A stretch of 64,000 bases of DNA, taken from assembly GCA_002422205.1 (NCBI GenBank), contig DITS01000001.1:19221-83220 (forward strand), read 5' to 3'. The stretch comes from Alphaproteobacteria bacterium UBA6178. GTDB lineage: Bacteria > Pseudomonadota > Alphaproteobacteria > Rickettsiales > UBA3002. The notes under the pieces were generated by a model. That model did not search any database and was not told the DNA's origin. It was given only the letters and a program-made list of their open reading frames with translations. Positions 1-64,000 of this stretch are shown piece after piece (positions within the stretch are counted from its first letter, which is position 1; the number at the start of each line of letters is the position of its first letter). The position numbers and the translations under genes are program-made.

Positions 1-594
1 ATTTTGGGCACTGTGACGCGCCGCCGTGGCAATCGGCATGGCAGCAAACACCCGACGCGGGTATTCCGCTGCCCAGATCAGCGCCTGCATCCCGCCCATC
101 GACCCGCCGATCACAGCAAAAAGCTGCTCAATGCCCAGCCGGTTGATCAGCTCCAGCTGGGCGCGCACCATGTCATGCACGGTAATCACCGGAAAGCTCA
201 GCGCGTATGTCTCTCCGGTTTCGGGATCGACCGATTTTGGCCCCCACGAGCCCATGCAGCCGCCAATCACATTGGTGCAAATCACAAAATACCGCTCGGT
301 ATCCATGGGTTTACCCGGCCCGATCATGTCCTGCCACCAGCCTGGCTTGCCTGTCACCGGATGGGCGGAGGCGGCATATTGGTCACCGGTTAAGCCATGA
401 CATACCAGAATTGCATTCGATTTATCGGCGTTCAGCTCGCCATAAGTCTGAAATGCAATGGGAAAGCGCGTTATTCTGGCCCCGCAATCCAGCGCAAAGG
501 GCTCTTTGGGCGTAAGCTCGGTAATCTGGCCGATTTCCACCTCGCGGTGCGAGGGGCCAAAGGTAGCCGTTTGCGTGTAAGATGTGAGATTCAT
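1..594 (-). CDS. metX: homoserine O-acetyltransferase MetX, N-terminal 198 codons (gene runs off the window start)
   Basis: Absent from the ORF track because it is truncated by the window edge. Reverse-strand translation from the ATG at 594-592 gives [23 protein letters not shown]...[14 protein letters not shown]...[35 protein letters not shown]...[22 protein letters not shown]...[11 protein letters not shown], with the GGSMGG nucleophile elbow typical of MetX. Confidence 0.85.
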
Positions 595-741
595 GGCTGT
601 ATTACTCAGTTGTATGGGGGCATTTGTCAATGTGATTTGCCACAACCGGTTGCTTTACGCGCATTAAAGCGGGCGCAAAACCATTTTAGCATTGCAAATG
701 GCGGCCAGTTTTGCATGATCGCCCTTACACAAGGATGTGCT

Positions 742-1608
742 ATGAAAACCGATCCCTCACTTAACCAGTTCCGCGAACGAATCGACGCGATTGACAATGA
801 CATCGTCGCGCTGCTGAAACGCCGCATCGATGTGGTCGCGCAAGTCGGCGCCCATAAGAAATCGCAAGGCGAGGAAGGCCTCTATGTCCGCCCGGGCCGT
901 GAAGGACAAATGCTGCGCCGCATTGTGGATGCCTTTCGTGGCACCGAATTTCATCCTGCAGCGGCAGGCATGATGTGGCGACAAATGATCGGCGCGTCGA
1001 TTCACCATGAATCACCGCTGCATATCAGCGTGCTGCACACCCCCAAAGAATCGCATCTGATGTGGCTGGCACGTGAATATTTTGGCAGCTTCGTTCCTTT
1101 CACCCTTGCCGCCACCGTCAACCGCGTGCTGGGCGATATCTCCGATAAGGGTAATAGCGACGCGCCCAATATCGGCGTGTTGCCGCTGCCTGCCAGCACC
1201 GACAATGCCAATTGGTGGCAGCTGATCGAGAATGATCAGGATGACACGCCCAAAATTTTTGCGCATTTGCCCCCCATCACCACGTCGCAAACGCCTAAAT
1301 CAGTGATTCCAGCATTAGCCGTGGCGCGCGTACGGCCCGAGCCCAGCGGCAATGACCAATCCTATTTCAGCTTCACGCTGGCCGATACAGTCAGCACCTC
1401 GCGCCTGCAAAGCGTGTTCAAAGAAGCGGGTCTTTCTGTCACTTTTTTGCATCTGGATAATGAGCCGCCGCGCCGCCGCCTGCTGGTACGTGTGGATGGC
1501 TTCTATGACAAACAATCCGATGAAATCGCCAAGGTGATGGATAAGCTGGGCGATGTGCTCGATCATTGCTTCTGGCTGGGCGCGCACCCTGCCCCGCTCG
1601 AGAGCTAA
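742..1608 (+). CDS. chorismate mutase family protein (AroQ-type CM domain plus prephenate-dehydratase-like C-terminal region)
   Basis: Internal ATG at 742 of ORF 397..1608. MKTDPSLNQFRERIDAIDNDIVALLKRRIDVVAQVGAHK is a CM_2 signature. The upstream 115 codons of the ORF read through the divergent metX promoter region and look non-coding. Confidence 0.7.
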   Translation: MKTDPSLNQFRERIDAIDNDIVALLKRRIDVVAQVGAHKKSQGEEGLYVRPGREGQMLRRIVDAFRGTEFHPAAAGMMWRQMIGASIHHESPLHISVLHTPKESHLMWLAREYFGSFVPFTLAATVNRVLGDISDKGNSDAPNIGVLPLPASTDNANWWQLIENDQDDTPKIFAHLPPITTSQTPKSVIPALAVARVRPEPSGNDQSYFSFTLADTVSTSRLQSVFKEAGLSVTFLHLDNEPPRRRLLVRVDGFYDKQSDEIAKVMDKLGDVLDHCFWLGAHPAPLES

Positions 1609-1611
1609 GCC

Positions 1612-2694
1612 ATGCCTGCCCCCAAGGCAAAGCCTTATATCAGCGCCATCACGCCCTATGTCGGCGGCAAAAGCAAAGCCGGAAACGCCACGCGTATCAT
1701 CAAACTCTCATCCAACGAAAACCCCTACGGCCCAAGCCCTGCTGCGCTGGCGGCCTATGCGCAGGCGGCTGATTCGCTGCATCGCTACCCCGAAGATGGC
1801 TGCGCCTCGCTGCGTGCTGCCATTGCTGCGCGGCATGGTTTCGATCCGGCACAGATTATTTGCGGTGTCGGCTCCGACGAGGTGCTGGGCATGTTGGTGC
1901 ATGCCTATGCCGGTGTCGGTGATGAGGTGGTTTTCTGCGAGCATGGATTTTTAATGTATCGCGTTTACAGCAATCAATATGGCGCCACGCCCGTCGCGGT
2001 GCCCGAGCGTCATTTGCGCAGTGATGTCGATGCGCTGCTTGCCGCCGTCACCGACAACACACGGCTGATGTTTATTGCCAACCCCAATAACCCCACCGGC
2101 AGCTATATCACGAAAGATGACATTGCCCGCCTGCGCGCGAACTTACGCGACGATATTATTTTAGTGCTCGACGGTGCCTATGCCGAATATATGGTGGCGG
2201 ATGATTATTCCGACGGGCGCGAGCTGGTGCTCAATACCAACACGGTGATTACCCGCACCTTCTCCAAAGTCTATGGCTTGCCAGCATTGCGCGTGGGCTG
2301 GGGCTATGGTCCGCCCCATATTATCGACACGCTCTACCGCGTGCGCGATCCGTTCAACATCAACCAGCCCGCCATTGCCGCCGCTATCGCCGCGCTGAAT
2401 GATATCGAATACACGCTGCAGCAAGTCGCGCTCAATAACGCTGAGCGCGAGCGGGTGCGCCGCGCCATCGAAGCAATGGGAGTGGCCACGCACCCCAGCG
2501 TGACCAATTTTATTTTGCTCGCCTTCGAATCCCCCAAGCAAGCCGCCGCTATTAACGCCGCGCTGCTGCAGCGTGGTATTATCATCCGCGAGGTGATCAA
2601 TTATGGCCTACCGCACTGCCTGCGCATGAGCATTGGCACCGCGTCGGAAAATGACGCGTTTCTTGCCGCGCTGGCAGAAAGCCTCGCCCTATGA
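1612..2694 (+). CDS. hisC: histidinol-phosphate / aromatic aminotransferase (class II)
   Basis: 360 aa. KLSSNENPYGPSP and FSKVYGLPALRVGW motifs. Starts 3 nt after the chorismate mutase stop. Confidence 0.9.
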   Translation: MPAPKAKPYISAITPYVGGKSKAGNATRIIKLSSNENPYGPSPAALAAYAQAADSLHRYPEDGCASLRAAIAARHGFDPAQIICGVGSDEVLGMLVHAYAGVGDEVVFCEHGFLMYRVYSNQYGATPVAVPERHLRSDVDALLAAVTDNTRLMFIANPNNPTGSYITKDDIARLRANLRDDIILVLDGAYAEYMVADDYSDGRELVLNTNTVITRTFSKVYGLPALRVGWGYGPPHIIDTLYRVRDPFNINQPAIAAAIAALNDIEYTLQQVALNNAERERVRRAIEAMGVATHPSVTNFILLAFESPKQAAAINAALLQRGIIIREVINYGLPHCLRMSIGTASENDAFLAALAESLAL

Positions 2695-3854
2695 GCCAAC
2701 CTCTGTTTGCGCATGTCGCTATCATCGGGCTGGGGCAAATGGGTGCCTCACTAGGGCTGGCGCTCAAAGCAGGGGACCGCGTGGCACATATCAGCGGCTA
2801 TGATCTGCACTCCGATCACAGCGCTACCGCGTTATCATTCGAGGCGATTGACCATCTGGCCGCCACCGCCGCCGACGCAGTGCAGGGCGCCGACCTGATT
2901 ATTTTATGTACGCCTGTAGGCACCTATGGTGCGATCATGGAAGCCATAGCCCCGCATCTCAAAGCCGGTGCGGTGCTGACCGATATCGGCTCGATCAAAT
3001 CGCAGGCGATTCGCGAGATTACCCCGCATTTGCCTGCGGGCGTGGTGTTTGTCCCCTCGCATCCGGTGGCGGGTAGCGAAAAGGTTGGCCCTTACCATGC
3101 GCATGCACAATTTTTTGCGCGGCATTTATTTTTGATTTGCCCGACGGATGAACTCGATGATGCGCTGGTAGAACGTATCGGGCAGCTATGGCAATCCACC
3201 GGCGCACGTGTCGATGTCATGCCCGCCGCACTCCATGATCAGCTTTACGCCTATATGTCGCACTTGCCGCAGCTGATGGCGTTTGCCGCCATGCCCGTGC
3301 TCGACGAAGCGGGGATGCGCCATGATACGGATGACGAGCATTTCCGCCGCTTCATTCGCATTGGCCGCTCCGATCCTGAGATGTGGCGCGATGTGTTTTT
3401 GCAAAATAGCAGCAATATTTTGCAGTCCGCCGAAAGCGTAAAGGCCATCATCCTGCATATACGCGACGAGTTGGCATCCGGTGCCACAAAAGCCGATGCG
3501 CAAGCACCCGATATCGCCATTCGCAACCAGCTAGCCAAGGCGGTATGGCCACGCCTGCTTGCCTCGTCGCTGATTGTATCGGTCACCTTGATGGAGCAGC
3601 AACTCGGTATGCCAATGGCGCGTTATGCGGCGGGCGGCTTCACCGATTTTACCTGTCCGATGACCGAATCGCCCGAGCCGGATATGGAGCTGGTGTCACA
3701 GCACGCGCCCTATATACTTTCATTGCTCGATGCCTATCTGGCGCAGCATCAACTGATTGTGTCCGCCATGGGTGCCCACGCGCAGGATGAGCTGCTTTCC
3801 ACCCTCGCCATCATGCAGGCCAGCGGCAAAAAACTGATTGCTACGCATCATTAA
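2691..3854 (+). CDS. tyrC: prephenate/arogenate (cyclohexadienyl) dehydrogenase
   Basis: 387 aa. N-terminal Rossmann fold VAIIGLGQMGASLGLALK and a SHPVAGSEK motif. ATGA overlap with hisC (2691-2694). Confidence 0.8.
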   Translation: MSQPLFAHVAIIGLGQMGASLGLALKAGDRVAHISGYDLHSDHSATALSFEAIDHLAATAADAVQGADLIILCTPVGTYGAIMEAIAPHLKAGAVLTDIGSIKSQAIREITPHLPAGVVFVPSHPVAGSEKVGPYHAHAQFFARHLFLICPTDELDDALVERIGQLWQSTGARVDVMPAALHDQLYAYMSHLPQLMAFAAMPVLDEAGMRHDTDDEHFRRFIRIGRSDPEMWRDVFLQNSSNILQSAESVKAIILHIRDELASGATKADAQAPDIAIRNQLAKAVWPRLLASSLIVSVTLMEQQLGMPMARYAAGGFTDFTCPMTESPEPDMELVSQHAPYILSLLDAYLAQHQLIVSAMGAHAQDELLSTLAIMQASGKKLIATHH

Positions 3855-3865
3855 ATAAATTTTTT

Positions 3866-4012
3866 GTCATACTGCGGGACGCGCAGCGTCAGCGCAGACT
3901 CTCACGCCGCCTCCTGAGATCCTGCGCTCTCGCGTTGCGAGCCGCAGGATGACAATTACTAAGAGAGGCTTCCTTCGCTCACCCTCACCGTCATTCCCGC
4001 GCAAGCGGGAAC
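3866..4012. repeat. intergenic repeat block: 88-bp element B (3866-3953) plus GTCAT hairpin H1 (3990-4012)
   Basis: B has the ends GTCATACTGCGG...CCGCAGGATGAC and is near-identical to 28052-28139. H1 is GTCATTCCCGCGCAAGCGGGAAC. The block lies between the convergent tyrC and HAD gene ends. Confidence 0.85.
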
Positions 4013-4018
4013 CCAGCC

Positions 4019-4681
4019 TTACTTAGCTAAGCCCACCGTCTTCAGCAATTCCATCAACGCCTGATGGTCGCGCACATGATGGGTGAAGGCATGGCCCAAA
4101 TACGCACCATCTTCCGTTTCCACATCACCATAGAGCACAGGTAGGCAACCGCTGCTATTGGCGCATTCCAAATCGACGATTGTATCGCCGATAAACCATA
4201 CATGCGCGCCTGCTTTCATACCGCTTTCTTTGAGTGCCAGCTCGACGGGTGCGCAATGGGGCTTATCGGCATGCGCATCATCGGCGCCCACAATCGCATC
4301 GAAATAATGGTCCCATCCCAGATTACTAATCTCGGTACGCAAGGTCTCGCCGCGCTTATTGCTCACCACCCCCACAAAGGCGTCGCTATCGCTCAGCATG
4401 CTCACCACATCAAGCGCACGCGGCAGCGGGTGCAAATGCGTCAGGTGAATGCTGCGGTAATAATCCTGATATTGTTTGGCGGCATCTTCCCATTTATCGC
4501 CAAACATCAGTGGAAACGCATCACGCATGGATTTTTTGACGTTGGCTTTGGTTTTCGCCAAATCCCATTCGGGGTGCTGCATAAAGCGCAGCGTATGGTT
4601 CAGCGCCTCATGAATAGTGGGCCAGGTGTCCACCAGCGTGTTATCCCAGTCAAATAAAATCGCTTTGGGTGTCAGGTTCAT
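4019..4681 (-). CDS. HAD-superfamily hydrolase (phosphoglycolate-phosphatase-like)
   Basis: 220 aa. Motif I is AILFDWDNTLVDT. A later GDTIVD resembles motif IV. Confidence 0.75.
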   Translation of the reverse strand: MNLTPKAILFDWDNTLVDTWPTIHEALNHTLRFMQHPEWDLAKTKANVKKSMRDAFPLMFGDKWEDAAKQYQDYYRSIHLTHLHPLPRALDVVSMLSDSDAFVGVVSNKRGETLRTEISNLGWDHYFDAIVGADDAHADKPHCAPVELALKESGMKAGAHVWFIGDTIVDLECANSSGCLPVLYGDVETEDGAYLGHAFTHHVRDHQALMELLKTVGLAK

Positions 4682-5553
4682 GCGGCGCGCCTTTGCTGTG
4701 CCTGTATTTGTGATTTCACATGTGCGTCAAACAGTGCCACCAGCTGGCTGGTAATCGTGCCCACCGCGCCATTGCCAATCACCTGTTCATCCACCTGCGT
4801 CACCGGTGTAATAAAGGCCGAGCAGCTGGTGATAAATGCCTCGCGCGCATCGCGGATATCGTCGAGCGTAAAGGCCTCTTCGCTTACCTTAATCCCATTG
4901 GCGCGGGCGAGTTGCAACGTCATATGGCGGCGCACCCCACCCAGTATCGCCTGCGTCGCGGGGTGGGTGCGCAGCACGCCATCCTTATCGACAATATAGG
5001 CATTCGACAGCGCGCCTTCGGTCACCACCCCGTCGCGCATCTGCCATGTTTCCTTTGCGCCTGCGCGATAGCTTTGCATGCGCGTGAGCATATTCGGCAG
5101 CAACGCAATCGCCTTAATATCGCAGCGCGTCCAGCGAATATCGGGCGCAGTAATCACGCGCACCCCTTCATCACGCTCGGTATCATTGCGGAATTTCGGC
5201 GGCATCAGTGCCATGGTCAGCACCGGTATCATGCTATCACTGAAAATATGGTTACGTGGTGCCACGCCACGGGTAATTTGTAAATAGACCACCCCATGAT
5301 TGCGTTGGTTACGGCGCATCAGTTCGCGCATTTTCATCACCAGCGCGGCACGGCTCAGCGGCATCGGAATTTCGAGCTGTTGCAACGAACGCTCCAGCCG
5401 GTCGAGATGCAGTTCAATATCGATCAGCGCGCCATTGATGGATGCAATGGCCTCATAAATCCCGTCAGCAAACTGATAGCCGCGATCTTCCATCGCCACC
5501 ATCGCCTGCGAGGCGGGGACATAACGGCCATTCACATATACAATCCGGCTCAT
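4678..5553 (-). CDS. class IV aminotransferase (D-amino-acid transaminase-like)
   Basis: 291 aa. EDRGYQFADGIYE and the fold-type IV layout are present. 4-nt overlap with the HAD gene. Confidence 0.75.
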   Translation of the reverse strand: MSRIVYVNGRYVPASQAMVAMEDRGYQFADGIYEAIASINGALIDIELHLDRLERSLQQLEIPMPLSRAALVMKMRELMRRNQRNHGVVYLQITRGVAPRNHIFSDSMIPVLTMALMPPKFRNDTERDEGVRVITAPDIRWTRCDIKAIALLPNMLTRMQSYRAGAKETWQMRDGVVTEGALSNAYIVDKDGVLRTHPATQAILGGVRRHMTLQLARANGIKVSEEAFTLDDIRDAREAFITSCSAFITPVTQVDEQVIGNGAVGTITSQLVALFDAHVKSQIQAQQRRAA

Positions 5554-6518
5554 GCCGCCCTCTTTTTTGTTTCGTTGGCCTGCGCGATATACCAGTGGAC
5601 CGTTTGTTCCAGCCCCTCATCCATTCGCTGCGGCGGACTCCAACCTAATAGTTGATGTGCCTTCGAAGTGTCAATGCGTAACGAGCGGCAGACGCTATCA
5701 TACAATCGCTCTTTGCCAACACAGACTGCAATACGGCTTAGCCAGCGAATCGGAATATAGAGCAGTTTTGTCGGTTTATGCATGTGTTTTGCAAGCTTTT
5801 TAACCAGATGCGGTGTCGAAACCGCCTCGCCATCGGCTACCAAAAACGTCTCATTCGCCGCCTGCGGATGGCTCAGGCAGCAGTCAATCAAATCGCATAA
5901 ATTGGTGACGGAGACAAAATCACGCTTGTTCTTCACACGGCCAAATGGCAAATATCGGCATTTATATACATTATGCATCAGCCGGTAAAAATTGGCCTTC
6001 ACCCCCGGCCCATAGACCAGCGGCGGGCGAATAATCACCACCTCCAGACCGGTGTCGGTTGCAATCTTGCGCAAGCGGTTTTCCGCCTGCCATTTCGAGC
6101 TGCTATAGGCATTAGACGGGTTCGGATCAGCCGCCTCGGTAAAGGGCTCGTCACTGTAATTGCCCAGCACGCCGATGGTGCTTAAAAACACCAGCCGTTT
6201 CACTCCGGCCTTAATAGCTTCATGCGCTAAATGCGTCGTGGCCTCAACATTGATGGTACGAAATTCACGATCAGGATCGGCGACTTTTTCATGCAACACA
6301 TGCACACGCGCTGCCGTATGCACCACCGCATCCACCCCTTGTAGCGCTTCGCTCCAATCGGTGTTTCCGTCTAGCTCGCCCACGCAAAAATCGCCTGCGG
6401 TGTCAGACTGACGCACAGCGTGCACCACCTCATGCCCGTGCTGCTGCAACATGCTGCACAGATTCGAGCCGACAAAACCATTAGCGCCTGTTACCAGAAT
6501 TTTCATATCCAGCGCCAT
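5550..6518 (-). CDS. NAD-dependent sugar epimerase/dehydratase (SDR family)
   Basis: 322 aa. KILVTGANGFVGSNL Rossmann fold and a YSSSK catalytic motif. Confidence 0.8.
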   Translation of the reverse strand: MALDMKILVTGANGFVGSNLCSMLQQHGHEVVHAVRQSDTAGDFCVGELDGNTDWSEALQGVDAVVHTAARVHVLHEKVADPDREFRTINVEATTHLAHEAIKAGVKRLVFLSTIGVLGNYSDEPFTEAADPNPSNAYSSSKWQAENRLRKIATDTGLEVVIIRPPLVYGPGVKANFYRLMHNVYKCRYLPFGRVKNKRDFVSVTNLCDLIDCCLSHPQAANETFLVADGEAVSTPHLVKKLAKHMHKPTKLLYIPIRWLSRIAVCVGKERLYDSVCRSLRIDTSKAHQLLGWSPPQRMDEGLEQTVHWYIAQANETKKRAA

Positions 6519-7294
6519 CCCCAGCTATTGAAATACACCCACATAGAATGCAGCATCACACGTAGCAGCCGCCAGCTTTTATGCGAACCGCGCGCCCAAT
6601 GATGGGTAATGCTCGCATTCGGATAATACACGCAGCGCGCAATCGCCGAGGTGCGGCGCGTAATATCGCAATCTTCCAGATACATGAAATAACGCGTATC
6701 AAATCCGCCCACACGGCGCAACACCTCGCTGCGAAACAGCATAAAACAGCCGCTGATAAAAGGCACATCAATGATTTTATCATAGCTCACATCGCGCATT
6801 TCATAGCGCGCCATTTTACGCTGCACATAAGGGTTTTTCTGTTGCACGCGTTTAGGCAAAAAGCGCCGCGCGAATAAATCAAACACGGTCGGCAAGCGTT
6901 TGTTGAGTGGTTGCAGTGAGCCATCGGCATTTTGCACTTTGGGTGCCAGTAAACCAATATCAGGATTGGCATCCATATAATCGGTCATGGCCTGAAGTGT
7001 GCCTTCATGAATCACCACATCGGGGTTTAAAATCAGGTGATAATCACTCGCGGGCGCTTTCGCAAAACCGATATTGTGGCCCGCGCCATAGCCTTTATTG
7101 GCACCCGCCTCTATCAGCGTTATCCCTTCAATCTGGCGCAATGCCTGCACATAATCGGCCCCAGAATCATTATCGATAATGCTAATGGCCACCGGTAATG
7201 GGGTGGATAGAAAACTTGCCACCGCTGCTCTCACCTGCTCAATCGGTGAGCGATAGGTGACAATGCATGCGGTGATGCGAAGGGTAGCGCTCAT
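6503..7294 (-). CDS. family 2 glycosyltransferase
   Basis: 263 aa. CIVTYRSP...IIDNDSGADY...GANKGYGAGHN...EDCDI, GT-A type motifs (DxD, ED). Confidence 0.8.
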   Translation of the reverse strand: MSATLRITACIVTYRSPIEQVRAAVASFLSTPLPVAISIIDNDSGADYVQALRQIEGITLIEAGANKGYGAGHNIGFAKAPASDYHLILNPDVVIHEGTLQAMTDYMDANPDIGLLAPKVQNADGSLQPLNKRLPTVFDLFARRFLPKRVQQKNPYVQRKMARYEMRDVSYDKIIDVPFISGCFMLFRSEVLRRVGGFDTRYFMYLEDCDITRRTSAIARCVYYPNASITHHWARGSHKSWRLLRVMLHSMWVYFNSWGWRWI

Positions 7295-7845
7295 GACCAG
7301 TGCGGTGGATTGGCTTTGTACTGCGCGAAGCTAATCAACCCTTCATCGCGCGCCGAAATGATGGGGTTATCAATGGGCCATGGCACATTCAACTCAGCGT
7401 CGTCATAGCGGATGCCGCCTTCACCGGCGGCGTTATACAGCCCGCTGCATTTATACAGCATATCCGCTGGCTCGTCACCCAGCACACAAAACCCATGTGC
7501 GAATCCGGCGGGAATCCAGAAAAGCAGCCCGTTACTGTCGGATAATTCAACGCCGTGATGCTGGCCGAATGTCGGGGAATCAGGGCGGATATCGACCGCC
7601 ACGTCCCATACGCGCCCGCGCGTGACACCGACCAATTTACCTTGCGGTGGCGTGTGCTGATAATGCAGCCCGCGCAAAATGCCGGGGGCTGAGCGCGAGT
7701 GATTATCCTGCACAAAATTCTCATTGATGCCCAGTGCCGCCAGCTTGCCCGCATGGTAACGCTCAACAAAAAAGCCCCGCGCATCGCCATGCACAGCGAG
7801 CTTGATCACTTTTAGCCCATCAATCGGTGTGGGGATTAATTCCAT
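7291..7845 (-). CDS. rmlC: dTDP-4-dehydrorhamnose 3,5-epimerase
   Basis: Start moved to the internal Met (MELIPTPIDGLKVIKL...) of ORF 7291..7893. GDARGFF, RGLHYQ and AHGF motifs are present. Confidence 0.9.
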   Translation of the reverse strand: MELIPTPIDGLKVIKLAVHGDARGFFVERYHAGKLAALGINENFVQDNHSRSAPGILRGLHYQHTPPQGKLVGVTRGRVWDVAVDIRPDSPTFGQHHGVELSDSNGLLFWIPAGFAHGFCVLGDEPADMLYKCSGLYNAAGEGGIRYDDAELNVPWPIDNPIISARDEGLISFAQYKANPPHWS

Positions 7846-8729
7846 CCGTTTTGCTCCTTCGCCTCCATGCAGGCACTCAACCCTTCGCGCCAATCGGGCA
7901 ATGCAATGCCAAATGTTTGTTTTAGTTTGTCGCAGGACAGGCGCGAATTCAGCGGGCGCGATGCAGGTGTAGGATATTCAATTGTCGCTATCGGCTCCAC
8001 CTGTTGGACTTTAATAGGCTGCCCGCGTTGTTGTGCCTGCTCAAAAATTGCCAGCGCGAATCCATGCCAGCTGGTTTCGCCGCCATTGCACATGTGATAC
8101 ACGCCAGCTGGAAAGGACTCCATCGCCATGGCCGCGTCCAGCGCCGCCACGCTCGCATCGGCTAAATGCTGCGCATAGCTTGGCGCGCCAATTTGATCGG
8201 CGACCACGCGCAATAATTCGCGCTCAGCTCCCAGCCGTAGCATGGTGTTCAAAAAATTCGTGCCCGTCGCATCATACACCCAACAAGTGCGGAATATCAG
8301 ATGCGCGCACCCGCTCGCGCGCACCGCTTCTTCGCCCGCCAGCTTGCTGCGGCCATAGGCATTTTGCGGGTTGACCGGCGCGGATTCCGTACGTGGCTCA
8401 TGCTCATCACCGGCATAGACATAATCGGTGGAATAATGCAGCAGCGGAATAGTGTGTTTGGCGCAATATTCCGCCATCACGCCGACGCTGGTTGCATTAA
8501 TAGTGGTGGCGAGCGCTTCTTCCTCCTCCGCTTTATCAACTGCCGTATAGGCGGCGGCATTGATAATCGCAGCGGGGGTGGGAAACATATTCAGCGTTTC
8601 ACGCACCTGATGGGCTTGCGATAAATCCAGCTCCTCGCGGGATAAAAAAACCGCGTCACGATTTGCCAGCGATGCCTGTAGCGCGTTACCTATCTGGCCC
8701 GTTGCACCGGTCACTAAAATACTACCCAT
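7836..8729 (-). CDS. rmlD: dTDP-4-dehydrorhamnose reductase
   Basis: 297 aa. ILVTGATGQIGNAL and STDYVYAG...YGRSK motifs. Confidence 0.9.
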   Translation of the reverse strand: MGSILVTGATGQIGNALQASLANRDAVFLSREELDLSQAHQVRETLNMFPTPAAIINAAAYTAVDKAEEEEALATTINATSVGVMAEYCAKHTIPLLHYSTDYVYAGDEHEPRTESAPVNPQNAYGRSKLAGEEAVRASGCAHLIFRTCWVYDATGTNFLNTMLRLGAERELLRVVADQIGAPSYAQHLADASVAALDAAMAMESFPAGVYHMCNGGETSWHGFALAIFEQAQQRGQPIKVQQVEPIATIEYPTPASRPLNSRLSCDKLKQTFGIALPDWREGLSACMEAKEQNGWN

Positions 8730-8731
8730 CG

Positions 8732-9607
8732 CTATTGCTCCATTTCGCGCAGGACGCTGCGAAGATAGGGAGCAAATGGATTTTTGCCAAAGCCATCGGC
8801 TAGCATTTCAAGTTGCTGCGCATTAATGAAGCCTTCACGCAGCGCGATCTCTTCGATACAGGCGATTTTCAGCCCCTGCCGCGCTTCGATCGTTTGCACA
8901 AAATGCGCGGCCTGCAACAACGAATCAAAGGTGCCGGTATCCAGCCATGCCACGCCGCGCCCCAGCCGCTCCACCTGCAAATTGCCCTGCGCCAGATAGG
9001 CTTTATTCACATCGGTGATTTCCAGCTCGCCACGCGCGGAGGGTTTCAGATTTTTGGCAATGTCGACCACCTGATTGTCATAAAAATACAGCCCTGTCAC
9101 TGCCCAGTTGGATTTGGGCTGTGCGGGTTTTTCTTCGAGCGAAGTCGCCTTGCCCGATTTGTCAAAGGCGACCACGCCATAGCGCTCCGGGTCATGCACA
9201 TGATAGGCAAACACCGTTGCACCGTTTGTACGCGCCGCTGCGATTTTGCAGGTCTCAGGAATCTGATGGCCAAAGAAAATATTATCCCCCAGCACCAGCG
9301 CCACGCTATCCTTGCCGATAAAGTCGGCACCCAAAATAAATGCCTGTGCAATCCCATCGGGAGAGGGTTGCTCGCAGTACGAAAATTTCACGCCGATGCG
9401 GCTACCGTCACCCAGCAGATTTTCAATCATCGGCAGATCACGCGGGGTGGAAATAATCAAAATATCGCGTATGCCCGCCTGCATCAGCGTGGCCACCGGA
9501 TAATAAATCATCGGCTTATCATAGACCGGTAAAATCTGTTTGGTGATCGAGTTGGTCAGCGGCGCCAGCCTTGTGCCTGCGCCGCCCGCTAAAATAATAC
9601 CCTTCAT
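8732..9607 (-). CDS. rmlA: glucose-1-phosphate thymidylyltransferase
   Basis: Start at the internal Met ([18 protein letters not shown]) of ORF 8732..9784. That ATG lies 1 nt after the rmlB stop codon. Confidence 0.92.
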
Positions 9608-9608
9608 C

Positions 9609-10634
9609 TTATGCCGCCTTTTTCTGGCGGATGCTTTCGCACCATGCGCCGTTTTCCAAATACCATTCCACCGTGGCGCGCAGGCCCGATTCAAAATTAT
9701 GCGCACGGGTAAAACCCAGTTCGCTTTGTGCTTTGCTGTCGTCAATGGCGTAGCGGCGGTCATGGCCGGCACGATCCTGCACAAAGGTTATCTGGTCGCT
9801 GTAATGCCCGGATGCCGGTGGCACCAATGCTTGTAGCGTGTCGCAAATCGCGTTGACCACTTCGTTGTTTTTACGCTCGGCATCGCCACCAAAGCAATAG
9901 GTTTGCCCCGCCTCGCCCTGACATAAGGCCAGATACACGCCGTGGCAATGATCCTCGACATGAATCCAGTCGCGGATATTTTTGCCATCGCCATAGACCG
10001 GCAAGGGCTTGCCTTGCAGCGCGTTAGTGATCATCAGTGGAATCAGTTTTTCGGGGTGTTGGCGCGGCCCGTAATTATTGGTGCAGTTGGTGATAATGGT
10101 CGGCAATTTATAGGTTTCAAACCACGCACGCGCCAAATGATCCCCCGCCGCTTTCGATGCTGAATAAGGCGAGTTAGGTTTCATCGCCGTGGTTTCGGAG
10201 AATTTGCCCGTTTCGCCCAGCGAGCCATAGACTTCATCGGTGGAAATCTGAATGAACATAAAATCATTTTTCGCGGCACCGCTCAATCCATTCCAGTAAT
10301 GGCGCGCGGCTTCGAGCATGGTGTAGCTACCCTGAATATTGGTCTGGATAAATTCCGACGGGCTATGAATCGAATTATCGACATGGCTTTCGGCGGCAAA
10401 ATGCACCACCGCATCAACGCCGTGGCGGCTGAGCAATTGCGACACCAGCGCGCCATCGCAAATATCGCCTTCCACCAGTTCGCACGCCACCCCGTCCAGA
10501 TTTTCGCGGTGTCCGGCATAGGTGAGTTTATCGAGCACGATTACTTTTTGCCCGCGCGCGGCGCATTGGCGCACAAAGCAGCTGCCGATGAATCCCGCTC
10601 CTCCGGTGATAAGCAATGTCTGTGGCTGACGCAT
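9609..10634 (-). CDS. rmlB: dTDP-glucose 4,6-dehydratase
   Basis: 341 aa. [20 protein letters not shown] and YSASKAA motifs. Confidence 0.92.
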
Positions 10635-10635
10635 A

Positions 10636-10667
10636 AAACCCTCTGATTGAATTGATTGTCAGGGTTT
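10636..10667 (-). promoter_or_regulatory. hairpin immediately 5' of the rmlB ATG that includes its Shine-Dalgarno (possible tonB-operon terminator and/or translational control)
   Basis: AAACCCT(10636-10642)/AGGGTTT(10661-10667) forms a 7-bp stem. On the coding strand the 3' arm is cagAGGGTTTtATG, so the SD-like GAGGG lies in the stem. The T-run is weak. Confidence 0.3.
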
Positions 10668-10703
10668 TACCAAGGCTGCCGCCGCATGGCAAGCAGTGCT
10701 TTG

Positions 10704-11699
10704 TTACATGCCAAAGCGTGTGGGAATCAGAAATTCAATCATATTGCCGCCCGGATAATCGGCAGGGGGCGCTGGCAGCGGGTTGGCGCGCTGAATCATT
10801 TGCAGCGCCGCCTGATCAATCAGATCATAGCCGGTGGGGGTTTCAATCGCGGAGAATTTAATATTGCCCTGACGATCCACGCGGATACGCACCAGCACTT
10901 GCCCTTTTTGTCCCTTTTCGCGTGCGGCATCGGGATAAATTTTATGGCGGTCAATCCATAGCGATATCTGCTGGGTGTAACGGGCCTGAATTTCCTGCGC
11001 GCGCGCTTTGCCATCGGCTGAGCCAGAGGATTGTGGCGCTTCCATTGGCACCGCCGCAATCGTATTGACGGAAGGGCGTACATATTGCGTGGGCTGCGCT
11101 GCAATGGCAGGTAGCGCCTTCGGCGGGTCCTGCGGGCGCTCAGGCGCGGCGGGCAGCGCCACGTCCGACTGCCATGCCTTCGCGGCATCGGCAATGCTCA
11201 TCGTGGCTTTGGGTTCCTCTTTCGCTTTTGGCGGAGCTACCGGGTTTTGTGCCGGGCGCTGACGATCCAGCTGCTCGCTCACGCTCACGCGTTTTTGCGG
11301 CTGGGTTTTCTCTTCGGGCTTTTTTTCTTCCATTTTGGGTAGCATCGGCTTGGCATTGGCCAAATCGCTGATGGTAACCTGAGGCGGTGGTTCCACAGCT
11401 TTATTGCTCACGGCCTTAATATCACGCGGAGCTACCTCCACCGCTTCGAGCGGAGGGGCTTGTGTGGGTGCGCTATCAGGCACCCAATTACCGCCCCCGC
11501 CCAGCTTTAAATTTAACGTACGCACCGGCACTTCCTGCACATCATCCGTTGGCATCAGGCTATATACGAGCAATGCACCCAGATGCACAATCCCCGCCAC
11601 CGCCAGCATCATGGTAAAATGCTGCGAGGTTAAATACACATTGCGGCCCCGAGCAAAGGCCGAGGGAGCAAGGGTTTGCGATGTTGCGGTGAATGCCAT
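10704..11699 (-). CDS. tonB: energy transducer TonB
   Basis: 331 aa. N-terminal TM anchor, long Pro/Lys/Glu-rich spacer, and a C-terminal TonB domain (YPDAAREKGQKGQVLVRIRVDRQGNI...LPAPP). Confidence 0.85.
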   Translation of the reverse strand: MAFTATSQTLAPSAFARGRNVYLTSQHFTMMLAVAGIVHLGALLVYSLMPTDDVQEVPVRTLNLKLGGGGNWVPDSAPTQAPPLEAVEVAPRDIKAVSNKAVEPPPQVTISDLANAKPMLPKMEEKKPEEKTQPQKRVSVSEQLDRQRPAQNPVAPPKAKEEPKATMSIADAAKAWQSDVALPAAPERPQDPPKALPAIAAQPTQYVRPSVNTIAAVPMEAPQSSGSADGKARAQEIQARYTQQISLWIDRHKIYPDAAREKGQKGQVLVRIRVDRQGNIKFSAIETPTGYDLIDQAALQMIQRANPLPAPPADYPGGNMIEFLIPTRFGM

Positions 11700-11705
11700 A
11701 TTGCC

Positions 11706-12104
11706 CTACATCGTCTGTGTGACCAGCGACAAATTGCGCCCGCCTGCTTCTTTGACCACATCCATAATCGCAATCATGCGATCCGCCGAAAGGCGCGAAT
11801 CGGCCTTCACGGTAATAATACGTTCTTTATTCAGCGAAAGCTGTTCCATCAACACTGCCTTTACATCGACAAAGCGCACCAGCTCCTCATTGATGAGGAT
11901 TTCATCATGCTGGCCCAAAATAATCGAGATATGCCCTTCATCGAGCACTTGGCCGCTCATTGCCTCGGGCAATTCCACCTGCACGATATCGAATTTCTCA
12001 ACCGTGCCCGCCACCAGAAAAAATATCAGCAGCAAAAACACTACATTGATCAGCGGAATCAGGCTGATTTCTTTGATCGGTGTTTTGTGGCGTTCAAAAT
12101 CCAT
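11706..12104 (-). CDS. exbD: biopolymer transport protein ExbD/TolR
   Basis: 132 aa. ISLIPLINVVFLLLIFFLV TM segment plus a periplasmic domain. Confidence 0.85.
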   Translation of the reverse strand: MDFERHKTPIKEISLIPLINVVFLLLIFFLVAGTVEKFDIVQVELPEAMSGQVLDEGHISIILGQHDEILINEELVRFVDVKAVLMEQLSLNKERIITVKADSRLSADRMIAIMDVVKEAGGRNLSLVTQTM

Positions 12105-12502
12105 TAAAAATTATCCTGATCAATTTGCACGTTGCGTCCACCATTCAAATATACCAGATCCATCACCGATACCAGCTGCTGCACATTGACATCACGGCCT
12201 GAGAGCAGCAGTATTTTCTGATCGGGATTACTACCCAGCATGCTCATCAGCAGCGCATCCAGCTCTTCGAGGGTGTAGCTTTGGCTGTCATGCAATATGG
12301 TGCCGTCCTGCCGTACCAGCATTTGCATCACTTCCTTGCTATCTATCGGTGCCGCTTTGCCCGAAGGCAAGCTCAGCTCCAGCGATTCTGACATCACAAA
12401 ACTGGTTGAGAGCATAAAAAACACAATCAGCAAAAACACCACGTCAATCAGTGGGGTGAGATTGACTGCGCGTGCGCGGCGTTGTTGACGCTCAAACTGC
12501 AT
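12104..12502 (-). CDS. exbD: biopolymer transport protein ExbD/TolR (second paralog)
   Basis: 132 aa. VNLTPLIDVVFLLIVFFML. 1-nt overlap with the downstream exbD. Confidence 0.85.
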   Translation of the reverse strand: MQFERQQRRARAVNLTPLIDVVFLLIVFFMLSTSFVMSESLELSLPSGKAAPIDSKEVMQMLVRQDGTILHDSQSYTLEELDALLMSMLGSNPDQKILLLSGRDVNVQQLVSVMDLVYLNGGRNVQIDQDNF

Positions 12503-12505
12503 AGG

Positions 12506-13327
12506 CTAGAACCGGTTATAAGACGGATTCAGTAATTTCAGCGTGCTGGTGCTTTGCGGTGTTGAGCGCAAGGTGGACACGGCCTTTTCCTGCTCGTCGA
12601 TGGTTTGGCGCAATGCAGCCTCGCGGTCGAGCAATTCGCGGCGCTGGCGTTCCTGCTCGTTCAGTTTCGCTTGTTCTTCCACGCGTTGCTGTTCCTGCTC
12701 GTTGCGCAGGAAATTATCTTCGAGTGCCAGCACCTGCACCGTCACATCTTTCATCGAGGAGCGTACTTTTTCAATAATGCCATCAATCACATAATAAGCA
12801 CCAATCGCCGGAATCGCGACAGCCAAACCGCCCACCGTGGTTAGCAGCGCTTCCCAGATACCCGCTGCCAGCATCGACGGATCGACGCGGCTGCCCGCTT
12901 CGCCCAGCTTCGAAAAGGCTTTCACCATCCCGATTACGGTGCCCAGCAAGCCCAGCAGCGGTGCGGTTGTTGCCACCATTTCCAGCCCACGCAGATGCGA
13001 TTCGAGATAACGGATTTCCTGAGACCCCACACGACCAATTTCCGATTCGCGGCTGCGCATCGACATATCGCGGTTTTTAATGCAGTCAATCGCCACGCGC
13101 ATGATGCGCGCTACGGGTCCGCGCACCGGCTCTAAAATCCGGCTGGCCTCGGTCAGCTCGCCACGTTTGACGGGTGCCATGGCACCGTCAATAAAGCGGG
13201 TGTTGTAAACGCCCGCGCTACTGAACTGGTAAATTTTGTAAAAAATAACGGCCAGCGCATAGATGGATAACCCCATCAGGATGACCATCACCACACCGCC
13301 TTTTTCAATCAGATCAAGCCCTGACAC
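12506..13327 (-). CDS. exbB: MotA/TolQ/ExbB proton-channel protein with a charged coiled-coil-like C-terminal extension
   Basis: 273 aa. Three TM segments and the conserved ATTAPLLGLLGTVIGM motif. The last ~70 aa are E/Q/R-rich. Confidence 0.85.
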   Translation of the reverse strand: MSGLDLIEKGGVVMVILMGLSIYALAVIFYKIYQFSSAGVYNTRFIDGAMAPVKRGELTEASRILEPVRGPVARIMRVAIDCIKNRDMSMRSRESEIGRVGSQEIRYLESHLRGLEMVATTAPLLGLLGTVIGMVKAFSKLGEAGSRVDPSMLAAGIWEALLTTVGGLAVAIPAIGAYYVIDGIIEKVRSSMKDVTVQVLALEDNFLRNEQEQQRVEEQAKLNEQERQRRELLDREAALRQTIDEQEKAVSTLRSTPQSTSTLKLLNPSYNRF

Positions 13328-13450
13328 GTGATGTATTCCTTATTTTGGATGATTGCTCGCGCTCAACAAACTATGGCAATTCATGACTGTCCGCAACGAA
13401 AAAACCGCAGCTTCGTTAATTTTTGTTAATAATCTGGGGATAACCCCTGC

Positions 13451-13624
13451 TCAGGCTAATTTACGCGCTTCATCTATCAGCATAATCGGAATGCCGTCGC
13501 GAATCGGATAAGCGAGTTTGGCTTCTTCGCTGATCAATTCTTGCGCCTGCTCGTCATAATGCAGCGTTGATTTTGTCAACGGGCAGACAAGCAGTGTCAG
13601 CAATGCGGGGTCCAGTTTGGTCAT
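13451..13624 (-). CDS. Trm112/UPF0434 family small protein
   Basis: Internal Met of ORF 13451..13663. [56 protein letters not shown]. Confidence 0.75.
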
Positions 13625-13679
13625 AAAGCCCTTATAACAGGCGCAAAAAGCAGCGTCCAGCATATCCTTTAAAAATGGC

Positions 13680-13707
13680 TTGCAATGTGATTCGAAATCG
13701 CTAAATT
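13680..13707 (+). promoter_or_regulatory. candidate sigma-70 promoter of tRNA-Gly
   Basis: TTGCAA (13680-13685), a 16-nt spacer, then TAAATT (13702-13707), about 20 nt upstream of the tRNA 5' end. Confidence 0.35.
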
Positions 13708-13727
13708 CGCGCTTCTACTTCAAACGG

Positions 13728-13802
13728 GCGGGTGTAGCTCAGGGGTAGAGCGTCACCTTGCCAAGGTGAAAGTCGAGAGTTCGAATCTCTTCACCCGCTC
13801 CA
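13728..13802 (+). tRNA. tRNA-Gly (anticodon GCC)
   Basis: GCGGGTGTAGCTCAGGGGTAGAGCGTCACCTTGCCAAGGTGAAAGTCGAGAGTTCGAATCTCTTCACCCGCTCCA. 7-bp acceptor stem, anticodon loop TTGCCAA, T-loop GTTCGAATC, encoded CCA. Confidence 0.95.
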
Positions 13803-13956
13803 AATTCTCCTTATTTTTTAGGGAGATATTACGCACAAGCCTGCGCTTCTTTTAGTCGATTAATTTCGGGGAAGCGTGGGGGAAGCGCGAGCTTCTAATT
13901 CTCAATGTTTGCAATTTCACTATTGTCGTGCGCCACATAAGCTAATCATATAGTTA

Positions 13957-14739
13957 GTGGGTACAGGAATGCAAAAGAGTTTCACGATCAAAGGCGACTG
14001 CTTCTATCACTATACTGGATGGAATGAATTGATTGGCATTCTGTCAAGCAGGCAGCTTTGGCTGAACCACTACAAATATGTGCGCGGCGATAAAGAAGAG
14101 ATGCTGCTTTCCTTTCAATACATTCGTGAGCGATGCAGGCAAGTGGGGGCTCAGAGAAACAACAGATTTGTGGAAGCAGCAGGACAATCCCCAACGCTTG
14201 GAATGCCAGATGATGTCTATATGACATGCTTCGCTGCCGACGATGAAAACGATCATTTGTGGGAAACTTACGCCAAAAAAGATGGAGTCTGCATAGCGTT
14301 TGATAGCAGTCTAATTAAATCGCTTGAGAGAGCGTTTATTTTGCCTCAGCCAATGGAATATGATTGGACGAAATTCAAGAACCATGCCGATGAATCGATT
14401 TTAATGGCCTGCGAATTCTCATCTATTGAGCAGATCGAACAAGTTATCACTCCAGTTTTATTAATGGCGATTCGGATGAAAAATGCCGACTACTTCAAAG
14501 AACAAGAACTCCGCCTGCTACACGTCCCAAAGCTTTTTGATAGCCCGTTCAGCGGTTTCCATTCGCCACTCCAGCCCCTTGAAAATGATCCCAGCAAAAG
14601 GTTTATCGATCTATCCGGCTATGATGGCTTGGGTATCAAAGGCATATTTCTCAACACAGGTTTTGATAAAAATGCTGAGTTAGTTGTTTTACTTCGCGAC
14701 TCAAATATAAGCCCTAACTTATTGCCACGGATGCAATGA
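13957..14739 (+). CDS. hypothetical protein, DUF2971-like
   Basis: 260 aa (GTG at 13957 or ATG at 13969). FYHYTGWNELIGILSS..LWL, VYMTCFAADDENDHLWETYAKKDGVCIAFD and KNADYFKEQELRLLH match my recollection of the DUF2971 pattern (YHYT...; Cfs...mW..Ya..g.Gv.i.F; K...f..E.E.R). Not verified by HMM. Confidence 0.55.
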   Translation: MGTGMQKSFTIKGDCFYHYTGWNELIGILSSRQLWLNHYKYVRGDKEEMLLSFQYIRERCRQVGAQRNNRFVEAAGQSPTLGMPDDVYMTCFAADDENDHLWETYAKKDGVCIAFDSSLIKSLERAFILPQPMEYDWTKFKNHADESILMACEFSSIEQIEQVITPVLLMAIRMKNADYFKEQELRLLHVPKLFDSPFSGFHSPLQPLENDPSKRFIDLSGYDGLGIKGIFLNTGFDKNAELVVLLRDSNISPNLLPRMQ

Positions 14740-14769
14740 TGCTGTAGTTTCCCTCCAGAGCTATGCTCT

Positions 14770-14915
14770 GGGGCTTTACAACCCCACTATACGCGGCTTG
14801 TGTGGCCGTTATCCACGCTCCTCGATCTTTATGGTCGGGGAGCCGTTGGCGTATGTCCAAGGTTTCCCCCAAAGGCCAGCGGGAACCCCTCGTATAGTGG
14901 TTTTGTAAACTCCCC
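14770..14915 (+). other. 146-nt element with ~21-bp terminal helix (imperfect 24/25-nt inverted ends) enclosing three internal hairpins; candidate structured RNA or MITE
   Basis: GGGGCTTTACAACCCCACTATACG (14770-14793) pairs with CGTATAGTGGTTTTGTAAACTCCCC (14891-14915). The internal stems are CGGC/GCCG, CCACGCTCCTCGA/TCGGGGAGCCGTTGG and GGTTTCCC/GGGAACC. Strand is unknown; + assumes co-transcription with the flanking ORFs. Confidence 0.45.
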
Positions 14916-14946
14916 GATCACCAGCTCCAAATAATATGGGGTTGGT

Positions 14947-15681
14947 GTGTTCGTCGATAAGTATCTGGTTACTCCTTTATATGCCGCTGGCAGCTTATTT
15001 ATACTTTGGTTTGGTAGCTATCTTGGGCTGCTGTCTATCTATCGCTTTATCGCAACATCAGGCCTATCGGTGGCGATTGCGGGTCTGGCGTTGCTCTTAG
15101 CCTTATGGTTCATGCGCCATCTAATATCATGGATAGCTGCGCTTTATGGATTGGCCATTATCGGCTGTTGCGTGCTGCTAATGATACCGCTGGATTATTT
15201 CTGGGATGGAGAATGGGACAGCGCTGCTTTTCATCTACCCGCCATTTTAGCTTTAATGGATGGATGGAACCCGACAGAAGAAGCACGGGATATCATCTGG
15301 CTGAACACCTATCCCAACGGCTGGTGGACGTTATCAGCAACTGCTGCCACGCTGCTGGGTCATCTGGGCTTGAGCGCCGAAAGCGCACGCATCATGAATT
15401 ACCTGTTGCCTCTCATCACGCTGGGACTTGCGTTAGGGTTCGCAGACATTGCTATCAATATCCCAAGCAACGTGATTGATGAAGAAGTTGCGGGGCATAC
15501 TGATGGCATAGAAATCTCTGCTAAGATTGACTTACCTCATGTGTTAGGATGGCAGCTATCCGGCAGTGCTTTTATAAGCAGCGAGAATCTTCATACCATT
15601 ATGAGAAACTGTATAAGTCGCCCTCTCAGTGCGGTGGATATATTATCCAACTTAGAATCCAACCTCAGCGACAACGACTAA
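14947..15681 (+). CDS. hypothetical polytopic membrane protein with an acidic soluble C-terminus (possibly a gene fragment)
   Basis: 244 aa with a GTG start and no clear SD. About 5 hydrophobic helices in the first 170 aa, then a D/E/S-rich tail. Confidence 0.4.
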   Translation: MFVDKYLVTPLYAAGSLFILWFGSYLGLLSIYRFIATSGLSVAIAGLALLLALWFMRHLISWIAALYGLAIIGCCVLLMIPLDYFWDGEWDSAAFHLPAILALMDGWNPTEEARDIIWLNTYPNGWWTLSATAATLLGHLGLSAESARIMNYLLPLITLGLALGFADIAINIPSNVIDEEVAGHTDGIEISAKIDLPHVLGWQLSGSAFISSENLHTIMRNCISRPLSAVDILSNLESNLSDND

Positions 15682-15989
15682 CCAGTGAAATAAAATGAAT
15701 CAAGATAGCGATACGCTTGCTTTTGAAAGACCATTCCCCCAGCACTGCATAACCCTATCAAAAAGAAATTTTCTCACGGGGTCATGATATTATATACTAC
15801 ACCCCCCATGGCCAGAGTACCCCCTCTATCGGGCAATGCTGCGTTCGCATCTTTTGTGAGCGTATCTGTTATTATCAGGCATAGGAATCATTTCAAATTC
15901 CCTGATGTTGGGCATTGAAATTAGTACAAAGTGCTGGTACAATATGTACTAGTTAGAGCTTCTAAACCCTAGGCAAACCAAGGGTTACA

Positions 15990-16021
15990 GAAAGTGGAGC
16001 CGAATCTCATCACCCGCTCCA
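15990..16021 (+). repeat. attR-like duplicate of the tRNA-Gly 3' end
   Basis: GAAAGTGGAGCCGAATCTCATCACCCGCTCCA versus the tRNA GAAAGTCGAGAGTTCGAATCTCTTCACCCGCTCCA. The last 21 nt differ at one position. Confidence 0.75.
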
Positions 16022-16029
16022 TTAAAACA

Positions 16030-16051
16030 GTCGCCTTAGGGCGGCTTTTTT
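16030..16051 (+). terminator. rho-independent terminator (probably the original tRNA-Gly terminator)
   Basis: GTCGCC-TTAG-GGCGGC stem-loop (one G-U pair) followed by TTTTTT. Confidence 0.55.
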
Positions 16052-16248
16052 AAATGGTGTGTACGGGTCAAAGCCCCCATGCCACATGTTTCCTCCCCTC
16101 GTCTTTTCCCCTAAACTTATGATTGCACATCATTTATGTCATTTATTTTGTTCAATCTCGCTGAGAACTGCAGAAAACTTCATTTTTTCTTCACATTTCT
16201 CATGCCTTTTTTCCGCTAAGTAACGGCGTTCAAATATAAGGGGACACT

Positions 16249-17688
16249 ATGAAAGACAGCGACGAATATTACGGCAGCGCCGAAATTATCCAATCGTATA
16301 AGGATGCGCAAAAAAGTGGTGATGCGGATAGCATCAAAGCCACCGGCATGGCATTGGTGGAGCATTACAAAGAAATACGGGGACTTAAAAAACAGCAAGG
16401 CAAACTGCCCGCTTATTATCATGAAGCGAATGTTGTGGATGCGCTGCTGGATTCGATGCAACTGCGCGAAGTAACTAAAGAAACGCCCGATGCGGTGTTG
16501 GAAACACTGGTTGAATGCGAGCGCGTGCATAAGATGACGGACATTGACGCGCTACGCGAAAACCGCCTTGCACCTGCAGCCTATGCCACCACCAAACAAA
16601 CGGAGCTTGATACTCACCCCGCAGAGCCGAATAGTGTTTATTCCAAGATATTCAGATCAGGTGATACGGATGCACCCCACGCCGCGAAGATAGCGTCGCG
16701 CAGTTTTTATTCCAAACATGCTTACGGGCTTTTTCTGCCATGGGAGAACACCCCTTCCTGCATCGTTTATACCGGCCATGTGCCTGCGCAAGGCTCCATC
16801 GCACCCGGTGGCGAAAACTGCGCCTTGCCGGGCAAGCTGTCACAGTTTCGTGATCAGTTGGGCAAAGCCATTGAGCGCCCCGCTTATGTGATGTTTTACA
16901 GCATTTCGAATATTTCACAAGATTTGGCAGGCATCCGGTTGGGGCCGGTATTGCTCGATAAGCTGGCGGGTCATCTGCAGCAGCATCTGCGCTCTGACGC
17001 GCTAACTTTATCCACCCTGTCCCCCATACGCTCCTTCCCCGAATGGGTGGCTACAACCGTATACACAGAAAAGGACACGCGATTTACCCACGATGAGGTC
17101 GAAAAATGTCAGGTCCTCACAGGCATGACGCCCGTGCAATGGCTGAAGTCCGTTATGCCGATCGAGCCTTTCCATAGAGGCAAGCCTGTTACGAGCGACG
17201 AAGCCGCCGCGCTTCAACGAGACGGCAAAGCAGTCACCTATCAGGTGGTGGGCAGCCCTCCCGAGTTTGAGTCGGATGTAGAGCAAGAACTCTTTGATAC
17301 TTTCCGCCGCGATTTATGCGTGGATTATCTGGCCAGCGCACGCAAAAATCGCCGGGGCATGGATAAAGTGGTCGATGATACCGCCGATTTCCACATGAGC
17401 AACGGGGCCTATGCCGGTAATATCGCGCTCCAGTCGGGGGATGCAGAATGGCGCGATGCCGGTGGCGTGATGGTCAATTATGTGTATGACGTGCCGCTCG
17501 CCCAGCCTCAATATCAAAAAGCCTATGAAAAGGACGGGGTGATTTCGATTGATTCATCACTACTGACTCAGTGGGATGAACGCCGATGCCAGATGAATCG
17601 GGCACTGCCTGAAACAGCGGTGCAATCGGTAGAGCCCATACAACATGGCCGTCTTGCAGTGCCTCGATATGCCTCGATGGTACGCTAG
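16249..17688 (+). CDS. malonyl-CoA decarboxylase (MCD) family protein, divergent
   Basis: 479 aa with the SD AAGGGGA upstream. AYVMFYSISNISQDLAGIRLG...LSTLSPIRSFPEW and DFHMSNGAY...GGVMVNYVYD align with the remembered MCD motifs FYSIS..Q.GL.G+.LG...LSPIPGF..W and FHL.NGA...G+M.NY.Y. Confidence 0.6.
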   Translation: MKDSDEYYGSAEIIQSYKDAQKSGDADSIKATGMALVEHYKEIRGLKKQQGKLPAYYHEANVVDALLDSMQLREVTKETPDAVLETLVECERVHKMTDIDALRENRLAPAAYATTKQTELDTHPAEPNSVYSKIFRSGDTDAPHAAKIASRSFYSKHAYGLFLPWENTPSCIVYTGHVPAQGSIAPGGENCALPGKLSQFRDQLGKAIERPAYVMFYSISNISQDLAGIRLGPVLLDKLAGHLQQHLRSDALTLSTLSPIRSFPEWVATTVYTEKDTRFTHDEVEKCQVLTGMTPVQWLKSVMPIEPFHRGKPVTSDEAAALQRDGKAVTYQVVGSPPEFESDVEQELFDTFRRDLCVDYLASARKNRRGMDKVVDDTADFHMSNGAYAGNIALQSGDAEWRDAGGVMVNYVYDVPLAQPQYQKAYEKDGVISIDSSLLTQWDERRCQMNRALPETAVQSVEPIQHGRLAVPRYASMVR

Positions 17689-17707
17689 TCGCTCTGCGTC
17701 ACCTTTA

Positions 17708-18478
17708 TTATTGACCCAGCGAAAAAATGGGATTGCATACTTTACTGGTCTCGGCGAAATTATATTCGGCATCGGCATCACCCGGCGGTAATATGCCTGC
17801 GGCTGTGGTCACCGGATAGGTCGCGTCGCCTTTAAAAGCGATTTGTTTGCCGGTACCCGGTCGTCCATCATCCATTTTCATATCCAGATTCCAGCATTCT
17901 TGCGGTGTCAGCCCTGCCGGTGATGACATCAACTGGTTCGCCGCAGAAAAGGCGAATGTACTTGCGCTCCCCGTCGAGGCATTTTTATACGTTGCATGCC
18001 AATAATTGGAACCGCCCAAACGCGATACTGGCACATTTACGCCCCCCACATATATATCGGCATACCCCGATTCCGTCGCCAATGTACCCGTATACTGGCC
18101 TTCGATCAGCGCTGCATTGGCGAGATGCTGCCAGAAGCGGTATCTTTCATTGAAGGGGGACGCGGGGCCTTTTATCTGGCCATCACCGTCGCCATTACAG
18201 GTCTCGGTGCCGGTGCTGACGGTTTCATGGCAGTCTGCATCTTCACCATTGCCGCCAGCCACGCCCCAAAAGGTGGTGGCATTCGGCATATCGCCCGGCA
18301 TTGCAAAATATTTATCACGGAAGGTGTAAACAGCAGCCGTAAAACGTTGATAATCGCTGCTCACTCCTCGTACTTCCGCTGCACGGATCAGGCTTTGGCC
18401 CGATAAAATGCCTCCTGTCAGCAATCCTAAAATCACCAAAACGATCGATAGTTCCACGAGCGAAAACCCAGCACGCAT
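17708..18478 (-). CDS. prepilin-type N-terminal cleavage/methylation domain protein (pilin/pseudopilin-like)
   Basis: 256 aa. MRAG|FSLVELSIVLVILGLLTGGIL is a class III signal with Glu+5. The C-terminal part has 4 Cys and a GDGDG stretch. SD GGGAGG is present. Confidence 0.8.
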   Translation of the reverse strand: MRAGFSLVELSIVLVILGLLTGGILSGQSLIRAAEVRGVSSDYQRFTAAVYTFRDKYFAMPGDMPNATTFWGVAGGNGEDADCHETVSTGTETCNGDGDGQIKGPASPFNERYRFWQHLANAALIEGQYTGTLATESGYADIYVGGVNVPVSRLGGSNYWHATYKNASTGSASTFAFSAANQLMSSPAGLTPQECWNLDMKMDDGRPGTGKQIAFKGDATYPVTTAAGILPPGDADAEYNFAETSKVCNPIFSLGQ

Positions 18479-18614
18479 TTCGATGCCACCTCCCTATTTT
18501 GCCATTTATATTTTATTTTAGCATAAAATGGCTCCTCAACCAAACCTTTGCTGTAAAACAGATGTTATTTATCTAATATTTTGGCATACTGCCCCTTATC
18601 TTAGTGGTTTTGGA

Positions 18615-19655
18615 ATGACACGTTTGCTATTTTTATTGCTGTGCGCTGCAGTATTCGGTGCTTGGACAGTTGCTTATTATCCCGGCTTACCCGTAGCAGA
18701 AATGCCATGGCTACCCAAAACATTGCATAGTGGTGCAACGCCCTCTTCCCACCCGCTGCCTATCTATTATGCGCACATGTTGCTGCCTGCGAATTTCCCG
18801 CTTAATTTTGCGCTCTATCTCGTTGCATGGAGCCTATATTGGATTGCTGCTTATTTGCTGGTCACGGCCAGCAGCCGTCATTTATTGATACGCGTGTGTT
18901 ATCTGGCGTTATTGCTTTGCCCGCCCGTGCTGCTGGTCATGCTGTATCGCTGGCAGGATGCGCTGTTGCTGGCCAGCCTGCTTTTTACCGCTGCCGCCTT
19001 GCAGCAATTTAGCTGCACACGGCGCATGCTCTGGGCGGTGATTGCATTACTCGCGCTGTGCCTCAGCGCCAGTTTTTTTTATATCAGTTTTGTGGCCGTG
19101 GTGCCTTTAATCTGGATTATCTTTTACTTGCTGCCACGACAGCGCAGCATGCTGGTGTTGCCGGTCAAAGTCGTGTTAATGCTGGTTTTACTGACGGGTG
19201 GGCTGCATTGGCTACAGCCGCAGCATGCGCAGCCCGTCTCCTTGCTGCCTGCGGCGAGGGCCTCCCTGCCGCACAGCGTCGATGTCAGCCCGTGGCTCGT
19301 CAGCGCATGGGGTAGCGTGCCGGATGGCGCTGCCTTGCCAGAGCCCGCGCACGCCAATGGACTCGCTGAAAAGCTAACAGATTATAACGCACTACCCGCT
19401 ATTGATGGTTGGTTATGGCTGATGCCATTAGCCGCAACGACTTTATTATTCGGGCTGATGCAGCGCGGGAATATGTTGCGCTCTGCGGCGCTGGCGTTAT
19501 GTATGAGCGGATGGCTGACATTTGCGCTGATCCTCTGGCTCGATTCAAACGCGCCGATGCGCTTTATGGCGTGGCCGGTGGCATGCGGTTTGGTCACACT
19601 GATGTGGGTGCGACTGCCCCGACGTCTCACCGGCGATATCCGCAAATTAAAGTGA
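18615..19655 (+). CDS. hypothetical polytopic inner-membrane protein
   Basis: Start placed at the internal Met (MTRLLFLLLCAAVFGAW...) of ORF 18528..19655. About 9-10 hydrophobic segments and one ~70-aa hydrophilic loop. No family recognised. Confidence 0.55.
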   Translation: MTRLLFLLLCAAVFGAWTVAYYPGLPVAEMPWLPKTLHSGATPSSHPLPIYYAHMLLPANFPLNFALYLVAWSLYWIAAYLLVTASSRHLLIRVCYLALLLCPPVLLVMLYRWQDALLLASLLFTAAALQQFSCTRRMLWAVIALLALCLSASFFYISFVAVVPLIWIIFYLLPRQRSMLVLPVKVVLMLVLLTGGLHWLQPQHAQPVSLLPAARASLPHSVDVSPWLVSAWGSVPDGAALPEPAHANGLAEKLTDYNALPAIDGWLWLMPLAATTLLFGLMQRGNMLRSAALALCMSGWLTFALILWLDSNAPMRFMAWPVACGLVTLMWVRLPRRLTGDIRKLK

Positions 19656-19668
19656 TAGGCAGATTATG

Positions 19669-19701
19669 ATTCCCGTGCAGGCCCATCCCCCGCACGGGAA
19701 T
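19669..19701. repeat. 10-bp-stem hairpin between convergent gene ends
   Basis: ATTCCCGTGC-aggcccatccccc-GCACGGGAAT. No T-run, so not a classical terminator. Confidence 0.6.
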
Positions 19702-19717
19702 CTACCCACGGGGGGTT

Positions 19718-19885
19718 TCAGTTAAAGCCCGGTGTGATCAGGCTTTGTATGTTATTCACTTTCGCCACTTGCGAGCTGGCGGTGATACCATCCCACTGTG
19801 CCGACATGGTACGCGATTGCGGTGCGCAGGCGGTAGCGGCAAGGCCTAATATGCCCAGTGCAGTGTATGCGATAAAACGTTTCAT
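19718..19885 (-). CDS. small putative lipoprotein (55 aa), below the ORF-track size cutoff
   Basis: Reverse-strand ATG at 19885 preceded by GGAGAACAAT. MKRFIAYTALGILGLAATAC|APQSRTMSAQWDGITASSQVAKVNNIQSLITPGFN has a signal peptide with a lipobox-like AATAC. Confidence 0.45.
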   Translation of the reverse strand: MKRFIAYTALGILGLAATACAPQSRTMSAQWDGITASSQVAKVNNIQSLITPGFN

Positions 19886-20030
19886 ATTGTTCTCCATCCC
19901 AATGAATCGTTACATTCACACTTATTACTTTTTGCTTAAAAAATGAGTAGTGCCGATTCGGCAAGCAAGCTATGCGTCAGGCGCAGGGCTGCGGTGGATA
20001 ACCACAAAAAACAATATTTAAATTAGGAAC

Positions 20031-20474
20031 TTAACCAATAGCGTGGCCATCGGAGCCGATATGATTATCAGGCAGGGACTGAATACGCAAATTCATCAGC
20101 GATGCATGCGAGGCACTAAAGCCTTCGTCATATTTCGCTTGTGCCAGCACCGCAAACGCATCCTGCAAGTCAGCGGCATGGTCCGTCAGATTACCATTCA
20201 GCATTTGTTTCAGCTCCGCCCAAATGGCACCCAAACCAAAGGAATGACCTGAATTCATCAACTGATTCGCCAGTTGAAAGACGGGTGAGTTAAGACCTTT
20301 AAACCCGCCGATTTGCTCAAGGCCGGTCGAGACCCGCATTTGCATGGGGAACATGTAGCATAAATGGCCGTTCAGCCATGCTTGCATACCGGCTGATTGA
20401 CAGCCTGACGTACCACCCTGACTCGCAAGGTGGGACTGCAGCATGGAACTAGCGCCACCTCCACCATCAGACAT
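20031..20474 (-). CDS. hypothetical protein (orphan, no recognisable family)
   Basis: 147 aa. Gly/Ser-rich N-terminus and a helical-looking C-terminal half. SD-like AAGGAG upstream. Confidence 0.5.
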   Translation of the reverse strand: MSDGGGGASSMLQSHLASQGGTSGCQSAGMQAWLNGHLCYMFPMQMRVSTGLEQIGGFKGLNSPVFQLANQLMNSGHSFGLGAIWAELKQMLNGNLTDHAADLQDAFAVLAQAKYDEGFSASHASLMNLRIQSLPDNHIGSDGHAIG

Positions 20475-20565
20475 GATATAACTCCTTATTTCCCATAGAT
20501 TTGATTATAGCGGGTCTATGTTACAATTGCATGACAGTTTTGCCATGAGATGATGATTTATCGGT

Positions 20566-20967
20566 TTAATTGGGCCGTGTCCGCTGATGCGGGCTATCGA
20601 GCGAAAAGGCAGGAATATCAATTGGGAACCGCGTGCCCCCTGCGCCTTCCATTTCATACTGGCCGCTCATAATGCCCGATGGTGTCGGCAAGGCGGTGCC
20701 GCTGGTATAGCGGAAGCCCTCACCCGGCTTTAATACCGGCTGTTCGCCTACCACACCGGCACCACGCACTTCCTGCACCTGCCCCAGCGCGTCCATAATC
20801 TGCCAATGGCGGTTGAGCAGCTGCACCGATGCATCGCTCAGATTCTCCACCTGCACCGTATAGGCCCAGACATAATGATCATCCTCCGGCTCCGACTGGT
20901 CGTCGAGATAGGTCGGAATGACTGTCACCTTAATGGCATTGGTGGTTTTTGTATAAATACCGCTCAT
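20566..20967 (-). CDS. apaG: ApaG (DUF525) protein
   Basis: 133 aa. IKVTVIPTYLDDQSEPEDDHYVWAYTVQVENLS...LLNRHWQI.DA.G..QEV.G.GVVGEQPVL.PGE.F.YTSG. Confidence 0.9.
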   Translation of the reverse strand: MSGIYTKTTNAIKVTVIPTYLDDQSEPEDDHYVWAYTVQVENLSDASVQLLNRHWQIMDALGQVQEVRGAGVVGEQPVLKPGEGFRYTSGTALPTPSGIMSGQYEMEGAGGTRFPIDIPAFSLDSPHQRTRPN

Positions 20968-21018
20968 GCAGTGTATATGGGGTGTTGCGAGGGGCGTGTC
21001 AAGATAGCTGATCGACGC

Positions 21019-22467
21019 TCAATCCCGCCAGAAGGACGGCGCGAGCAGCACCAATACTGTAAATAGCTCCAGCCGCCCCATAATCATGGCAAAGGATAGC
21101 AGCCATTTCGCCCCATCGGGGAAGGTCGCATAATTGCCCGCAGGGCCGATCACATCGCCCAGCCCCGGCCCCACATTCGCCAGCGCCTGTGCCGCCGCGC
21201 TCATACAAGTCAGAAAATCCAGCCCATAGAGCGACAGCACCATCGCGATCACGGTGAAACTGATGCCGAACAGCACAATAAAGGTCATCACCGATGCCGC
21301 CACTTCCTCACTGATGGGCTTGCCGTTATAGCGCGGCACAAACACGCCATGCGGCTGAATTAGCCGTTTAATCTGCGCGGTCGTGGTATAATATAAAATC
21401 TGCAGGCGGAAGATTTTAATCCCGCCCGAAGTTGATCCGGTACAGCCCCCCACTACCGTCAGCATAAAAAACAGCACCACCGGAAAAATGCCCCATTGCA
21501 TATAATCGGTAGAAGCAAAACCGGTTGTCGTCACGACGGAGACAATATTAAACGTCACTTGCCTCAAGGCCAGCATGGCCCGCATATCCTGCATCATCAC
21601 CAGCCATATCACCATCATTGCTACCGAAGCAGCAATCAGCACAATCAGCCATTGCACCTGTGTATTGCGCAAAATTACCAGCGGTTTCCCTTTTACCATC
21701 TGAAAATATAAAATCAGCGGTACCGCGCCCGACATCATAAAAATCACCGCGATCCATTCGATCAGCGGGTTATCAAAAAACGCGAAGGACGCGTCATGTG
21801 TCGAAAAGCCGCCAGTCGCTACTGTGCTCATGGCGTGGTTGATCGCGTCAAACCCGCTCATGCCTGCCATGCGGTAACATAGGGCGCAAATAGCCGTCAG
21901 CACTAAAAACACCATGGCAATCGCGCTGGCAATCTGGGTTGTGCGCGGCAATGATTTTTCATTAGTGTCTGACGATTCGGTGCGAAAGAGCTGCATCCCG
22001 CCAATGCGCAGCATTGGCAAAACCGCCAGCGCCAATACCACAATCCCGATACCGCCCATCATATTGAGCAATGAGCGCCACAGCAAAATACCCGGCGGCA
22101 TTGCATCCAGACCCGACAGCACCGTCGAGCCGGTGGTGGTTAGCCCCGAGGCGGATTCGAAAAACGCATCGGTTACATCAATCGCATCGCTGCTCAAATA
22201 AAGCGGCAATGCCGCAAATATAATCAGCAGCACATAAGTGGAGGTGGTAAAAATAAAGGCCTGACGAATATTCAGTGTGCCCCGATAGCCACGGTTGGTG
22301 AGAAATAAAATCCCACCCGAGAAACCCGTGATAAAAAACGACGCAGCAAAGACTTTCCAGTCTTCATTACCCACCGCCAGATCGAGCAGCATGGGTAGCA
22401 GCATGACCGCAGCCAGCAGCGACAGCAGCACGCCATGGGCCAGTAAAATTGGGCGGGTATCCAGCAT
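21019..22467 (-). CDS. trkH: Trk-type potassium uptake protein TrkH
   Basis: 482 aa, polytopic. Repeated pore-loop motifs (SGLTTTGSTV, VATGGFST, VTTTGFAS, TGSTSGGIK). Confidence 0.9.
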   Translation of the reverse strand: MLDTRPILLAHGVLLSLLAAVMLLPMLLDLAVGNEDWKVFAASFFITGFSGGILFLTNRGYRGTLNIRQAFIFTTSTYVLLIIFAALPLYLSSDAIDVTDAFFESASGLTTTGSTVLSGLDAMPPGILLWRSLLNMMGGIGIVVLALAVLPMLRIGGMQLFRTESSDTNEKSLPRTTQIASAIAMVFLVLTAICALCYRMAGMSGFDAINHAMSTVATGGFSTHDASFAFFDNPLIEWIAVIFMMSGAVPLILYFQMVKGKPLVILRNTQVQWLIVLIAASVAMMVIWLVMMQDMRAMLALRQVTFNIVSVVTTTGFASTDYMQWGIFPVVLFFMLTVVGGCTGSTSGGIKIFRLQILYYTTTAQIKRLIQPHGVFVPRYNGKPISEEVAASVMTFIVLFGISFTVIAMVLSLYGLDFLTCMSAAAQALANVGPGLGDVIGPAGNYATFPDGAKWLLSFAMIMGRLELFTVLVLLAPSFWRD

Positions 22468-22501
22468 CGTCGCTCTCTGTACAGCAGTTTAAGATTTCTG
22501 C

Positions 22502-23977
22502 CTAATTATTTGCTTTCGCTGGTTTATACAGGAAAACACTCACTTTGTCATCCTTCCTAATGCGCTCCAGCACCTCACGCCCTCCGCCCATTTCATAGAG
22601 CAGCACATAGGGTGAGCTATTGCTTAATACCAGCCCATCTATTTGGTATTTCTGCAATATTTTCTCCCAATCCGGGGGAAGTTGCTGAAAGGCAATAAAG
22701 TCTATAAGCAGCGATTCGGGATAAGCCGTGCCCGCACGGCCATCGACAAAAGGTTTGAGCTTTGAGCGATAAATCATATACCCGCCCAAATCATAGTCAT
22801 TCCAAAAGCGCGCATCCGGATAGTCCGTCGCCACCGCATCAAACAGCTCGGCGGAGTAAATCGGCTTCTCTTCAATCAGCGGCGACAGGCTGATCATGGC
22901 TTGCAGCGGTGTAAACCATCCCAGCAACAGCACTATCACTACGCCAGCGCCCGCCGCCACCGAAGCACAGCATGGTAACTGCGTGGCCTCCATCGGCGAG
23001 CCACTATTGGATTGCCGCTGATTATATTGGTGAAACCGCCATGCAATAAAGGGGGCGGCAGTCAGTGCAAAATAATAAAAATTGCGCGAGCTCTCAAATG
23101 CCGCCACCAGCCAGATCACCGGAATCACACGGTCAGCCAGCGGCAGGTTTTTATCCTGATGGTCCGCAAGCAGAATGTATAAAAACACCGCCAATGAAAA
23201 CCCGATGCTGATCCCGATATTCAGTGGCTGCCATTCTTCGATATAGGCAGTAATCACGCTATCAAGCGTGCGCAACACCCCTTCGACAATATGAATATGC
23301 CACGGGGTCACCAGCGCCGCCAACAGGCATAGCACTCCCACTATAAACAAATGGTTACGCAAGGCGGTTTGTTTTTCTAAGTGGGACTGAATAAAATAAA
23401 TACCCACAAACACATACACCGCTAAAAACCCGCCATGCATATTCGCCCATATTATCGTGAGCAGCGGAATCGCATAGAGGCTGCGCACGCGCTGCTGCGT
23501 GGTCGCGCGAAACAGCCAGTAATGCAGCCATGCAGTGAATAAGAAACTCGCCAGTTGCGGGCGCGCATTCGCCGCCACCGGCCAAAACACCAACGCCACC
23601 ACGGCGATGACTAAACAAGCTTCCGATGCGCTTAAGCGTCCGCGTTTAATCAAATGATGCATCAGCACCGCCAGTGTGAGCGATAACATCGTCGCGGTCA
23701 GGATACGCAGTGATTCCAGCCCACCGGCTTTCACGATCGCGCTCATGCCAATATCCCACGCCCATGACAGATTAATCCAACGCGTATCACCCGCCGAGAA
23801 GGAAAACGGGTCAGCCTGCGGTATGCCATGCTCGATCATGTAATCGCCTGCTGCCAGATGCCATGGCACATCGGTATCAAGCAAGGCGGGTTGCCCCTTT
23901 ATCAGCAGCCACACAAACATGGCGATAAACACCGCGCTGACATAAGGATGCGGCAAAAGGCAGCGGATATTACGCAT
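22502..23977 (-). CDS. large polytopic membrane protein, candidate GT-C-type (ArnT/PMT-like) glycosyltransferase
   Basis: Start at the internal Met (MRNIRCLLPH...), which gives an ATGCGTAA 8-nt overlap with the upstream GT2 stop. More than 10 TM segments plus a soluble C-terminal domain. The function is inferred mainly from coupling to the GtrB/ArnC-like gene. Confidence 0.45.
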   Translation of the reverse strand: MRNIRCLLPHPYVSAVFIAMFVWLLIKGQPALLDTDVPWHLAAGDYMIEHGIPQADPFSFSAGDTRWINLSWAWDIGMSAIVKAGGLESLRILTATMLSLTLAVLMHHLIKRGRLSASEACLVIAVVALVFWPVAANARPQLASFLFTAWLHYWLFRATTQQRVRSLYAIPLLTIIWANMHGGFLAVYVFVGIYFIQSHLEKQTALRNHLFIVGVLCLLAALVTPWHIHIVEGVLRTLDSVITAYIEEWQPLNIGISIGFSLAVFLYILLADHQDKNLPLADRVIPVIWLVAAFESSRNFYYFALTAAPFIAWRFHQYNQRQSNSGSPMEATQLPCCASVAAGAGVVIVLLLGWFTPLQAMISLSPLIEEKPIYSAELFDAVATDYPDARFWNDYDLGGYMIYRSKLKPFVDGRAGTAYPESLLIDFIAFQQLPPDWEKILQKYQIDGLVLSNSSPYVLLYEMGGGREVLERIRKDDKVSVFLYKPAKANN

Positions 23978-24932
23978 CGGGATAATACACCTCCACGCCC
24001 AGTGCTTCATCGATCAGATAAAGGGGACGGCGTTTGGTTTCACGATAAATCCGGCCAATATATTCGCCCAGCACGCCCAGACTCATCAGTTGAATACCGC
24101 CCATAAACAGCACCGCCACCATCAGCGAGGCATAGCCGGGCACATCCGAGCCGCTCAGCAGCGTGCGCAAAATCAAAAATATCGCATAAATAAATGACAA
24201 AAGCGAAATCCCAGCACCCACATAGGTCCAGACTTTCAACGGTATCGTGGTGAAAGAAAAAATCCCATCCAGCGCCAGTTTCCATAAGGAGAAAAAATTG
24301 AATTTTGATTCGCCCACCGCACGTTCAGGTCGGTCATAAAATACCTGCGTAGTCGGATAACCCACCCATGACAGCAGCCCCTTCATAAAGCGGGTGCGCT
24401 CCTGCATGCGGCGAATCGCCTCCACCACCACATGATCCATCAGGCGGAAGTCACCGGTATTTTTGGGGATTTCCGTGTGCGATACTTTGCCCATCACACG
24501 GTAAAACATCAAGGCGGTATGACGCTTGAGAAAGCTATCTTCGCTGCGCAGGCGGCGTGTGGCCAGTACCACCTTAAACCCTGCGCGCCATTGCTCCACC
24601 ATCTCCACTATCAATTCCGGCGGGTCTTGCAAATCGGCGTCAATCGGCACCACCGCCTGTCCGCGCGCATGGTATAATCCGGCGGTTAGCGCGGTTTCCT
24701 TGCCAAAATTGCGTGACAGGCTAATCAGCTTGATGCGTTTGTCACGGGCATGCCAGCCACGCACCCCGTCGGCGGTGCTGTCACGGCTGCCATCATTCAC
24801 GCAAATGATTTCCCAATCCGCCGTGATCGACTCCAGCACCGGCACCACCCTGCCAAAAAAAACGTCCAGCCCATCGGCCTCATGATACATCGGTACCACC
24901 ACGCTTAACATCGGGGGAATCGCCATGGCCAT
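23970..24932 (-). CDS. polyprenyl-phosphate glycosyltransferase (GT2; GtrB/ArnC-like)
   Basis: 320 aa. LSVVVPMYHEADGL...ICVNDGSRDST...IDADLQDPPE plus two C-terminal TM helices, the typical bactoprenol glycosyltransferase architecture. Confidence 0.85.
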   Translation of the reverse strand: MAMAIPPMLSVVVPMYHEADGLDVFFGRVVPVLESITADWEIICVNDGSRDSTADGVRGWHARDKRIKLISLSRNFGKETALTAGLYHARGQAVVPIDADLQDPPELIVEMVEQWRAGFKVVLATRRLRSEDSFLKRHTALMFYRVMGKVSHTEIPKNTGDFRLMDHVVVEAIRRMQERTRFMKGLLSWVGYPTTQVFYDRPERAVGESKFNFFSLWKLALDGIFSFTTIPLKVWTYVGAGISLLSFIYAIFLILRTLLSGSDVPGYASLMVAVLFMGGIQLMSLGVLGEYIGRIYRETKRRPLYLIDEALGVEVYYPDA

Positions 24933-26131
24933 CAGCTTGCTTCTTTCTGCATCAGTGTGGGTAAATCGCCGACCATACCCATGGCGTGGCGCATAAAAAA
25001 TTGCTTCAACGGCATCACCTGATTCACGCCGTTTAGCCCCGCATCGCGTAGCAGGCGCAGCGGCAGTATATCATTAGAGAATAACAGATTCAGCCCATGC
25101 GTGGCCGCCGCCATGCTGGCCACGTCAAAGCGGCGCCAGCGCGCATAATCGTTCAGCAGCGCATCCGCGCCAATATCCAGCCCCAGTCGGGCGCGTGCGA
25201 GTATCAGCTCCGCTATCGCCGCCACATCGCGATAGCCTAAATTCACGCCCTGCCCTGCAATCGGGTGAATCGCATGTGCTGCATCGCCGATCAGCGCGGC
25301 GCGCGGCGCAATGCTGCGCTCAGCGCGGATAAGTTTCAGCGGATAGGCAAAGCGCGGACCGGCAAGCGATAGCTCGCCCAGATGCTCCCCTGCCCGCTTG
25401 CGGATTTCCTGCAGCAATGCTGTCTCGTCCAATTGCAACATGCGCTGCGCCACCGCGTCGCGTTCGGTCCACACAATATTGGTGCGCTGCTCACTCATCG
25501 GCAGCAGGGCAAACGGGCCAGCGGGTAAAAACCGCTCCACCGCCAATCCATGGTGTGGCGCGCTATGTGCAATGGTACATACAATCGCCGTTTGGCCATA
25601 TTCGCTGATATTCGCCTTAATACCCAGCATATCGCGCGTGGCTGACATTTTACCATCCGCTACCAGCAGCAGCGGCGCTTTGAGTTGTGTACCATTATCC
25701 AGCGTCACCTGTGCCAGTGCGCCGTCATTGTTCACCGCCGTCACTTTGGCGGGGGCGTGCAACGTTATCGCATCGTAACGCGCCAGCTGGCCATAGAGCG
25801 CCTGCCGCAAATGCCGGTTTTCGATGATATGACCAAAGGGTTCCTCGCCCGCATCTTTATAATGGTAATGCACATAGGCACCCGTATCCTGATCGCACAC
25901 GCGAATATCATCAATCGGCTCGGCATGGGCAATATCGGGCCAGACCTCTAGCGCTTCCAGCACACAGCGCGAGCCATAGGCAATCGCCGCCGTGCGCCCG
26001 TCATAGGCAGACTCCAGCCTTGCATTTTGCGAGGCGGCATCAATCAACGCCACGCGCAAGCCCCCGCGCGCCAGCGCTATCGCCATCGCCGAGCCAACCA
26101 GTCCGGAGCCAATAATAACCACATCCTGCAT
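24932..26131 (-). CDS. UbiH/UbiF/VisC/COQ6-family FAD-dependent ubiquinone hydroxylase
   Basis: Start at the internal Met (MQDVVIIGSGLVGSAMA). GDAAHAIHPIAGQGVNLGYRD motif. Confidence 0.85.
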   Translation of the reverse strand: MQDVVIIGSGLVGSAMAIALARGGLRVALIDAASQNARLESAYDGRTAAIAYGSRCVLEALEVWPDIAHAEPIDDIRVCDQDTGAYVHYHYKDAGEEPFGHIIENRHLRQALYGQLARYDAITLHAPAKVTAVNNDGALAQVTLDNGTQLKAPLLLVADGKMSATRDMLGIKANISEYGQTAIVCTIAHSAPHHGLAVERFLPAGPFALLPMSEQRTNIVWTERDAVAQRMLQLDETALLQEIRKRAGEHLGELSLAGPRFAYPLKLIRAERSIAPRAALIGDAAHAIHPIAGQGVNLGYRDVAAIAELILARARLGLDIGADALLNDYARWRRFDVASMAAATHGLNLLFSNDILPLRLLRDAGLNGVNQVMPLKQFFMRHAMGMVGDLPTLMQKEAS

Positions 26132-26201
26132 GCCCGAAATGTATGGTAAAGCGCCTGACTTGCCAAGCAATGTTTGTGGTTCACTCCCTCTGTCAGTAAC
26201 A

Positions 26202-26341
26202 AAGTGGATCGCCCGGATCGGCGAGGCCGACCGGAGGATGACAGTATCATGAGGGTTGTCACCCCGTGCTTGTCACGGGGTGACAGCATATAAGCAACTT
26301 CACTTCCCCCTCTCCCTCACGGAGAGGGTCGGGGTGAGGGC
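26202..26341. repeat. intergenic repeat block: H8 (26202-26242), H2 variant (26258-26284), E element (26306-26341)
   Basis: H8 is AAGTGGATCGCCCGGATCGGCGAGGCCGACCGGAGGATGAC (homolog at 34032-34072). The H2 variant is GTCACCCCGTG-cttgt-CACGGGGTGAC. E is CCCCCTCTCCCTCACGGAGAGGGTCGGGGTGAGGGC (homolog at 51254-51282). Confidence 0.85.
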
Positions 26342-26483
26342 TTTCTTCCTGTCCATCACACAGGCACGCTGCTTAAAAATTAAGCAGCCACTGTGCGCAA
26401 AACAGCCAAGCCAACCTTGTATTCCGCCCCAGGAAAATAGCTAATTTCATAAAATTCAATCGGCTGCACCATGCAACCGAAGT

Positions 26484-26499
26484 TGGCACGGATATTGGA
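26484..26499 (+). promoter_or_regulatory. weak candidate sigma-54 promoter upstream of amtB
   Basis: TGGCAC-GGATA-TTGGA. The -24 element is perfect, but -12 reads TTGG rather than TTGC. It lies 66 nt upstream of the amtB ATG. Confidence 0.3.
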
Positions 26500-26564
26500 A
26501 TAGCAATGGTTGGTTTTGCAAAACCGTGTGTGTGAGATTAATTTAATTCAGGGACTGTAATCAT

Positions 26565-27896
26565 ATGAATGTAACGCTTCGTTCTCGTCCTGCTGCGGTA
26601 TTGTTTGCCGCTGCGGTCGCTTTTTTGCCCGGCATGGCCTTTGCCGCTGTCGAGGCAGAGACTCAATTTATTTTCAATACGCTGATATTTCTGATCGGTG
26701 GCTTTTTGGTGATGTTTATGGCGGCGGGCTTTTGCTGCCTTGAGGCTGGCTTCGTGCGCAGCTCCAGCGTTACCACCATCTGCGTGAAAAACATTGCGCT
26801 CTATGCCATTGCGGGCCTGATGTATTATGTGGTGGGCTACAATCTGATGTATAGCGGTGTGGATGGTGGCTTTATGGGCACCTTCAGCATGTGGAGCATC
26901 GATGATTCGGCCAATCTGAATGCGGACGGCGAATTTATCGGCGAAGGTGGTTATGCCGCCGCGTCTGACTGGTTCTTCCAGATGGTGTTTGTCGGCACCG
27001 CCGCTTCTATCGTATCCGGTGCGGTGGCTGAGCGCGTCAAATTATGGTCATTCCTTGCATTTTCCGCTGTATTATGTGGCTTCATCTATCCTATTACCGG
27101 TTCATGGCAATGGGGCGGTGGCTGGCTGAGCGAGCGCGGTTTCTCCGATTTTGCCGGTTCTACGCTGGTGCATTCGGTGGGTGGCTGGGCTGCTTTGGTT
27201 GGTGTGCTGCTGATCGGTGCACGCAAAGGCCGCTTCACCAAAGATGGTAAATCCATTCCCATGCCCGGCTCTTCGGTGCCGTTGGCAACGTTGGGTACCT
27301 TTATTCTCTGGTTAGGTTGGTTCGGCTTTAACGGTGCTTCGCAACTCGCGTTGGGTACCGGTGCCGATGCGGCTGCCATTGCCACCATTTTCGTCAACAC
27401 CAATATCGCCGCCTGCGGTGGTTTGCTGGCTGCGATGTTGTTTACCCAGCTGATCTTCAAAAAGGTCGATCCCAGCATGGCGCTCAATGGCGCACTGGCT
27501 GGTCTGGTCAGCATCACTGCCGAGCCGCTGGCTCCGGTCATGGGCGAAGCCTTGCTGATTGGTGCGGTTGGCGGCATCGTGATGGCCTTCGCAGTTCTCG
27601 CGCTCGATAAATTCAAAATCGACGATGTGGTGGGTGCGATTCCGGTTCACTTGGCTTGCGGTATCTGGGGTACGCTCGCTGTGCCGATTACCAATGTCGA
27701 AACCAGCTTTATCACTCAGGCGATCGGCGTGGTATCGATTGGCGCATTCACCGTGGTCACCACCTTGGTTGTATGGGTGGTTATCAAAGCGGTTATGGGC
27801 GTGCGTATCACCGACGCAATGGAAGAGATAGGCATTGATCAAGCGGAAACCGGTCTGGATGCGTATCCCGACTTCGTCCGCACCAGCAAAGCCTGA
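26565..27896 (+). CDS. amtB: ammonium transporter AmtB
   Basis: 443 aa. Signal peptide, 11 TM segments, and FAGSTLVHSVGGWAALVG and VHLACGIWGTLAV motifs. Confidence 0.92.
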   Translation: MNVTLRSRPAAVLFAAAVAFLPGMAFAAVEAETQFIFNTLIFLIGGFLVMFMAAGFCCLEAGFVRSSSVTTICVKNIALYAIAGLMYYVVGYNLMYSGVDGGFMGTFSMWSIDDSANLNADGEFIGEGGYAAASDWFFQMVFVGTAASIVSGAVAERVKLWSFLAFSAVLCGFIYPITGSWQWGGGWLSERGFSDFAGSTLVHSVGGWAALVGVLLIGARKGRFTKDGKSIPMPGSSVPLATLGTFILWLGWFGFNGASQLALGTGADAAAIATIFVNTNIAACGGLLAAMLFTQLIFKKVDPSMALNGALAGLVSITAEPLAPVMGEALLIGAVGGIVMAFAVLALDKFKIDDVVGAIPVHLACGIWGTLAVPITNVETSFITQAIGVVSIGAFTVVTTLVVWVVIKAVMGVRITDAMEEIGIDQAETGLDAYPDFVRTSKA

Positions 27897-27921
27897 TACG
27901 ATTGTTCCTGCAACTTGAGAC

Positions 27922-27951
27922 ATCCCGGGAGGAGACTCCCGGGATTTTTTT
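27922..27951 (+). terminator. rho-independent terminator of amtB
   Basis: ATCCCGGGAG-gaga-CTCCCGGGAT followed by TTTTTTT. Confidence 0.85.
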
Positions 27952-28188
27952 AGTTTTTGCGTTTGCTCCTGCTCTGGGCTACTGCCCTCCGCAATGAGCC
28001 TAATGCTTCGCGACTAAAGGCTCGGACTCCTGTCCTCGTTCTCTATTATTCGTCATGCTGCGGGACGCGGAGCGTCAGCGCAGTATCTTCTGCCACCTCA
28101 TGAGATCCTGCGCTCTTGCTGCGCAAGCCGCAGGATGACAAAATTATGGAAGGCTGTCACCCCGTCGCATGACGGGGTCCGGCCTTCC
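27952..28188. repeat. intergenic repeat block: element A (27952-28040), element B (28052-28139), H2 with outer stem (28148-28188)
   Basis: A is ...TTTGCTCCTGCTCTGGGCTACTGCCCTCCGCAATGAGCCTAATGCTTCGCGACTAAAGGCTCGGACTCCTGTCCTCGTT. B is GTCATGCTGCGG...CCGCAGGATGAC. H2 is GGAAGGC-TGTCACCCCGTCGCATGACGGGGTCC-GGCCTTCC. Confidence 0.85.
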
Positions 28189-28284
28189 GCTCTTCCCTCA
28201 GCAAGATAGCCGGAGCGCGCGGCTCTTTCTTACGTGCCTTATCAACACTAGACTCCACCCCTCCAACCTTGTATCGTGGCGCGC

Positions 28285-29082
28285 ATGAGCCTTCGTATTG
28301 CCACTTGGAATATCAATTCCGTCCGCATCCGCAATGATCTGATCGCCCGTTTCGTGGCAGAGCATTCCCCCGATATTTTATGCCTGCAGGAAACCAAGGT
28401 CGATAACCCCCTCTTCCCGCTCGAGGCGCTGCAGGCGCTGGGTTATCCGCATGTGTTTTTCGAAGGCCAGAAAAGCTATAACGGCGTGGCCATCTTATCC
28501 AAAGTACCACTAATGAATCGCCGTTGCGTGCATTTTATCGACAAGCAGGAATGCCGCCATATCGCTGCCGATCTGCCGTGCGGTGCGCAATTACATAACG
28601 TCTATATCCCCGCAGGCGGTGACATTCCCGATGTGGAGTTGAATGAAAAATTCAAAGACAAGCTCGCTTTTGTCGATGCGCTGGCGCGCTGGTCAGCTGA
28701 TGATGCCATCGCCACCCAGCGCGCGATCATTGTGGGCGATATGAATATCGCGCCGCTGGAGCATGATGTGTGGTCGCACAAGCAATTGTTGAATGTGGTG
28801 AGTCATACACCCATCGAAGTCGAGAAATTCACCGCTTTCCAACGTGCCGGAAAATGGGTCGATTGCCTACGCGAACTGGTGCCGCATGATCAGAAACTCT
28901 ACAGCTGGTGGAGCTACCGCGCACGTGATTGGAAGGCGTCGAATCGTGGCCGCCGCCTCGATCATATCTGGATTACCCCGCCCTTGCGCAACAGCCTCAA
29001 AGGCGGCATGATCTACCCCGCAGCGCGCGGCTGGGACAAACCGTCCGACCATGTGCCGGTGATGGTGGAATTAGAGCTCTAA
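28285..29082 (+). CDS. xthA: exodeoxyribonuclease III
   Basis: ATG at 28285 (MSLRIATWNINSVR...LCLQETK...DHVPVMVELEL). The track ORF starts 9 nt earlier at a GTG. Confidence 0.9.
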   Translation: MSLRIATWNINSVRIRNDLIARFVAEHSPDILCLQETKVDNPLFPLEALQALGYPHVFFEGQKSYNGVAILSKVPLMNRRCVHFIDKQECRHIAADLPCGAQLHNVYIPAGGDIPDVELNEKFKDKLAFVDALARWSADDAIATQRAIIVGDMNIAPLEHDVWSHKQLLNVVSHTPIEVEKFTAFQRAGKWVDCLRELVPHDQKLYSWWSYRARDWKASNRGRRLDHIWITPPLRNSLKGGMIYPAARGWDKPSDHVPVMVELEL

Positions 29083-29084
29083 CG

Positions 29085-30155
29085 ATGGTGACGATTACAA
29101 TGCTCGTCTTATTTGCCTTTTTGCTAGTGGCTGCATTATCGGCCATTATGCCCATGTATTCCTACGCGCTGACGCTGGATACGCCGGTTGATTGCGCCAT
29201 CGGGCAGGAATGCTTTATTCAAAATTACGTCGATATCGATCGTAGCGATCAATATCATGATTACCGCTGCGGACCGCTCAGCTATGACGGCCATAAAGGC
29301 ACCGATTTCCGATTGAAAAATTTGGTGCAGATGCGCGAAGGGGTCGATGTGCTTGCGGCAGCAGACGGCGAAGTGGTGAATGTGCGCGACGGGATGGACG
29401 ATATCACTTTCCGTAATTTGCCCGCCGATGCGCTTACCAACCGCGAATGCGGCAATGGTGTGCTGCTCAAACATAAGGGTGGTTATCAAACACAATATTG
29501 CCATTTGATGAAAGGCTCGGTTGCCGTTGCGCCCCAAGATACGGTGAAGCGTGGTGACGTGCTGGGCAAAATCGGCATCTCCGGCATGAGCGAATTTCCG
29601 CATCTGCATCTGGAGGTACGCGATCGTGACGGACGAATCATGGACCCATTTTCTGGTCTGGCCGAGAACGCGATTTGCGATGATAAAGCAGATACAAAAT
29701 CCTTATGGCGTACCGATATTCAGCCGCAAATGGCTTATATCCCCACCGGTATTTTGAGTGTCGGTTTTTCTTCCTCCATCCCAAATGCCGAAGGCGTGCG
29801 CGATGGTCAGTTTACTGAAAGCACATTAGCGTCCGATGCGCGCTCGATGATTTTCTGGGCCGATTTATTCGGTCTGCGCAAAGGCGATGTGCTCGATCTG
29901 CGATTAGTCGGGCCTGATAATGTCGTCATGGTGCATCACGATCAGGTGATCGATGGTAACAAGGCGCAGTTTTTTCAATTTATCGGCAAGCATCTGCGCG
30001 AGCCGATGTGGGCGGGTGGTAGTTATCGCGCACGTGTGAAATTATCGCGCCAGATGAATGGCGAAATGCAGCCGGTGCTTGAGCATGAAGCCACGCTCGA
30101 TATGCCCCTGCCCGAAGTCAGCAAAGAAGATTTTATTCGTCAGCTGGAAGAATAA
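29085..30155 (+). CDS. M23-family metallopeptidase with N-terminal signal/anchor
   Basis: Start at the internal Met (MVTITMLVLFAFLLVAALSA...), 2 nt after the xthA stop. HKGTDFRL and FPHLHLEVR zinc-site motifs. Confidence 0.85.
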   Translation: MVTITMLVLFAFLLVAALSAIMPMYSYALTLDTPVDCAIGQECFIQNYVDIDRSDQYHDYRCGPLSYDGHKGTDFRLKNLVQMREGVDVLAAADGEVVNVRDGMDDITFRNLPADALTNRECGNGVLLKHKGGYQTQYCHLMKGSVAVAPQDTVKRGDVLGKIGISGMSEFPHLHLEVRDRDGRIMDPFSGLAENAICDDKADTKSLWRTDIQPQMAYIPTGILSVGFSSSIPNAEGVRDGQFTESTLASDARSMIFWADLFGLRKGDVLDLRLVGPDNVVMVHHDQVIDGNKAQFFQFIGKHLREPMWAGGSYRARVKLSRQMNGEMQPVLEHEATLDMPLPEVSKEDFIRQLEE

Positions 30156-30158
30156 GGA

Positions 30159-30374
30159 TTAGTGGATTTTGACCGGCGTCAGATTGTGCTTACGCACCGA
30201 TGCGCTGGCCGCGTCCATTGATTCAAAAATCGCCAGCGGCGTGCCATCGGCGGCATAAACCGCATAGCCCATTTCGCCATTATCGCTGATGGGGCGAATA
30301 TAGGCAAACCGGTCCACTCCCATCATCGACATAATCATATCGGATATTTCGATGTGGTCTTGGGTCGGTTTCAT
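30159..30374 (-). CDS. DUF1150-family small protein
   Basis: Internal Met of ORF 30159..30470. MKPTQDHIEISDMIMSMMGVDRFAYIRPISDNGEMGYAVYAADGTPLAIFESMDAASASVRKHNLTPVKIH resembles the remembered DUF1150 pattern (AYV+...aADGtpl....s...A.......l.pv.vH). Confidence 0.6.
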   Translation of the reverse strand: MKPTQDHIEISDMIMSMMGVDRFAYIRPISDNGEMGYAVYAADGTPLAIFESMDAASASVRKHNLTPVKIH

Positions 30375-30469
30375 AGGCGGTCTCCACTGTGTTATTTTTG
30401 CTCTCAATGTAGCATAGCGAAAATCGCCTGTCCCGTGTGTGACAGTTTGGTGAAGTATGCAATCAAGCA

Positions 30470-31147
30470 TTAGCGCTTGGTGCTGCGCCGTCCGAAAGCA
30501 TTGGGATTTTCAAAGGTAAACAGCGACGCATCGAGCGGCAAATCATAACGCGCATCCGAGAGTTTAATATGCGTAGACTGGCCCAGCGTGTCGGTCAGAA
30601 TCAGATTTTCCAGCTTTAATGGCTTGTCAGAAAACTCCATTGTCAGCGTGCCTTCATCCTGCTTTTTGGTTTGCAGGAGCGTAAAGCGGATGGATTTGGC
30701 GCCCTCGCGGAAATGCACTACGCGTAGCGCGTCATCATCAAATTTAATATCCGGCTTCGCCAAAAACGCCGCTAATGTGCTCTCAAGCGGTAATTGCGAT
30801 ACCTGATTCAGCTCATAATCATAATAGGTGAGCGTTTTGCCGCTCGATACCATCAGAATCGGCGTCGGTGGATTATACTGCCAGCGCATTTTGCCGGGCC
30901 GCTCCAGATAGAGCTTACCGCTCGCCAGCGCGCCATCGGGTGCCACTTGTGTAAAATCAGCGGTGATGGTTTTGATGTCATTTAAATAGCGCTCAATTCG
31001 ACGCAAAGTGCTCACTGGATCGGCAGTCGCGCTTTCCACTTGCGGCGCTTGCGTATGCCAGGGCAGCGGCGCATTCACCGGCGCGGCCTGCGCTGCCACG
31101 CCCCATGTCATGCCGATAAAAGCAGGAATCAAATATGCATATTTCAC
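30470..31147 (-). CDS. lolA: outer-membrane lipoprotein carrier protein LolA
   Basis: GTG start at 31147 gives the signal peptide (M)KYAYLIPAFIGMTWGVAAQA|APV. FTQVAPDGALASGKLYLERPGKMRWQY is present. The longer track ORF (to 31351) reads through repeat modules and the ftsK 3' end. Confidence 0.8.
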   Translation of the reverse strand: MKYAYLIPAFIGMTWGVAAQAAPVNAPLPWHTQAPQVESATADPVSTLRRIERYLNDIKTITADFTQVAPDGALASGKLYLERPGKMRWQYNPPTPILMVSSGKTLTYYDYELNQVSQLPLESTLAAFLAKPDIKFDDDALRVVHFREGAKSIRFTLLQTKKQDEGTLTMEFSDKPLKLENLILTDTLGQSTHIKLSDARYDLPLDASLFTFENPNAFGRRSTKR

Positions 31148-31151
31148 CCTT

Positions 31152-31255
31152 GTCACCCCGTCGCATGACGGGGTCTGGGCTGAAGTAATGCCGGATACCG
31201 TCATAAAGACGGCATGACAATTCTTCACTGAACTCTGAACTCTGGACTCTGAACT
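31152..31255. repeat. intergenic repeat block: H2 (31152-31175), H3-like (31188-31218), four CTGRACT heptads (31228-31255)
   Basis: GTCACCCCGTCGCATGACGGGGTC; ATGCCGGATACCGTCATAAAGACGGCATGAC; CTGAACT CTGAACT CTGGACT CTGAACT, ending 1 nt from the ftsK stop codon. Confidence 0.85.
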
Positions 31256-31256
31256 C

Positions 31257-33584
31257 TTAGCTAGCCCGACTAAGCACTTCGCGTTTGCCGACATGGTTGG
31301 CTTGCCCGACAATGCCTTCTTCTTCCATTTGTTCAATAATACGTGCGGCACGGTTATATCCTATCTTCAATTTGCGCTGAATATAGCTGGTCGATGCCTT
31401 CTGGTCACGCAAAACAATCTGGACTGCCTGATCAAACAAGGCGCGCTCGCCATCGCTTTCATCTTCGCTACCATATAATACGTCGCTTTCTTCATCTTCC
31501 TTCGTTACATCCTCGACATAACTTGGTTCGCCCTGTTCTTTGAGGAAGGTCACGATTGATTCGACTTCCCTATCGGCGATGAAAGGCCCGTGCACGCGCT
31601 GAATCCGCCCGCCGCCTGCCATATAGAGCATATCGCCATGGCCCAGCAGTTGCTCGCCGCCCTGTTCACCCAAAATCGTGCGGCTATCAATTTTCGAGGT
31701 CACCTGAAAACTCACGCGGGTGGGGAAGTTCGCTTTAATCACGCCGGTAATCACATCCACCGACGGGCGCTGCGTCGCCATGATAATATGAATACCCGCC
31801 GCGCGCGCCATTTGGGCAAGGCGCTGAATCGAGGTTTCGATATCCTTGCCCGCCACCAGCATCAGATCGGCCATTTCATCGACCACCACCACAATAAAGG
31901 GCAGCGGCGCCATATCGAGTGCGACTTTTTCCATCACCGGTTTACCGGTATGCGGATCAAATCCGGTTTGCACGGTGCGGAATAATTCCTCGCCCTTGCG
32001 CGCCGCATCCTTAATGCGCTTATTGTAATTTTCGATATTGCGCACACCCAGATTCGACATCAGGCGGTAACGGTTTTCCATTTCTTTCACCGTCCATTTC
32101 AGCGCCACTACCGCCTTGCCCGGCTCGGTCACTACCGGCGACAGCAAATGCGGAATATTGTCATAAACGGACAATTCCAGCATTTTGGGGTCTATCATAA
32201 TAAAGCGGCATTCTTCCGGCGTCAGGTGATAAATCAGCGACATGATCATGGTATTGATCGCCACCGATTTGCCCGAGCCGGTCGTGCCCGCTACCAGCAA
32301 ATGCGGCATGCGCGATAAATCCGCAATCACCGGATCGCCACCAATATCCTTGCCCATTACCAGCGGCAGCTTGGCATCGGTTTGCTGGTAGGTGGGATGT
32401 TCGAGCATTTCGCGTAAGTAAACAATCTCGCGTTCGGCATTGGGCATTTCAATCCCCAGCGCATTTTTGCCCGGCACCACTGCAATCCGCGCCGACACCG
32501 CGCTCATCGAGCGGGCAATATCATCCGCCAGACCAATCACGCGGGATGATTTGGTGCCCGCAGCAGGCTCCAGCTCATACAGGGTTACCACCGGCCCGGG
32601 CCGCACGCGGGTGATATCACCCTTAATACCAAAATCCTGCAAGGTCGCTTCCAGCAGCTCAGCATTTTGTGCCAGCGCCGCGTCGGATAATTTTTTCTTC
32701 TTCGCTTTCGATGGGACTTTCCCCATCAGCTCGGTCGAAGGCAGCTCAAAATCGCCATGCTGTTCGCGCAATGCCAGCGATGCCTGCGACTGGCTGTGAT
32801 CCACTTCCGCATTGCGGCTTTCCACCACGGCGGATGAAATCTTTTTCACATGCAGTTTGGGTGCCGGTGCTTCCTTCACGCGTGCACGGCGGGTACGGCT
32901 GCTGCTTTCTTCTTCGCTATCCTCGTCTTCTTCATCAGCGTCTTGGGCCGAGCCGCGCAGCGCATCGCGTATCAACGCGCCGAGTGCGCGCAGGCGGTGC
33001 CCTATCTGGCCCGCGACAATCAGCATCGCCACCCATTCATTGCGGCGCAAGCCAAAGGCAAGCGGCAGGCTGATCACGCTCAGTGCCAGCATCAACGGGG
33101 CCACCACCCAGATGGTGAGTAATTGCGCCAGATTCCCCGCAATCAAAAAACCAATCGAGCCGCCCAGCCCCGTGGCAATAGGCCAGTTGGTCCATGCCGG
33201 AATGCAGGCGAAAAACGCCGAAGTCGCCACCAGCGCAAACATCAGCGCGCTCGTGCGCATCATCCAGCCGCGCAAGCCGCGCTTGCTCACCAGCCGCCAC
33301 GCCCAGCATAACAATGCAAATACCAGCACCATGCTGGCCAAGCCTGTGGTTTGAATCAGCGCATCCGCAACATGCGAGCCAAACGCCCCGCCATGATTAT
33401 GGACGCTGTCGCCGCCGGTTTTGTTCAAAGACGGATCGGTCGGATGATAGCTCAGCAACGAAATCGCAATAAAGCCTGCCAAAGCGGCCATGCCCAGCCC
33501 TGCCAGCTCATAGCTGCGGCGTCGAATAAACAAGCGTAGCGGAGAAACAGGCGGCGTCGCCTTCCCACGTTTTCGGGCAGTCAT
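31257..33584 (-). CDS. ftsK: DNA translocase FtsK
   Basis: 775 aa. N-terminal TM domain, acidic linker, motor domain (HLLVAGTTGSGKSV, VVVVDEMADLM) and a C-terminal gamma domain (ASTSYIQRKLKIGYNRAARIIEQME). Confidence 0.93.
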   Translation of the reverse strand: MTARKRGKATPPVSPLRLFIRRRSYELAGLGMAALAGFIAISLLSYHPTDPSLNKTGGDSVHNHGGAFGSHVADALIQTTGLASMVLVFALLCWAWRLVSKRGLRGWMMRTSALMFALVATSAFFACIPAWTNWPIATGLGGSIGFLIAGNLAQLLTIWVVAPLMLALSVISLPLAFGLRRNEWVAMLIVAGQIGHRLRALGALIRDALRGSAQDADEEDEDSEEESSSRTRRARVKEAPAPKLHVKKISSAVVESRNAEVDHSQSQASLALREQHGDFELPSTELMGKVPSKAKKKKLSDAALAQNAELLEATLQDFGIKGDITRVRPGPVVTLYELEPAAGTKSSRVIGLADDIARSMSAVSARIAVVPGKNALGIEMPNAEREIVYLREMLEHPTYQQTDAKLPLVMGKDIGGDPVIADLSRMPHLLVAGTTGSGKSVAINTMIMSLIYHLTPEECRFIMIDPKMLELSVYDNIPHLLSPVVTEPGKAVVALKWTVKEMENRYRLMSNLGVRNIENYNKRIKDAARKGEELFRTVQTGFDPHTGKPVMEKVALDMAPLPFIVVVVDEMADLMLVAGKDIETSIQRLAQMARAAGIHIIMATQRPSVDVITGVIKANFPTRVSFQVTSKIDSRTILGEQGGEQLLGHGDMLYMAGGGRIQRVHGPFIADREVESIVTFLKEQGEPSYVEDVTKEDEESDVLYGSEDESDGERALFDQAVQIVLRDQKASTSYIQRKLKIGYNRAARIIEQMEEEGIVGQANHVGKREVLSRAS

Positions 33585-33739
33585 GTGCGTAACCTTCTTA
33601 TTTTATTGTTATTTGAGGTCAATATACCGCCTTACCCCACATTATTCAACCCATTGGCTGCCCCCTAAGGTGCAAAATCCGTAAAAGAGCCTGCAAGTGT
33701 GGCGCAAACGCCCTATTCGCCTGTTTCGGGCCAATAGGG

Positions 33740-33768
33740 TTGCACAATCAGGGATTTCTTCATATATA
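33740..33768 (+). promoter_or_regulatory. sigma-70-type promoter of the SRP RNA gene
   Basis: TTGCAC (33740-33745), a 17-nt spacer, then TATATA (33763-33768), a few nt before the RNA 5' helix. Confidence 0.6.
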
Positions 33769-33770
33769 GC

Positions 33771-33867
33771 CTGTGTGGCTGGCACGGGCGATGCCCTTGT
33801 TTAGCCGGTCAGGGCCGAAAGGCAGCAGCCAGAGCAAGACCGCATCGGGTCGCCGCCAGCCACACTT
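33771..33867 (+). ncRNA. ffs: signal recognition particle RNA (4.5S/small SRP RNA)
   Basis: GTGTGGCTGGC (33773-33783) pairs with GCCAGCCACAC (33855-33865). The apical motif GGTCAGGGCC-GAAA-GGCAGCAGCCAGAGCAAG matches the E. coli 4.5S domain IV GGUCAGGUCC-GGAA-GGAAGCAGCCAAGGCAG. Its position upstream of dnaX-ybaB-recR is a common synteny. Confidence 0.85.
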
Positions 33868-34384
33868 TAGTTTGTGTCTGCTCCTGCTACGGCCTACTGG
33901 CCTCCGCAATGAGCCTAACGCCTTCGGCAACTGAAGGCTCGAACTACTGTCCTCGTTCTTTACTTCTCTTCCTTTCTTCCTTTTTAATCTTGTCATTCCC
34001 GCGACAGCGGCAATCCAATCTGACTTGGTTCAAGTGGATCCCCGGGATCGGCGATGCCGCCCCGAGGATGACGGTATCCGTAAGCTTGTCACCCCGTCGC
34101 ATGACGGGGTCTGGCCTTGCTTCTGCCAGCCCCACTTTGTTTGCGTTCGCCCTCGCTTTGCACTACTATGCTACGCGAGGAACCTAAGCGCTTCGCGCAC
34201 TACAGACTCGGCCTGCTGACCTCGCTATCCCATTTGTCATGCTGGCGCTCAATGCCAGCATCTCATCCCACGCGCCGGATACTGGCGTCAAGCGCCAGTA
34301 TGACGCCCTCCTCTCCCCTTGCCGCCTGCCTTCATTCCGCCACGCCTGCATTTTTACTGAACTCTGGACTCTGAATTCTGGACT
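33868..34384. repeat. 517-bp solid mosaic of repeats between ffs and dnaX
   Basis: Modules are A (33868-33957), H1 (33992-34014), H8 (34032-34072), H2 (34088-34111), a diverged A copy (34136-34226), an H4 pair (34236-34261 GTCATGCTGGCG...; 34279-34304 ...CGCCAGTATGAC), and heptads CTGAACT CTGGACT CTGAATT CTGGACT (34357-34384). Confidence 0.85.
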
Positions 34385-34412
34385 CTCACAAAAAACCTGC
34401 TAATTTCACCTG

Positions 34413-36083
34413 ATGTCCACCACTCCATATCGCGTGCTTGCCCGTACCTACCGGCCCCAGAATTTTGACGATCTGATCGGTCAGGATGTCTTGGTGCGCA
34501 CCCTCACCAATGCCTTTGCCAGCAATCGCATCGCGCATGCCTTTCTGCTTACTGGCATTCGCGGCATCGGCAAAACCACCACCGCGCGTATTATCGCACG
34601 CGGGCTGAACTGCACCGGCGTCGATGGGCAGGGTGGCCCCACCACTTCCCCTTGCGGCGAATGCGCCAATTGCAAAATGATCTTAGATGATCGCCATATG
34701 GACGTGATCGAGATGGACGCCGCATCCCGCACCGGCGTCGATGATATCCGCGACATCATCGACATGGTGCAATATGCGCCCAGCAGCGCGCGCTACAAAA
34801 TCTTCATCATCGACGAAGTGCACATGCTATCGAAAAACGCGTTCAACGCGTTGCTCAAAACGCTGGAAGAGCCGCCCGCGCATGTGAAATTTATTTTTGC
34901 CACCACGGAGCTTCGCAAAATTCCCATCACCATTGTCTCACGTTGTCAGCGCTTTGATTTGCGCCGTATCGAGATTGATCGCCTTACCGAGCATCTAAGT
35001 GCGATATGCTCGAAAGAATCCGTGGTTGCAGATAATGAAAGCCTTAAACTCATTGCCACCGCCGCCGAAGGCTCAGTACGCGATTCCTTGTCGCTGCTCG
35101 ATCAGGCCATCGCCATGAGCCGCGATGAAAACGGCAGCGTGACGATTGCCGAATCCGCCATCCGCGATATGCTGGGCCTTGCCGATAAAACCCGCGCCTT
35201 CACCTTGCTAGAGCATGTGTTTACCGGCAAAGCAGCCGAGGCCGTCGCCGATATCCGCGAGCTGTATCAGCGTGGCGGCGATCCGTTGCAAATGCTGTCC
35301 GATCTATTATCGCTGACGCATTTTATCACGCGCATCAAGCTGGCTGAGGCGCTGGCGCAGGATGTGCATTATTCCGATATCGAGCAGCAACGCGCAAAAA
35401 CCTTAGCGGGCAAGCTCGATATGGCCGCCCTCACCCGCGCATGGCAAATGCTGCTGAAAGGCATGCAGGAAATTAAAATTGCGCCGCAGCCGCTGGCCGC
35501 GACCGAGATGATTCTGATTCGTCTGGCCTATGCGTCCACCCTGCCCTCGCCGGATGAATTAATTCGTAAAATCGAAAAAGGTGATTTTGCGGCAAGTAGC
35601 GCCAGCCCTAGCGCGCCCGCATCCGCGCCCATGGGCGCACCGAGCGCGCGCGGCGGTAATCTTGCGCTGGCCACCAAACAAGAAGCCGCGCCCATTCTCA
35701 CCCCCGCCGCGCAGCCTGCTGCCATAATAGAATCTTACGTGGAAGCGGTGGCGTTATTTGATAAGCACCGCGAGGCGTTGCTCTATTCGCAGCTCAAAAA
35801 CGAAGTGCGGCTGATTCGCTTTACGCAAGGCCATATCGAAGTGCATCCCGTGGGCCATCTGGGTGCCGATTTTGCCGCCCGCGTCAGTCGTCATTTATCG
35901 GACTGGACGCAACAAAAATGGCTACTCACCTTCGCCGAGGGTGAGGGTGAGCCGACCTTGCGCGAGCAGGAAATAGCCGCCGACAAACAACGTTTTGCCT
36001 ACGCCGCCGCGCATCCATCCATCGAAGCGGTGCGGCAGGCATTTGGCGAAGTAAACATATTACAGATACAAGCAGAGGACTGA
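34413..36083 (+). CDS. dnaX: DNA polymerase III subunits gamma/tau
   Basis: 556 aa. AHAFLLTGIRGIGKTTTARI, the zinc module CGECANC, and IFIIDEVHMLS. Confidence 0.93.
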   Translation: MSTTPYRVLARTYRPQNFDDLIGQDVLVRTLTNAFASNRIAHAFLLTGIRGIGKTTTARIIARGLNCTGVDGQGGPTTSPCGECANCKMILDDRHMDVIEMDAASRTGVDDIRDIIDMVQYAPSSARYKIFIIDEVHMLSKNAFNALLKTLEEPPAHVKFIFATTELRKIPITIVSRCQRFDLRRIEIDRLTEHLSAICSKESVVADNESLKLIATAAEGSVRDSLSLLDQAIAMSRDENGSVTIAESAIRDMLGLADKTRAFTLLEHVFTGKAAEAVADIRELYQRGGDPLQMLSDLLSLTHFITRIKLAEALAQDVHYSDIEQQRAKTLAGKLDMAALTRAWQMLLKGMQEIKIAPQPLAATEMILIRLAYASTLPSPDELIRKIEKGDFAASSASPSAPASAPMGAPSARGGNLALATKQEAAPILTPAAQPAAIIESYVEAVALFDKHREALLYSQLKNEVRLIRFTQGHIEVHPVGHLGADFAARVSRHLSDWTQQKWLLTFAEGEGEPTLREQEIAADKQRFAYAAAHPSIEAVRQAFGEVNILQIQAED

Positions 36084-36091
36084 AGGAGAGA

Positions 36092-36415
36092 ATGATGAAC
36101 CTACAAAAAATGATGAAGCAGGCGCAGGAAATGCAAAGCAAAATGGCGCAAATGCAGGAAGAGCTGGAATCACGCGAATTCGAAGGCGCGTCCGGTGCTG
36201 GCATGGTAAAAGTCACCCTCACCGGCAAAGGCGCAATGACCAAGCTCTCCATCGATGCATCACTGATGAATGCCGATGAAAAAGACATGCTCGAAGACCT
36301 CATCATCGCCGCGCATAACGACGCCAAAACCAAAGCCGATGACGGCGCCGCAGACGAAATGAAAAAACTCACCGGCGGGTTGCAATTACCCCCGGGCATG
36401 AAGATGCCTTTTTGA
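36092..36415 (+). CDS. ybaB: nucleoid-associated protein YbaB/EbfC
   Basis: 107 aa. MMNLQKMMKQAQEMQSKMAQMQEELE...GAGMVKVTLTGKG. Confidence 0.9.
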   Translation: MMNLQKMMKQAQEMQSKMAQMQEELESREFEGASGAGMVKVTLTGKGAMTKLSIDASLMNADEKDMLEDLIIAAHNDAKTKADDGAADEMKKLTGGLQLPPGMKMPF

Positions 36416-36522
36416 GGGTTGAGAGGCTAGAGGCTAGAGACTAGGGATCACTTTATCTCTTTATCTTCCCTTACCCCTAACCTCTAGCCTCTAGCCTCTA
36501 ACCTCTAGCCCCTAACCCCTAG
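36414..36522. repeat. inverted heptad arrays between ybaB and recR
   Basis: The left arm is GAGGCTA GAGGCTA GAGACTA (36423-36443). The right arm has seven heptads, CCCCTAA CCTCTAG CCTCTAG CCTCTAA CCTCTAG CCCCTAA CCCCTAG (36474-36522). The arms are mutually complementary. The ybaB stop lies at the left edge and the recR ATG is 7 nt after the right arm. Confidence 0.85.
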
Positions 36523-36529
36523 ATTCCTC

Positions 36530-37126
36530 ATGCCTAATGCCTCATCGATAGACACCCTCATCACCCAGTTCGCCAAGCTGCCGGGCATTGGTCCGCGTTC
36601 GGCGCGCCGCATTGTGTTGCAGCTGATCCGCAAAAAAGCGCAGCTGATGCAGCCGCTAATTACGGTGTTGCAAGACTCGCTTGAGCATATTGTCACCTGC
36701 ACCGATTGCGGCAATATCGACACCTCCGACCCATGCAGCATTTGTGCCGATGAAGCGCGCGATAATAGCATCATTTGCGTGGTTGAAGACCTCGCCGATT
36801 TATGGGCGATCGAGCGCAGCCGCTTGTATAAAGGACGCTATCATGTGTTGGGCGGCACGCTATCGGCTATTGACGGGCGCGGCCCCGCCGCCCTCAATAT
36901 CGACGCGCTGGTAACGCGCGCCGCACAGCCTGAAGTGGTGGAAATCATCCTCGCCACCAATGCCACCGTCGAGGGCCAAACCACCGCGCATTACCTCACC
37001 GAGCGGCTGGCCGCCTGCTCAGTTGCCACGTCACGTTTGGCGCAAGGCATCCCCATGGGCGGCGAGTTGGATTATCTCGATGACGGGACATTGGGCGCCG
37101 CGCTGAAGGCGCGGAGTGCGTTCTAA
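36530..37126 (+). CDS. recR: recombination protein RecR
   Basis: 198 aa. [11 protein letters not shown] helix-hairpin-helix, a C4 zinc finger ([16 protein letters not shown]) and a Toprim domain. Confidence 0.93.
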
Positions 37127-37133
37127 TGATCCT

Positions 37134-37213
37134 GTCATGCCGTGTTTATCACGGCATCCGGCCTTAAGACCAGACCCCGTCATGCTGAACCTAAAACCTG
37201 TAACCTAACACCT
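37134..37213. repeat. intergenic repeat block: H3 (37134-37157), half H2 (37171-37185), AACCT-type heptads (37187-37213)
   Basis: GTCATGCCGTG-tttat-CACGGCAT; CAGACCCCGTCATGC; AAAACCT GTAACCT AACACCT. Confidence 0.8.
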
Positions 37214-37217
37214 ACCC

Positions 37218-38570
37218 TCACGCACTCATCTTATCGTCAATCGCCAGCAGCTCATCCACTTCCACCGCTTCGGCGCTGACGTCCTGATCGCGGTCGATGA
37301 CGTCGTAGGACTTAATCGCCAGCGGCATCGGCTTGGAGGATTGCACGCCCAGATTTTCGATATGGCGCAGTTTGGGCAGTAGTCTTGTGTTGATCGATTT
37401 CGCAAAGGCATCAAATTTTTTCGCCGCGCCCTGAATGTTTTTACCCACACCATCCACATGCATCAACGCGGTCGCAAAGCTGCCCATCACCTCGCGCAGC
37501 TGGCTGATGATATGTTGCTGATTCGCATCACGCTTGGCGGCAGAAATCTGCTGATTCGCGAGTGAGAACAACGCTGCCAGACTCGCAGGCCCCGCCATAA
37601 ATAAATTCGCCTTTTCGCATTTCTCGGCGATGCTCGGATCGGCCTTGCGTAGCTTTTCAATCGCCGCATCCGATGGCAGATACATCACATTAAAACGCAG
37701 GCCCACCGCAATGCCCTGCTTTTTCATCATACGTTCGACCTCGTCGGCATATTGCTTTTGCGACAGCGCGCGGATATGGCTGTGCATGCTGGCAATCAGC
37801 TGTTTCATCACCTCCGCCTCGCGTTCGGTGCCCTCTGCTTGGGCCAGCTCCAGCATGAATTTCGACGCTTTCGAATCAATCACCATCACCATATCCTGCG
37901 GCAGGCGGATCACCGCATCGGGGCGAAAATTGCCGCCCTCATCGCTGCTGGTATGGTATTGCATGAAAAAATCCTGACCCGATACCAGTCCTAAATTTTT
38001 CAAGCTATTCTCCAGCCCGATTTCGGATAAATGCCCCGCGCCGCCGGGATTCGTCAGCGCGCGCATGACCGTTTCCACCTGCTTCGATGTGGCTTGTTCG
38101 CGCGTTTGAATCGCGGTGACCGATTGCGTCAGCTTGCTGAAATTCTCCATCAGCGTTTCGGTGGTTTTATGCGCCAGTTTTTCGCTTTCCTTTTTCGCGG
38201 CTTCCATTTCGCGTTTATGATCTTCGAGCAGTTTGGTCGACATTTGCGCGCCCGCTTCCATCACGGATGCTTTGGCCGCCTGTTTCATTTCTTCGATGGT
38301 TTTTTCATGCATTTGCATACGTTCCAGCACATGGCGGGATTTTTCCTGCTCGATGCTCACCTGTTTTTCCGCTGCAATGCGTGCGTCAATCGCTGCCTGC
38401 AATTGGTTACGTAAGTCTTGGGCGGATTCGTTCTGGCTGGCTGTCACCGCGCGTTCCACCTCATAATGCGACAATTGTGCACGCGCTTTGACCAGCGCCC
38501 GAAACGCTAAAAATGCCACCACCATAAACAAAAGCGCCATTGCGCTTGCAAAAATAAATGCAACATTCAT
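37218..38570 (-). CDS. rmuC: DNA recombination protein RmuC
   Basis: 450 aa. N-terminal TM, long coiled coil, and the RmuC nuclease-like C-terminal domain (RPDAVIRLPQDMVMVIDSK). Confidence 0.85.
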   Translation of the reverse strand: MNVAFIFASAMALLFMVVAFLAFRALVKARAQLSHYEVERAVTASQNESAQDLRNQLQAAIDARIAAEKQVSIEQEKSRHVLERMQMHEKTIEEMKQAAKASVMEAGAQMSTKLLEDHKREMEAAKKESEKLAHKTTETLMENFSKLTQSVTAIQTREQATSKQVETVMRALTNPGGAGHLSEIGLENSLKNLGLVSGQDFFMQYHTSSDEGGNFRPDAVIRLPQDMVMVIDSKASKFMLELAQAEGTEREAEVMKQLIASMHSHIRALSQKQYADEVERMMKKQGIAVGLRFNVMYLPSDAAIEKLRKADPSIAEKCEKANLFMAGPASLAALFSLANQQISAAKRDANQQHIISQLREVMGSFATALMHVDGVGKNIQGAAKKFDAFAKSINTRLLPKLRHIENLGVQSSKPMPLAIKSYDVIDRDQDVSAEAVEVDELLAIDDKMSA

Positions 38571-38614
38571 ATTCTGTACCCACTTTATACTCTATGGCGA
38601 AGGATAGCATTTTC

Positions 38615-39973
38615 ATGACAGAACACAACCATGCAAGCACTGCCGCCATCATTCTTGCCGCAGGGCGCGGCACACGGATGCGCTCCGATATTCCCAAAGT
38701 GTTGCATCCGGTTGCCAGCGTGCCCATGCTGGCGCATGTGATGGATGCGGCCAAAGCCGCCGCTTGCGCGCCGCTGGTGGTGGTGAGCGCGCCCGATATG
38801 CCCGAAGTGGCCGCCGTCGCCCGCGCGCGTGACAGCCATTGCCGTATTGCACTTCAGGCCACGCAGCAAGGCACCGCCCATGCCGTACTCGCCGCCAAAG
38901 ATTCGCTCGCCGATCATACCGGCAATGTGCTGGTATTGTTCGGCGACAGCCCGCTGATGATGCCCGACACCTTCATCCGCATGCAGGAGATGCTATCGCG
39001 CAATCCGGCACTGGCGGTGGTGGTGCTTGGGTTTTATACCGACTATCCGCCCGCCTATGGCCGCCTGATTCTGGATGAAACCGGCACACTCCACCGCATT
39101 GTCGAGGCCAAAGACGCCACGCCCGACGAGTTGGCCATCGGCTGGTGCAATTCCGGCGTGATGGCGATTCGCGGGTCGCTGGTGTGGGAGCTGCTTGAGC
39201 AGATCGGCAGCAATAATGCACAAGGTGAATATTACCTCACCGATATTGTCGCGGTGGCGCGTAAGCTGGGTTATCAATGCGCGGTATGCGAAGGCGCGCA
39301 AGACGAGGTGCTGGGCGTGAATTCGCGCGCGCAACTCGCCGATGCCGAGGCGATTTTGCAAGACCGCCTGCGTCTTCGCGCAATGGAGCAAGGCGCCACC
39401 CTGATTGCGCCCGAGACCGTTTATCTTTGCGCCGATACCGAGCTGGGCCACGACGTGCTGATCGAGCCAAACGTGTTTATCGGCCCCAATGTGGTGATTG
39501 GCGACAAGGTGCATATCAAGGCTTTTTCGCATATCGAAGGCACCGTCATCGGCAATGGCGCCAGCGTCGGGCCGTTCGCACGGCTACGTCCGGGCACCGG
39601 CGTTGGCGAAGATGTCAAAATCGGCAATTTCGTCGAAATCAAAAAAGCACAGATTGAAAAAGGCGCCAAAATTTCACACCTATCCTATATCGGCGATGCG
39701 CATGTGGGCGAAGATGCCAATATCGGCGCAGGCACTATCACCTGCAATTATGATGGCTATAAAAAATACCATACCGAAATCGGGCGTGACGTATTTATCG
39801 GCTCCAACTCGGCGCTGGTCGCCCCCGTTGTTATTGGTGCTGGTGCCTATGTCGGCGCTGGCTCCGTGGTCACCGAAAATGTCGAAGCCGATGCGCTTGC
39901 CATCAGCCGCTCGCGCCAAACCCATAAAGACGAATGGGCGAAGAACTTCCGGAAAAAGATGGATGAGAAGTAG
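38615..39973 (+). CDS. glmU: bifunctional UDP-N-acetylglucosamine pyrophosphorylase / glucosamine-1-phosphate N-acetyltransferase
   Basis: Start at the internal Met (MTEHNHASTAAIILAAGRGTRM). The C-terminus has left-handed beta-helix hexapeptide repeats. Confidence 0.92.
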   Translation: MTEHNHASTAAIILAAGRGTRMRSDIPKVLHPVASVPMLAHVMDAAKAAACAPLVVVSAPDMPEVAAVARARDSHCRIALQATQQGTAHAVLAAKDSLADHTGNVLVLFGDSPLMMPDTFIRMQEMLSRNPALAVVVLGFYTDYPPAYGRLILDETGTLHRIVEAKDATPDELAIGWCNSGVMAIRGSLVWELLEQIGSNNAQGEYYLTDIVAVARKLGYQCAVCEGAQDEVLGVNSRAQLADAEAILQDRLRLRAMEQGATLIAPETVYLCADTELGHDVLIEPNVFIGPNVVIGDKVHIKAFSHIEGTVIGNGASVGPFARLRPGTGVGEDVKIGNFVEIKKAQIEKGAKISHLSYIGDAHVGEDANIGAGTITCNYDGYKKYHTEIGRDVFIGSNSALVAPVVIGAGAYVGAGSVVTENVEADALAISRSRQTHKDEWAKNFRKKMDEK

Positions 39974-40009
39974 AGCATGAACGTGCGAAGCGGTAAAACC
40001 GTTGTGAAT

Positions 40010-40080
40010 GTCACCCCGTCGCATGACGGGGTCTGGCCTTTTTATTTAGCTGCCGGATGCCGTGACAAGCACGGCATGAC
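40010..40080. repeat. intergenic repeat block: H2 (40010-40033, followed by a T-run) and H3 (40057-40080)
   Basis: GTCACCCCGTCGCATGACGGGGTCtggccTTTTT; ATGCCGTG-acaag-CACGGCATGAC. Confidence 0.85.
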
Positions 40081-40089
40081 AACGAGGTG

Positions 40090-40590
40090 CTAAGCCAGCA
40101 TCGTCTCCACACGACCAGCCAGTAACCTAAGCGCCATATCCACGGTTCTCATGCGTACCGCCTCACGGTCACCACTGAATTGATGTCGCTGCACCATCAC
40201 CTCGCCACCCAGCATCGCACTCGCAATATACACCAGCCCCACCGGCTTATTCGCTGTACCACCGGTTGGCCCCGCTACACCGGTAACTGCCACCGACAAT
40301 TGCGCGCCCGAATAAGTCAGCGCGCCTTCGGCCATCACGCGTGCCACCTCTTCGCTCACCGCGCCATGCAGCGCAATCATCACCGACGGTATGCCAAGCA
40401 TTTGCGCTTTGGATGCATTGCTATAGGTCACGAACCCGCGCTCGAATACATCAGACGATCCGGCAACGGAGGTGAGCAATCCGGCGATCAATCCCCCCGT
40501 ACAGGATTCGGCTGTCGCCAGCATCACGCCGCGCGTACGGCAGTGCTGCAGCAACTGCTCGGCCTGCTTTTGTAATGCATCATCGAACAT
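40090..40590 (-). CDS. pncC: CinA-family nicotinamide-nucleotide amidohydrolase (PncC-like, C-terminal domain only)
   Basis: 166 aa. LATAESCTGGLIAGLLTSVAGSSDVFERGFVTYSN. Confidence 0.85.
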   Translation of the reverse strand: MFDDALQKQAEQLLQHCRTRGVMLATAESCTGGLIAGLLTSVAGSSDVFERGFVTYSNASKAQMLGIPSVMIALHGAVSEEVARVMAEGALTYSGAQLSVAVTGVAGPTGGTANKPVGLVYIASAMLGGEVMVQRHQFSGDREAVRMRTVDMALRLLAGRVETMLA

Positions 40591-40602
40591 ATTGTGCCTC
40601 CT

Positions 40603-41112
40603 TTACTGTCGGAGCGTAATGTCAATCCACCCCATTGCTGTGGCCAGATGCCCCAATGCACCCAGTGTAACACAGGCTGCAATCGCGGCGGCCACATCAT
40701 CCACCATCACCCCGAACCCACCTTTCACCTTGCGGTCAATCAGGCTGATCGGCCAGGGCTTCACAATATCAAAAAAACGAAAGGCTACAAAGCCCGCACC
40801 ATACAGCCAGATAATCAGCTCGATGTGCGGCTGCATCCACATCAACGGCATCAGGCAGAACACCAGCCACATGCCCACCACCTCATCCACCACAATCTCG
40901 CCGGGGTCATGCGCCATGCCTTCGCGCTGCATGTAGCGATCGGATGCGAGACAGCCCGCCACAAATACCAATGCCGTCGCCACGCACAGCGCCACCATGC
41001 CCGCCTGTGTCTGAATCACATACGCAAAGGGTAGCGCTGCCAGCGTCCCCGCCGTGCCCTTGGCTTTAGGCACCAGCCCGCTACCCAACCATGTGACAAA
41101 TAATTTCAGCAT
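40603..41112 (-). CDS. pgpA: phosphatidylglycerophosphatase A
   Basis: 169 aa. GSGLVPKAKGTAGTLAALP...DPGEIVVDEVVGMW...RFFDIVKPWPI. Confidence 0.88.
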   Translation of the reverse strand: MLKLFVTWLGSGLVPKAKGTAGTLAALPFAYVIQTQAGMVALCVATALVFVAGCLASDRYMQREGMAHDPGEIVVDEVVGMWLVFCLMPLMWMQPHIELIIWLYGAGFVAFRFFDIVKPWPISLIDRKVKGGFGVMVDDVAAAIAACVTLGALGHLATAMGWIDITLRQ

Positions 41113-41134
41113 TGTTTTACTACCCTTATCATCA

Positions 41135-41258
41135 GACTATCCTGCCTTGTCCTATTGGACTATCTTGCCTTGTCGCCCGACACCAGTATCTATCTTTTCC
41201 TGCCTAACCGACACCCGCACCCTCCGCCCAAGATTCTGGGGTCAATCCCCAGAATGAC
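41135..41258. repeat. intergenic repeats: 17-bp direct repeat x2 (41135-41151, 41158-41174) and hairpin H6 with its CCTCCGCCCAAGAT flank (41221-41258)
   Basis: GACTATCCTGCCTTGTC / GACTATCTTGCCTTGTC (period 23); CCTCCGCCCAAG-ATTCTGGGG-tcaat-CCCCAGAAT-GAC. Confidence 0.8.
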
Positions 41259-41266
41259 ATGAACCA

Positions 41267-42397
41267 TCACACCGTTATTGTTGCCACCGCTTGCGCGGCG
41301 ATGCCTTCGCCGCGGCCTGTGAATCCTAGCCCCTCGGTGGTGGTGGCCTTCACACTGATAACCGATAGATTCACCTGCAACAGCTCCGCCAGCCTTGCAC
41401 GCATGGCGCCGCGATGCGGCGATAGCTTGGGTTGCTCGCAGATGATCGTTATATCAAGATGCACCAGCTGGGCGCCCTGCTTGTCCATCAGCTCCACCAC
41501 ATGCTCAATAAAATGGGCGGAGTCTTTATCCTTCCACTTTGCATCCGTGGGTGGAAAATGCTGGCCAATATCGCCCAGCCCCAAGGCCCCCAGCAGCGCA
41601 TCCGTTACCGCATGCAGCCCCACATCGCCATCCGAATGCGCCTTCAGCGCCAGCGGTGAATCAATTTCGATACCGCACATCATCAGCGGGCGCTGCGCGT
41701 CTTCATAGAGTGCATGCACATCCGTGCCCATGCCCACTTTGGTTACTGGCATTTGCATTGCGTTCCAATCCTGCGCGGTGGTGAGTTTTACATTCTGTGG
41801 CGAGCCTTGCACAATCGCGACGGGTATGCCAGCGGCTTCTGCGACAGCGGCATCATCGGTCAGCGTGTCGCTAACGACTGCCTTATGCGCTGCACAGATC
41901 GCCGCATAGTCAAAGCCCTGCGGGGTTTGCACCGCCATCAGCGCCGCGCGGTCAGGGGTTTCTACCACCAGCCCGTCTGCCACGCGCTTGATGGTATCGG
42001 TGACCGCCATCGCCGGAATCACCGCCTGATGCGTTTTTAGCCCCTCGATCACGCGGCTGATCAGCGCCGCATCCACCATCGGGCGCGCCGCGTCATGAAT
42101 CAGCACCTGTGTGCACCCCGCCACCGCTTGCAACCCGTTTAACACCGATTGCTGGCGTGTCGCGCCGCCTGCTACCGGCTGGGCCATGCTCAGGCCCGCC
42201 ATAGCCGCATCGTAATGCGAGCGGTGCTGCGGGTTGATCACCACCCGCACCTGTGCAATGGCGGGATGCGCCATAAACAGCTCGACCGAATGGCGCAACA
42301 CCGCCTTGCCGCGCAAGCGCCGGTAAGGCTTTGGCACCCCCTCGCCCATGCGGCTGGATGCTCCGGCTGCCACAATAATCACTGCAATATCACGCAT
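41267..42397 (-). CDS. ispDF: bifunctional IspD/IspF (MEP cytidylyltransferase / MEcPP synthase)
   Basis: Start tentatively at MRDIAVIIVAAGASSRMG; alternative in-frame starts are 42418, 42433 and 42475. The IspF half has GMGTDVHAL...SDGDVGLHA... Confidence 0.88.
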   Translation of the reverse strand: MRDIAVIIVAAGASSRMGEGVPKPYRRLRGKAVLRHSVELFMAHPAIAQVRVVINPQHRSHYDAAMAGLSMAQPVAGGATRQQSVLNGLQAVAGCTQVLIHDAARPMVDAALISRVIEGLKTHQAVIPAMAVTDTIKRVADGLVVETPDRAALMAVQTPQGFDYAAICAAHKAVVSDTLTDDAAVAEAAGIPVAIVQGSPQNVKLTTAQDWNAMQMPVTKVGMGTDVHALYEDAQRPLMMCGIEIDSPLALKAHSDGDVGLHAVTDALLGALGLGDIGQHFPPTDAKWKDKDSAHFIEHVVELMDKQGAQLVHLDITIICEQPKLSPHRGAMRARLAELLQVNLSVISVKATTTEGLGFTGRGEGIAAQAVATITV

Positions 42398-42450
42398 AAG
42401 GCTTGAATTTATCTCCATTTTTGCGTATTGCATAGCGCCAACCGCAGGAA

Positions 42451-43473
42451 ATGACAATGACAACCGACCAGGCATCCCGTTTGCAGCCGATTCAGATCGG
42501 CCCGATTACCATCAACGATCCGGTGTTTTTAGCACCGATGACCGGCGTATCCGATTTGCCATTTCGCAAATTGGTGAAGCGCTATGGCGCTGGGCTGGTG
42601 GTGTCGGAAATGATTGCAAGCAAAGCGGTGATTTTAGAGACCAAAAATATCGCCCGTATGAGTGCTTTCGAAGAAGTTGAGCGCCCCTTTGCGATTCAGC
42701 TGGCAGGGTGTGAGCCCGCCGTGATGGCCGAAGCCGCCAAGCTGAATGAGGATCGCGGTGCGGATATTATTGATATTAATTTTGGCTGTCCGGTGAAAAA
42801 AGTCGTCAATGGCATGGCAGGCTCCGCCCTGCTGCGCCATGAAAAACTCGCCGGTGAAATTTTGGAAGCCACCGCCAAAGCGGTGAGCATTCCGGTCACG
42901 CTGAAAATGCGCATGGGCTGGGATCACGCCTCGCTGAATGCGCCCAAAATTGCCAGAATCGCCGAAGAAGTCGGCATTAAAATGATCACCATTCATGGCC
43001 GCACCCGTTGCCAAATGTATAAAGGCTCCGCCGACTGGGCCTTTGTGCGCAGCGTCAAAGAGGCTGTCAATCTGCCCGTCATCGTCAATGGCGATATCAC
43101 CAGCTTCGAGGATGTCGATCATGCGCTGGCGCAATCGGGTGCCGACGGCATTATGATCGGGCGCGGTAGCTATGGACGTCCGTGGTTTCCCAATCAGGTC
43201 ATTCAATATTTGCGCGGGCAATCTGCCGCCGCGCCATCACTCATCGAACAGCTCGCCATCATCGATGAGCATTATGATGAAATGCTGCATTTATATGGTC
43301 ATGAAAATGGTGTGCGCGTGGCGCGCAAGCATCTGGGCTGGTATTCGACGGGGCTCACTGGCTCCGCCGAATTTCGACGCGACATGAACACACTGACCAA
43401 TGCGATGGAGGTGAAGGAGCAGCTGAAGCGGTTCTACCATAGCTGCATCGAACGCGAGCACGCGCTGCAATAG
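42451..43473 (+). CDS. dusB: tRNA-dihydrouridine synthase B (NifR3)
   Basis: 340 aa. [14 protein letters not shown]...[11 protein letters not shown]...HGRTR. Confidence 0.92.
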
Positions 43474-43475
43474 CC

Positions 43476-44237
43476 ATGAGCGAGCCCAAACTCACTGCCG
43501 CCAAAGCCGATCTTACCGCCAGTCACGGCACGCATGATATCAGCCGCTCCGCCGCCATCATGGCCGCCATGCTGGCGCATGAGGTGAAAAATCCGCTCTC
43601 AGGTATTCGCGGTGCGGCACAGCTGCTCAGGCAACGCGCCAGCGAAGACGACAAACCATTAGCCGATCTGATTTGCCGCGAGGTTGACCGCATTAATACG
43701 CTGATCAATAAAATCGAGTTTTTCTCCAACGAGCCCGTCGCCTGCGCCGAGTCGGTGAATATCCATGAGGTGTTGCAATATGTGCGCGAGGTGGCGCATT
43801 CCACCTTTGCCGCGCATGTGACTATTCAAAGCCGGTATGACCCGTCACTGCCCGATGTACGCGGCGACCGCGAATTGCTGGTGCAGCTGTTTATTAATCT
43901 GGTCAAAAACGCTGCCGAAGCGCTAGAAGGGCGCGATGATGGCGTCATCACCCTCAAAACCGGCTATCAGATCAATCATAAATTTCGCATTGCAGGCCGC
44001 GAGCCTTTTATTTCCCTGCCCATTGCCATCACCATCGAGGATAATGGCGGCGGTATCGCACCCGATCTGCAATCCTCGATTTTTGATCCCTTCGTTACCT
44101 CCAAAGCGCAAGGCAACGGCCTCGGCCTCGCCATCTGCGCCAAAATCGTCGGCGACCATGGCGGCACCATCGCACTCGATACCAGCTTGGCGGGGCATAC
44201 AAGGTTTCATATTTTGTTGGGAGTGGCAAAGAATTAG
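43476..44237 (+). CDS. ntrB: nitrogen-regulation sensor histidine kinase NtrB, short form lacking an N-terminal sensor (PAS) domain
   Basis: 253 aa. The H-box (LAHEVKNPLSGIRGAAQLL) begins at residue ~33. N, G1 and G2 boxes are present. The start is 2 nt after the dusB stop. Confidence 0.85.
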   Translation: MSEPKLTAAKADLTASHGTHDISRSAAIMAAMLAHEVKNPLSGIRGAAQLLRQRASEDDKPLADLICREVDRINTLINKIEFFSNEPVACAESVNIHEVLQYVREVAHSTFAAHVTIQSRYDPSLPDVRGDRELLVQLFINLVKNAAEALEGRDDGVITLKTGYQINHKFRIAGREPFISLPIAITIEDNGGGIAPDLQSSIFDPFVTSKAQGNGLGLAICAKIVGDHGGTIALDTSLAGHTRFHILLGVAKN

Positions 44238-44395
44238 GGGCTAGAGGCTGGGGGCTGGGGGCTGGGGGTTGGGGGCTAGCCCTTCCCTCGTCATTCCCGC
44301 GACAGCGGAAATGACAACAAAAAAGGAAGGCCAGACCCCGTCATGCGACGGGGTGACAAATATCTATACTGCCCTAGCCTCTAGCCTCTAGCCCC
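44237..44395. repeat. composite element: heptad array, H1, H2, inverted heptad array
   Basis: GGGGCTA GAGGCTG GGGGCTG GGGGCTG GGGGTTG GGGGCTA (44237-44278); GTCATTCCCGCGACAGCGGAAATGAC (44290-44315); GACCCCGTCATGCGACGGGGTGAC (44334-44357); TAGCCTC TAGCCTC TAGCCCC (44375-44395, the reverse complement of the left array units). Confidence 0.85.
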
Positions 44396-44477
44396 TCCCC
44401 TCTTCGCACTTGCAATAATCCCGCGCCTGCACTAGCCTGCCTAAAAAATAGGCAACCCATAGCCGACAGGAACCCTC

Positions 44478-45974
44478 ATGAGCAAGCTAACCATTCTACT
44501 CTGCGACGATGATGAAGCGATTTGCACCGTATTATCGCAGGCACTCACCCGCGAAGGCTATCAGGTTGAAACCACCGATCATTTGCCCACCCTGCTGGGC
44601 TGGGTCGAAGATGGCAAAGGCGATGTGGTGATTACCGATGTGATCACCCCCTCCGGTAACGGGCTGGAAATGCTCCCGCAGCTCAAAGCCGTACGCCCCG
44701 ATTTACCGATTATCGTTATCAGTGCGCAAAACACGCTGATGACGGCGGTGAAAGCCAATGAGCTGGGCGCCTTTGATTATCTGCCCAAACCCTTTGATCT
44801 GGGCGATATTTTGCATTGTGTGGATAAGTCCGTTGCTACTAAAAAGCTATTTACCGACGATGTCGATTTGCCGCTGGCGAATTTGCCCGATGATGTGTCG
44901 CTCATCGGTGCCTCCTCTGCCATGCAGGATATTTATAAAGTCATGGCGCGTATGGTCACCAATGATCTCACCGTGATGATCGAAGGCGAGTCCGGCACCG
45001 GCAAGGAATTGGTCGCCCGCGCCCTGCATAAGCTGGGAAAACGCAAATATAAGCCCTTTATTGCCGTGAACATGGCTGCTATTCCCAAAGATTTGGTCGA
45101 AAGCGAGCTTTTTGGCCATGAAAAAGGCGCTTTTACCGGCGCAGCGGGCAAAAAAATCGGTAAATTTGCCCAAGCAGAGGGCGGCACGCTGTTTTTAGAC
45201 GAAATCGGCGATATGCCGCTTGATGCACAGACCAAATTATTGCGCGTCCTGCAGCAGGGCGAATTCACGCCGATTGGCAGCAACCAGCCGGTTAAAAGTA
45301 ATGTGCGTATAGTTTGCGCAACCCATCGCGACCTCACCGACATGATTGCCACCGGTCATTTCCGCGAAGACCTTTATTACCGCCTTAATGTGGTGCCGCT
45401 GCGCGTGCCGCCTTTGCGCGAGCGTGCCGAGGATATCGCCAGCCTTGCCCTGCATTTTCTGGTCAAAGCGCATGATCGCGGCCTGCCGCATAAGCAGCTC
45501 GATGATGCAGCATTGCAGGCCCTATCGCAGCATCGCTGGCCGGGCAATGTGCGCGAGCTGGAAAATCTGATGTATCGCCTCGCCGCTTTGTGCAGCGAAA
45601 GCATCATCGGCGACGATGTGGTACGCGCCGAGCTACGCACGCATGAGCGCACCCAGCCCGTAGCGGCTGATCGCGTAGTCAGCTTTTTACGCAATACCAA
45701 CCCCACCGCTGGCGATGGGGTGCAATCGCAACTGGCGCAGCATTTACGCAGCTATTTTTCTGCCCATCAACACAGCCTGCCGCCGGATGGATTGTATGAT
45801 CGTATTTTGCAGTTGATCGAAAAGCCGCTGATCGAAGAAACATTGCGCGCCACCAATGGTAATCAGTTGCGCGCGGCCAAAGTGCTGGGCATCAACCGCA
45901 ACACGTTACGCAAAAAAATGCAGCAGCTCGAATTGCAAGAGCATAAGCGCTACGCATTGCGCCATGTGTCGTAG
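44478..45974 (+). CDS. ntrC: sigma-54-dependent response regulator NtrC
   Basis: 498 aa. Receiver domain, AAA+ domain (GESGTGKE, GAFTGA, ESELFGHEKGAFTGA) and a C-terminal Fis-type HTH. Confidence 0.9.
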   Translation: MSKLTILLCDDDEAICTVLSQALTREGYQVETTDHLPTLLGWVEDGKGDVVITDVITPSGNGLEMLPQLKAVRPDLPIIVISAQNTLMTAVKANELGAFDYLPKPFDLGDILHCVDKSVATKKLFTDDVDLPLANLPDDVSLIGASSAMQDIYKVMARMVTNDLTVMIEGESGTGKELVARALHKLGKRKYKPFIAVNMAAIPKDLVESELFGHEKGAFTGAAGKKIGKFAQAEGGTLFLDEIGDMPLDAQTKLLRVLQQGEFTPIGSNQPVKSNVRIVCATHRDLTDMIATGHFREDLYYRLNVVPLRVPPLRERAEDIASLALHFLVKAHDRGLPHKQLDDAALQALSQHRWPGNVRELENLMYRLAALCSESIIGDDVVRAELRTHERTQPVAADRVVSFLRNTNPTAGDGVQSQLAQHLRSYFSAHQHSLPPDGLYDRILQLIEKPLIEETLRATNGNQLRAAKVLGINRNTLRKKMQQLELQEHKRYALRHVS

Positions 45975-45995
45975 TTTGGTTTTCCCGAATTTTCC

Positions 45996-46074
45996 GTCAT
46001 GCTGCGCGCGGTGAAACCGCAGGATGACAACTAAAACCTGTAACCTAAAACCTGTAACCTAAAACCTGTAACCT
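45996..46074. repeat. short B-type hairpin (45996-46028) plus three tandem 14-mers AAAACCTGTAACCT (46033-46074)
   Basis: GTCATGCTGCG-cgcggtgaaa-CCGCAGGATGAC. The 14-mer array ends 2 nt before the ntrY ATG. Confidence 0.85.
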
Positions 46075-46076
46075 GT

Positions 46077-48284
46077 ATGCACACCCAGTCACAACCCGAT
46101 CACCTCAGTCTGAACTGGTTCAAGGGCTTGCGCCCGTCGAAAGTGTTTATTCTGGCGCTGGTAATGGCAGCTGTGACGTCCGCTGCCGCCACATGGATTG
46201 CGATTACCGGCGTTGCCGAGCCGCTCAATCAGCGCGATGATATGCTGTCATGGCTGGTAGGCATTAATGCGGTATTTTTACTGGGGCTTTTTGCGCTGAT
46301 AGCCCAGCGTATTTTAGGGCTCTACCGCGCGATGAAGCGCGGAGCCGTTGGTTCGCGTTTGCAGCGCCGTATTGTGCTGATTTTCAGCCTCGTCACCATC
46401 ATCCCTACCGTTATTGTCTCGTTATTTTCCGCGTTGTTTTTGCATTTGGGGATTGAAACATGGTTTGACGAACGCGTCAAAACCGCGCTGGAAGAATCGG
46501 TAGCCGTCGCCGAAGTCTATATGAACGAGCATAAAGACACCATCCGCGCCGACGCATTGGCGATGGCCAGCGACATCAAACGCGATTTACCGCTGGTGAT
46601 GACGAATCCTTCCAGCTTCAGTCAGCTGCTCAGCACCCAGTCGCTGCTGCGCAATTTATCGGAAGCCATCGTGTTTCAACCAGGCCGCGTGGTAGCACGC
46701 ACCGAGCTGAGTTTTTCGCTTTCATTCGAGCGACTGCCCGAGCATGTGATGCAGCAGGCCGATGACGGCAATATCGTGGTCATGGCCGATGGTGACGATA
46801 AAATCCGTGCGCTGATCAAGCTTGATAGTTACAGCGAGCTTTATTTGCTCATTGGCCGCATTGTCGATGCCAAGGTGCTTAACCACATGGTGCTGGCACA
46901 AGGCGCGGTGAATGAATATCGCCGCCTGCGCACCGACATCGCCGATATCCAGATTCAGTTTTCGCTGCTGTTTATGCTGGTCGTTTTATTGCTGCTACTG
47001 TCTGCCATTTGGTATGGCATGTATGTCGCGATGAAGCTGGTATTGCCGATATCGCGCCTCATCCGCGCCACGGAGAAAGTCCGCGCCGGTGACTATAGCG
47101 AGCAGGTCCCCGTCAGCAGCAAAGGCGACGAAATCAGCACGTTGGGGCGCACCTTCAACCGCATGACACAGCAGCTGGAAAAGCAGCGCACCGAACTAGT
47201 CGAAGCCAACCGCCAGCTCGATGAGCGCCGCCGCTTTACCGAAGCGGTGTTTGCCGGTGTGTCCGCCGGTGTTATCGCGCTCAATGACAAACGCGAAATC
47301 ACCCTCAATAACCGCAGCGCCGCGCAGTTGCTGCAGGATGATCCGCAGCAATCGCTCAAAGGCATGCCGATGGTGGCGCTGATTCCCGATATCGCCGCGC
47401 TGCTCGATCAGGCGGAATCGCGCCAAGGGCAATTGGCCGAGCAGAATCTCAGCATCAGGCGCGGCAAAAAAATTCTCAATCTGCATGTGCGTGTCAGCGC
47501 CGAAATCAAGGATTGCAAGGCCGATGGCTTCATTGTCACCTTCGATGATGTCACCGAGCTGGTCAGCGCGCAGCGCCACGCCGCATGGGCCGATGTAGCG
47601 CGCCGCATTGCGCATGAAATTAAAAACCCACTCACCCCTATCACGCTATCGACCGAGCGTTTGCGCAAAAAATACCTCGATCAATTAGCCAGTGACGAAG
47701 ACCGCGAAGCCTTCACCCGCTACACCGATACGATCGCGCGGCATGTGCGCGATATTGGCTCGATGGTGGAAGAATTCGTGTCCTTTGCGCGCATGCCCAG
47801 TGCGGTGCTGGCCGAGCATGACATTCGCCGTACGGTCAATGAAGGGCTGTTTTCCGCTAAAACCGCGTATCCTACCGTCAAATTCAAAGCCGAACTGCCC
47901 GACAGCCCGACGCCGCTGCATTTCGATGATCGCCAAATCGCGCAGGTGCTGACCAACCTATTCAAAAATGCAGTGGAAGGCATTGAAGCGCGCCGCGAAC
48001 AGCAAGGCGAGCAGGCAGAAAAAGGCACGGTCACTGTGCGCGTCACGCCTAGCGACACGCAGGTAAAGCTTGATGTAGAGGATAACGGCATTGGCTTCCC
48101 ACCGGATAAAATCAGCACGCTGACCGAGCCTTACGTGACCACCCGCGCCAAAGGCACGGGGCTGGGCCTTGCGATTGTGAAGAAGCACATGGAAGAACAT
48201 AAAGGCCACATGGAGTTGTCGAATCTTAGTGACGGCGGTGCAAGGGTGACACTGGTGTTTTCACGCCCCACCCAAACCACCTGA
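46077..48284 (+). CDS. ntrY: sensor histidine kinase NtrY
   Basis: 735 aa. N-terminal TM region, HAMP, PAS, the H-box (AHEIKNPLTPI) and an ATPase domain. Confidence 0.88.
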   Translation: MHTQSQPDHLSLNWFKGLRPSKVFILALVMAAVTSAAATWIAITGVAEPLNQRDDMLSWLVGINAVFLLGLFALIAQRILGLYRAMKRGAVGSRLQRRIVLIFSLVTIIPTVIVSLFSALFLHLGIETWFDERVKTALEESVAVAEVYMNEHKDTIRADALAMASDIKRDLPLVMTNPSSFSQLLSTQSLLRNLSEAIVFQPGRVVARTELSFSLSFERLPEHVMQQADDGNIVVMADGDDKIRALIKLDSYSELYLLIGRIVDAKVLNHMVLAQGAVNEYRRLRTDIADIQIQFSLLFMLVVLLLLLSAIWYGMYVAMKLVLPISRLIRATEKVRAGDYSEQVPVSSKGDEISTLGRTFNRMTQQLEKQRTELVEANRQLDERRRFTEAVFAGVSAGVIALNDKREITLNNRSAAQLLQDDPQQSLKGMPMVALIPDIAALLDQAESRQGQLAEQNLSIRRGKKILNLHVRVSAEIKDCKADGFIVTFDDVTELVSAQRHAAWADVARRIAHEIKNPLTPITLSTERLRKKYLDQLASDEDREAFTRYTDTIARHVRDIGSMVEEFVSFARMPSAVLAEHDIRRTVNEGLFSAKTAYPTVKFKAELPDSPTPLHFDDRQIAQVLTNLFKNAVEGIEARREQQGEQAEKGTVTVRVTPSDTQVKLDVEDNGIGFPPDKISTLTEPYVTTRAKGTGLGLAIVKKHMEEHKGHMELSNLSDGGARVTLVFSRPTQTT

Positions 48285-48392
48285 TGTTTTTATGCAACAT
48301 TACGCTGGACATTTGTCGCAACTCATGTAACATTTGCGCAACAAAAGCAAAATAGTCGGCAATTTATCCAACCCTTTCAATGGAGTAGTTGC

Positions 48393-49793
48393 ATGAGCCT
48401 TGACATCCTCGTGATTGACGACGAATCAGATATTACCTCCCTTATTTCTGACATTCTCACTGACGAGCATTATCATGTTCGCGTAGCCAACAATAGCGAC
48501 AGCGCCCTCAAAGCATTAGCCGAGCGTGTGCCTGCCGCCGTGATTCTCGATATCTGGCTGCAAGGCAGCGAGCTCGATGGCTTAGGCATTTTAGAGCGCA
48601 CGCAAAAGAAATATCCGCATGTGCCCGTCATCATGATTTCCGGTCATGGCAATATCGAAACCGCCGTCACCGCCATTAAAATGGGCGCGTATGACTTCAT
48701 CGAAAAGCCTTTCAGCGCCGAGCGGCTGCTGTTGATTCTGGGCCGCGCACTGGAAAATGCCAAGCTCAAGCTGGAAAATACCGAGTTGCGCCTGCGTGGC
48801 AAACCCGAAACCGAGCTGATCGGCTCCTCTGCCGCTGCTTCACATCTGCGCCAGACCGTCGAAAAAGTGGCACCCACCAACAGCCGCATTCTGCTCACCG
48901 GCGGGCCCGGCACCGGCAAGGAAGTGGTGGCACGGTTGATTCATCAAAAATCGCATCGCCGCAATGGCAAGTTTGTTGTGCTCAATGCCGCGAGTATTTC
49001 GCCTTCACGCGTTGAAACCGAATTATTCGGAGTCGAAGATAATAACCCCAATGGTGGCGCTGAAAAGCTTGGCATGCTTGAGCGTGCGCATGGCGGCACC
49101 CTCTTCATCGATGAGGTCGCCGATATGCATCTGGAAACGCAAAGCCGCTTTTTGCGCGCCTTGCAGGGTCAGTCCTTCACGCGTGTGCATGGTAATAAGC
49201 CGGTGACGGTCGATGTGCGTATCATCGCCGCAAGCAACCGCGATTTGCAGGCCGAAATCGATGCCGGTCGTTTCCGCGAAGATCTCTATTATCGCCTCAA
49301 TGTCGTGCCGATCAAACTGCCCAGCCTGCGTGAGCGCCGCGAAGATATTCCCGAGCTGTGCCGTTATTTTATCCGCCGCGCAGCCGAAGTTTCGGGTATG
49401 CCTAACCGCCATTTGAATGACGATGCGATTGCGGTGCTGCAATCCTATGTGTGGCCGGGCAATATCCGCCATTTGCGCAACATCATGGAATGGCTGCTTA
49501 TCATGGCACCCGGCAACAGCGTCGACCCCATCAAGGCTGATCATTTGCCGCCGGAATTATTCGAGTCCAACCGTGCGATTATGTCACCCGAAATCAACAG
49601 TGATATCATGTCGATGCCGTTGCGTGATGCGCGTGAAACATTTGAAAAACAATACTTAAATGCGCAAATCAATCGCTTTGGCGGGAATATTTCCAAAACC
49701 TCGAATTTCGTCGGAATGGAGCGTTCCGCTTTACATCGTAAGCTGAAAATGCTTGGTATCCATAATGACGAGAAAGAGAAAACAGCTGCGTAA
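48393..49793 (+). CDS. ntrX: sigma-54-interaction-domain response regulator NtrX
   Basis: 466 aa. Receiver, AAA+ (GGPGTGKE) and HTH domains. The GAFTGA loop is replaced (FGVEDNNPNGGA), as expected for NtrX. Confidence 0.85.
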   Translation: MSLDILVIDDESDITSLISDILTDEHYHVRVANNSDSALKALAERVPAAVILDIWLQGSELDGLGILERTQKKYPHVPVIMISGHGNIETAVTAIKMGAYDFIEKPFSAERLLLILGRALENAKLKLENTELRLRGKPETELIGSSAAASHLRQTVEKVAPTNSRILLTGGPGTGKEVVARLIHQKSHRRNGKFVVLNAASISPSRVETELFGVEDNNPNGGAEKLGMLERAHGGTLFIDEVADMHLETQSRFLRALQGQSFTRVHGNKPVTVDVRIIAASNRDLQAEIDAGRFREDLYYRLNVVPIKLPSLRERREDIPELCRYFIRRAAEVSGMPNRHLNDDAIAVLQSYVWPGNIRHLRNIMEWLLIMAPGNSVDPIKADHLPPELFESNRAIMSPEINSDIMSMPLRDARETFEKQYLNAQINRFGGNISKTSNFVGMERSALHRKLKMLGIHNDEKEKTAA

Positions 49794-49844
49794 TTCGTAA
49801 TTCACAGTTCGATTATCGAATGACGAATGACGAATCACGAGCTA
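49789..49844. repeat. eight tandem heptads between ntrX and trkA
   Basis: CGTAATT CGTAATT CACAGTT CGATTAT CGAATGA CGAATGA CGAATCA CGAGCTA. The ntrX stop TAA (49791-49793) lies in the first unit. The left and right halves are imperfectly complementary. Confidence 0.8.
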
Positions 49845-49854
49845 TGGAGTCATC

Positions 49855-51234
49855 ATGCGAATCCTTATCTGCGGTGCCGGACAGGTTGGCTATAGCATTG
49901 CGCGTCAGCTCAGCAAAGAAGACAACCAGATCACAATGATCGATTACAACCCCGACCTGATTCAGAAGATCAACGATAATCTGGATGTGCGGGCGTTTGT
50001 GGGGCATGCCGCGCATCCCAATGTGCTCAAAGCTGCTGGCGCGGAAGACGCGGATATGCTCATTGCTGTCACCTATTCCGACGAGGTGAATATGGTGGCG
50101 TGCCAGATCGGTTATTCGCTGTTCAATATCCCTACGCGTATCGCGCGTATCCGCCACCAGAATTATCTCAAGCCCGATTGGCAGTCGCTTTATTCGAATG
50201 AAAATCTGGCGCTGAACGTCATTATTTCGCCCGAAATCGAAGTGGCGCGCGCCATCACGCGGCGGCTGCATTCCCCCGGCACGCTCGACATTATTCCCTT
50301 TGCCGATGACAAGGTGCGCGTGATCGCGGTGCGGGCGATGGAAGGCTGCCCGATGACCAATCTGCCGGTGTCGCTCATCCGACAAAAAGCAGGCGCAGCG
50401 AGCCTGAATATTATCGGCGTATCCAGCGAAGGTAAATTCAGCGTTCCCACTGCGGAATCGATTTTGCGTGCGGGCGATGATGTGTATTTCATTGCCGCTA
50501 GCCACGACACCAAGCGGGTGATGAATTTATTCGGCCATGATGAGCGCGAAGCGCGCCGCGCGATTATTCTCGGCGGTGGCAATATCGGTTTGTTTCTGGC
50601 GCAAGGGCTGGAAGAAGATGTCGATCATGATATCAAACTCAAAATCGTGGAATTTAGCCGCGAACGCGCCGAGTTGATTGCTTCAACGCTCAATAAAACC
50701 ACCGTGCTCAACGGTAGCGCGCTCGACCGCGAGGTGCTGATGGAAGCGGGCATCGACCATACCGAAACCGTGATCGCCGTTACCAATGACGATGAAACCA
50801 ATATCCTCAGCTGCCTGCTGGCCAAGCGTTTCGGTGCCGAGCGCACCATCGCACTGGTCAATAACGCTACCTATGCGCCGTTGCTCACCGATCTGGGAAT
50901 TGACGTGACCGTCAATCCGCGCGAAACCACCGTATCGCGTATTTTAGAGCATGTGCGCAAAGGCCGCATCACCGCCGTGCATGCGATCAGCGACGGCGCA
51001 GCGGAGATCATTGAAGCCGTGGCCATGGCCACCTCCTCGCTGGTCGGCAAAAGCATCGGCGAATTAAAGTTACCCGCCGGTATTATTTTCGGTGCGCTGG
51101 TACGTAAAGACGACATTATTATCCCCTCGATCGAGACCACCATCGCCGAGGGCGATCACATCATCATCCTCGCCACCTCCGCCATGGTGCGCAAAGTGGA
51201 AAAAATCTTCTCCGTCAGTTTGGAATATTTTTAG
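49855..51234 (+). CDS. trkA: Trk potassium uptake system NAD-binding protein TrkA
   Basis: 459 aa. Two RCK/KTN modules (MRILICGAGQVGYSIA; AIILGGGNIGLFLA). Confidence 0.92.
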   Translation: MRILICGAGQVGYSIARQLSKEDNQITMIDYNPDLIQKINDNLDVRAFVGHAAHPNVLKAAGAEDADMLIAVTYSDEVNMVACQIGYSLFNIPTRIARIRHQNYLKPDWQSLYSNENLALNVIISPEIEVARAITRRLHSPGTLDIIPFADDKVRVIAVRAMEGCPMTNLPVSLIRQKAGAASLNIIGVSSEGKFSVPTAESILRAGDDVYFIAASHDTKRVMNLFGHDEREARRAIILGGGNIGLFLAQGLEEDVDHDIKLKIVEFSRERAELIASTLNKTTVLNGSALDREVLMEAGIDHTETVIAVTNDDETNILSCLLAKRFGAERTIALVNNATYAPLLTDLGIDVTVNPRETTVSRILEHVRKGRITAVHAISDGAAEIIEAVAMATSSLVGKSIGELKLPAGIIFGALVRKDDIIIPSIETTIAEGDHIIILATSAMVRKVEKIFSVSLEYF

Positions 51235-51253
51235 GCCCAGCCTTTTCTCCTTG

Positions 51254-51461
51254 CTCCCTCCGGGAGAGGTCGGGCTGAGGGCCCTTGCTTATGCTTCGTA
51301 GTTGCTAGTTGTCAGCCTTCAGTTGCCAGTCCAGCCTCGCCACCGTCATACTGGTGCTCAAGCTCAGTGTCTCCACCTGTATCCTCCGCCCAAGATGCTG
51401 GCATCAAGTGCCAGCATGACGATAATCTGTGCTCCGTCATACTGGCGCTTGACGCCAGTAT
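51254..51461. repeat. intergenic repeat block: E (51254-51282), YAGTTGC-type heptads (51299-51333), H4-like (51345-51370), H4 (51395-51420), H4 (51436-51461)
   Basis: CTCCCTCCGGGAGAGGTCGGGCTGAGGGC; TAGTTGC TAGTTGT CAGCCTT CAGTTGC CAGTCCA; GTCATACTGGTG...; CCTCCGCCCAAG-ATGCTGGCA-tcaag-TGCCAGCAT-GAC; GTCATACTGGCG-cttga-CGCCAGTAT. Confidence 0.85.
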
Positions 51462-51478
51462 CCACTAAGCGGCAAGCT

Positions 51479-51682
51479 TCAAGCCGCACGTTTACGGGCG
51501 GCTTTGCTCCATAACTCTTCATGCACCGTATAGGCCACCGTTTGCACCAGCGGCTCGATGATGCCAATACCAAACGCAATGATCCAGCTGCCGCTGATGG
51601 CATAGGCCACCGCAATGGCCACCACCATGTGCATTACGCTGTAGCTCGCTGTTTTCCATGCTTTGCGTTGGATAACTGACAT
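51479..51682 (-). CDS. DUF2061-family small membrane protein
   Basis: 67 aa. KAWKTASYSVMHMVVAIAVAYAISGSW..AFGIGIIEPLVQTVAYTVHEELW. Confidence 0.65.
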   Translation of the reverse strand: MSVIQRKAWKTASYSVMHMVVAIAVAYAISGSWIIAFGIGIIEPLVQTVAYTVHEELWSKAARKRAA

Positions 51683-51875
51683 TGCCTTACCTCATATTTT
51701 TGTTGCTTGTTCTATTTATTATAGTAATGCGAATTATTCTTAATTGCAATAAGAAAGCTATAACAACTATAATAATATAGATAATAATAGATTTTATCTA
51801 TTAAATAGAGCCAAATACTTCCATAGCGATAGCTTGTATCAATGACAAATGCTTATTTAGATAGGTTTAACTGCT

Positions 51876-53597
51876 TTAAATATCCGCGAACATCTGTTTT
51901 TCGTGTTTGCCACCTGGATGCGTCACCGCGCCAAATTCGGCGCTGCCCACGGTTTGCGCGTATTTCCACAATGTGCCGGATTGGTAATCGGTTTCACGCG
52001 GCTTCCAGCTTTGCTTGCGCTCCGCCAACTCCGCGTCAGACAGCGCCACATCAATGGTACGTTTAATCGCGTCAATGGTAATCACATCACCATCTTTCAG
52101 CAACCCAATAGGACCGCCCACTGCCGCTTCCGGTCCCACATGGCCGATGCAGAAGCCGCGTGTGCCGCCGCTAAAGCGCCCGTCGGTAATCAGCGCGACC
52201 GAATCACCCGCGCCTTGGCCATACAGCGCCGCCGTGGTGGAGAGCATCTCACGCATACCCGGCCCGCCTTTGGGGCCTTCATAGCGAATCACGATGACTT
52301 CGCCTGCTTTATAGTCGCGTTTTTCCACTGCGGCAAACGCATCTTCCTCGCAATCAAACACGCGCGCGGGCCCGGTAAACACCAGATTTTTCATGCCCGC
52401 GACCTTCACAATCGCGCCTTCTGGCGCGAGGTTGCCCTTTAGCGTCACCACGCCGCCGGTGGGTGATAGCGGATTGCTTAAGGGGCGCACCACGTCTTGC
52501 CCTTCGGGGAATTTGATGTCCTTCAGATTCTCGGCAATCGTTTTGCCGGTCACGGTCAGGCAATCGCCATGCAGAAAGCCGCCATCGAGCAGCAGCTTCA
52601 TCACCACCGGCACGCCGCCGATGCCATATAAATCCATCGCCACATATTTACCGCCCGGCTTGAGGTCAGCGATATAGGGCGTACGCGCGAAAATCTCGCC
52701 CACATCATGAATGTCAAAATCAATGCCGCATTCATGCGCAATCGCGGGCAGATGCAGTGCCGCATTGGTGCTGCCACCGGTTGCCGCGACCACTGCCGCC
52801 GCATTCTCAAGGCTTTTGCGCGTCACAATATCGCGCGGACGGATTTTGTTTTTAAGCAGATTGAGCACCGCCTCGCCCGATGCAAACGCATAGGCATCGC
52901 GTGATTCATAGGGCGCAGGCGCACCCGCTGATCCGGGCAGTGCCAAGCCAATCGCTTCCGACACGCAGGCCATGGTGTTGGCCGTAAACTGTCCGCCGCA
53001 CGAGCCCGCCGACGGGCAAGCCACCTGCTCCAACTCGTTCAGCTCCGCCTCAGACATATTGCCGGCGCTATGCTGGCCGACGCCTTCAAACACATCGACC
53101 ACCGTCACGTCTTTACCTTTATATTGTCCGGGCAGAATCGAGCCGCCATACATGAACACGCTCGGCACATTCAGCCGCACCATTGCCATCATCAATCCGG
53201 GCAATGATTTGTCGCAGCCCGCCAGCCCGACAATCGCGTCATAGCAATGGCCGCGCATCGTCAGCTCGACCGAATCGGCGATCACCTCGCGGCTCACCAG
53301 CGACGATTTCATCCCCTGATGCCCCATCGCAATGCCATCGGTCACGGTAATCGTCGTGAATTCGCGCGGCGTGCCGCCCGCTGCGGCGACGCCCTTTTTC
53401 ACCACCTGCGCCTGACGCGCGAGCGAAATATTGCACGGTGCCGCTTCGTTCCATGTGGTCGCCACGCCGATCAACGGTTGGTCAATCAACTCACGCGACA
53501 GCCCCATCGCATATAAATAAGAGCGGTGCGGTGCACGCGCTGGCCCTTCAGTAACATGGCGGCTGGGAAGTGTCGATTTTCCGTAAGTCTTGGTCAT
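51876..53597 (-). CDS. ilvD: dihydroxy-acid dehydratase
   Basis: 573 aa. [19 protein letters not shown] and the overall IlvD/Edd signature. Confidence 0.93.
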
Positions 53598-53611
53598 GGT
53601 TTGTGTCTCTT

Positions 53612-53843
53612 TTTTGTGTTTGCTCCTGCTGCGGGCTACTGCCCTCCGCCAGCGCCTGACGCTTACGCGACTAAAGGCTCGGTCTACTGACCTCGGTTTT
53701 ATGTCTTGTCATTCCCGCGAAAGCGGGAATCGAGCCCTACCTCTTCACTGGATACCCGCTTTCGCGAGTATGACAATCAAAAAGTAAAAATATTCCGCAT
53801 CACCAATACGGGCAACCCTTCACTGAACTCTGTACTCTGAACT
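53612..53843. repeat. intergenic repeat block: A (53612-53698), H1 (53708-53730), H1 variant (53751-53774), heptads CTGAACT CTGTACT CTGAACT (53823-53843)
   Basis: GTCATTCCCGCGAAAGCGGGAAT; GATACCCGCTTTCGCGAGTATGAC. The A copy is in the same orientation as the other A copies. Confidence 0.85.
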
Positions 53844-53860
53844 CTAAAGCCTGACAAGCC

Positions 53861-54595
53861 CTAGTATGCACCCGCAGTGCGCAACGCGTGGGTAATGGTG
53901 GCATTGCCGCGAGCATCCACGCCTTGCGGGCTTACGCCCTTGGCCAGCAGGTAGCGCAGCGTGTCCGGCGCACCGTGACGCGCCGCCACCATCGCCAGCG
54001 ATTCGCCCTGCGCGTTGGACATAAACAAATTCCGTCCCGACTGAATCAGCGCGCGCAAGCCATTCAGGTTATTGGTTGCGGCAGCATGAAAGGTCAGCGC
54101 GTCATAATCCGATTCCCACTGCGCCACGGGCAAATGGCGGTTTTCGCGGCTATACTGCTTATTGTATATCTCGTTGGGCAGATATTGTTTGCGGTAATTA
54201 AATTTGCGCTGAAATTTCGGGCGTTGCACCACAGGCCGCACCACGGGTTTTTCCTCTTCCGGTGCCACGCCCACATCGGCCAGCGGCACATCGCTTGGTT
54301 GCCCATCGCGGATTTGTTTGCCGGATTGGAAAAAATCAAAGGCATCATCATCTGCAGGTAGTGGCAAGGTGGCCGCGCTTTGCGGTGCATCAGCGGGCGC
54401 TTGCGCCGGTGCCAGCGGGTCAAGGCTAGCCGGGGGCGTCGGAGACAGCGGGTTAAACGGATCGCCAGCAGGGAGCGGCGGCAAGGCAGGCAAGCTGGGC
54501 AGATCGGGCAAGGCAGGCATTGCATCTTGCGCGAGTGCTGCGCTCAGCGGCAAGCAACAGGCCAGCAGGGCAATGAATATATGTGAACAGGTCAT
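53861..54595 (-). CDS. secreted ankyrin-repeat protein with Pro/Ala-rich linker
   Basis: 244 aa. Signal peptide MTCSHIFIALLACCLPLSAALA|QDA, a P/A/L-rich region, and C-terminal ANK-like repeats (NGLRALIQSGRNLFMSNAQGESLAMVAARHGAPDTLRYLLAKGVSPQGVDARGNATITHAL). Confidence 0.75.
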   Translation of the reverse strand: MTCSHIFIALLACCLPLSAALAQDAMPALPDLPSLPALPPLPAGDPFNPLSPTPPASLDPLAPAQAPADAPQSAATLPLPADDDAFDFFQSGKQIRDGQPSDVPLADVGVAPEEEKPVVRPVVQRPKFQRKFNYRKQYLPNEIYNKQYSRENRHLPVAQWESDYDALTFHAAATNNLNGLRALIQSGRNLFMSNAQGESLAMVAARHGAPDTLRYLLAKGVSPQGVDARGNATITHALRTAGAY

Positions 54596-54701
54596 GGCAT
54601 TACTGTGCCAGAAGGGCTGTGGAAAAGAAAGTGGATAACAACCGCAATCGGCTTACAAATCACAGATAATTTGTGATCTTTGCAAAAAAGCCACGCTCTC
54701 G

Positions 54702-55325
54702 CTATTGCTGGCTGGCGATCTTGCGGATTTCTTTTTCCACCAACCGTTCAACCAGCGTGGATAAATTCTCATCCAGCCAGTCTTTCAGCATCGGGCGAAG
54801 CGCTTCGAGCACTAAATCCTCGACCGTGTGGCCCGAACGAAAAGCCGCCGAATCAATCGGTTGTAATACAGGCTCCGGCGCGCGGGATTTTTGCGACAGA
54901 TTTTTCAGCGCGGCGGCGCTCGCCGCTGCCGTTTCTTGTGAAACCAACGTTTCGGCTTTGCTGCCCAAATCCGGCAGGCTGATAGGCGCTGCTTTGGCAG
55001 CGGGTTTGGGCGGCTCCTTTTTTTCGGCCATCGGCATCACGGCAGAATCCGTATGCTCGGCAGGGGCTTTGGGTGCCGCTTGCGTTTTGGGTTCGGGCTT
55101 GGATTGAGGCAAAATCGCCGAATCGGCTGCCAGCTCCACCACCGTGCCATCATCCTGCACCATTTCGGTTAACTCTAAAATATCAGAGCCGGAATCTGCC
55201 ACGGACGCCCCCCCTATTGATTCGCCATCATTTTCATCGCCTTCTTCTGCGATAATGCGTTTAATCGATTGGAGAATTTCCTCCATTGACTGGTCGTGAT
55301 CTTCCGCTTTTGCCTCAGCTGTCAT
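54702..55325 (-). CDS. popZ: polar organizing protein PopZ (DUF2497)
   Basis: 207 aa. N-terminal SMEEILQSIKRIIAEEGD, an acidic/Pro-rich middle, and C-terminal LRPMLKDWLDENLSTLVERLVEKEIRKI. Confidence 0.8.
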   Translation of the reverse strand: MTAEAKAEDHDQSMEEILQSIKRIIAEEGDENDGESIGGASVADSGSDILELTEMVQDDGTVVELAADSAILPQSKPEPKTQAAPKAPAEHTDSAVMPMAEKKEPPKPAAKAAPISLPDLGSKAETLVSQETAAASAAALKNLSQKSRAPEPVLQPIDSAAFRSGHTVEDLVLEALRPMLKDWLDENLSTLVERLVEKEIRKIASQQ

Positions 55326-55439
55326 GGTGTGCCCACTGTTAATGCTATTCCCTATGGCGTGTATTGTAACTGGCTTACCCCACAGATGACAAGCAAAAGC
55401 TGAGTGGGATAAAAAGGCCCGATAAAGCAGGTTAATAGC

Positions 55440-56879
55440 CTAAAAACCGATCAACCGCCACTTCACATCGTCATAATGCTTGGTGGGGTCATATTGTTCG
55501 ACCGCCAGATTGAGATTGCCCGGCAGTAAATCGCCCAATGTCAGATGCAGATTATAAATCGCCACGATACGGTTGCGCTGCGCACGGGTCAGATTCACAC
55601 GTGCAATAAACAGCTCCTGTTCGGCGTCCAACACATCCAGAATCGTGCGCGAGCCATATTGCTGTTCCTGACGTACGCCATCGAGTGCGACTTCGGCGGC
55701 GCGGATCGCTTCTTCCTGTGCGGTAATGGTGGATACGGCGGCCTGCCAGTTTTCCCACGCACGAATCACCGATTCACGCACGAATTGTTCGGTATCGAGC
55801 AGCAAATGCTCACGACGTTTGGCCAGAATTTTCGATTCACGCACGCGGGAATATTCGGCCCCACGCTGATACAGCGGCACGCTGACACTCAGCTGCACCG
55901 AATCGGTGTCAAACTGGCTGGTGCCATTGACACCCGCGCCATCCTGCCGTGTCATGGTGCCCACCAGCGACACTTTGGGCAGCAAGGACGACACGCTCAC
56001 ACCAATATCTTCTTCGGCGGCTTGTTTCAAATGCTCAAAGGAATCAATGGAGGGGTTTTTGGCTAATGCCTGCTCAATCGCGGCTTCCTTTGTTTCCGGC
56101 AAAGGCGGGAACTGATCGGGCGCGGGCAAGGGCAATGTCGGCTTATACCCGACCAACCGCTCAAATGACGCGATGGAGGATTCCAGATTAGCACGCGCCT
56201 GAATCGTCTCGGCGCGGGCGCCGGACAGCCGCGCCTCGGACTGCGCGACATCGGTGCGCGTCACATCGCCCACTTCAAACCGCTCATTCGATGCGGTCAG
56301 CTGGCGGCCCAGCACATCGGCATTGTTCTGGCTCAGCTCGAGCAACGAATAATTTTGCACCACATCCATATAGGCGGTAATGGATTCGAGCAGTACCTGC
56401 TGTTGCGCTGATAAAAAATCGGCACGCGCTGATAACATATTTTCTTTGGCACTATAGAAGCGATAAAAATTGCCGCCGCCCTGAAACAAGGGCTGCTCTA
56501 GCGATAATTGCTGCGCTTCGGTGTCGCCATAATTCCAGTCCGAGCCTTCGAAGCGCGTGCGCTGGCGGCCCCGGTCATAATTGGCCGACAGGTTAGGGCG
56601 AAAATTGGCCAGCGATTGCGACACCCGTTCATCCTGTTGTTCCACCAGCCGTTGCGACGCTTGAATACGCGGGTTGAGCTTATACGCCGATTCCAGCGCT
56701 TGTGCGAAAGGGTCAGGATTGCCCGCTCGCTCAGCGGCAACATCCGGTTCGCCCAGCGGCATATCGGCCTCAAATGGCAATTCGGGCAAGGGTTCGGGCT
56801 GCACATCCTGCGCCCAAACGGGCTGCAACGCCGTGCTGCACAAAATCGCAGAAGTCAGAATCAGCCAGGAATATTTCAT
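55440..56879 (-). CDS. tolC: TolC-family outer-membrane channel
   Basis: 479 aa. Signal peptide and the tandem OEP repeat architecture. Confidence 0.88.
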   Translation of the reverse strand: MKYSWLILTSAILCSTALQPVWAQDVQPEPLPELPFEADMPLGEPDVAAERAGNPDPFAQALESAYKLNPRIQASQRLVEQQDERVSQSLANFRPNLSANYDRGRQRTRFEGSDWNYGDTEAQQLSLEQPLFQGGGNFYRFYSAKENMLSARADFLSAQQQVLLESITAYMDVVQNYSLLELSQNNADVLGRQLTASNERFEVGDVTRTDVAQSEARLSGARAETIQARANLESSIASFERLVGYKPTLPLPAPDQFPPLPETKEAAIEQALAKNPSIDSFEHLKQAAEEDIGVSVSSLLPKVSLVGTMTRQDGAGVNGTSQFDTDSVQLSVSVPLYQRGAEYSRVRESKILAKRREHLLLDTEQFVRESVIRAWENWQAAVSTITAQEEAIRAAEVALDGVRQEQQYGSRTILDVLDAEQELFIARVNLTRAQRNRIVAIYNLHLTLGDLLPGNLNLAVEQYDPTKHYDDVKWRLIGF

Positions 56880-56892
56880 AAGGCGCTCACAA

Positions 56893-57567
56893 TTACAGGG
56901 TAAAATCAGAATGGGCTTTTAAGGCAGGAATCACAGGCACCGCCGCATCAAACAGAATAATTTGCGCAAACTGTGCTTGCAGGCGTTGCAGCAGCACGGC
57001 ACGGGCCATCACGCCTTGCTGTTCGGGCCCGCTGGCGGCTGCAACCAATGTTACCAATCGCCCGCCTTCTGCCAGCTGTTGCTTCAGCGCGTCAGGCACA
57101 ATCTCCACCGCGCCATCAATTAAAATCACCTCATAGGGCGCATGCGCCGGATCGCCCGAATGCAGCGCCGCAGTTAAAATTTCAACCTGACGCACGCCCA
57201 TATCAGATAAAATGCGCCGCGCGCGGTCTGCCAGCTCGCGCTGCTCTTCTACCATCGTCACCTGACAGCCCAACTGCGCCAGCACGGCGGCGCTGTAGCC
57301 GGTATTGCCCGCGACCACCAGCACTTTTGTGCCCACCTCAATCTGCGCGGCCTGCAATAAGCGCCCCAGCGCCACCGGTTGCATCAAAAAGCGGCCACTG
57401 CCCAACGGAATATTATCATCCACATACGCATTGGCGGCATAAATCTCCGGCACGAATTGTTCGCGCGGGGTCACCCCCAATGCGGCAATAATGCGCGGAT
57501 CGGTTACCTGATTCGGCTCCAGCTGCCCGTCGATCATATTGTGGCGCGCCATTTGTGTATTCATCAT
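56893..57567 (-). CDS. pcm: protein-L-isoaspartate O-methyltransferase family protein
   Basis: Start at the internal Met (MMNTQMARHNMIDGQLEPN). SAM-binding segment VLVVAGNTGYSAAVLAQLG. Confidence 0.8.
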   Translation of the reverse strand: MMNTQMARHNMIDGQLEPNQVTDPRIIAALGVTPREQFVPEIYAANAYVDDNIPLGSGRFLMQPVALGRLLQAAQIEVGTKVLVVAGNTGYSAAVLAQLGCQVTMVEEQRELADRARRILSDMGVRQVEILTAALHSGDPAHAPYEVILIDGAVEIVPDALKQQLAEGGRLVTLVAAASGPEQQGVMARAVLLQRLQAQFAQIILFDAAVPVIPALKAHSDFTL

Positions 57568-57865
57568 ATATTCTCCCTCATTCTCAAGCCTGCCTGCTGT
57601 AGCGTGGCTGCGGCGCAAAGGCAACCCCAATCACCTTTGTCTATAAATTGTGGCTAACCTAGCGCAGATTGCACCGCATTTCCACCTCATCGCTGTGACT
57701 GCTGGCAGATAAGATACTTTTTCGCCCAAACAAGACGCAATTGTGCATTATTGATACATGTGATTAAGGGATTTTTTATATGACGTTAAGGTTTGGTTAG
57801 GAAAGCGCGCAGGAAACTGCTTGACCGGCCTTCGCGGCGGGGTTATGCGTAGCGTCCACCCATGC

Positions 57866-57939
57866 GGCCCGATGGCAGAGTGGTGATGCAGCGGTTTGCA
57901 AAACCGTGAACGTCGGTTCAATTCCGGCTCGGGCCTCCA
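57866..57939 (+). tRNA. tRNA-Cys (anticodon GCA)
   Basis: GGCCCGATGGCAGAGTGGTGATGCAGCGGTTTGCAAAACCGTGAACGTCGGTTCAATTCCGGCTCGGGCCTCCA. The cloverleaf folds and CCA is encoded. ORF 57748..58011 on the opposite strand is spurious. Confidence 0.93.
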
Positions 57940-57940
57940 C

Positions 57941-57999
57941 CCTTCGCCCTTGCGGGCTTCGGGTGGCGCAGCCCCCGAAAACGCAACCTTGGGCGAAGG
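57941..57999. repeat. 59-nt nested hairpin immediately 3' of tRNA-Cys
   Basis: CCTTCGCCC...GGGCGAAGG forms the outer stem. The inner stems are TTGCG/CGCAA and TTCGGG/CCCGAA. Confidence 0.7.
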
Positions 58000-58046
58000 A
58001 GTGCCCTGCATAGCCTTTGGCGAAGCATGGGCTAGCTAGTATTTAT

Positions 58047-58196
58047 ATTGCCTCCGCGGCTCGCCTCCTGCTCGCCCGTTAGGCGCCGCTCAAGGCTGAT
58101 GCGGTTTACTAACCGCATGTTCCATTGCCTCCGCGGCTCGCCTCCTGCTCGCCCGTTAGGCGCCGCTCAAGGCTGATGCGGTTTACTAACCGCATG
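58047..58196. repeat. perfect tandem duplication of a 73-bp unit (period 77)
   Basis: ATTGCCTCCGCGGCTCGCCTCCTGCTCGCCCGTTAGGCGCCGCTCAAGGCTGATGCGGTTTACTAACCGCATG occurs at 58047-58119 and 58124-58196. Each unit ends in an ATGCGGTT-tact-AACCGCAT hairpin. Confidence 0.9.
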
Positions 58197-58220
58197 CTTG
58201 TTGCAACATCTTTTTAAAAC

Positions 58221-58243
58221 GTCATTTCCGCGAAAGCGGGAAT
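58221..58243. repeat. GTCAT hairpin H1
   Basis: GTCATTTCCGCGAAAGCGGGAAT, 22 nt 3' of the 58266..59114 gene stop codon. Confidence 0.85.
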
Positions 58244-58265
58244 CCAGAGCGCTTACATCCGCGCC

Positions 58266-59114
58266 TTACGCCGCTTCCGCCTCGGGCTGCATCAGTTTTT
58301 CCAGCATATCAATCAGCGACTCAGTATTGTCGCGGGCTTTGTCGAGGCTGGCAAATTGCGCCTGCATCAGTTCAATCACCGAAGCTTGGCGATAACTTCC
58401 AGCCTGCAGCATCGCTTCTTCCAGTCCGGTCTGGTTCAGATCAAATAAATCGCTGGTCATGCTGTTGGTAATGCCCAAAAAGGCTTGCAGCACCGGATTG
58501 GTATCCAGATTCACATTGGTGGTGGTCAGGCTGATCGTCGCGCGCTCGCTGGATTGATACTTAAAGCCATTGCCCGTCATTTCCAGGCTTTCGTCAAAGC
58601 TGAAATTGCCGGCCATGCTGGTGCGCGCATCGGCGTAGCTAAAGCTAAAATTAAACGAGGTTTTGTTGCTGTAATAATCGTCCGAGCTGGTGGTTGCTTG
58701 CGCAAAGCTGCCCTGCATTGCAAAAGCAAAGCCGCCTGCGACCGAGGCGGGGTCTTTGGCAATCGCCGCCAGCACTGTATCGGCCATTTTGGATAGCTGC
58801 TCCATCGCGCCACCCAAAAAATCGGCATTGGTGCCGTCTTTGACATAATCTTTAATCGCGCGCAGCGCCTCGCTCATCGCATCGGGAGCGGTGGCGGCAT
58901 TCAACCGTTCAATCAGCGCCTGCAACTCCGCCATCGATTGCGCCATCGGATTAATGTTCGCCGTATCGGATTTCGACGTGACGGCATTGGCGATTTGCAG
59001 GGGCGCGGCGGGTGCCGCCTGAATGGGGCTACGGATTTGTGCGAGCAGCCCATTGGGCGTGCCCTGCTGCATCGACGATAAAGGGGATGCAAAACGGGAT
59101 AAGGAACCGTCCAT
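58266..59114 (-). CDS. hypothetical protein (no recognisable family)
   Basis: 282 aa. SD GGAG 8 nt upstream of the ATG at 59114. Disordered-looking N-terminus, a central Ser/Thr/Asn/Phe-rich segment (FNFSFSYADARTSMAGNFSFDESLEMTGNGFKYQSSERATISLTTTNVNLD) and a helical C-terminus. Confidence 0.55.
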   Translation of the reverse strand: MDGSLSRFASPLSSMQQGTPNGLLAQIRSPIQAAPAAPLQIANAVTSKSDTANINPMAQSMAELQALIERLNAATAPDAMSEALRAIKDYVKDGTNADFLGGAMEQLSKMADTVLAAIAKDPASVAGGFAFAMQGSFAQATTSSDDYYSNKTSFNFSFSYADARTSMAGNFSFDESLEMTGNGFKYQSSERATISLTTTNVNLDTNPVLQAFLGITNSMTSDLFDLNQTGLEEAMLQAGSYRQASVIELMQAQFASLDKARDNTESLIDMLEKLMQPEAEAA

Positions 59115-59148
59115 AATTCACTCCTACCTAGAGCATTGCGCGCGGGCT

Positions 59149-59191
59149 AATTGCCCACCAATTTCAACTTATACTAGCACAATTTGCCACC
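59149..59191 (+). promoter_or_regulatory. candidate upstream activator sites (two direct repeats) for the sigma-54 promoter
   Basis: AATTGCCCACC (59149-59159) and AATTTGCCACC (59181-59191). They are 32 nt apart start to start, and about 100-140 nt upstream of the -24 element. Confidence 0.3.
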
Positions 59192-59288
59192 TGTTCCTAG
59201 CATTTATTGCCGCTATGAATAGCAACGCAGCGGATTGAATTTACTGCAAGCTGCTGGGGATACGTATAAAAAATTTTATGCTGGTGCA

Positions 59289-59304
59289 TGGCACAGGGAT
59301 TGCT
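59289..59304 (+). promoter_or_regulatory. sigma-54 (RpoN) promoter of the RTX-like gene
   Basis: TGGCAC-AGGGA-TTGCT is an exact match to TGGCAC-N5-TTGCW. It lies 39 nt upstream of the ATG at 59343, which has the SD AAGGA. Confidence 0.7.
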
Positions 59305-59342
59305 ACCATGCGGCTTCACATTATAATGTAAGGATATGCGCG

Positions 59343-61859
59343 ATGGTTGCTTATAATTTCGACCTCATTCTCGATCAGGTGGTCACCTTTTCCCCTGATG
59401 CGGATAGTTTGCGCTTCAGCACGGTTTCCGCTTCGCAGGTGAGCTTCACCGTGGTGGATACGCGCCTGCGCGTCAGCACCGCAGCGGGTAGCGCTCTGCT
59501 TGATAGCACCCCAGCGCGCGAAGAAACCACACCCGCCATTTTCAGCCTGACCAATATCACCTTTCTCGATGGTAGCGTGTTCGTCGCAGGTGATGCGGAC
59601 AGTGCCGAGACCACGCTCGACGGCGCCGATAACATCATTGATTTCACCACCGATTTAAGTCTGGTCAACGCCATCAACAAAAATAATCAAATCCACGGCC
59701 TTGGCGGCAATGACGAAATCATCATGGGCAGCAGCGCCGGTAATCATCTGATTTTTGGCGGCGCAGGCGGCGACAGCATCACCTCCGGCGAAGGCAACAG
59801 CACGATCTATGGCGGCACCAGCCTGTCCGATACCAGCGATGGTGCCGATTCCTTTATTTTAGGCGCAGGCAGCAATGATGTCTATGGCAATGCGGGCGCC
59901 GATGCGGTGACCTTTGCCTCGCCCACCGGCGTGGGCCACACTTTACGCTTCTGGGGCGGCGTCGGCGCCGACAGCCTCACCGCAAGCGGTGCCAGTGGCA
60001 GCATGTTTGTGCAGGCAGGGCCCGACAGCGACGTTATCACGCTCAGCAATGCGGGCAACAGCACCTTGTTCGGCGGCTCGGGCAGCGACACACTCGACAT
60101 CACCGGCAGCACCGGCAACGCCACCCTCTATGGCGGCAATGGCATTGCTGATACCAGCGATGGTAATGACCGCATCATCAGTGGCAATGGCAATGTCGTG
60201 ATTTATGCCAATGCGGGCAACGATAATATCACCCTCAATAATGTCGTCGGTACGATTGCGACCGTGTATTTAGGCGCAGGTACCGATTCGCTCGATTCCG
60301 CAGCAGTGGGCGGCACCTTTCAAATCTGGGGTGGCCCGTCGGGCGATGTGATAGACCTCACCAATCACACCGGCAATGCGACCATATACGGTGGCAATGG
60401 CAATTACGATCCGACCGATGGCAACGACACCATCACCGGCAGCGGCAGTGGCAACAGCATCATTTACGGTAATGCCGGTAATGACCGCATCACCGTTACC
60501 CCGGCTGCTGGGCGCAGCGCGATCGTTTATGCAGGCGCGGGCAATGATACGATTGCCGCCTCCCCCACCGCTAACAGCGCCACACTGCAATTATTTGGCA
60601 ATACCGGCGATGATCGCTTTCAGCTTGATTTCACCAACGGCGCTCCGTCAGTGCGTATCGAAGATTATGGCACCGGCAGTAACGGCGTCGATTTAACATT
60701 GAGCGGTGGCGCAGCAGCAGCCAACCTCACCGTCGACCGGCTATCCACCAGCGATACGGTTTTACGCAATGGCAGCAGCGAACAGATTTTACTGGGTGGC
60801 TTTCGTGGCAATTTTACCACCGCCAGCACGAAGTTCAGCGATAGCTCCTTGCTCATCACCAATTTTGGCGGGGCGGCAGCCTCACTGGCTGGGGGCGTGG
60901 GCAGCGACCAGCTGATTGCGGGTAATAACGGCGACACGCTCACCGCTGGCACTGGTGGCAATGACAAACTCACCGGCGGCAATGGCAATGACCGTTTTAT
61001 TCTTACCACCGAAACACTCACCAACATGGATACGATTGCCGGTGGCGCAGGCACCGACACGCTGGTGCTGGGCACGCCCAACACCGCCATTACCGATTTT
61101 GCCTTTGATCATGTCAGCAGCATAGAAACCCTTGTGATTCTCGCGGGCGATTACAGCGTCAACGGCTTTACATTGGGCAGCAACGCGTCACAAGCAGGCA
61201 TCGTCACAATCGACGCGATTTTGGCGGGTGCGTTATCGGTTGATTTATCGACCATGACGCATGGCGTCAGCTATACCGGCGGTACGGGCAGCGATGTGCT
61301 CATCAGCACCGCACATGATGATTTCATCCGTGGTGGCGCAGGCGATGACACCATCATCGGCGGGCGCGGCAATGATACCATTCGTGGCGGCACCGGCGAT
61401 GATGTGTTCGCTTATCAAACCACCGCCATTCAGGGCGTCGATCGCTATCTCGATGTCGATTTCGGCACGTCTGCAACGGCAGGCCTTGCCGACCGCTTCC
61501 AGTTCGATGCGTCACTCACCGCCCTCAATCTCGGGAATAATGATGATAGCGTCGATGGAGCCATTATCAACAGTGTCACCAGCGCCGGATCAGCGGGAAC
61601 CGAGCTGATTATTTTGCGCAATGTCGCACTCAATGCCGACAACCGCGCTGCCTCGCTTGACATTATTAATGCCGACGCAGCGATAGGCGACGGGGTGATC
61701 AATGTGTTCTACGACAGTAGTGAAGGCCATGTGGTGATGTATTACGATCAGGATGGCCGCACCGCAGGCGGGCATCTCAAATTTGCCTCCCTTGAAAATC
61801 TGACCGCCCTGACCGATATGAATGTGATCGATTTCAGCGATTTTATTTTCACGGCATAA
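59343..61859 (+). CDS. large RTX-type calcium-binding beta-roll repeat protein (probable type I secretion substrate)
   Basis: First ATG of ORF 59235..61859 (MVAYNFDLILDQ...). Canonical nonapeptides are present (GGAGDDTIIGGRGNDTIRGGTGDDVFAY) plus many degenerate GGxGxD/GNxGxD units. The C-terminus ...GHVVMYYDQDGRTAGGHLKFASLENLTALTDMNVIDFSDFIFTA is typical of alphaproteobacterial RTX proteins. Confidence 0.85.
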   Translation: MVAYNFDLILDQVVTFSPDADSLRFSTVSASQVSFTVVDTRLRVSTAAGSALLDSTPAREETTPAIFSLTNITFLDGSVFVAGDADSAETTLDGADNIIDFTTDLSLVNAINKNNQIHGLGGNDEIIMGSSAGNHLIFGGAGGDSITSGEGNSTIYGGTSLSDTSDGADSFILGAGSNDVYGNAGADAVTFASPTGVGHTLRFWGGVGADSLTASGASGSMFVQAGPDSDVITLSNAGNSTLFGGSGSDTLDITGSTGNATLYGGNGIADTSDGNDRIISGNGNVVIYANAGNDNITLNNVVGTIATVYLGAGTDSLDSAAVGGTFQIWGGPSGDVIDLTNHTGNATIYGGNGNYDPTDGNDTITGSGSGNSIIYGNAGNDRITVTPAAGRSAIVYAGAGNDTIAASPTANSATLQLFGNTGDDRFQLDFTNGAPSVRIEDYGTGSNGVDLTLSGGAAAANLTVDRLSTSDTVLRNGSSEQILLGGFRGNFTTASTKFSDSSLLITNFGGAAASLAGGVGSDQLIAGNNGDTLTAGTGGNDKLTGGNGNDRFILTTETLTNMDTIAGGAGTDTLVLGTPNTAITDFAFDHVSSIETLVILAGDYSVNGFTLGSNASQAGIVTIDAILAGALSVDLSTMTHGVSYTGGTGSDVLISTAHDDFIRGGAGDDTIIGGRGNDTIRGGTGDDVFAYQTTAIQGVDRYLDVDFGTSATAGLADRFQFDASLTALNLGNNDDSVDGAIINSVTSAGSAGTELIILRNVALNADNRAASLDIINADAAIGDGVINVFYDSSEGHVVMYYDQDGRTAGGHLKFASLENLTALTDMNVIDFSDFIFTA

Positions 61860-61877
61860 GATAAGGACTCGTTGCCT

Positions 61878-62804
61878 ATGGCCGCGCCCAAAGCAGAAAA
61901 TCCCACCGACGAGGAAACGCTCAGCATCGTTGAAGGTATCAGCACCATCGTCAAAAATCCCGAAGCACTCAGTGAAGAAGCCCGCATGGCCAAAGATTTT
62001 CTAGCCACGCAAGGGGTTGAGTGGGGTTTGCATCTGCTCGCTGCATTACTCATCTTTTTTATCGGTAAATGGTTTGCCAAAAAAATTATGATTGCTGTGC
62101 GCAAGCTCATGGTGCGTAGCAAGGTCGATGACACGCTGGTCGATTTTGTAGGCAACATGCTGTATGCGCTGGCACTCACCTTTGTCGCGATTGCGGCGAT
62201 CAGCCAGTTGGGTGTCAACACCACCTCGCTTGCCGCAGTGGTGGCCGCAGCCGGTTTAGCAATCGGCCTGTCATTGCAAAGCTCGCTATCCAATCTTGCC
62301 GCCGGGGTGATGATTATTACCTTCCGCCCGTTCCGCCGTGGAGACTATGTCGAAATCGCCAATACCGCCGGGTCGGTGCAAGAGGTGAATATGTTCACCA
62401 CCACCCTCACTTCGCCCGATAATAAAACGATTATCGTGCCTAATGGTTCGGTCATTTCCAATAATATCATCAATTATTCCGCTATGGCCACGCGCCGCGT
62501 TGATCTGACATTCGGCGTCAGCTACAGCGATGATTTGCGTAAGGTGAAAGCGGTATTGCATGAGATTCTGGAAGCTGATGATCGGGTACTCAAAGACCCC
62601 GAACCCACCATTGCCATTGGCGCGCTTGCCGATAGCAGCGTCAATGTATTATGCCGACCATGGGTTAAATCCGCCGATTACTGGGCTGTCTACTGGGATT
62701 TAATGGAGCGCGTCAAGCTTCGCTTCGACGAGGAAGGCATCACCATCCCATTCCCGCAACGCGAAACCCGCATGATCTATCTCAACAAACCGCAGGATGT
62801 GTAA
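61878..62804 (+). CDS. mscS: small-conductance mechanosensitive channel (MscS family)
   Basis: ATG at 61878; the track ORF starts at a TTG 6 nt earlier. GLAIGLSLQSSLSNLAAGVMIITFRPFRRGDYVEI and NNIINYS motifs. Confidence 0.88.
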   Translation: MAAPKAENPTDEETLSIVEGISTIVKNPEALSEEARMAKDFLATQGVEWGLHLLAALLIFFIGKWFAKKIMIAVRKLMVRSKVDDTLVDFVGNMLYALALTFVAIAAISQLGVNTTSLAAVVAAAGLAIGLSLQSSLSNLAAGVMIITFRPFRRGDYVEIANTAGSVQEVNMFTTTLTSPDNKTIIVPNGSVISNNIINYSAMATRRVDLTFGVSYSDDLRKVKAVLHEILEADDRVLKDPEPTIAIGALADSSVNVLCRPWVKSADYWAVYWDLMERVKLRFDEEGITIPFPQRETRMIYLNKPQDV

Positions 62805-62805
62805 C

Positions 62806-63846
62806 ATGGATTATCGCAAGTTGGGTAATACGGATATCCAGGTCAGCACCATTTGTCTGGGCACCATGACATGGGGCGAGCAAAACACCGAAGCCGACGC
62901 CCATGCGCAGCTCGATTATGCGCTAGCACAGGGTGTCAATTTTATCGATGTGGCTGAAATGTATCCGGTACCGCCGCGTGCCGCCACGCAAGGGCGCACC
63001 GAATCCTATATCGGCAGTTGGCTTGCCCAGCGCGGCAGGCGTGACGATGTGATTATCGCCACCAAAGTGGTAGGCCGCTCACAGAATTTTGATTATCTGG
63101 GGCGTGGCGAAACCCGCCTCAACCGTGCCCAAATTCATGCCGCGATTGATGGCAGCCTCAAGCGCCTACAAACCGATTATGTCGACTTATACCAGCTGCA
63201 CTGGCCCGATCGCGCCACCAATTATTTCGGCGAGTTGGGCTATACTCACAAAGCCGACGATGACGCCATTGCACTAGAAGAAACGCTCAGCGCGCTGGCC
63301 GAGTTGATACAGGCTGGCAAAGTGCGGCATATCGGCTTATCGAACGACACGCCATGGGGTGTGGCGGAATGCCTGCGCCTGCATCGCGAGCAGCAATTGC
63401 CGCGTATCATGAGCGTGCAAAATCCCTACAGCCTGCTCAATCGCAGCTACGAGGTTGGGCTGGCCGAAATGTCGATCCGCGAGCAATGCGGTTTGCTCGC
63501 TTATTCGCCGCTGGGCTTTGGTGTGCTATCGGGCAAATATCTCGATGGCAAACAGCCCGATGGGGCGCGGCTTACTTTGTTTGAGCGTTTCCAGCGCTAT
63601 ACCGGCATCAAAGCCACCACCGCCACCGCCCGCTATGTGGCACTCGCGCATGAGCATGGGCTGGACCCCGCGCAAATGGCGCTGGCCTTTGTCACCATGC
63701 AGCCCTTTGTCACCAGCAATATTATCGGTGCCACCACGTTGGAACAGCTTACCAGTAATATCGGCAGTCAACGCCTCACCCTCCCCCCCGAGGTGCTCTC
63801 GGGCATTCAGGATATTCATCAGGACATTCCCAACCCCTGCCCGTGA
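62806..63846 (+). CDS. NADP-dependent aldo/keto reductase (Tas-like)
   Basis: ATG at 62806 (MDYRKLGNTDIQVSTICLGTMTWG), 1 nt after the mscS stop. DVAEMYP and LYQLHWPD motifs. Confidence 0.88.
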   Translation: MDYRKLGNTDIQVSTICLGTMTWGEQNTEADAHAQLDYALAQGVNFIDVAEMYPVPPRAATQGRTESYIGSWLAQRGRRDDVIIATKVVGRSQNFDYLGRGETRLNRAQIHAAIDGSLKRLQTDYVDLYQLHWPDRATNYFGELGYTHKADDDAIALEETLSALAELIQAGKVRHIGLSNDTPWGVAECLRLHREQQLPRIMSVQNPYSLLNRSYEVGLAEMSIREQCGLLAYSPLGFGVLSGKYLDGKQPDGARLTLFERFQRYTGIKATTATARYVALAHEHGLDPAQMALAFVTMQPFVTSNIIGATTLEQLTSNIGSQRLTLPPEVLSGIQDIHQDIPNPCP

Positions 63847-63984
63847 CCCTGCTCCTGCTCCCTGCTCTCGCCCCCTGTGCCCCTCCACCCTCCCCCGTCA
63901 TTACCCGCTTCATGCGGGTAATCCCCCTCACTCCCATTCGGCTATTAAAGATAAGTAGATTACCCGAACAAGTCGGGTAATGAC
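63847..63984. repeat. pyrimidine-rich short-period array (63847-63896) and H5 hairpin pair (63897-63922, 63959-63984)
   Basis: CCCTGCTCCTGCTCCCTGCTCTCGCCCCCTGTGCCCCTCCACCCTCCCCC; GTCATTACCCGC-ttcat-GCGGGTAAT; ATTACCCGA-acaag-TCGGGTAATGAC. Confidence 0.8.
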
Positions 63985-64000
63985 GCTGTGGGGATGGGAG

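Follow-up and report, generated by a model that had tools for sequence, protein, structure and literature searches.

The window, by which we mean the whole 64,000-nt stretch analysed, carries about 31 oriented hairpins (perfect, imperfect and long-stem copies together), each composed of GTC, an A(T/C)-stem, a 4-5-nt loop, the complementary stem and a C. A preliminary description, in which every cited coordinate holds the sequence given for it, had counted about 29 such repeats under a rule of GTCAT plus stem. The GTC flank and the hairpin stand, but the ACCCCGTC family begins GTCAC, which makes GTC-A-Y the flank rule; the 'AT' next to GTC is the outermost part of the stem. A conserved C directly 3' of the palindrome, present after 91% of the 288 elements counted across 0.79 Mb, had been missed. 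At least nine stem families occur in this one genome, and many elements are arranged as inverted doublets.

The first elements form an 88-nt inverted doublet of long-form GTC hairpins (3866-3953). Its left half (3866-3901, + strand) has arms ATACTGCG and CGCAGACT with two mismatches, and its right half, GTCATCCTGCG...CGCAGGATC (3918-3953, -), has a perfect 8-bp outer stem and an inner 5-bp hairpin (dG -13.9 kcal/mol, z -4.6). A second copy at 28052-28139 (left half 28052-28087, +; right half, again GTCATCCTGCG...CGCAGGATC, 28104-28139, -) is about 80% identical to it along the entire length. Long-stem forms with an inner mini-hairpin are found at 3866, 3953, 26242, 28052, 28139, 34072 and 45996; they include GTCATCCTCGGGG...CCCGGGGATC (34037-34072, -, one mismatch), the imperfect ATCCTCCGG...CCGGGCGAT of the same family with its inner TCGGC/GCCGA hairpin (26207-26242, -), and the symmetric, unstranded GTCATGCTGCG-N11-CGCAGGATGAC (45996-46028, one mismatch). 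Two other elements are likewise symmetric, namely GTCACCCCGTG-CTTGT-CACGGGGTGAC, with GTC on both strands (26258-26284), and the NTS-like GTCATTCCCGC-GACA-GCGGAAATGAC (44290-44315, no strand assigned, one mismatch).

The ACCCCGTC family is represented by the hairpin GTCACCCCGTC-GCAT-GACGGGGTC (28156-28179, +), by further hairpins at 31152-31175 (+), 34088-34111 (+), 40010-40033 (+) and 44334-44357 (-), and by a truncated element retaining only the loop, 3' arm and CTGG tail (37170-37185, -). The copy at 34088 lies 3' of the SRP RNA and is covered only by a spurious 92-aa ORF. Those at 31152 and 40010 are left halves of doublets, the former with a ATGCCGTC hairpin (31194-31218, -, one mismatch) and the latter with a ATGCCGTG hairpin (40056-40080, -) whose distance to the cinA stop codon is 9 nt; another ATGCCGTG hairpin sits 7 nt past the recR stop codon (37134-37158, +). 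A doublet of ATGCTGGC (34236-34262, +) and ATACTGGCG (34278-34304, -) is also able to form a single long hairpin (dG -20.6 kcal/mol), and a ATACTGGCG hairpin recurs at 51436-51462 (+). The ATTCTGGGG hairpin (41232-41258, -) has the tail CTTGGGCGGAGG in common with the ATGCTGGCA hairpin (51394-51420, -), and a degenerate ATACTGG-type copy is found at 51345-51382 (+). The NTS-type elements are CGTCATTCCCGCGCAAGCGGGAACCCAG (3989-4016, +), TGTCATTCCCGCGAAAGCGGGAATCGAG (53707-53734, +), a perfect hairpin with the dRS3 core ATTCCC-N8-GGGAAT, and CGTCATTTCCGCGAAAGCGGGAATCCAG (58220-58247, +), and we also found an NTS-like ATTCCCGC hairpin (33992-34015, +) and a ATACTCGC hairpin (53751-53774, -), each with one mismatch. 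At the right end, a ATTACCCGC hairpin (63897-63923, +) and its inverted partner ATTACCCGA (63958-63984, -) open a mosaic array, whose half-copy tract starts at 63985-64000 (unstranded) and which runs to about window-equivalent 64990.

All elements fall within the 10.5% of the window that is non-genic by the real gene map, in agreement with the intergenic confinement proposed earlier. The apparent exception, at 31152, lies within a stretch wrongly annotated as the 5' end of lolA, an extension coded by the hairpin doublet itself; starting from the GTG at 31144, the protein has a normal signal peptide, and the element is upstream of the likely true start. Perfect stems of at least 7 bp directly after GTCA[TC] occur at 19 sites in the window, whereas 30 shuffles gave 0.87 with a maximum of 4; across 0.79 Mb, 288 GTC hairpins are present, where shuffled sequence has 8-14. 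GTC/GAC flanks accompany about 18 of the roughly 26 intergenic perfect hairpins with a stem of at least 8 bp. The two arms do change together, as had been suggested: 97.8% of cells are paired, where shuffling leaves 66.9% and sliding the partner 25-50%, figures that describe elements selected as hairpins, and changes on both arms were seen at seven of eight stem positions. Folds were computed for the elements at 28104, 28156, 34236 and 51436, among others, and DNA fold z-scores of elements range from -3.5 to -6.8. Both the covariation and the stability of the folds speak for a hairpin structure, and the repeats are supported as a structure-conserved, oriented superfamily confined to intergenic DNA. 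We found no bias of orientation with respect to GC skew or transcription of the kind that would suggest a replication-linked role.

It had also been stated that the window contains no partner enzyme gene, which is literally true but misleading, as a 107-aa single-domain GIY-YIG gene (Pfam E = 4.9e-12) begins 324 nt after the window's last base, at window-equivalent 64324-64647 (+). This gene, ssn, is surrounded on both sides by at least nine ATTACCCG hairpins, the family of 63897/63984. Its product aligns with no gaps to the SsnA orthologue of Neisseria gonorrhoeae, which is located among 16 NTS copies, at 49% identity (E = 7e-36), and has the same catalytic Tyr/Tyr/Glu (Y6, Y17 and E64 in the orthologue); Y7, Y18, R28, E65 and N84 are invariant across homologues. 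The predicted fold (pLDDT 85) matches GIY-YIG nucleases only. The closest solved structures, of the UPF0213 type (YhbQ/BH0048, PDB 1zg2) and the Slx1/UvrC nuclease domains, have the same catalytic fold but are distant (E = 4.7e-4, 23 bits, where Ssn-family proteins score above 100 bits), and we know of no link between those proteins and hairpin repeats.

The association extends to other genomes. The ACCCCGTC-family 24-mer, as at 28156, is found at more than 103 loci in alphaproteobacterial MAGs; among 103 loci chosen solely for this hairpin, six encode an Ssn subtype bracketed by it, and the small GIY-YIG nuclease is the only gene family that recurs beside the hairpins. At 139 further Ssn genes, where hairpins were detected without requiring GTC, the neighbouring hairpins most often had GTC/GAC flanks, with a consistent polarity (GTC in the forward sense upstream, 65:29; GAC in the reverse sense downstream, 71:29). 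A GTC hairpin lies within 350 nt of 81 of the 139 genes, and on both sides of 51; the nearest hairpins of the 81 start with GTC-AT in 65 cases and are followed by C in 75.

Parkhill reportedly described Neisseria dRS3 repeats and NIME arrays in 2000. The view that the GTCAT rule defines no described family therefore does not hold, since dRS3/NIME (2000, 2007) and NTS/SRM-Ssn (2025) were already described. Chenal et al. (Nat Commun 2025, PMC11893778) reported NTS/SRM repeats together with the GIY-YIG ssDNA nuclease SsnA, in a class that includes Neisseria dRS3/NIME. Their SRM pattern has seven matches in the window, all intergenic (3989, 34278, 41232, 51394, 51436, 53751 and 58220), against 0.20 expected, although this pattern was hand-made and fits just seven of the roughly 31 elements. 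The 28-nt NTS consensus is matched with one mismatch at 3989 and 58220 and with two at 53707, where none is expected. The SRM pattern does not cover the ACCCCGTC, ATGCCGTG, ATTACCCG and long-stem families, which were assigned by architecture and gene linkage. We are highly confident that the window hairpins are Ssn-related motifs (SRM), the class containing the Neisseria NTS with its dRS3 core.

Several elements lie 7-17 nt past stop codons (37134, 40080, 41258 and 51436), and REPs stabilise upstream mRNA. The hairpins might on this basis act as terminators or 3'-end mRNA stabilisers, the sequence families being by-products, which we consider very improbable. Of about 15 elements between 26 and 46 kb, none is scored as an intrinsic terminator, for want of a T-run, and the true terminator at 27922 is a non-GTC element; one element (26258) is in a divergent promoter region, and GTC is on the sense strand nine times and on the template strand seven times. 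Such a role would also leave the strand-specific GTC...C frame and the linkage to a DNA nuclease gene unexplained, but RNA-level stabilisation may well be a secondary effect. Less probable still is a main function as attachment or target sites of an IS110/Piv-type recombinase, whose system the abundance of the hairpins would reflect. Nf/MDA phages integrate at dRS3 in Neisseria by means of a transposase/recombinase that they encode themselves (PMC1797815; PMC11893778), and the ATTCCCGC family has the dRS3 core; however, the genes listed for the 74-kb region include neither an IS110-type gene nor a phage integrase, no such family recurs beside ACCCCGTC hairpins, and the conserved GTC and C sit outside the dRS3 palindrome and fit Ssn recognition. 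An attachment role could co-exist alongside Ssn. Least probable of all are REP/REPIN elements with GTCA in place of the usual GTAG, moved by a RAYT (an IS200/IS605-like Y1 HUH transposase), for which the oriented hairpins, conserved 5' flank, intergenic position and REPIN-like doublets able to fold as one long hairpin speak, but against which stand the absence of Y1_Tnp or any other transposase domain among the Pfam-annotated genes of the 74 kb, the exclusive recurrence of GIY-YIG beside the hairpins, and a search with E. coli RayT, a single sequence of limited sensitivity, that had no hit with E <= 1 when run against every ORF in about 1.6 Mb.

The likeness to REP/RAYT noted in the preliminary description, and for REP/BIME by the authors of PMC11893778, is nonetheless real in part: both systems have an intergenic hairpin that is recognised in single-stranded form together with a short conserved flank on its 5' side, inverted doublets, and an enzyme gene flanked by its own repeats. 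The partner here is a hydrolytic GIY-YIG nuclease rather than an HUH/Y1 transesterase, and the flank is GTC rather than GTAG/GTGG. The class is described, but Ssn is not known as its mobiliser, whether by transposition or by copying or moving the hairpins.

For the SRM-Ssn reading, when a strand becomes single-stranded, the oriented stem-loop would form and be bound by Ssn. In Neisseria, the C directly after the palindrome weighs most in Ssn binding, and the three-base GTC ahead of the palindrome weighs most for cleavage; the cut falls a few nucleotides 5' of the motif and on the motif strand only, duplex DNA and RNA remain uncut. Ssn binds and cuts ssDNA, and it limits transformation by NTS-bearing DNA (PMC11893778). 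The local Ssn, within its ATTACCCG-type array, would likewise be active on the window hairpins. Since the 74 kb show a single Ssn gene, flanked by one stem family, the link of the other families to an enzyme is indirect here; they probably answer to the local Ssn through the common GTC...C frame, or may alternatively be served by further Ssn paralogues elsewhere in the genome. In the cell, we infer, the system serves to control DNA that is incoming or transiently single-stranded, and both the hairpin-ssn-hairpin arrangement and the inverted doublets would each spread as a unit.

Similarities to NTS/SRM-SsnA (PMC11893778) include the oriented hairpin with 5' (H)GTC and C past the palindrome, the loops GAAA/GAAG/GCAG, the nearly exclusive intergenic position, arrays on both sides of a single-domain GIY-YIG gene of about 100 aa, and two copies that meet the NTS definition at one mismatch. 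The array from 63897 to about 64990 resembles NIMEs as a mosaic of hairpins and spacer repeats with a period of about 170 bp, whereas NIMEs were described as absent outside Neisseria (Bentley 2007, PMC1797815) and the host here is an uncultured, apparently free-living alphaproteobacterium. The ATTCCC...GGGAAT core of dRS3, carried by the ATTCCCGC family, is missing in most families here. Paralogues, doublets and multi-family genomes are not discussed in PMC11893778; beyond that study, our data add at least nine coexisting stem families in one genome, most outside the published pattern, long-stem forms with an inner hairpin, and recurrent REPIN-like inverted doublets copied as units. Furthermore, the Ssn subtype bracketed by ACCCCGTC hairpins in related alphaproteobacterial MAGs differs from the local one, so that a different subtype is paired with a different stem family: stem family tracks Ssn subtype, a point absent from PMC11893778.

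The hairpin repeats of the window belong to the NTS/SRM class, a Neisseria-type class of repeats (Ssn-related motifs) that includes dRS3 and whose partner is Ssn, a small GIY-YIG nuclease acting on single-stranded DNA. The preliminary description had taken them for an undescribed family; the class is in fact known as dRS3/NIME (2007, PMC1797815) and, since 2025, as NTS/SRM-Ssn (PMC11893778), and no new kind of system is revealed here. It was nonetheless recovered independently from raw sequence, its partner enzyme having been identified only in 2025, and our analysis extends it to an uncultured freshwater/wastewater alphaproteobacterial lineage.

The repeats themselves are well supported. The sequences first reported were present at every coordinate cited for them. 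Perfect stems of at least 7 bp directly after GTCA[TC] occur at 19 sites in the window, against a mean of 0.87 and a maximum of 4 in shuffled windows, and the total rises to about 31 elements once long-stem versions and copies with up to two mismatches are counted. On a gene map reconstructed with the help of an identical metagenome contig of 554 kb (ENA ERZ27315062 k141_870551), using its gene calls and Pfam matches, the proposed confinement to intergenic DNA was borne out: non-genic DNA makes up only 10.5% of the window and contains all of the ~31 elements. The sole seeming exception, at 31152, lies within the annotated 5' extension of lolA (gene called at window 30470-31204, minus strand), which is itself encoded by a hairpin doublet, that is, an inverted pair; the called start at 31204 adds about 20 residues, and an alternative GTG start at 31144 yields MKYAYLIPAFIGMTWGVAAQA, a typical signal peptide. 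Gene calls are inflated by repeats both at this 5' end and at the C-terminus of Ssn (...GLPEQVG). Of the ~26 perfect intergenic hairpins in the window whose stems reach 8 bp or more, ~18 have a GTC or GAC flank. Over 0.79 Mb, comprising the window, a 5-kb extension and 103 loci from metagenome-assembled genomes (MAGs), GTC-anchored perfect hairpins number 288, compared with 8-14 in shuffles; 77% lie outside and 23% inside ORFs on a deliberately generous ORF map that spans 83% of the DNA. An exact 24-mer, GTCACCCCGTCGCATGACGGGGTC, recurs at more than 103 loci in many MAGs of uncultured Alphaproteobacteria, which derive from lakes, groundwater and wastewater and have inconsistent NCBI labels.

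The anatomy of the elements required some revision. The GTCAT rule held for its GTC flank and failed for its fixed T: because the family with stem ACCCCGTC begins GTCAC, the rule is GTC-A-Y. Across the 0.79 Mb, a T or C precedes GTC in 271 of the 288 elements, and the palindrome is followed by C in 261 (91%), a feature absent from the preliminary description. Long forms with an inner mini-hairpin (3866, 3953, 26242, 28052, 28139, 34072 and 45996) had likewise been overlooked, as had the inverted doublets that make up many of the elements. The two arms do change together, as proposed: when 18 short-form elements, some of them imperfect, are aligned, 97.8% of cells pair, compared with 66.9% in column shuffles and 25-50% when the partner arm is slid, and double changes occur at 7 of 8 stem positions. 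Since the elements were picked as hairpins, this covariation is support rather than independent proof. Folded as single-stranded DNA, the hairpins have z-scores between -3.5 and -6.8.

Chenal et al. 2025 (PMC11893778) described NTS (CGTCATTCCCGCGMAVGCGGGAATCYRG) as a longer oriented motif that takes in about half the dRS3 repeats of Neisseria (ATTCCC-N8-GGGAAT), and found NTS-like SRM in many bacteria, where they flank the small GIY-YIG gene ssnA. Only when the motif is single-stranded DNA does SsnA bind and cut it; binding depends most on the C after the palindrome, and cleavage most on the three bases before it (PMC11893778). The orienting 5' (H)GTC, the post-palindrome C, the rarity inside genes and the placement on both sides of ssn are all found here. 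The published degenerate SRM pattern has 7 matches in the window, all intergenic, against 0.20 expected. Where none would be expected, the NTS consensus is matched with one mismatch, the most tolerated in PMC11893778, at 3989 and 58220, and with two at 53707. The other ~24 elements (the ACCCCGTC, ATGCCGTG and ATTACCCG families and the long forms) do not fit the SRM pattern, and no element tested against the published patterns matched NTSvar. The dRS3 core is confined to the NTS-like ATTCCCGC family, for example at 53711-53730. Absent from the discussion in PMC11893778 are the coexistence of at least nine stem families in one genome, mostly outside the published pattern, the long forms and REPIN-like doublets, and the pairing of different Ssn subtypes with different stems within one lineage. 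With so many stem families sharing a single GTC...C frame, and with related genomes in which a different Ssn subtype is paired with a different stem, the locus is a natural experiment. It offers material for asking whether Ssn reads structure and flank or stem sequence too, a question that bears on the proposal to employ it as a programmable cutter of ssDNA.

It had been stated that the window holds no RAYT-like partner gene. This is literally correct, and a GIY-YIG partner gene begins 324 nt beyond the window end. The 107-aa ORF occupies 64324-64647 on the plus strand, in numbering continued past the window end (window-equivalent), and its product matches GIY-YIG in Pfam (E = 4.9e-12; domain spanning residues 4-78). 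At least nine GTCATTACCCG[C/A] hairpins, of the same family as those at 63897 and 63959, surround the gene on both sides, and its stop codon falls within one of them. Homologues number in the thousands, at ~95-105 aa, with Y7, Y18, G20, R28, E65 and N84 invariant, and an AlphaFold model (pLDDT 85) has as its top PDB matches only GIY-YIG nucleases (BH0048, Slx1, UvrC). Strains of Rhizobium, Shinella and Sphingobium are among those with a homologue. Each of two complete chromosomes of N. gonorrhoeae gave a single match to the protein (tblastn E = 3e-25; the family criterion in PMC11893778 is E < 1e-10), at a 94-aa ORF surrounded by 16 NTS copies and carrying Y6, Y17 and E64, the very residues that were mutated in PMC11893778. 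The local protein is 49% identical to this gonococcal orthologue, with which, rather than with the Nm protein itself, the comparison was made (gapless; BLASTP E = 7e-36). The homology, together with a single GIY-YIG domain bearing the catalytic Tyr, Tyr and Glu, places the local protein, judged from its sequence, in the Ssn family. The PADLOC, PHROGs and NCBIfam libraries gave no match for it. Three candidates considered as additional Ssn paralogues of this organism (P0005, P0109 and P0126) all derive from other samples. PLSDB records NZ_CP119140.1 and NZ_CP119142.1 are 2.17-Mb N. gonorrhoeae chromosomes filed as plasmids, a labelling error.

The association between hairpins and ssn recurs in other genomes. 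Among the 103 MAG loci, which were chosen solely by the presence of a ACCCCGTC hairpin, six carry an Ssn subtype bracketed by inverted ACCCCGTC hairpins and 49-57% identical to the local Ssn. In unbiased clustering of the 106 complete ORFs within 200 nt of a ACCCCGTC hairpin, Ssn-like proteins formed the only family with at least three members. We also collected 139 further Ssn genes from metagenomes and viral contigs and sought hairpins beside them without requiring GTC; the commonest flanks were 5'-GTC or 3'-GAC, and on either side GTC mostly pointed to the gene, by 65:29 upstream and by 71:29 downstream. A GTC hairpin lies within 350 nt of 81 of these 139 genes, on both sides in 51; the nearest hairpins start with GTC-AT in 65 of the 81 and are followed by C in 75. 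The loops of gene-proximal hairpins (GAAG, GAAA, GCAG, CTTGT and CTTGA) are the same set as in the window. Hairpin pairs at one gene share an arm in 76% of cases, compared with 27% between genes, and the more alike two Ssn proteins are, the more alike their hairpin arms tend, weakly, to be (Mantel r = 0.25, reached by 0 of 2000 permutations), a correlation that shared ancestry could explain as well as co-adaptation. Ssn homologues also occur on contigs classed as viral, 55 in all (IMG/VR; records L194-L248). In another metagenomic organism (L255, 5537-6381), an Ssn-like gene, accompanied by a small Cys-rich ORF, separates ilvB from ilvN, the genes for the large and small subunits of acetolactate synthase; the Ssn-like gene is flanked by degenerate, decayed GTC hairpins, and the cassette looks like an old insertion.

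In the published system, single-stranded DNA forms the hairpin on the GTC strand, Ssn binds this hairpin and introduces a nick a few nucleotides to the 5' side of the motif, and in meningococci Ssn lowers the integration of NTS-bearing transforming DNA (PMC11893778). By analogy, the local Ssn would act on the ATTACCCG hairpins and, unless further paralogues exist, may act on the other stem families through their common GTC...C frame. As for how the repeats spread, several features hint at copying in units. A second copy of the 88-nt doublet at 3866-3953 is found at 28052-28139, ~80% identical in hairpins and spacer alike; certain hairpins that differ slightly are repeatedly found as set pairs (ATGCTGGC with ATACTGGC, ACCCCGTC with ATGCCGTS, and ATTACCCGC with ATTACCCGA); around ssn, the array has a NIME-like mosaic structure that repeats every ~170 bp; and an Ssn cassette sits between ilvB and ilvN elsewhere. 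This array, from 63897 to ~64990, resembles the NIME of Neisseria but differs in its ATTACCCG stems and in its non-Neisseria host, which lacks DUS. Its full ATTACCCG hairpins stand beside half-copies of 32-34 nt, each consisting of GTCATCACCCGACTTGTTC and then C-rich filler without the 3' arm (63985-64000 to window-equivalent ~64990, or 4124-5237 of L004, the record covering the continuation). Such half-copies were rejected as a general mark of Ssn genes, being rare beside hairpins in other places (5' side, 11 of 560; 3' side, 4 of 560). The orientation of GTC shows no strand bias relative to GC skew (107:102 overall, 36:29 for singletons) or to transcription (9:7). Three further assemblies that overlap the window match it at 100% identity and are therefore uninformative on hairpin insertion or deletion.

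A bolder and rather doubtful reading is that several GIY-YIG replicator lineages, analogous to REPIN-RAYT, co-exist here, each stem family (ATTACCCG, ACCCCGTC, ATTCCCGC, ATRCTGGC, the long ATCCTGCG forms and others) being sustained by its own Ssn paralogue; a doublet or a hairpin-ssn-hairpin cassette would be what spreads, and Ssn would be a domesticated mobilising nuclease and not only a restriction-like ssDNase. It is hinted at by the different stems that bracket different Ssn subtypes, by the two occurrences of the 88-nt doublet with its conserved spacer, and by the ilvB-ilvN cassette. The locus gives material for asking whether Ssn spreads hairpins. The same question stands for dRS3/NIME, which were reportedly first described in 2000, 25 years on.

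Other origins for the hairpins were weighed against assignment to the NTS/SRM class. They might be targets of IS110/Piv-type phage integration, which could co-exist with Ssn, as Neisseria dRS3 is a site of IS110-type phage integration (PMC1797815); however, the gene annotation of 74 kb lists no IS110-family recombinase, and no IS110-type gene recurs among the ORFs adjoining ACCCCGTC hairpins. Intrinsic RNA terminators were rejected, as the hairpins are without T-runs and occur in both orientations; a secondary effect on mRNA ends is possible. Rfam at gathering score found only two tRNAs and the SRP RNA in the window, with no RNA family over the hairpins. The preliminary description had likened the repeats to REP/REPIN elements served by a RAYT, a Y1 HUH transposase, and the analogy itself has already been drawn for NTS/SRM-Ssn (PMC11893778). 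A RAYT partner did not survive scrutiny: no Y1 HUH transposase domain is present among the annotated genes of the 74-kb region, E. coli RayT had no phmmer match at E <= 1 in all ORFs of ~1.6 Mb, and the flank reads GTC-A(T/C) rather than GTAG/GTGG. A Neisseriaceae or Pasteurellaceae origin of the DNA can be dismissed, as the window contains no Neisseria DUS and no Pasteurellaceae USS; its G+C content is 54% and its genes are alphaproteobacterial (ntrBC-ntrYX-trkA, DUF2497, ispDF and others).

The window holds further features of interest. A block of lower G+C (46-52%) at 13900-20500, immediately past tRNA-Gly (13728-13802), is probably a genomic island; its genes mostly lack Pfam matches (244, 256, 375, 55 and 147 aa), apart from a faint match to DUF2971. 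Within it, at 19668-19702, a hairpin with an 11-bp stem, GATTCCCGTGC-N13-GCACGGGAATC, has a dRS3-like ATTCCC...GGGAAT core and no GTC flank. Beside tRNA-Cys (57866-57939) lies a perfect 77-bp tandem duplication (58047-58196) that holds a GTC-less hairpin, ATGCGGTT-TACT-AACCGCAT, at 58099 and 58176. Short intergenic tandem arrays of 7-nt or 14-nt units (CTGAACT, CTAGCCT, GGGGCTG, CTAAAACCTGTAAC and CGAATGA) occur at 31228-31257, 34357-34386, 36477-36522, 44237-44277, 44374-44393, 46031-46074 and 49817-49840. Several of them adjoin GTC hairpins or sit just 5' of start codons (recR, ntrY, trkA), and we take these arrays to be reminiscent of the STRR heptamer repeats of cyanobacteria.

Follow-up and report, generated by a model that had tools for sequence, protein, structure and literature searches.

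How can two hairpins in one stretch of DNA share their flanks and nearly all of their loop, while their stems differ from each other and are nevertheless paired in both? The question is raised by positions 41221-41258 and 51383-51420 of the window, by which we mean the whole 64-kb stretch that was analysed. Our findings argue that the two loci are very probably Ssn-related motifs (SRMs), diverged copies of one hairpin family. Since this kind of element and its partner enzyme have already been published (2025), what we describe is a new example of a known system, and the discovery is modest in itself; the residual interest lies in the coexisting stem families, the gene-less doublets and the route of the paired stem changes.

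Read on the plus strand, the first locus is CCTCCGCCCAAG-ATTCTGGGG-TCAAT-CCCCAGAAT-GAC (41221-41258) and the second CCTCCGCCCAAG-ATGCTGGCA-TCAAG-TGCCAGCAT-GAC (51383-51420), positions and letters alike being as an earlier note on this DNA had given them. That note counted six of the seven inner stem positions as different, a figure that has to be corrected to three of seven per arm: the inner stems, TCTGGGG and GCTGGCA, differ at positions 1, 6 and 7 and have the CTGG/CCAG core in common. Its further claim that the differences are paired in both arms holds, all six changed bases over the two arms being compensated; if the arms mutated independently, three left-arm changes would be mirrored exactly on the other side with a probability of about 1/2268. 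The loops differ by one base, and 31 of the 38 bases compared are identical. On the minus strand both loci follow the consensus GTCAT-NCTGGNN-NTTGA-NNCCAGN-ATC and remain alike beyond the 12-nt flank, continuing as CTTGGGCGGAGG[G/A]T[G/A]C[G/A]GGTG with three transitions in the spacer. By our own estimate, about 1e-3 such pairs are expected by chance in the window, both strands considered, and the likeness of the two loci exceeds chance.

Folding prediction for single-stranded DNA gives, at either locus, a hairpin with nine perfectly paired stem positions and a loop of 5 nt, the energies being -9.1 kcal/mol for copy 1 and -10.8 kcal/mol for copy 2 (z-scores of -2.7 and -3.8, respectively). The hairpin of copy 1 (41233-41255) begins 8 nt past the stop codon of ispDF (41267), on the transcribed strand, and lies 117 nt upstream of the start of pgpA (41112). 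The hairpin of copy 2 (51395-51417) is located between two convergent genes, trkA (end 51234) and a DUF2061 gene (end 51479).

The Ssn family comprises single-domain GIY-YIG proteins that act as site-specific ssDNA nucleases (Chenal et al., Nat Commun 2025, PMC11893778). These proteins bind to hairpin repeats, for which SRM is the general term and NTS the name in Neisseria (CGTCATTCCCGCGMAVGCGGGAATCYRG), and their cut falls a few bases upstream (PMC11893778). For Neisseria SsnA it has been reported that cleavage depends on the three bases 5' of the palindrome, that the key binding base is the C just 3' of the palindrome, that one strand only is cut, the opposite strand, dsDNA and RNA not being substrates, and that changing the stem sequence with the hairpin kept abolishes activity (PMC11893778). 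The ssn genes typically have SRMs on both sides, SRM-rich genomes show an enrichment in symbionts such as Rickettsia and Wolbachia, and an insertion-sequence-like mobility of SRM-ssn-SRM units has been raised as a hypothesis only (PMC11893778). The main text of that report contains neither "covari" nor "compensatory" and discusses neither inverted gene-less doublets nor compensated stem variation within a genome (PMC11893778).

We searched for the published SRM string, HGTCWYN(0-2)YYVSBRHN(0-5)WNVSBRGN(0-2)RNCYNB (PMC11893778), in an 81-kb supercontig made up of the window plus 7.3 kb on its left and 9.8 kb on its right. The string matches both loci exactly, in each case on the minus strand: copy 1 at 41229-41259 (tGTCAT-TCTGGGG-ATTGA-CCCCAGA-ATC-ttg) and copy 2 at 51391-51421 (cGTCAT-GCTGGCA-CTTGA-TGCCAGC-ATC-ttg). 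Overall, the 81 kb hold eight sites, whereas 100 dinucleotide shuffles averaged 0.31 and never exceeded 2. In the flank of 12 nt common to both loci (41221-41232 and 51383-51394; minus strand, CTTGGGCGGAGG), the first C is the base that immediately follows the palindrome on its 3' side.

A wider count of hairpins with a GTCAY head gave 32 in the 81 kb, against 0-3 in shuffles. They fall into families A-G, to which the head, the stem base and the C tail are common. Within the window, at least six stem families are built on one frame, namely a GTC head, a 5'-AY/RT-3' stem base and a C tail, and both loci, like every intact copy in families A-E, have the head and the tail. What is constant from family to family (GTC, stem base, C tail) coincides with what has been reported as critical in Neisseria (PMC11893778). 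All the hairpins lie between housekeeping genes, and the orientation of their heads relative to GC skew has no clear overall bias (about 19 plus and 15 minus).

Besides family A, to which the two loci belong, family B is represented by GTCACCCCGTCGCATGACGGGGTCTGGCC on the plus strand (head at 40010), with other copies at 28156, 31152, 34088 and, on the minus strand, 44357. Family C reads GTCATGCCGTG-CTTGT-CACGGCATCCGGC on the minus strand (head at 40080) and recurs at 31218 (minus) and 37134; together, the B and C copies at 40010-40080 fill the 116-nt spacer between glmU and cinA. A pair of family-D hairpins at 53708-53775 consists of a forward copy, GTCATTCCCGCGAAAGCGGGAATC, of the Neisseria NTS/dRS3 type (plus strand, head at 53708), and a second copy on the minus strand (53748-53775) that matches the SRM string; further D copies lie at 3989-4016, 33992, 44290 and 58220-58247. 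The stems of family E are GTCATTACCCGC/A, and its hairpins give no match to the strict published SRM string. The first family-E doublet (63897-63984) reads GTCAT-TACCCGC-TTCAT-GCGGGTA-ATC ... AT-TACCCGA-ACAAG-TCGGGTA-ATGAC, and the cluster that starts with it runs past the end of the window and encloses a gene for a GIY-YIG protein of 107 aa. In addition, an array between 33.99 and 34.31 kb brings together five hairpins of four families.

Family A (NCTGGNN) counts six intact and three decayed copies in the 81 kb. Its inverted doublets have the layout [GTCAT-stem-CTCAA-stem-AT]-C-spacer-[AT-stem-TCAAG-stem-ATGAC], and four of them (D1-D4) align through the spacer. Both loci are intact right-type halves of such doublets, the left-type partners of which have decayed. 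The partner of copy 1, in D3, has lost its left arm and loop (41172-41190, plus strand; GTC-gcccga-CACCAGTATC), and that of copy 2, in D4, has two unpaired positions (51345-51371, plus strand; GTCAT-ACTGGTG-CTCAA-GCTCAGT-GTC). Across the family, the five right-type copies are all perfect and none of the four left-type copies is, each of them having decayed or having a wobble. The intact doublet D2 (34236-34305) joins a left-type copy on the plus strand, GTCAT-GCTGGCG-CTCAA-TGCCAGC-ATC, with one G·T wobble, through the spacer TCATCCCACGCGCCGG to a right-type copy on the minus strand with the stem ACTGGCG (34275-34305). The intergenic spacer of copy 2 houses a third family-A SRM (51435-51465, plus strand; cGTCAT-ACTGGCG-CTTGA-CGCCAGT-ATC), which stands head to head with copy 2 and is predicted to pair with it in a longer fold.

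These alignments account for the 12-nt flank. In two of the four doublets it is the hairpin-proximal end of the spacer; the other two have a related spacer, (C/T)TCATCCCA..CGC..., and only two copies in the 81 kb carry the CTTGGGCGGAGG spacer type. The flank therefore belongs to a longer repeat with a unit of about 75-100 nt, the spacer of which has diverged by about 12% between the two loci. The earlier note had considered that a longer repeat into which two unrelated hairpins had inserted independently would speak against its reading; the longer repeat does exist, in the form of the doublet spacer, but the hairpins in it are variants of one family and not unrelated insertions.

The GIY-YIG gene next to the window points in the same direction as the string match. 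It begins 324 bases past the end of the window (window-equivalent positions 64324-64647; L031, 11519-11842) and is located between family-E hairpins (TACCCGN) of the same frame, with its stop codon inside the 3' hairpin. The only domain of the 107-aa protein is Pfam GIY-YIG (residues 4-78, E = 4.9e-12), and its residues Y7, Y18 and E65 correspond, with an offset of one residue, to Y6, Y17 and E64 of NmSsnA (PMC11893778). Its search against NCBIfam gave no match and that against the PDB a single weak one, to the UPF0213 protein 1zg2 (E = 5e-4). Its closest homologues, the proteins P0122 (locus L036) and P0125 (locus L037), both with 64% identity, come from two other metagenome organisms, where the genes are flanked by GTCATTGCCCGG... 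and ...GGGTAATGAC hairpins, the stop codon again being in the 3' hairpin; at these two loci, every hairpin of at least 8 bp lies at the gene. Judging from its sequence, the 107-aa gene encodes a candidate Ssn nuclease, in agreement with the Ssn family in its size (there about 94-110 aa), its single domain and the catalytic Tyr, Tyr and Glu. It is the only ssn-like gene in the 81 kb, where family E supplies its flanks and no such gene is flanked by family A (NCTGGNN). In this regard, Neisseria SsnA needs the stem sequence (PMC11893778), and the candidate enzyme of the family-E flanks may therefore not act on family A.

The family-E doublets and the hairpin-gene-hairpin unit share both of their ends, which extend about 13 nt inside each hairpin and include the last codons of the gene. 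The doublets consequently look like gene-less derivatives of the unit that arose by internal deletion, and these putative derivatives would support the insertion-sequence-like hypothesis put forward in PMC11893778.

The comparison with relatives bears on the age of the repeats. Two relatives, with TrkA identities of 84% and 72%, keep the gene order; the second of them, a Rickettsiales MAG, is the nearest named one. Their syntenic 20 kb contain no match to the SRM string, as compared with five here. In the two relatives, the glmU/cinA spacer measures 14 and 11 nt instead of 116 nt, and ispDF and pgpA either overlap or have another gene between them. The absence of the repeats from the syntenic sites indicates that they entered after these lineages split. 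The strain itself, at 100% identity, was recovered from three other samples. Within the window there are exactly two occurrences of the 14-mer CCTCCGCCCAAGAT, and a scan for CCTCCGCCCAAGAT-N17-21-ATGAC in genome and metagenome collections without the source genome returned 4 and 17 contig matches, respectively, all of them non-hairpin chance matches in unrelated organisms. In viral sequences, the family-A frame was found as one isolated hairpin, on a contig of 31% GC.

Is pairing in the stems really under constraint, as the earlier note supposed? We scanned the supercontig and the two homologue loci for the frame only, GTC-AY-N7-N5-N7-RT-C, with pairing not required. Among the 40 matches, 23 are perfect hairpins, and two more depart from perfect pairing at one position only, in one case through a G·T wobble and in the other through a mismatch. 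The other 15 do not exceed 7 of 9 pairs and are at chance level; 0.13 matches with 8 or more pairs are obtained in shuffles. More than one Watson-Crick pair type is seen at seven of the nine stem positions. These results bear out the constraint on pairing, and the unpaired single-arm variants that would have told against it, had they been many, are rare among intact copies.

How the stems changed is a separate matter, on which the evidence points in more than one direction. Family A has five different stems among its six intact copies, and five of these copies differ from one another by transition pairs exclusively. At 34236, the wobble copy (GCTGGCG/TGCCAGC) has the form to be expected of an intermediate of GCTGGCG/CGCCAGC and GCTGGCA/TGCCAGC, the latter being the stem of copy 2; it thus sits between two observed perfect stems, as stepwise compensation predicts. 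Copy 1 (TCTGGGG) departs from copy 2 at three pairs, of which two have undergone transversion in both arms (G-C to T-A and C-G to G-C). Transversion pairs have no wobble intermediate, and this makes simple stepwise compensation a less comfortable route. Such pairs would be readily obtained if the stems had been corrected on their own template, through intrastrand template switching at a quasi-palindrome, with no need for selection on pairing. In bacteria, such correction of quasi-palindromes is well established as a mechanism of mutation, and the near absence of non-wobble mismatches (1 of 25 intact copies) is in keeping with it. However, the left-type copies of D1, D3 and D4, the frame of which is damaged, keep unpaired arms that a frame-independent process should have repaired, and both the G·T copy at 34236 and the restriction to transition pairs among the other five family-A copies are at odds with it. 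The unpaired state of the damaged-frame copies fits a selection or propagation that is tied to the frame better than an automatic correction, although the numbers are small; on balance, we regard self-templated correction as rather improbable. A comparison of mismatch types by strand likewise has too few cases to favour either side, with four G·T wobbles versus no A·C among intact copies and two A·C in one decayed copy.

Other explanations concern the nature of the hairpins themselves. They could be REP or REPIN elements mobilised by a REP-associated tyrosine transposase (Y1, IS200/IS605-like) and not by an Ssn protein, given that they are intergenic, highly repeated and hairpin-forming, and that their short-spacer inverted doublets resemble REPINs. 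Nevertheless, a GTAG-type head is absent, every family having GTCAT or GTCAC in that place; among the genes annotated with Pfam in the 81 kb there is neither a Y1 nor any other transposase; and the hairpin-flanked gene, here as in two other organisms, is a GIY-YIG gene, with both loci matching the SRM string. This explanation is therefore very unlikely. The same low probability applies to host structures acting at the RNA level, be they terminators, stabilisers of mRNA 3' ends or processing sites, as the earlier note had allowed for. The position of copy 1 just 8 nt past the ispDF stop codon, on the transcribed strand, is what such a role would lead one to expect, and the wobbles in the head strand of several families are of the G·T type, a pairing tolerated in RNA. 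Against it, terminator scans found no T-run after either stem, the tails reading ATCTTGGGCGG, and Rfam 15 at gathering score detects only two tRNAs and the SRP RNA in the window. Moreover, the hairpins stand in both orientations within doublets, a terminator would have no use for the conserved GTC head and C tail, an A·C mismatch is present in the head strand of one decayed copy, relatives do without hairpins at the same junctions, and Neisseria SsnA does not bind RNA (PMC11893778). A secondary effect of the hairpins on mRNA may exist. Finally, the likeness might be incidental, unrelated hairpins having come to lie beside copies of a short shared sequence. A 14-mer that recurs within 64 kb is not rare in itself (about 15 such pairs are expected by chance, by our own estimate), but 31 of 38 identical bases with further homology in the spacer, a head, loop class, stem length and CTGG core common to five other copies, and the match of both loci to an independently published motif leave this reading with next to no credibility. 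The spacer homology, the match to the SRM string and the alignment of the doublets in effect refute it.

The interpretation of the two loci as SRMs is the one that best joins these lines of evidence. According to it, an Ssn protein would read each SRM as a single-stranded DNA hairpin on the minus strand and would cut a few bases upstream. The functional strand would consist of the GTC head, a 9-bp stem opening with 5'-AT and closing with AT-3', a 5-nt loop of the type (C/A)TTGA, and then the C. The inner stem may change only with pairing kept, because only a foldable hairpin would be bound and, probably, only a foldable hairpin would be propagated. The paired differences between the two loci would then have arisen inside a single SRM family, either as old divergence that was compensated or because the two copies descend from different variant masters. 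The earlier note had suggested recognition by a structure-specific protein; in light of the string match and of the nearby hairpin-flanked candidate ssn gene, an ssDNA-binding protein appears to be the likeliest reader. In this picture, an Ssn of this organism would bind family A, the repeats may have spread through Ssn action, and the stems could have changed by compensatory substitution, by propagation of variant masters or by self-templated correction.

How so many stems could be served in one genome invites a more tentative proposal. Possibly, the Ssn protein reads only the frame (head, stem base, C tail and also the class of the loop) and the shape of the hairpin, so that stems diversify freely, unlike what has been found for Neisseria SsnA; or else a panel of Ssn paralogues co-evolves with the stem families. 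We put this forward as a speculative option. If either were true, it would constitute, along with the gene-less doublets and the empty syntenic sites, the first comparative evidence of mobile SRM-ssn-SRM units with MITE-like offspring. Full-genome and bench work could reveal the co-evolution of Ssn specificity with its targets and the movement of the units, and bears on programmable ssDNA cutters.

Our results place this uncultured alphaproteobacterium among the organisms heavily colonised by Ssn-related hairpin repeats. Within 81 kb, they add to the 2025 description a single frame that carries many stem variants, inverted doublets with the appearance of gene-less derivatives of a nuclease-bearing unit, and insertion, specific to this lineage, at junctions where the genes of relatives abut or overlap. 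A literature search returned no relevant work joining GIY-YIG with repetitive extragenic palindromic, REPIN or miniature inverted elements. To our knowledge, no transposition chemistry of Ssn has been described.

Among known systems, the closest is that of SRM and NTS. The likeness comprises the GTC(A/T)Y head, the C after the palindrome, the intergenic, clustered and over-represented occurrence, and the hairpin-flanked gene for a single-domain GIY-YIG protein of about 100 aa; family D of the window is almost the NTS sequence itself. The host, an uncultured alphaproteobacterium, is in line with the SRM enrichment noted in Rickettsia and Wolbachia (PMC11893778). In contrast to NTS, where the stem core is TCCCGCG, the core here is NCTGGNN, and at least six stem families coexist in 81 kb. 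With respect to the published SRM/ssn pairs, the candidate ssn gene here is flanked by family E, which lies outside the strict string.

Short palindromic repeats known as NIMEs form mosaic intergenic arrays in Neisseria, and comparable mosaic arrays are found in the window. The dRS3 repeat is defined as ATTCCC-N8-GGGAAT, with conserved outer bases and a variable core (PMC11893778); family D fits this pattern, for instance at 53711-53730, whereas the two loci (ATTCTGGGG... and ATGCTGGCA...) do not. With the REP/BIME/REPIN-RAYT systems the elements have in common that intergenic hairpins, recognised as ssDNA, flank the gene of a small nuclease-type enzyme, that inverted doublets are the apparent unit, and that the expansion is lineage-specific; they differ in the fold of the enzyme, GIY-YIG here versus HUH/Y1, and in having no GTAG head. 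As for the attC sites of integrons, the setting here includes no integrase or cassette array, the perfect 9-bp stems are free of the extrahelical bases that define attC, and the boxes are other ones; yet in both cases a folded single strand and short end boxes outweigh the inner sequence, and the inner stems covary.

The junction between ispDF and pgpA differs in its organization from the corresponding junctions of two relatives. Here the two genes are set apart by a spacer of 154 nt (41113-41266) that contains a hairpin doublet, that is, two inverted hairpins around a spacer, whereas one relative has overlapping ispDF and pgpA genes (locus L030, 1481-1488) and the other carries a GFA-family gene between them (locus L025, 1093-1523). 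Since the doublet-bearing spacer now separates ispDF and pgpA, its insertion broke a junction that was probably translationally coupled beforehand.

Regarding strand orientation, every 4-kb bin of the window gives a negative GC skew for the plus strand. The window consequently falls within one replichore, its plus strand being the C-rich one. For the stem families B and D, the plus strand carries most of the heads (about 10 vs 2), and no clear bias in head orientation is seen when all families are pooled.

Just beyond the window end, a 107-aa GIY-YIG (Ssn-like) gene (contig L031, 11519-11842, equivalent to 64324-64647) is enclosed by clustered family-E hairpin doublets, at least five in number, and its stop codon lies within a hairpin. 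The family-E hairpins occupy 63897-63984 in the window and continue to about 64950. Behind each doublet there are two to three tandem half-hairpins (gAACAAGTCGGGTGATGAC), and a unit of ~170 nt of this cluster is present twice, at 63889 and 64059.

Other repeats fall outside the GTCAT frame or fold differently. A tRNA gene (57866-57936) is closely followed on its downstream side by a tandem pair of identical direct repeats of 73 nt each (58047-58119 and 58124-58196). Both repeats end in the hairpin ATGCGGTT-TACT-AACCGCAT and lack the GTC head. The dispersed repeat CCCTCTCC(C)-loop-GGAGAGGG, with TCGGGGTGAGGG after it, is found in three places (window 26308-26340 and 51245-51285, supercontig 68077) and is unrelated to the GTCAT frame. 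In addition, a family with a GTCA head, GTCAYRCKGCGGGACGCGNAGCGTCAGCGCAG (window 3866, 28052 and, on the minus strand, 28139; supercontig -1300), folds differently and shows imperfect stems together with a second motif, GTCAGCGCAG.

The family-A frame also appears as a single isolated hairpin, GTCAT-CCTGGTG-CTTGA-CACCAGG-ATCTTAGC, in an IMG/VR viral contig of 31% GC (L039, 1324-1350) that is otherwise AT-rich around it. This hairpin could be due to chance or could represent a phage-carried target site.

Five hairpins belonging to four families lie one after another (33990-34310) in the 540-nt spacer that separates the SRP RNA (33772-33869) from dnaX: a D hairpin at 33992, a long imperfect hairpin at ~34040-34075, a B hairpin at 34088 and, at 34236-34305, a doublet of family A. 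A segment of this spacer, AAGTGGATCCCCGGGATCGGC...GCCGCCCCGAGGATGAC, is present again at ~26200 and at -1470. In its mosaic hairpin array, the SRP RNA/dnaX spacer resembles the intergenic mosaic elements of Neisseria.

Follow-up and report, generated by a model that had tools for sequence, protein, structure and literature searches.

The spacer between ntrB and ntrC raises the question of whether its conspicuous segment of 160 bases constitutes one element or a number of repeats lying side by side. The segment lies in the 64-kb window (the whole stretch of DNA analysed, i.e., 64,000 nucleotides of Alphaproteobacteria bacterium UBA6178, contig DITS01000001.1), and the initial annotation had described it as two inverted arrays of heptads bracketing two hairpins (H1 and H2), with an inner CCTTCC/GGAAGG pairing around H1. 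All of these features were indeed recovered where that annotation had placed them. The segment is real, yet is a mosaic of separate repeats rather than a single element. It consists of a 7-base-repeat hairpin with two of the genome's common small palindromic repeats nested within, and most likely serves as tolerated filler that affects the transcript modestly at most. Any function of the segment is putative. The features concerned are the following:

44235–44237, plus strand: TAG stop codon of ntrB (open reading frame 43476–44237), at the same time the beginning of the first heptad (TAGGGGC)
44236–44260, plus strand: 5′ strand of the closing stem (inverted repeat I2), paired in the RNA and DNA minimum free energy (MFE) structures
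44237–44278, plus strand: G-arm, six purine-rich heptads (GGGGCTA GAGGCTG GGGGCTG GGGGCTG GGGGTTG GGGGCTA), seen in the sequence, by TRF and by inverted-repeat search
44276–44289, plus strand: partial C-arm CTAGCCCTTCCCTC, adjoining the G-arm via the palindrome GGGCTAGCCC (44273–44282); direct repeat of 44388–44399
44290–44315, plus strand: H1, dispersed palindromic repeat GTCATTCCCGCG-N4-CGCGGGAAT, seen by inverted-repeat and window searches
44325–44359, minus strand: H2, dispersed repeat of ~33 nt, TTGTCACCCCGTCGCATGACGGGGTCTGGCCTT(CC), in reverse orientation here
44372–44396, plus strand: 3′ strand of the closing stem, then CCCCTCTTCGCAC, not a U-tract
44374–44402, plus strand: C-arm (CTAGCCT CTAGCCT CTAGCCC CTCCCCT), seen in the sequence and by TRF
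44410–44457, plus strand: ancestral block TTGCAA-N17-TAGCCT followed by the palindrome TGCCTAAAAAATAGGCA, outside the repeats and conserved in the window and in the relatives L083, L214, L087, and L215

Both arrays were called by TRF (44237–44277 with 5.9 copies and 44374–44393 with 2.9 copies), and two of their boundaries had to be corrected. The stop codon of ntrB, which encodes a histidine kinase of the NtrB type, is part of the first heptad itself, and the C-arm, with core heptads TAGCCTC TAGCCTC TAGCCCC at 44375–44395, runs on to about 44402 instead of ending at 44395. An independent assembly (L082) has the same C-arm sequence. Permutation of unit order in 49 paired elements revealed no mirrored order of unit variants between the two arms (mean z of –0.05; 28 of the 49 were below zero), and the unit-by-unit matching predicted by pairing selection or hairpin-templated copying thus found no support.

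The arms pair over a closing stem of 25 nt (44236–44260 with 44372–44396; 88% complementary), in which the three mismatches are all G.T and become G.U pairs in the sense RNA. Folding of a 176-nt segment yielded –102.7 kcal/mol as compared to –68.3 ± 4.6 kcal/mol for shuffled sequences, corresponding to a z-score of –7.5 as RNA and –5.25 as DNA, and the heptad arms closed the MFE structure of both. The earlier proposal that the segment could fold as one long multi-branch structure was therefore borne out in silico. The antisense strand folded nearly as well (–95 kcal/mol). Moreover, the G-arm carries a quadruplex motif on the sense strand (G5-N2-G5-N2-G5-N2-G5, i.e., G5-CT-G5-CT-G5-TT-G5), and the MFE changed from –102.7 to –121.8 kcal/mol when the (rough) G-quadruplex energies were enabled. 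The proposed inner pairing fared less well: CCTTCC and GGAAGG are present at 44281–44286 and 44325–44330, but their pairing was absent from the MFE fold, and GGAAGG turned out to belong to the H2 repeat as its conserved tail (..GGTCTGGCCTTCC) rather than being a purpose-built partner. Finally, the spacer had no hits in Rfam 15 at gathering or permissive thresholds, the best sub-threshold matches being mir-H1 (25.8 vs. a gathering threshold of 97 bits) and Atu_C10 (23.3 vs. 60).

Both H1 and H2 recur without arms elsewhere in the window. The 11-nt arms of H1 (GTCATTCCCGC/GCGGAAATGAC, 44290–44315) are 91% complementary, and the H1 family counts six copies in the window, the others being located at 3990, 33992, 53708, 53752 (minus strand), and 58221. 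H2 forms a hairpin of eight perfect pairs (ACCCCGTC/GACGGGGT, 44335–44354), and five identical occurrences of its 23-nt core were found in the window (28157, 31153, 34089, and 40011 on the plus strand, and 44334 on the minus strand), next to a variant at 26257 and a half copy at 37170–37185. Both repeats carry a GTCA/TGAC "foot" and are dispersed in the spacers of this genome. More generally, 20 of the 30 perfect hairpins with a stem of at least 8 bp in the window were situated in the 10.6% of it listed as intergenic, and two more lay beyond the last gene (after 63846). A GTC/GAC foot accompanied 16 of the 22 non-coding perfect hairpins versus none of the 8 coding ones, as counted on the hairpin listing.

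Comparable repeat mosaics exist in Rhizobium (RIME), and REPs carry a conserved GTAG foot beside their hairpin, whereas the foot observed here is GTCA(T). In other respects, H1, H2, and the GTCA-foot hairpins resemble the REP, REPIN, and BIME sequences of Enterobacteria and Pseudomonas (PMC3116915), in that they are short, extragenic, multi-copy imperfect palindromes that combine as mosaics in spacers. An inverted doublet family of ~95 nt (at 3862–3955 and 28070–28160) resembles a REPIN. In the ntrB-ntrC spacer, H1 and H2 belong to different families and occur as single units. A Pfam scan of 20 open reading frames in the 64-kb window revealed neither a transposase nor a RAYT-like gene, and the heptad arms are without counterpart in BIMEs.

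The arms, in turn, occur without H1 and H2. As the initial annotation had claimed, the ybaB-recR spacer contains the same arm family but no internal hairpins, and a third inverted pair of another sequence was found as well:

36416–36444, plus strand: G-arm of a second heptad hairpin (GGGTTGA GAGGCTA GAGGCTA GAGACTA G), beginning directly after the ybaB stop codon
36468–36522, plus strand: C-arm of the second heptad hairpin (CCCTTAC CCCTAAC CTCTAGC ...), ending 7 nt before the recR ATG
49789–49842, plus strand: third, small inverted heptad pair (CGTAATT x2 / CGAATGA x3), two period-7 arrays by TRF, beginning at the ntrX stop codon

The ybaB-recR spacer folded with a z-score of –6.3, and its C-arm had an identical sequence in two other samples; the third pair folded at –22.6 kcal/mol. 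H1 and H2 are found elsewhere without arms, and cargo-free arms are present both in the ybaB-recR spacer and, with loops of just 10–40 nt, in numerous metagenome contigs. The suggestion that arms and cargo are separable therefore holds, and each module (arms, H1, H2) is independently distributed.

Heptad arrays were located at 31228, 34357, 36422/36477, 37190, 44237/44374, 46031, 49817, and 53823, every one of them in a spacer, and belonged to several families (CTAGCCT, CTGAACT, CTAAAAC/CTGTAAC, and CGAATGA). The window contained five runs of period 7 and none of period 5, 6, 8, or 9, and a degenerate double-heptad pattern matched four times versus 0.09 times expected. Selection of the heptads for stop codons in all frames was also considered: 47 of 67 units were found versus 38.5 expected (P = 0.006), but this enrichment was gone when the ascertained CTAGCCT family was left out (32 of 46 vs. 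28.9; P = 0.16), leaving the idea unsupported.

The sole direct repeat (D3, at 44276 and 44388; 92% identical) is internal to the segment, suggesting that the cargo lies within the C-arm and not in a loop.

The ntrB-ntrC spacer was compared with that of four relatives of the same gene order (NtrC 65–89% identical), which were reached through protein clusters and contig look-ups, the best NtrC hit in the genome-contig collection being 58% identical. Two further loci (L085/L086; NtrC 69%) were left out since they have no ntrB upstream of ntrC. The block TTGCA-N17-TAG..TGCCTAAAAAATAGGCA, presumed to be the ntrC promoter/operator, was common to all five genomes, and the heptads, H1, and H2 upstream of it were absent in all four relatives: the spacer amounts to 95 bp in L083 (NtrC 89% identical) and 55 bp in L215 (65%), and the arrays are absent from L214 and L087 (67%) as well. 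L087 has an H2-like hairpin of its own downstream of the conserved block, i.e., at another place in the same spacer. In addition, the C-terminus of NtrB in the window departs from that of the relatives after FHILL (GVAKN* in the window, PAI* in L083, and PSA* in L087). Within the species, alleles with an empty site were not encountered, and the insertion events are therefore presumed; since NtrC of even the closest relative shares just 89% identity, loss in the relatives is formally possible.

Absence of the arrays from related genomes, combined with a lack of other paired inverted arrays in this genome, had been put forward as the mark of mere local slippage. The former was observed, yet further paired inverted arrays are present in this genome as well as outside it, and this split outcome therefore points neither to one-off local slippage nor to one mobile element. 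Instead, we favour, with a probability of roughly 0.65, a nested mosaic of three small, independently recurring repeats, in which a heptad hairpin grown by slippage received nested REP-like insertions and which was gained recently.

The frame of this mosaic would be a "heptad hairpin", in which the purine-rich array starting from the ntrB stop codon can pair over 25 bp with an inverse pyrimidine-rich array of the same heptad family. Such arrays would arise and change length through replication slippage of heptanucleotide repeats, and the stop codons provided by the CTAG-containing unit may be what makes both arms tolerable beside coding sequence. In the RNA, the hairpin could form a 3′-end or insulating structure, i.e., a terminator-like, transcript-stabilising, or RNase III-sensitive stem. 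H1 and H2, as two REP-like palindromic units nested in the C-arm, would have arrived via insertion, as suggested by their independent distribution. Parsimony across the four relatives without the block suggests that it was gained as a whole in this lineage, upstream of the conserved ntrC promoter/operator-like block. Because the latter was left intact, ntrC expression is probably independent of read-through, which would explain why the insertion was tolerated. The arrays showed no length polymorphism, being identical in three independent samples (ENA, Logan, and JGI) where covered, possibly as one clonal population, and no ongoing slippage was thus observed.

A dedicated cis-regulatory RNA structure or small RNA, selected for control of ntrB and ntrC as an attenuator, processing site, or riboregulator, would agree with the position between two genes of one regulatory operon, with the strong structure predicted for the sense strand (z of –7.5), and with the G.U compatibility of all three arm mismatches on that strand. 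Nevertheless, we consider it improbable, since the segment is missing in four of four relatives of the same gene order and every part of it is a generic repeat that is also found beside unrelated genes. Moreover, no Rfam family came near threshold, the antisense fold is almost equal (–95 kcal/mol), and the arms do not covary at the level of units.

The segment could also be a purely local accident, i.e., slippage combined with fortuitous palindromes in a single spacer that represent no wider class, as the arrays are absent in the relatives and heptanucleotide slippage is common in prokaryotes (PMC4679880). This reading, to which we assign a similarly small probability, is already contradicted by the recurrence data: three inverted heptad pairs are present in this window alone, H1 and H2 are multi-copy repeats, and the same architecture was encountered in L087 (positions 1–155, with other heptads and other hairpins) and in Chelativorans (L025), where inverted GTGAGTA arrays are situated in the ntrX-trkA spacer. 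Among 129 metagenome (CTAGCCT)n arrays, the G-arm lay on the 5′ side of the C-arm 36 times and on its 3′ side 5 times, a polarity bias that is likewise at odds with a local accident, as is the adjacency to stop codons. For 20 of 32 pairs, the G-arm started at most 15 nt from the stop of a long open reading frame, a statistic inflated by the tendency of open frames in GC-rich DNA to extend to a TAG-rich array; gene identity confirmed the adjacency only for ntrB, ybaB, ntrX, AsnRS (L161), YbaB (L104), and NtrX (L025).

Next to the long fold, the initial annotation had proposed a MITE-like unit, i.e., one non-autonomous transposable element with heptad arrays as terminal inverted repeats and H1 and H2 as cargo. 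The inverted arms do bracket an internal segment, the same arm family surrounds a different interior at 36416–36522, and the block is missing in the relatives, as a mobile insertion would predict. However, the 64-kb window holds no second arm-H1-H2-arm copy, no target-site duplication is present at the arms (left AGAATTAG; right CCTCTTCGC, CCTCTTCGCAC), and the arms are unequal (six vs. three to four units) variable-length arrays of different unit variants without fixed termini, in which variant order is unmirrored across the 49 elements. Furthermore, H1 and H2 are each found alone elsewhere, and most metagenome relatives are plain hairpins with loops of 10–40 nt directly after stop codons (paired arrays overall having loops of 10–208 nt). 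The segment thus shares with Correia and ERIC MITEs that it is small, non-coding, intergenic, and foldable with inverted ends, but differs from them in lacking target-site duplications, conserved full-length copies within the 64 kb, and defined termini, its ends being variable-length arrays. While the fold stood in silico, the MITE-like unit did not, and we rate it as quite unlikely.

A contingency (phase-variable) locus or G-quadruplex switch, in which heptad number or the G-arm quadruplex toggles ntrBC expression, is highly improbable despite the G5-CT-G5-CT-G5-TT-G5 motif on the sense strand, the 19 kcal/mol lower MFE obtained with quadruplexes enabled, and the classic role of gene-adjacent tandem repeats as a substrate for phase variation (PMC4679880), since array lengths were identical in the three samples where covered, quadruplex energy models are rough, and arrays that follow a stop codon and precede a separate promoter-like block could change length without shifting the reading frame or the promoter spacing.

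At the level of the locus, the outcome is therefore mostly clarifying: the striking 160-bp "composite element" appears to be a pile-up of generic repeats, recently gained downstream of ntrB and ahead of an intact promoter-like block of ntrC, and its annotation as a transposon or regulatory RNA is unwarranted. As to known systems, the arms of this nested mosaic share with heptanucleotide LSSR/STRR sequences the tandem 7-nt units, the exclusively intergenic location, head-to-tail copies beyond chance, several unrelated heptad families per genome with period 7 dominant, the direct adjoining of start or stop codons, and the sharing of one heptad by distant phyla in the absence of any evident means of transfer. 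They differ in forming inverted pairs and long hairpins of fixed polarity (G-arm 5′), in heptad sequence, and in their uncultured alphaproteobacterial host. The copy-number variation that slippage would produce between strains was not seen in the above three samples where covered, which may represent one clone. The cyanobacterial STRR repeats are reportedly heptanucleotide repeats as well, and the small dispersed repeats SDR4-6 of Nostoc are said to be embedded in heptameric tandem repeats. The latter would, like H1 and H2, be hairpin-forming dispersed repeats of 20–35 nt, nested in heptamer arrays and in one another and present or absent between close relatives, but they are from a different phylum and have no sequence similarity to those described here. 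Heptanucleotides are reported to be the most abundant class of long simple sequence repeats in most prokaryotic genomes, with slippage as the proposed cause, as Mrazek 2007 is summarised in PMC4679880. TAACTGA repeats, occurring in Beggiatoaceae, Cyanobacteria, and Bacteroidetes, comprise 169 direct sets and one indirect set only (MacGregor; PMC4679880).

Hairpins of inverted (AGGCTAG)n...(CTAGCCT)n arrays occur widely across metagenomes, and among the contigs that carry them is one from Acidobacteriota, with an AsnRS 92% identical to that of Blastocatellia. In the searchable literature, no description of the inverted heptad-array arrangement was found, and string searches with the heptad arrays likewise returned no papers. 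Tentatively, and with more doubt than confidence, inverted heptad arrays could be regarded as a distinct cross-phylum "heptad hairpin" class of self-expanding stop-codon stem-loops with fixed polarity, (GAGGCTA)n lying 5′ and (TAGCCTC)n lying 3′, which would act as expandable terminators or insulators and as sites where REP-like micro-elements preferentially land, and of which the ntrB-ntrC segment would be a cargo-loaded member. If so, the fact that an alphaproteobacterium and Acidobacteriota have this heptad in common would have to reflect horizontal spread or a strong constraint acting on the sequence in both. The wider point is that unrelated bacteria repeatedly have inverted-heptanucleotide hairpins behind their stop codons, with a consistent arm polarity. 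Should they be functional 3′-end structures that grow by slippage and attract small palindromes, they would join simple sequence repeats, REP-like elements, and terminators, three phenomena commonly considered apart from one another, and would offer a simple sequence signature for their detection in metagenomes.

The resemblance to Rho-independent terminators lies in a GC-rich hairpin directly after a stop codon and in the T-tract present behind one third of the paired metagenome arrays (12 of 34, vs. 4 of 75 unpaired arrays). The window copy, in contrast, has the GC-rich stem but is followed by CCCCTCTTCGCAC without a T-tract (or U-tract in the RNA), and its 25 bp stem around about 110 nt is far larger than that of canonical terminators. 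A sigma-70 and terminator consensus scan of 43800–44800 called no promoter, and no terminator at the element, and a terminator role for this copy is only weakly indicated. Finally, a hairpin near-identical to H1 was present at a locus of a Sideroxydans MAG (L076), and a Logan contig from a different sample broke exactly at the edge of H2.

The element, i.e., the ~160-bp repeat mosaic between ntrB and ntrC, lies between the genes that the initial annotation had assumed (gene order dusB, ntrB, ntrC, ntrY, ntrX, trkA), and all of the features described there for this spacer were found in place:

42451-43473, dusB
43476-44237, ntrB (short)
44237-44278, G-arm, six G-rich heptads
44290-44315, hairpin H1
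44335-44354, hairpin H2
44375-44395, C-arm, three C-rich inverted heptads, the array running on to about 44402
44410-44457, conserved block upstream of ntrC
44478-45974, ntrC

The TAG stop codon of ntrB (44235-44237) forms the opening three bases of the first heptad. Both arrays were recovered by TRF and a repeat finder, the latter yielding a 25-nt arm pair (44236-44260 and 44372-44396) of 88% complementarity, in which the three mismatches are all G.T and become G.U pairs in the sense RNA. The arrangement of the segment can hardly be due to chance: 4 matches to a degenerate double-heptad pattern compare with 0.09 expected, and among periods 5-9 the window contains runs of period 7 alone. As RNA, the 176-nt segment has a folding energy of -102.7 kcal/mol (shuffles -68.3 +/- 4.6; z -7.5), as DNA a z of -5.25, and the predicted minimum-energy structure is the long multi-branch fold that had been proposed, closed by the heptad stem and branching into H1 and H2. 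The antisense strand is predicted to fold nearly equally well (-95 kcal/mol). On the sense strand, the G-arm (44237-44278) also carries a canonical quadruplex motif (G5x4, i.e., G5-CT-G5-CT-G5-TT-G5), which ViennaRNA, with the rough energy model of its quadruplex option (minimum energy lowered to -121.8 kcal/mol), places within the outer stem. Both hexamers, CCTTCC and GGAAGG, were located, but not as the pairing partners they were taken for, since GGAAGG is the tail end conserved in the H2 repeat. Rfam placed the segment in none of its families. Finally, a partial C-arm (CTAGCCCTTCCCTC, 44276-44289) adjoins the G-arm via the palindrome GGGCTAGCCC and repeats 44388-44399 (direct repeat D3), so that the cargo, i.e., H1 and H2, seems to be seated within the C-arm and not in a loop.

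Five related loci (L-numbers denote loci from other genomes or metagenomes) were reached via NtrC homologues, four of them informative:

Related ntrB-ntrC loci, with NtrC identity to the window
L083/L084: 89%; spacer 95 bp, no heptads, H1, or H2; conserved block 8008-8046 in L083
L214: 67%; spacer with an extra small ORF, no heptads, H1, or H2; conserved block 3981-4028
L087: 67%; spacer 182 bp, no arrays; conserved block 9834-9873, with H2-like and further hairpins on its downstream side
L215: 65%; spacer 55 bp, no heptads, H1, or H2, and none in the ybaB-recR spacer either; conserved block 9949-9994
L085/L086: 69%; uninformative, as ntrC lacks an upstream ntrB

The arrays are missing from all four informative loci (L083, L214, L087, and L215), as the initial annotation had left to be compared. 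All five genomes, i.e., the window and these four loci (NtrC 65 to 89% identical to the window), share the block TTGCA(A)-N17-TAG(C/T)nT with the palindrome TGCCTAAAAAATAGGCA after it, probably an ntrC promoter with operator. Since the NtrB C-terminus diverges (...FHILL-GVAKN* in the window vs. -PAI* in L083 and -PSA* in L087), the left boundary of the novel DNA falls at about 44220, with the stop codon supplied by the array. By parsimony, a block of ~170 bp would have been gained in the lineage of the window. NtrB of the window counts only 253 aa, with HisKA and HATPase but no PAS domain; this also applies to L083, L214, and L215, and the NtrB of L087 has 371 aa and a PAS domain. The host is an uncultured alphaproteobacterium (best NtrC match 58% identical among 185,579 species genomes). 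The window belongs to a 554-kb metagenome contig (ENA ERZ27315062), and its sequence recurs in Logan assembly SRR5323107 and JGI sample 3300001605; the arrays are identical in these three samples where covered, giving no sign of hypervariability.

The reading of the segment as a single MITE-like element is very likely wrong, as it has no target-site duplication and no second full-length copy within the 64-kb window. The accompanying idea that arms and cargo are separable was right, since each module recurs independently. H2 is a member of a ~33-nt repeat family, TTGTCACCCCGTCGCATGACGGGGTCTGGCCTT(CC), whose 23-nt core is identical at 28157, 31153, 34089, and 40011 (+) and 44334 (-); in addition, a variant was seen at 26257 and half of a copy at 37170. 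In a further sample, a Logan contig ends exactly at the H2 edge, as expected of assemblies at repeats. H1 belongs to a family GTCATTCCCGCG-N4-CGCGGGAAT with further copies at 3990, 33992, 53708, 53752(-), and 58221, and a near-identical hairpin occurs in a Sideroxydans MAG.

Heptad arrays are genome-wide rather than peculiar to ntrB-ntrC. Besides the CTAGCCT family, the window contains:

31228, 34357, 53823, CTGAACT arrays
37190, 46031, CTAAAAC/CTGTAAC arrays
49817, CGAATGA array
49789-49842, inverted heptad pair, ntrX-trkA spacer

Together with ntrB-ntrC and ybaB-recR (36416-36522, which indeed lacks cargo; fold z -6.3), the latter makes three inverted pairs. All arrays that follow a stop codon in the window (ntrB, ybaB, ftsK, rmuC, and the gene at 53861) are purine-rich on the coding strand, and those ahead of a start codon (recR, ntrY, dnaX) are pyrimidine-rich. 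At 46031-46076, three 100% identical units, (CTAAAACCTGTAAC)x3, reach the annotated ntrY ATG (46077) with no Shine-Dalgarno sequence in between; a C-arm likewise precedes the recR start (36530) without one.

The heptad frame, i.e., inverted tandem arrays able to pair as a stem, is a class, its architecture being built elsewhere from unrelated sequences. In L087 (1-155), (AGGATTT)4 ... (CCCTAAN)8 surround two different hairpins immediately behind a stop codon, and the ntrX-trkA spacer of Chelativorans xinjiangense (L025, 15218-15360) carries (GTGAGTA)7 ... (TACTCAC)4. This spacer thus holds inverted heptads in both C. xinjiangense and the window, and GTGAGTA arrays also adjoin a CTAGCCT array in metagenome locus L091. 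A JGI metagenome scan for (CTAGCCT)~3 matched at least 120 contigs (GC 0.39 to 0.69 among the matches listed). For the 129 arrays analysed from these matches, an inverted G-arm within 400 nt lay on the 5' side in 36 cases and on the 3' side in only 5, whichever strand was read. Loops measured 10-208 nt and exceeded 50 nt in 12/36, making cargo-bearing forms a minority among the matches listed. For 20 of 32 pairs among these matches, the stop codon of a same-strand ORF (100 codons or more) lay within 15 nt of the G-arm start (median 6.5 nt), and unpaired arrays were stop-adjacent on the opposite strand (31/69), both figures being inflated because GC-rich open frames tend to extend until the TAG-rich array. 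Gene identity confirmed the adjacency for ntrB, ybaB, and ntrX (window), AsnRS (L161), YbaB (L104), and NtrX (L025). The carrier of L161 belongs to the Acidobacteriota (AsnRS 92% identical to Blastocatellia/Pyrinomonadaceae), placing the same heptad hairpin in at least two phyla. A T-rich tract followed 12/34 paired vs. only 4/75 unpaired arrays, so about a third, among the matches listed, resemble intrinsic terminators, sometimes bidirectional.

In L104 (~930-1050; JACCDO012353489.1), from an unrelated bacterium whose DnaX and YbaB share 42% and 51% identity with those of the window, about 11 CTAGCCT units occupy the ybaB-recR spacer, which may reflect coincidence or a favoured site. Long perfect arrays in other Proteobacteria, sampled only via their ntrC loci, were seen at L062 5836-5898 and 11563-11603 (Alcanivorax sp. 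IL2), L054 11283-11366, and L080 21073-21135, with the units TAGAAGC x9 (just upstream of a start codon), ACTGTTT x6, CCTCAAG x12, and GCGGTCA x9; in the 1.5-Mb ntrC-locus sample, period 7 was more frequent than any other between 5 and 11.

Shuffling the order of unit variants within the arms left their pairing undiminished (49 elements, mean z -0.05), indicating that complementarity is not maintained between individual units; the arms pair solely because a single heptad family makes up both arrays. Slippage would enlarge the arrays, and H1 and H2 would have come by insertion. At the transcript level, the hairpin would serve as a 3'-end or insulating structure, presumably weakly in the ntrB-ntrC copy because it has no U-tract, and the block may be tolerated because ntrC retains its own putative promoter. 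It is the inverted-heptad hairpin class, rather than the ntrB-ntrC spacer itself, that merits pursuit.

The finding is a variant of already known repeat kinds. The nesting of small hairpin repeats within heptamer arrays is reminiscent of the Nostoc SDR elements, which Elhai reportedly described in 2008 in these terms. Heptanucleotides reportedly form the commonest class of long simple-sequence repeats in the majority of prokaryotic genomes, with slippage held responsible (Mrazek 2007, as summarised in PMC4679880). The TAACTGA repeats of Beggiatoaceae, Cyanobacteria, and Bacteroidetes likewise abut gene starts, paralleling the ntrY and recR arrays, and cross phyla, but are nearly all direct, unlike the inverted pairs of the window (PMC4679880). 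In Geobacter metallireducens, families of four or five tandem heptanucleotides are annotated as putative regulatory sites (PMC2700814).

Hairpins with the GTCA/TGAC foot behave like REP/REPIN/BIME elements (PMC3116915), with no RAYT among the 20 ORFs scanned in the 64-kb window. Among 30 perfect hairpins (stem of at least 8 bp), 20 fall in listed intergenic sequence (10.6% of the window) and 2 past the last gene; counted from this listing, the GTC/GAC foot occurs in 16/22 non-coding hairpins vs. 0/8 in coding sequence. A ~95-nt inverted doublet similar to a REPIN occurs twice (3862-3955 and 28070-28160; GTCATRCTGCGGGACGCG..AGCGCAG ... CCTGCGCTCT..GCCGCAGGATGAC). A third dispersed family of about 90 nt (27962-28048, 33876-33964, and 53616-53702; roughly 75-80% identical) is located at the ends of genes or RNAs, with one copy immediately 3' of the SRP RNA; its predicted consensus fold has three hairpins, with 2/20 pairs preserved by compensatory changes, and the family could represent a small RNA or a further mobile module. 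A perfect tandem duplication (58047-58196; 77-bp unit, 1.9 copies, 100% identical) downstream of the tRNA at 57866-57936 has units each terminating in a hairpin, ATGCGGTTTACTAACCGCAT, and the H1-type hairpin at 58221 comes next.
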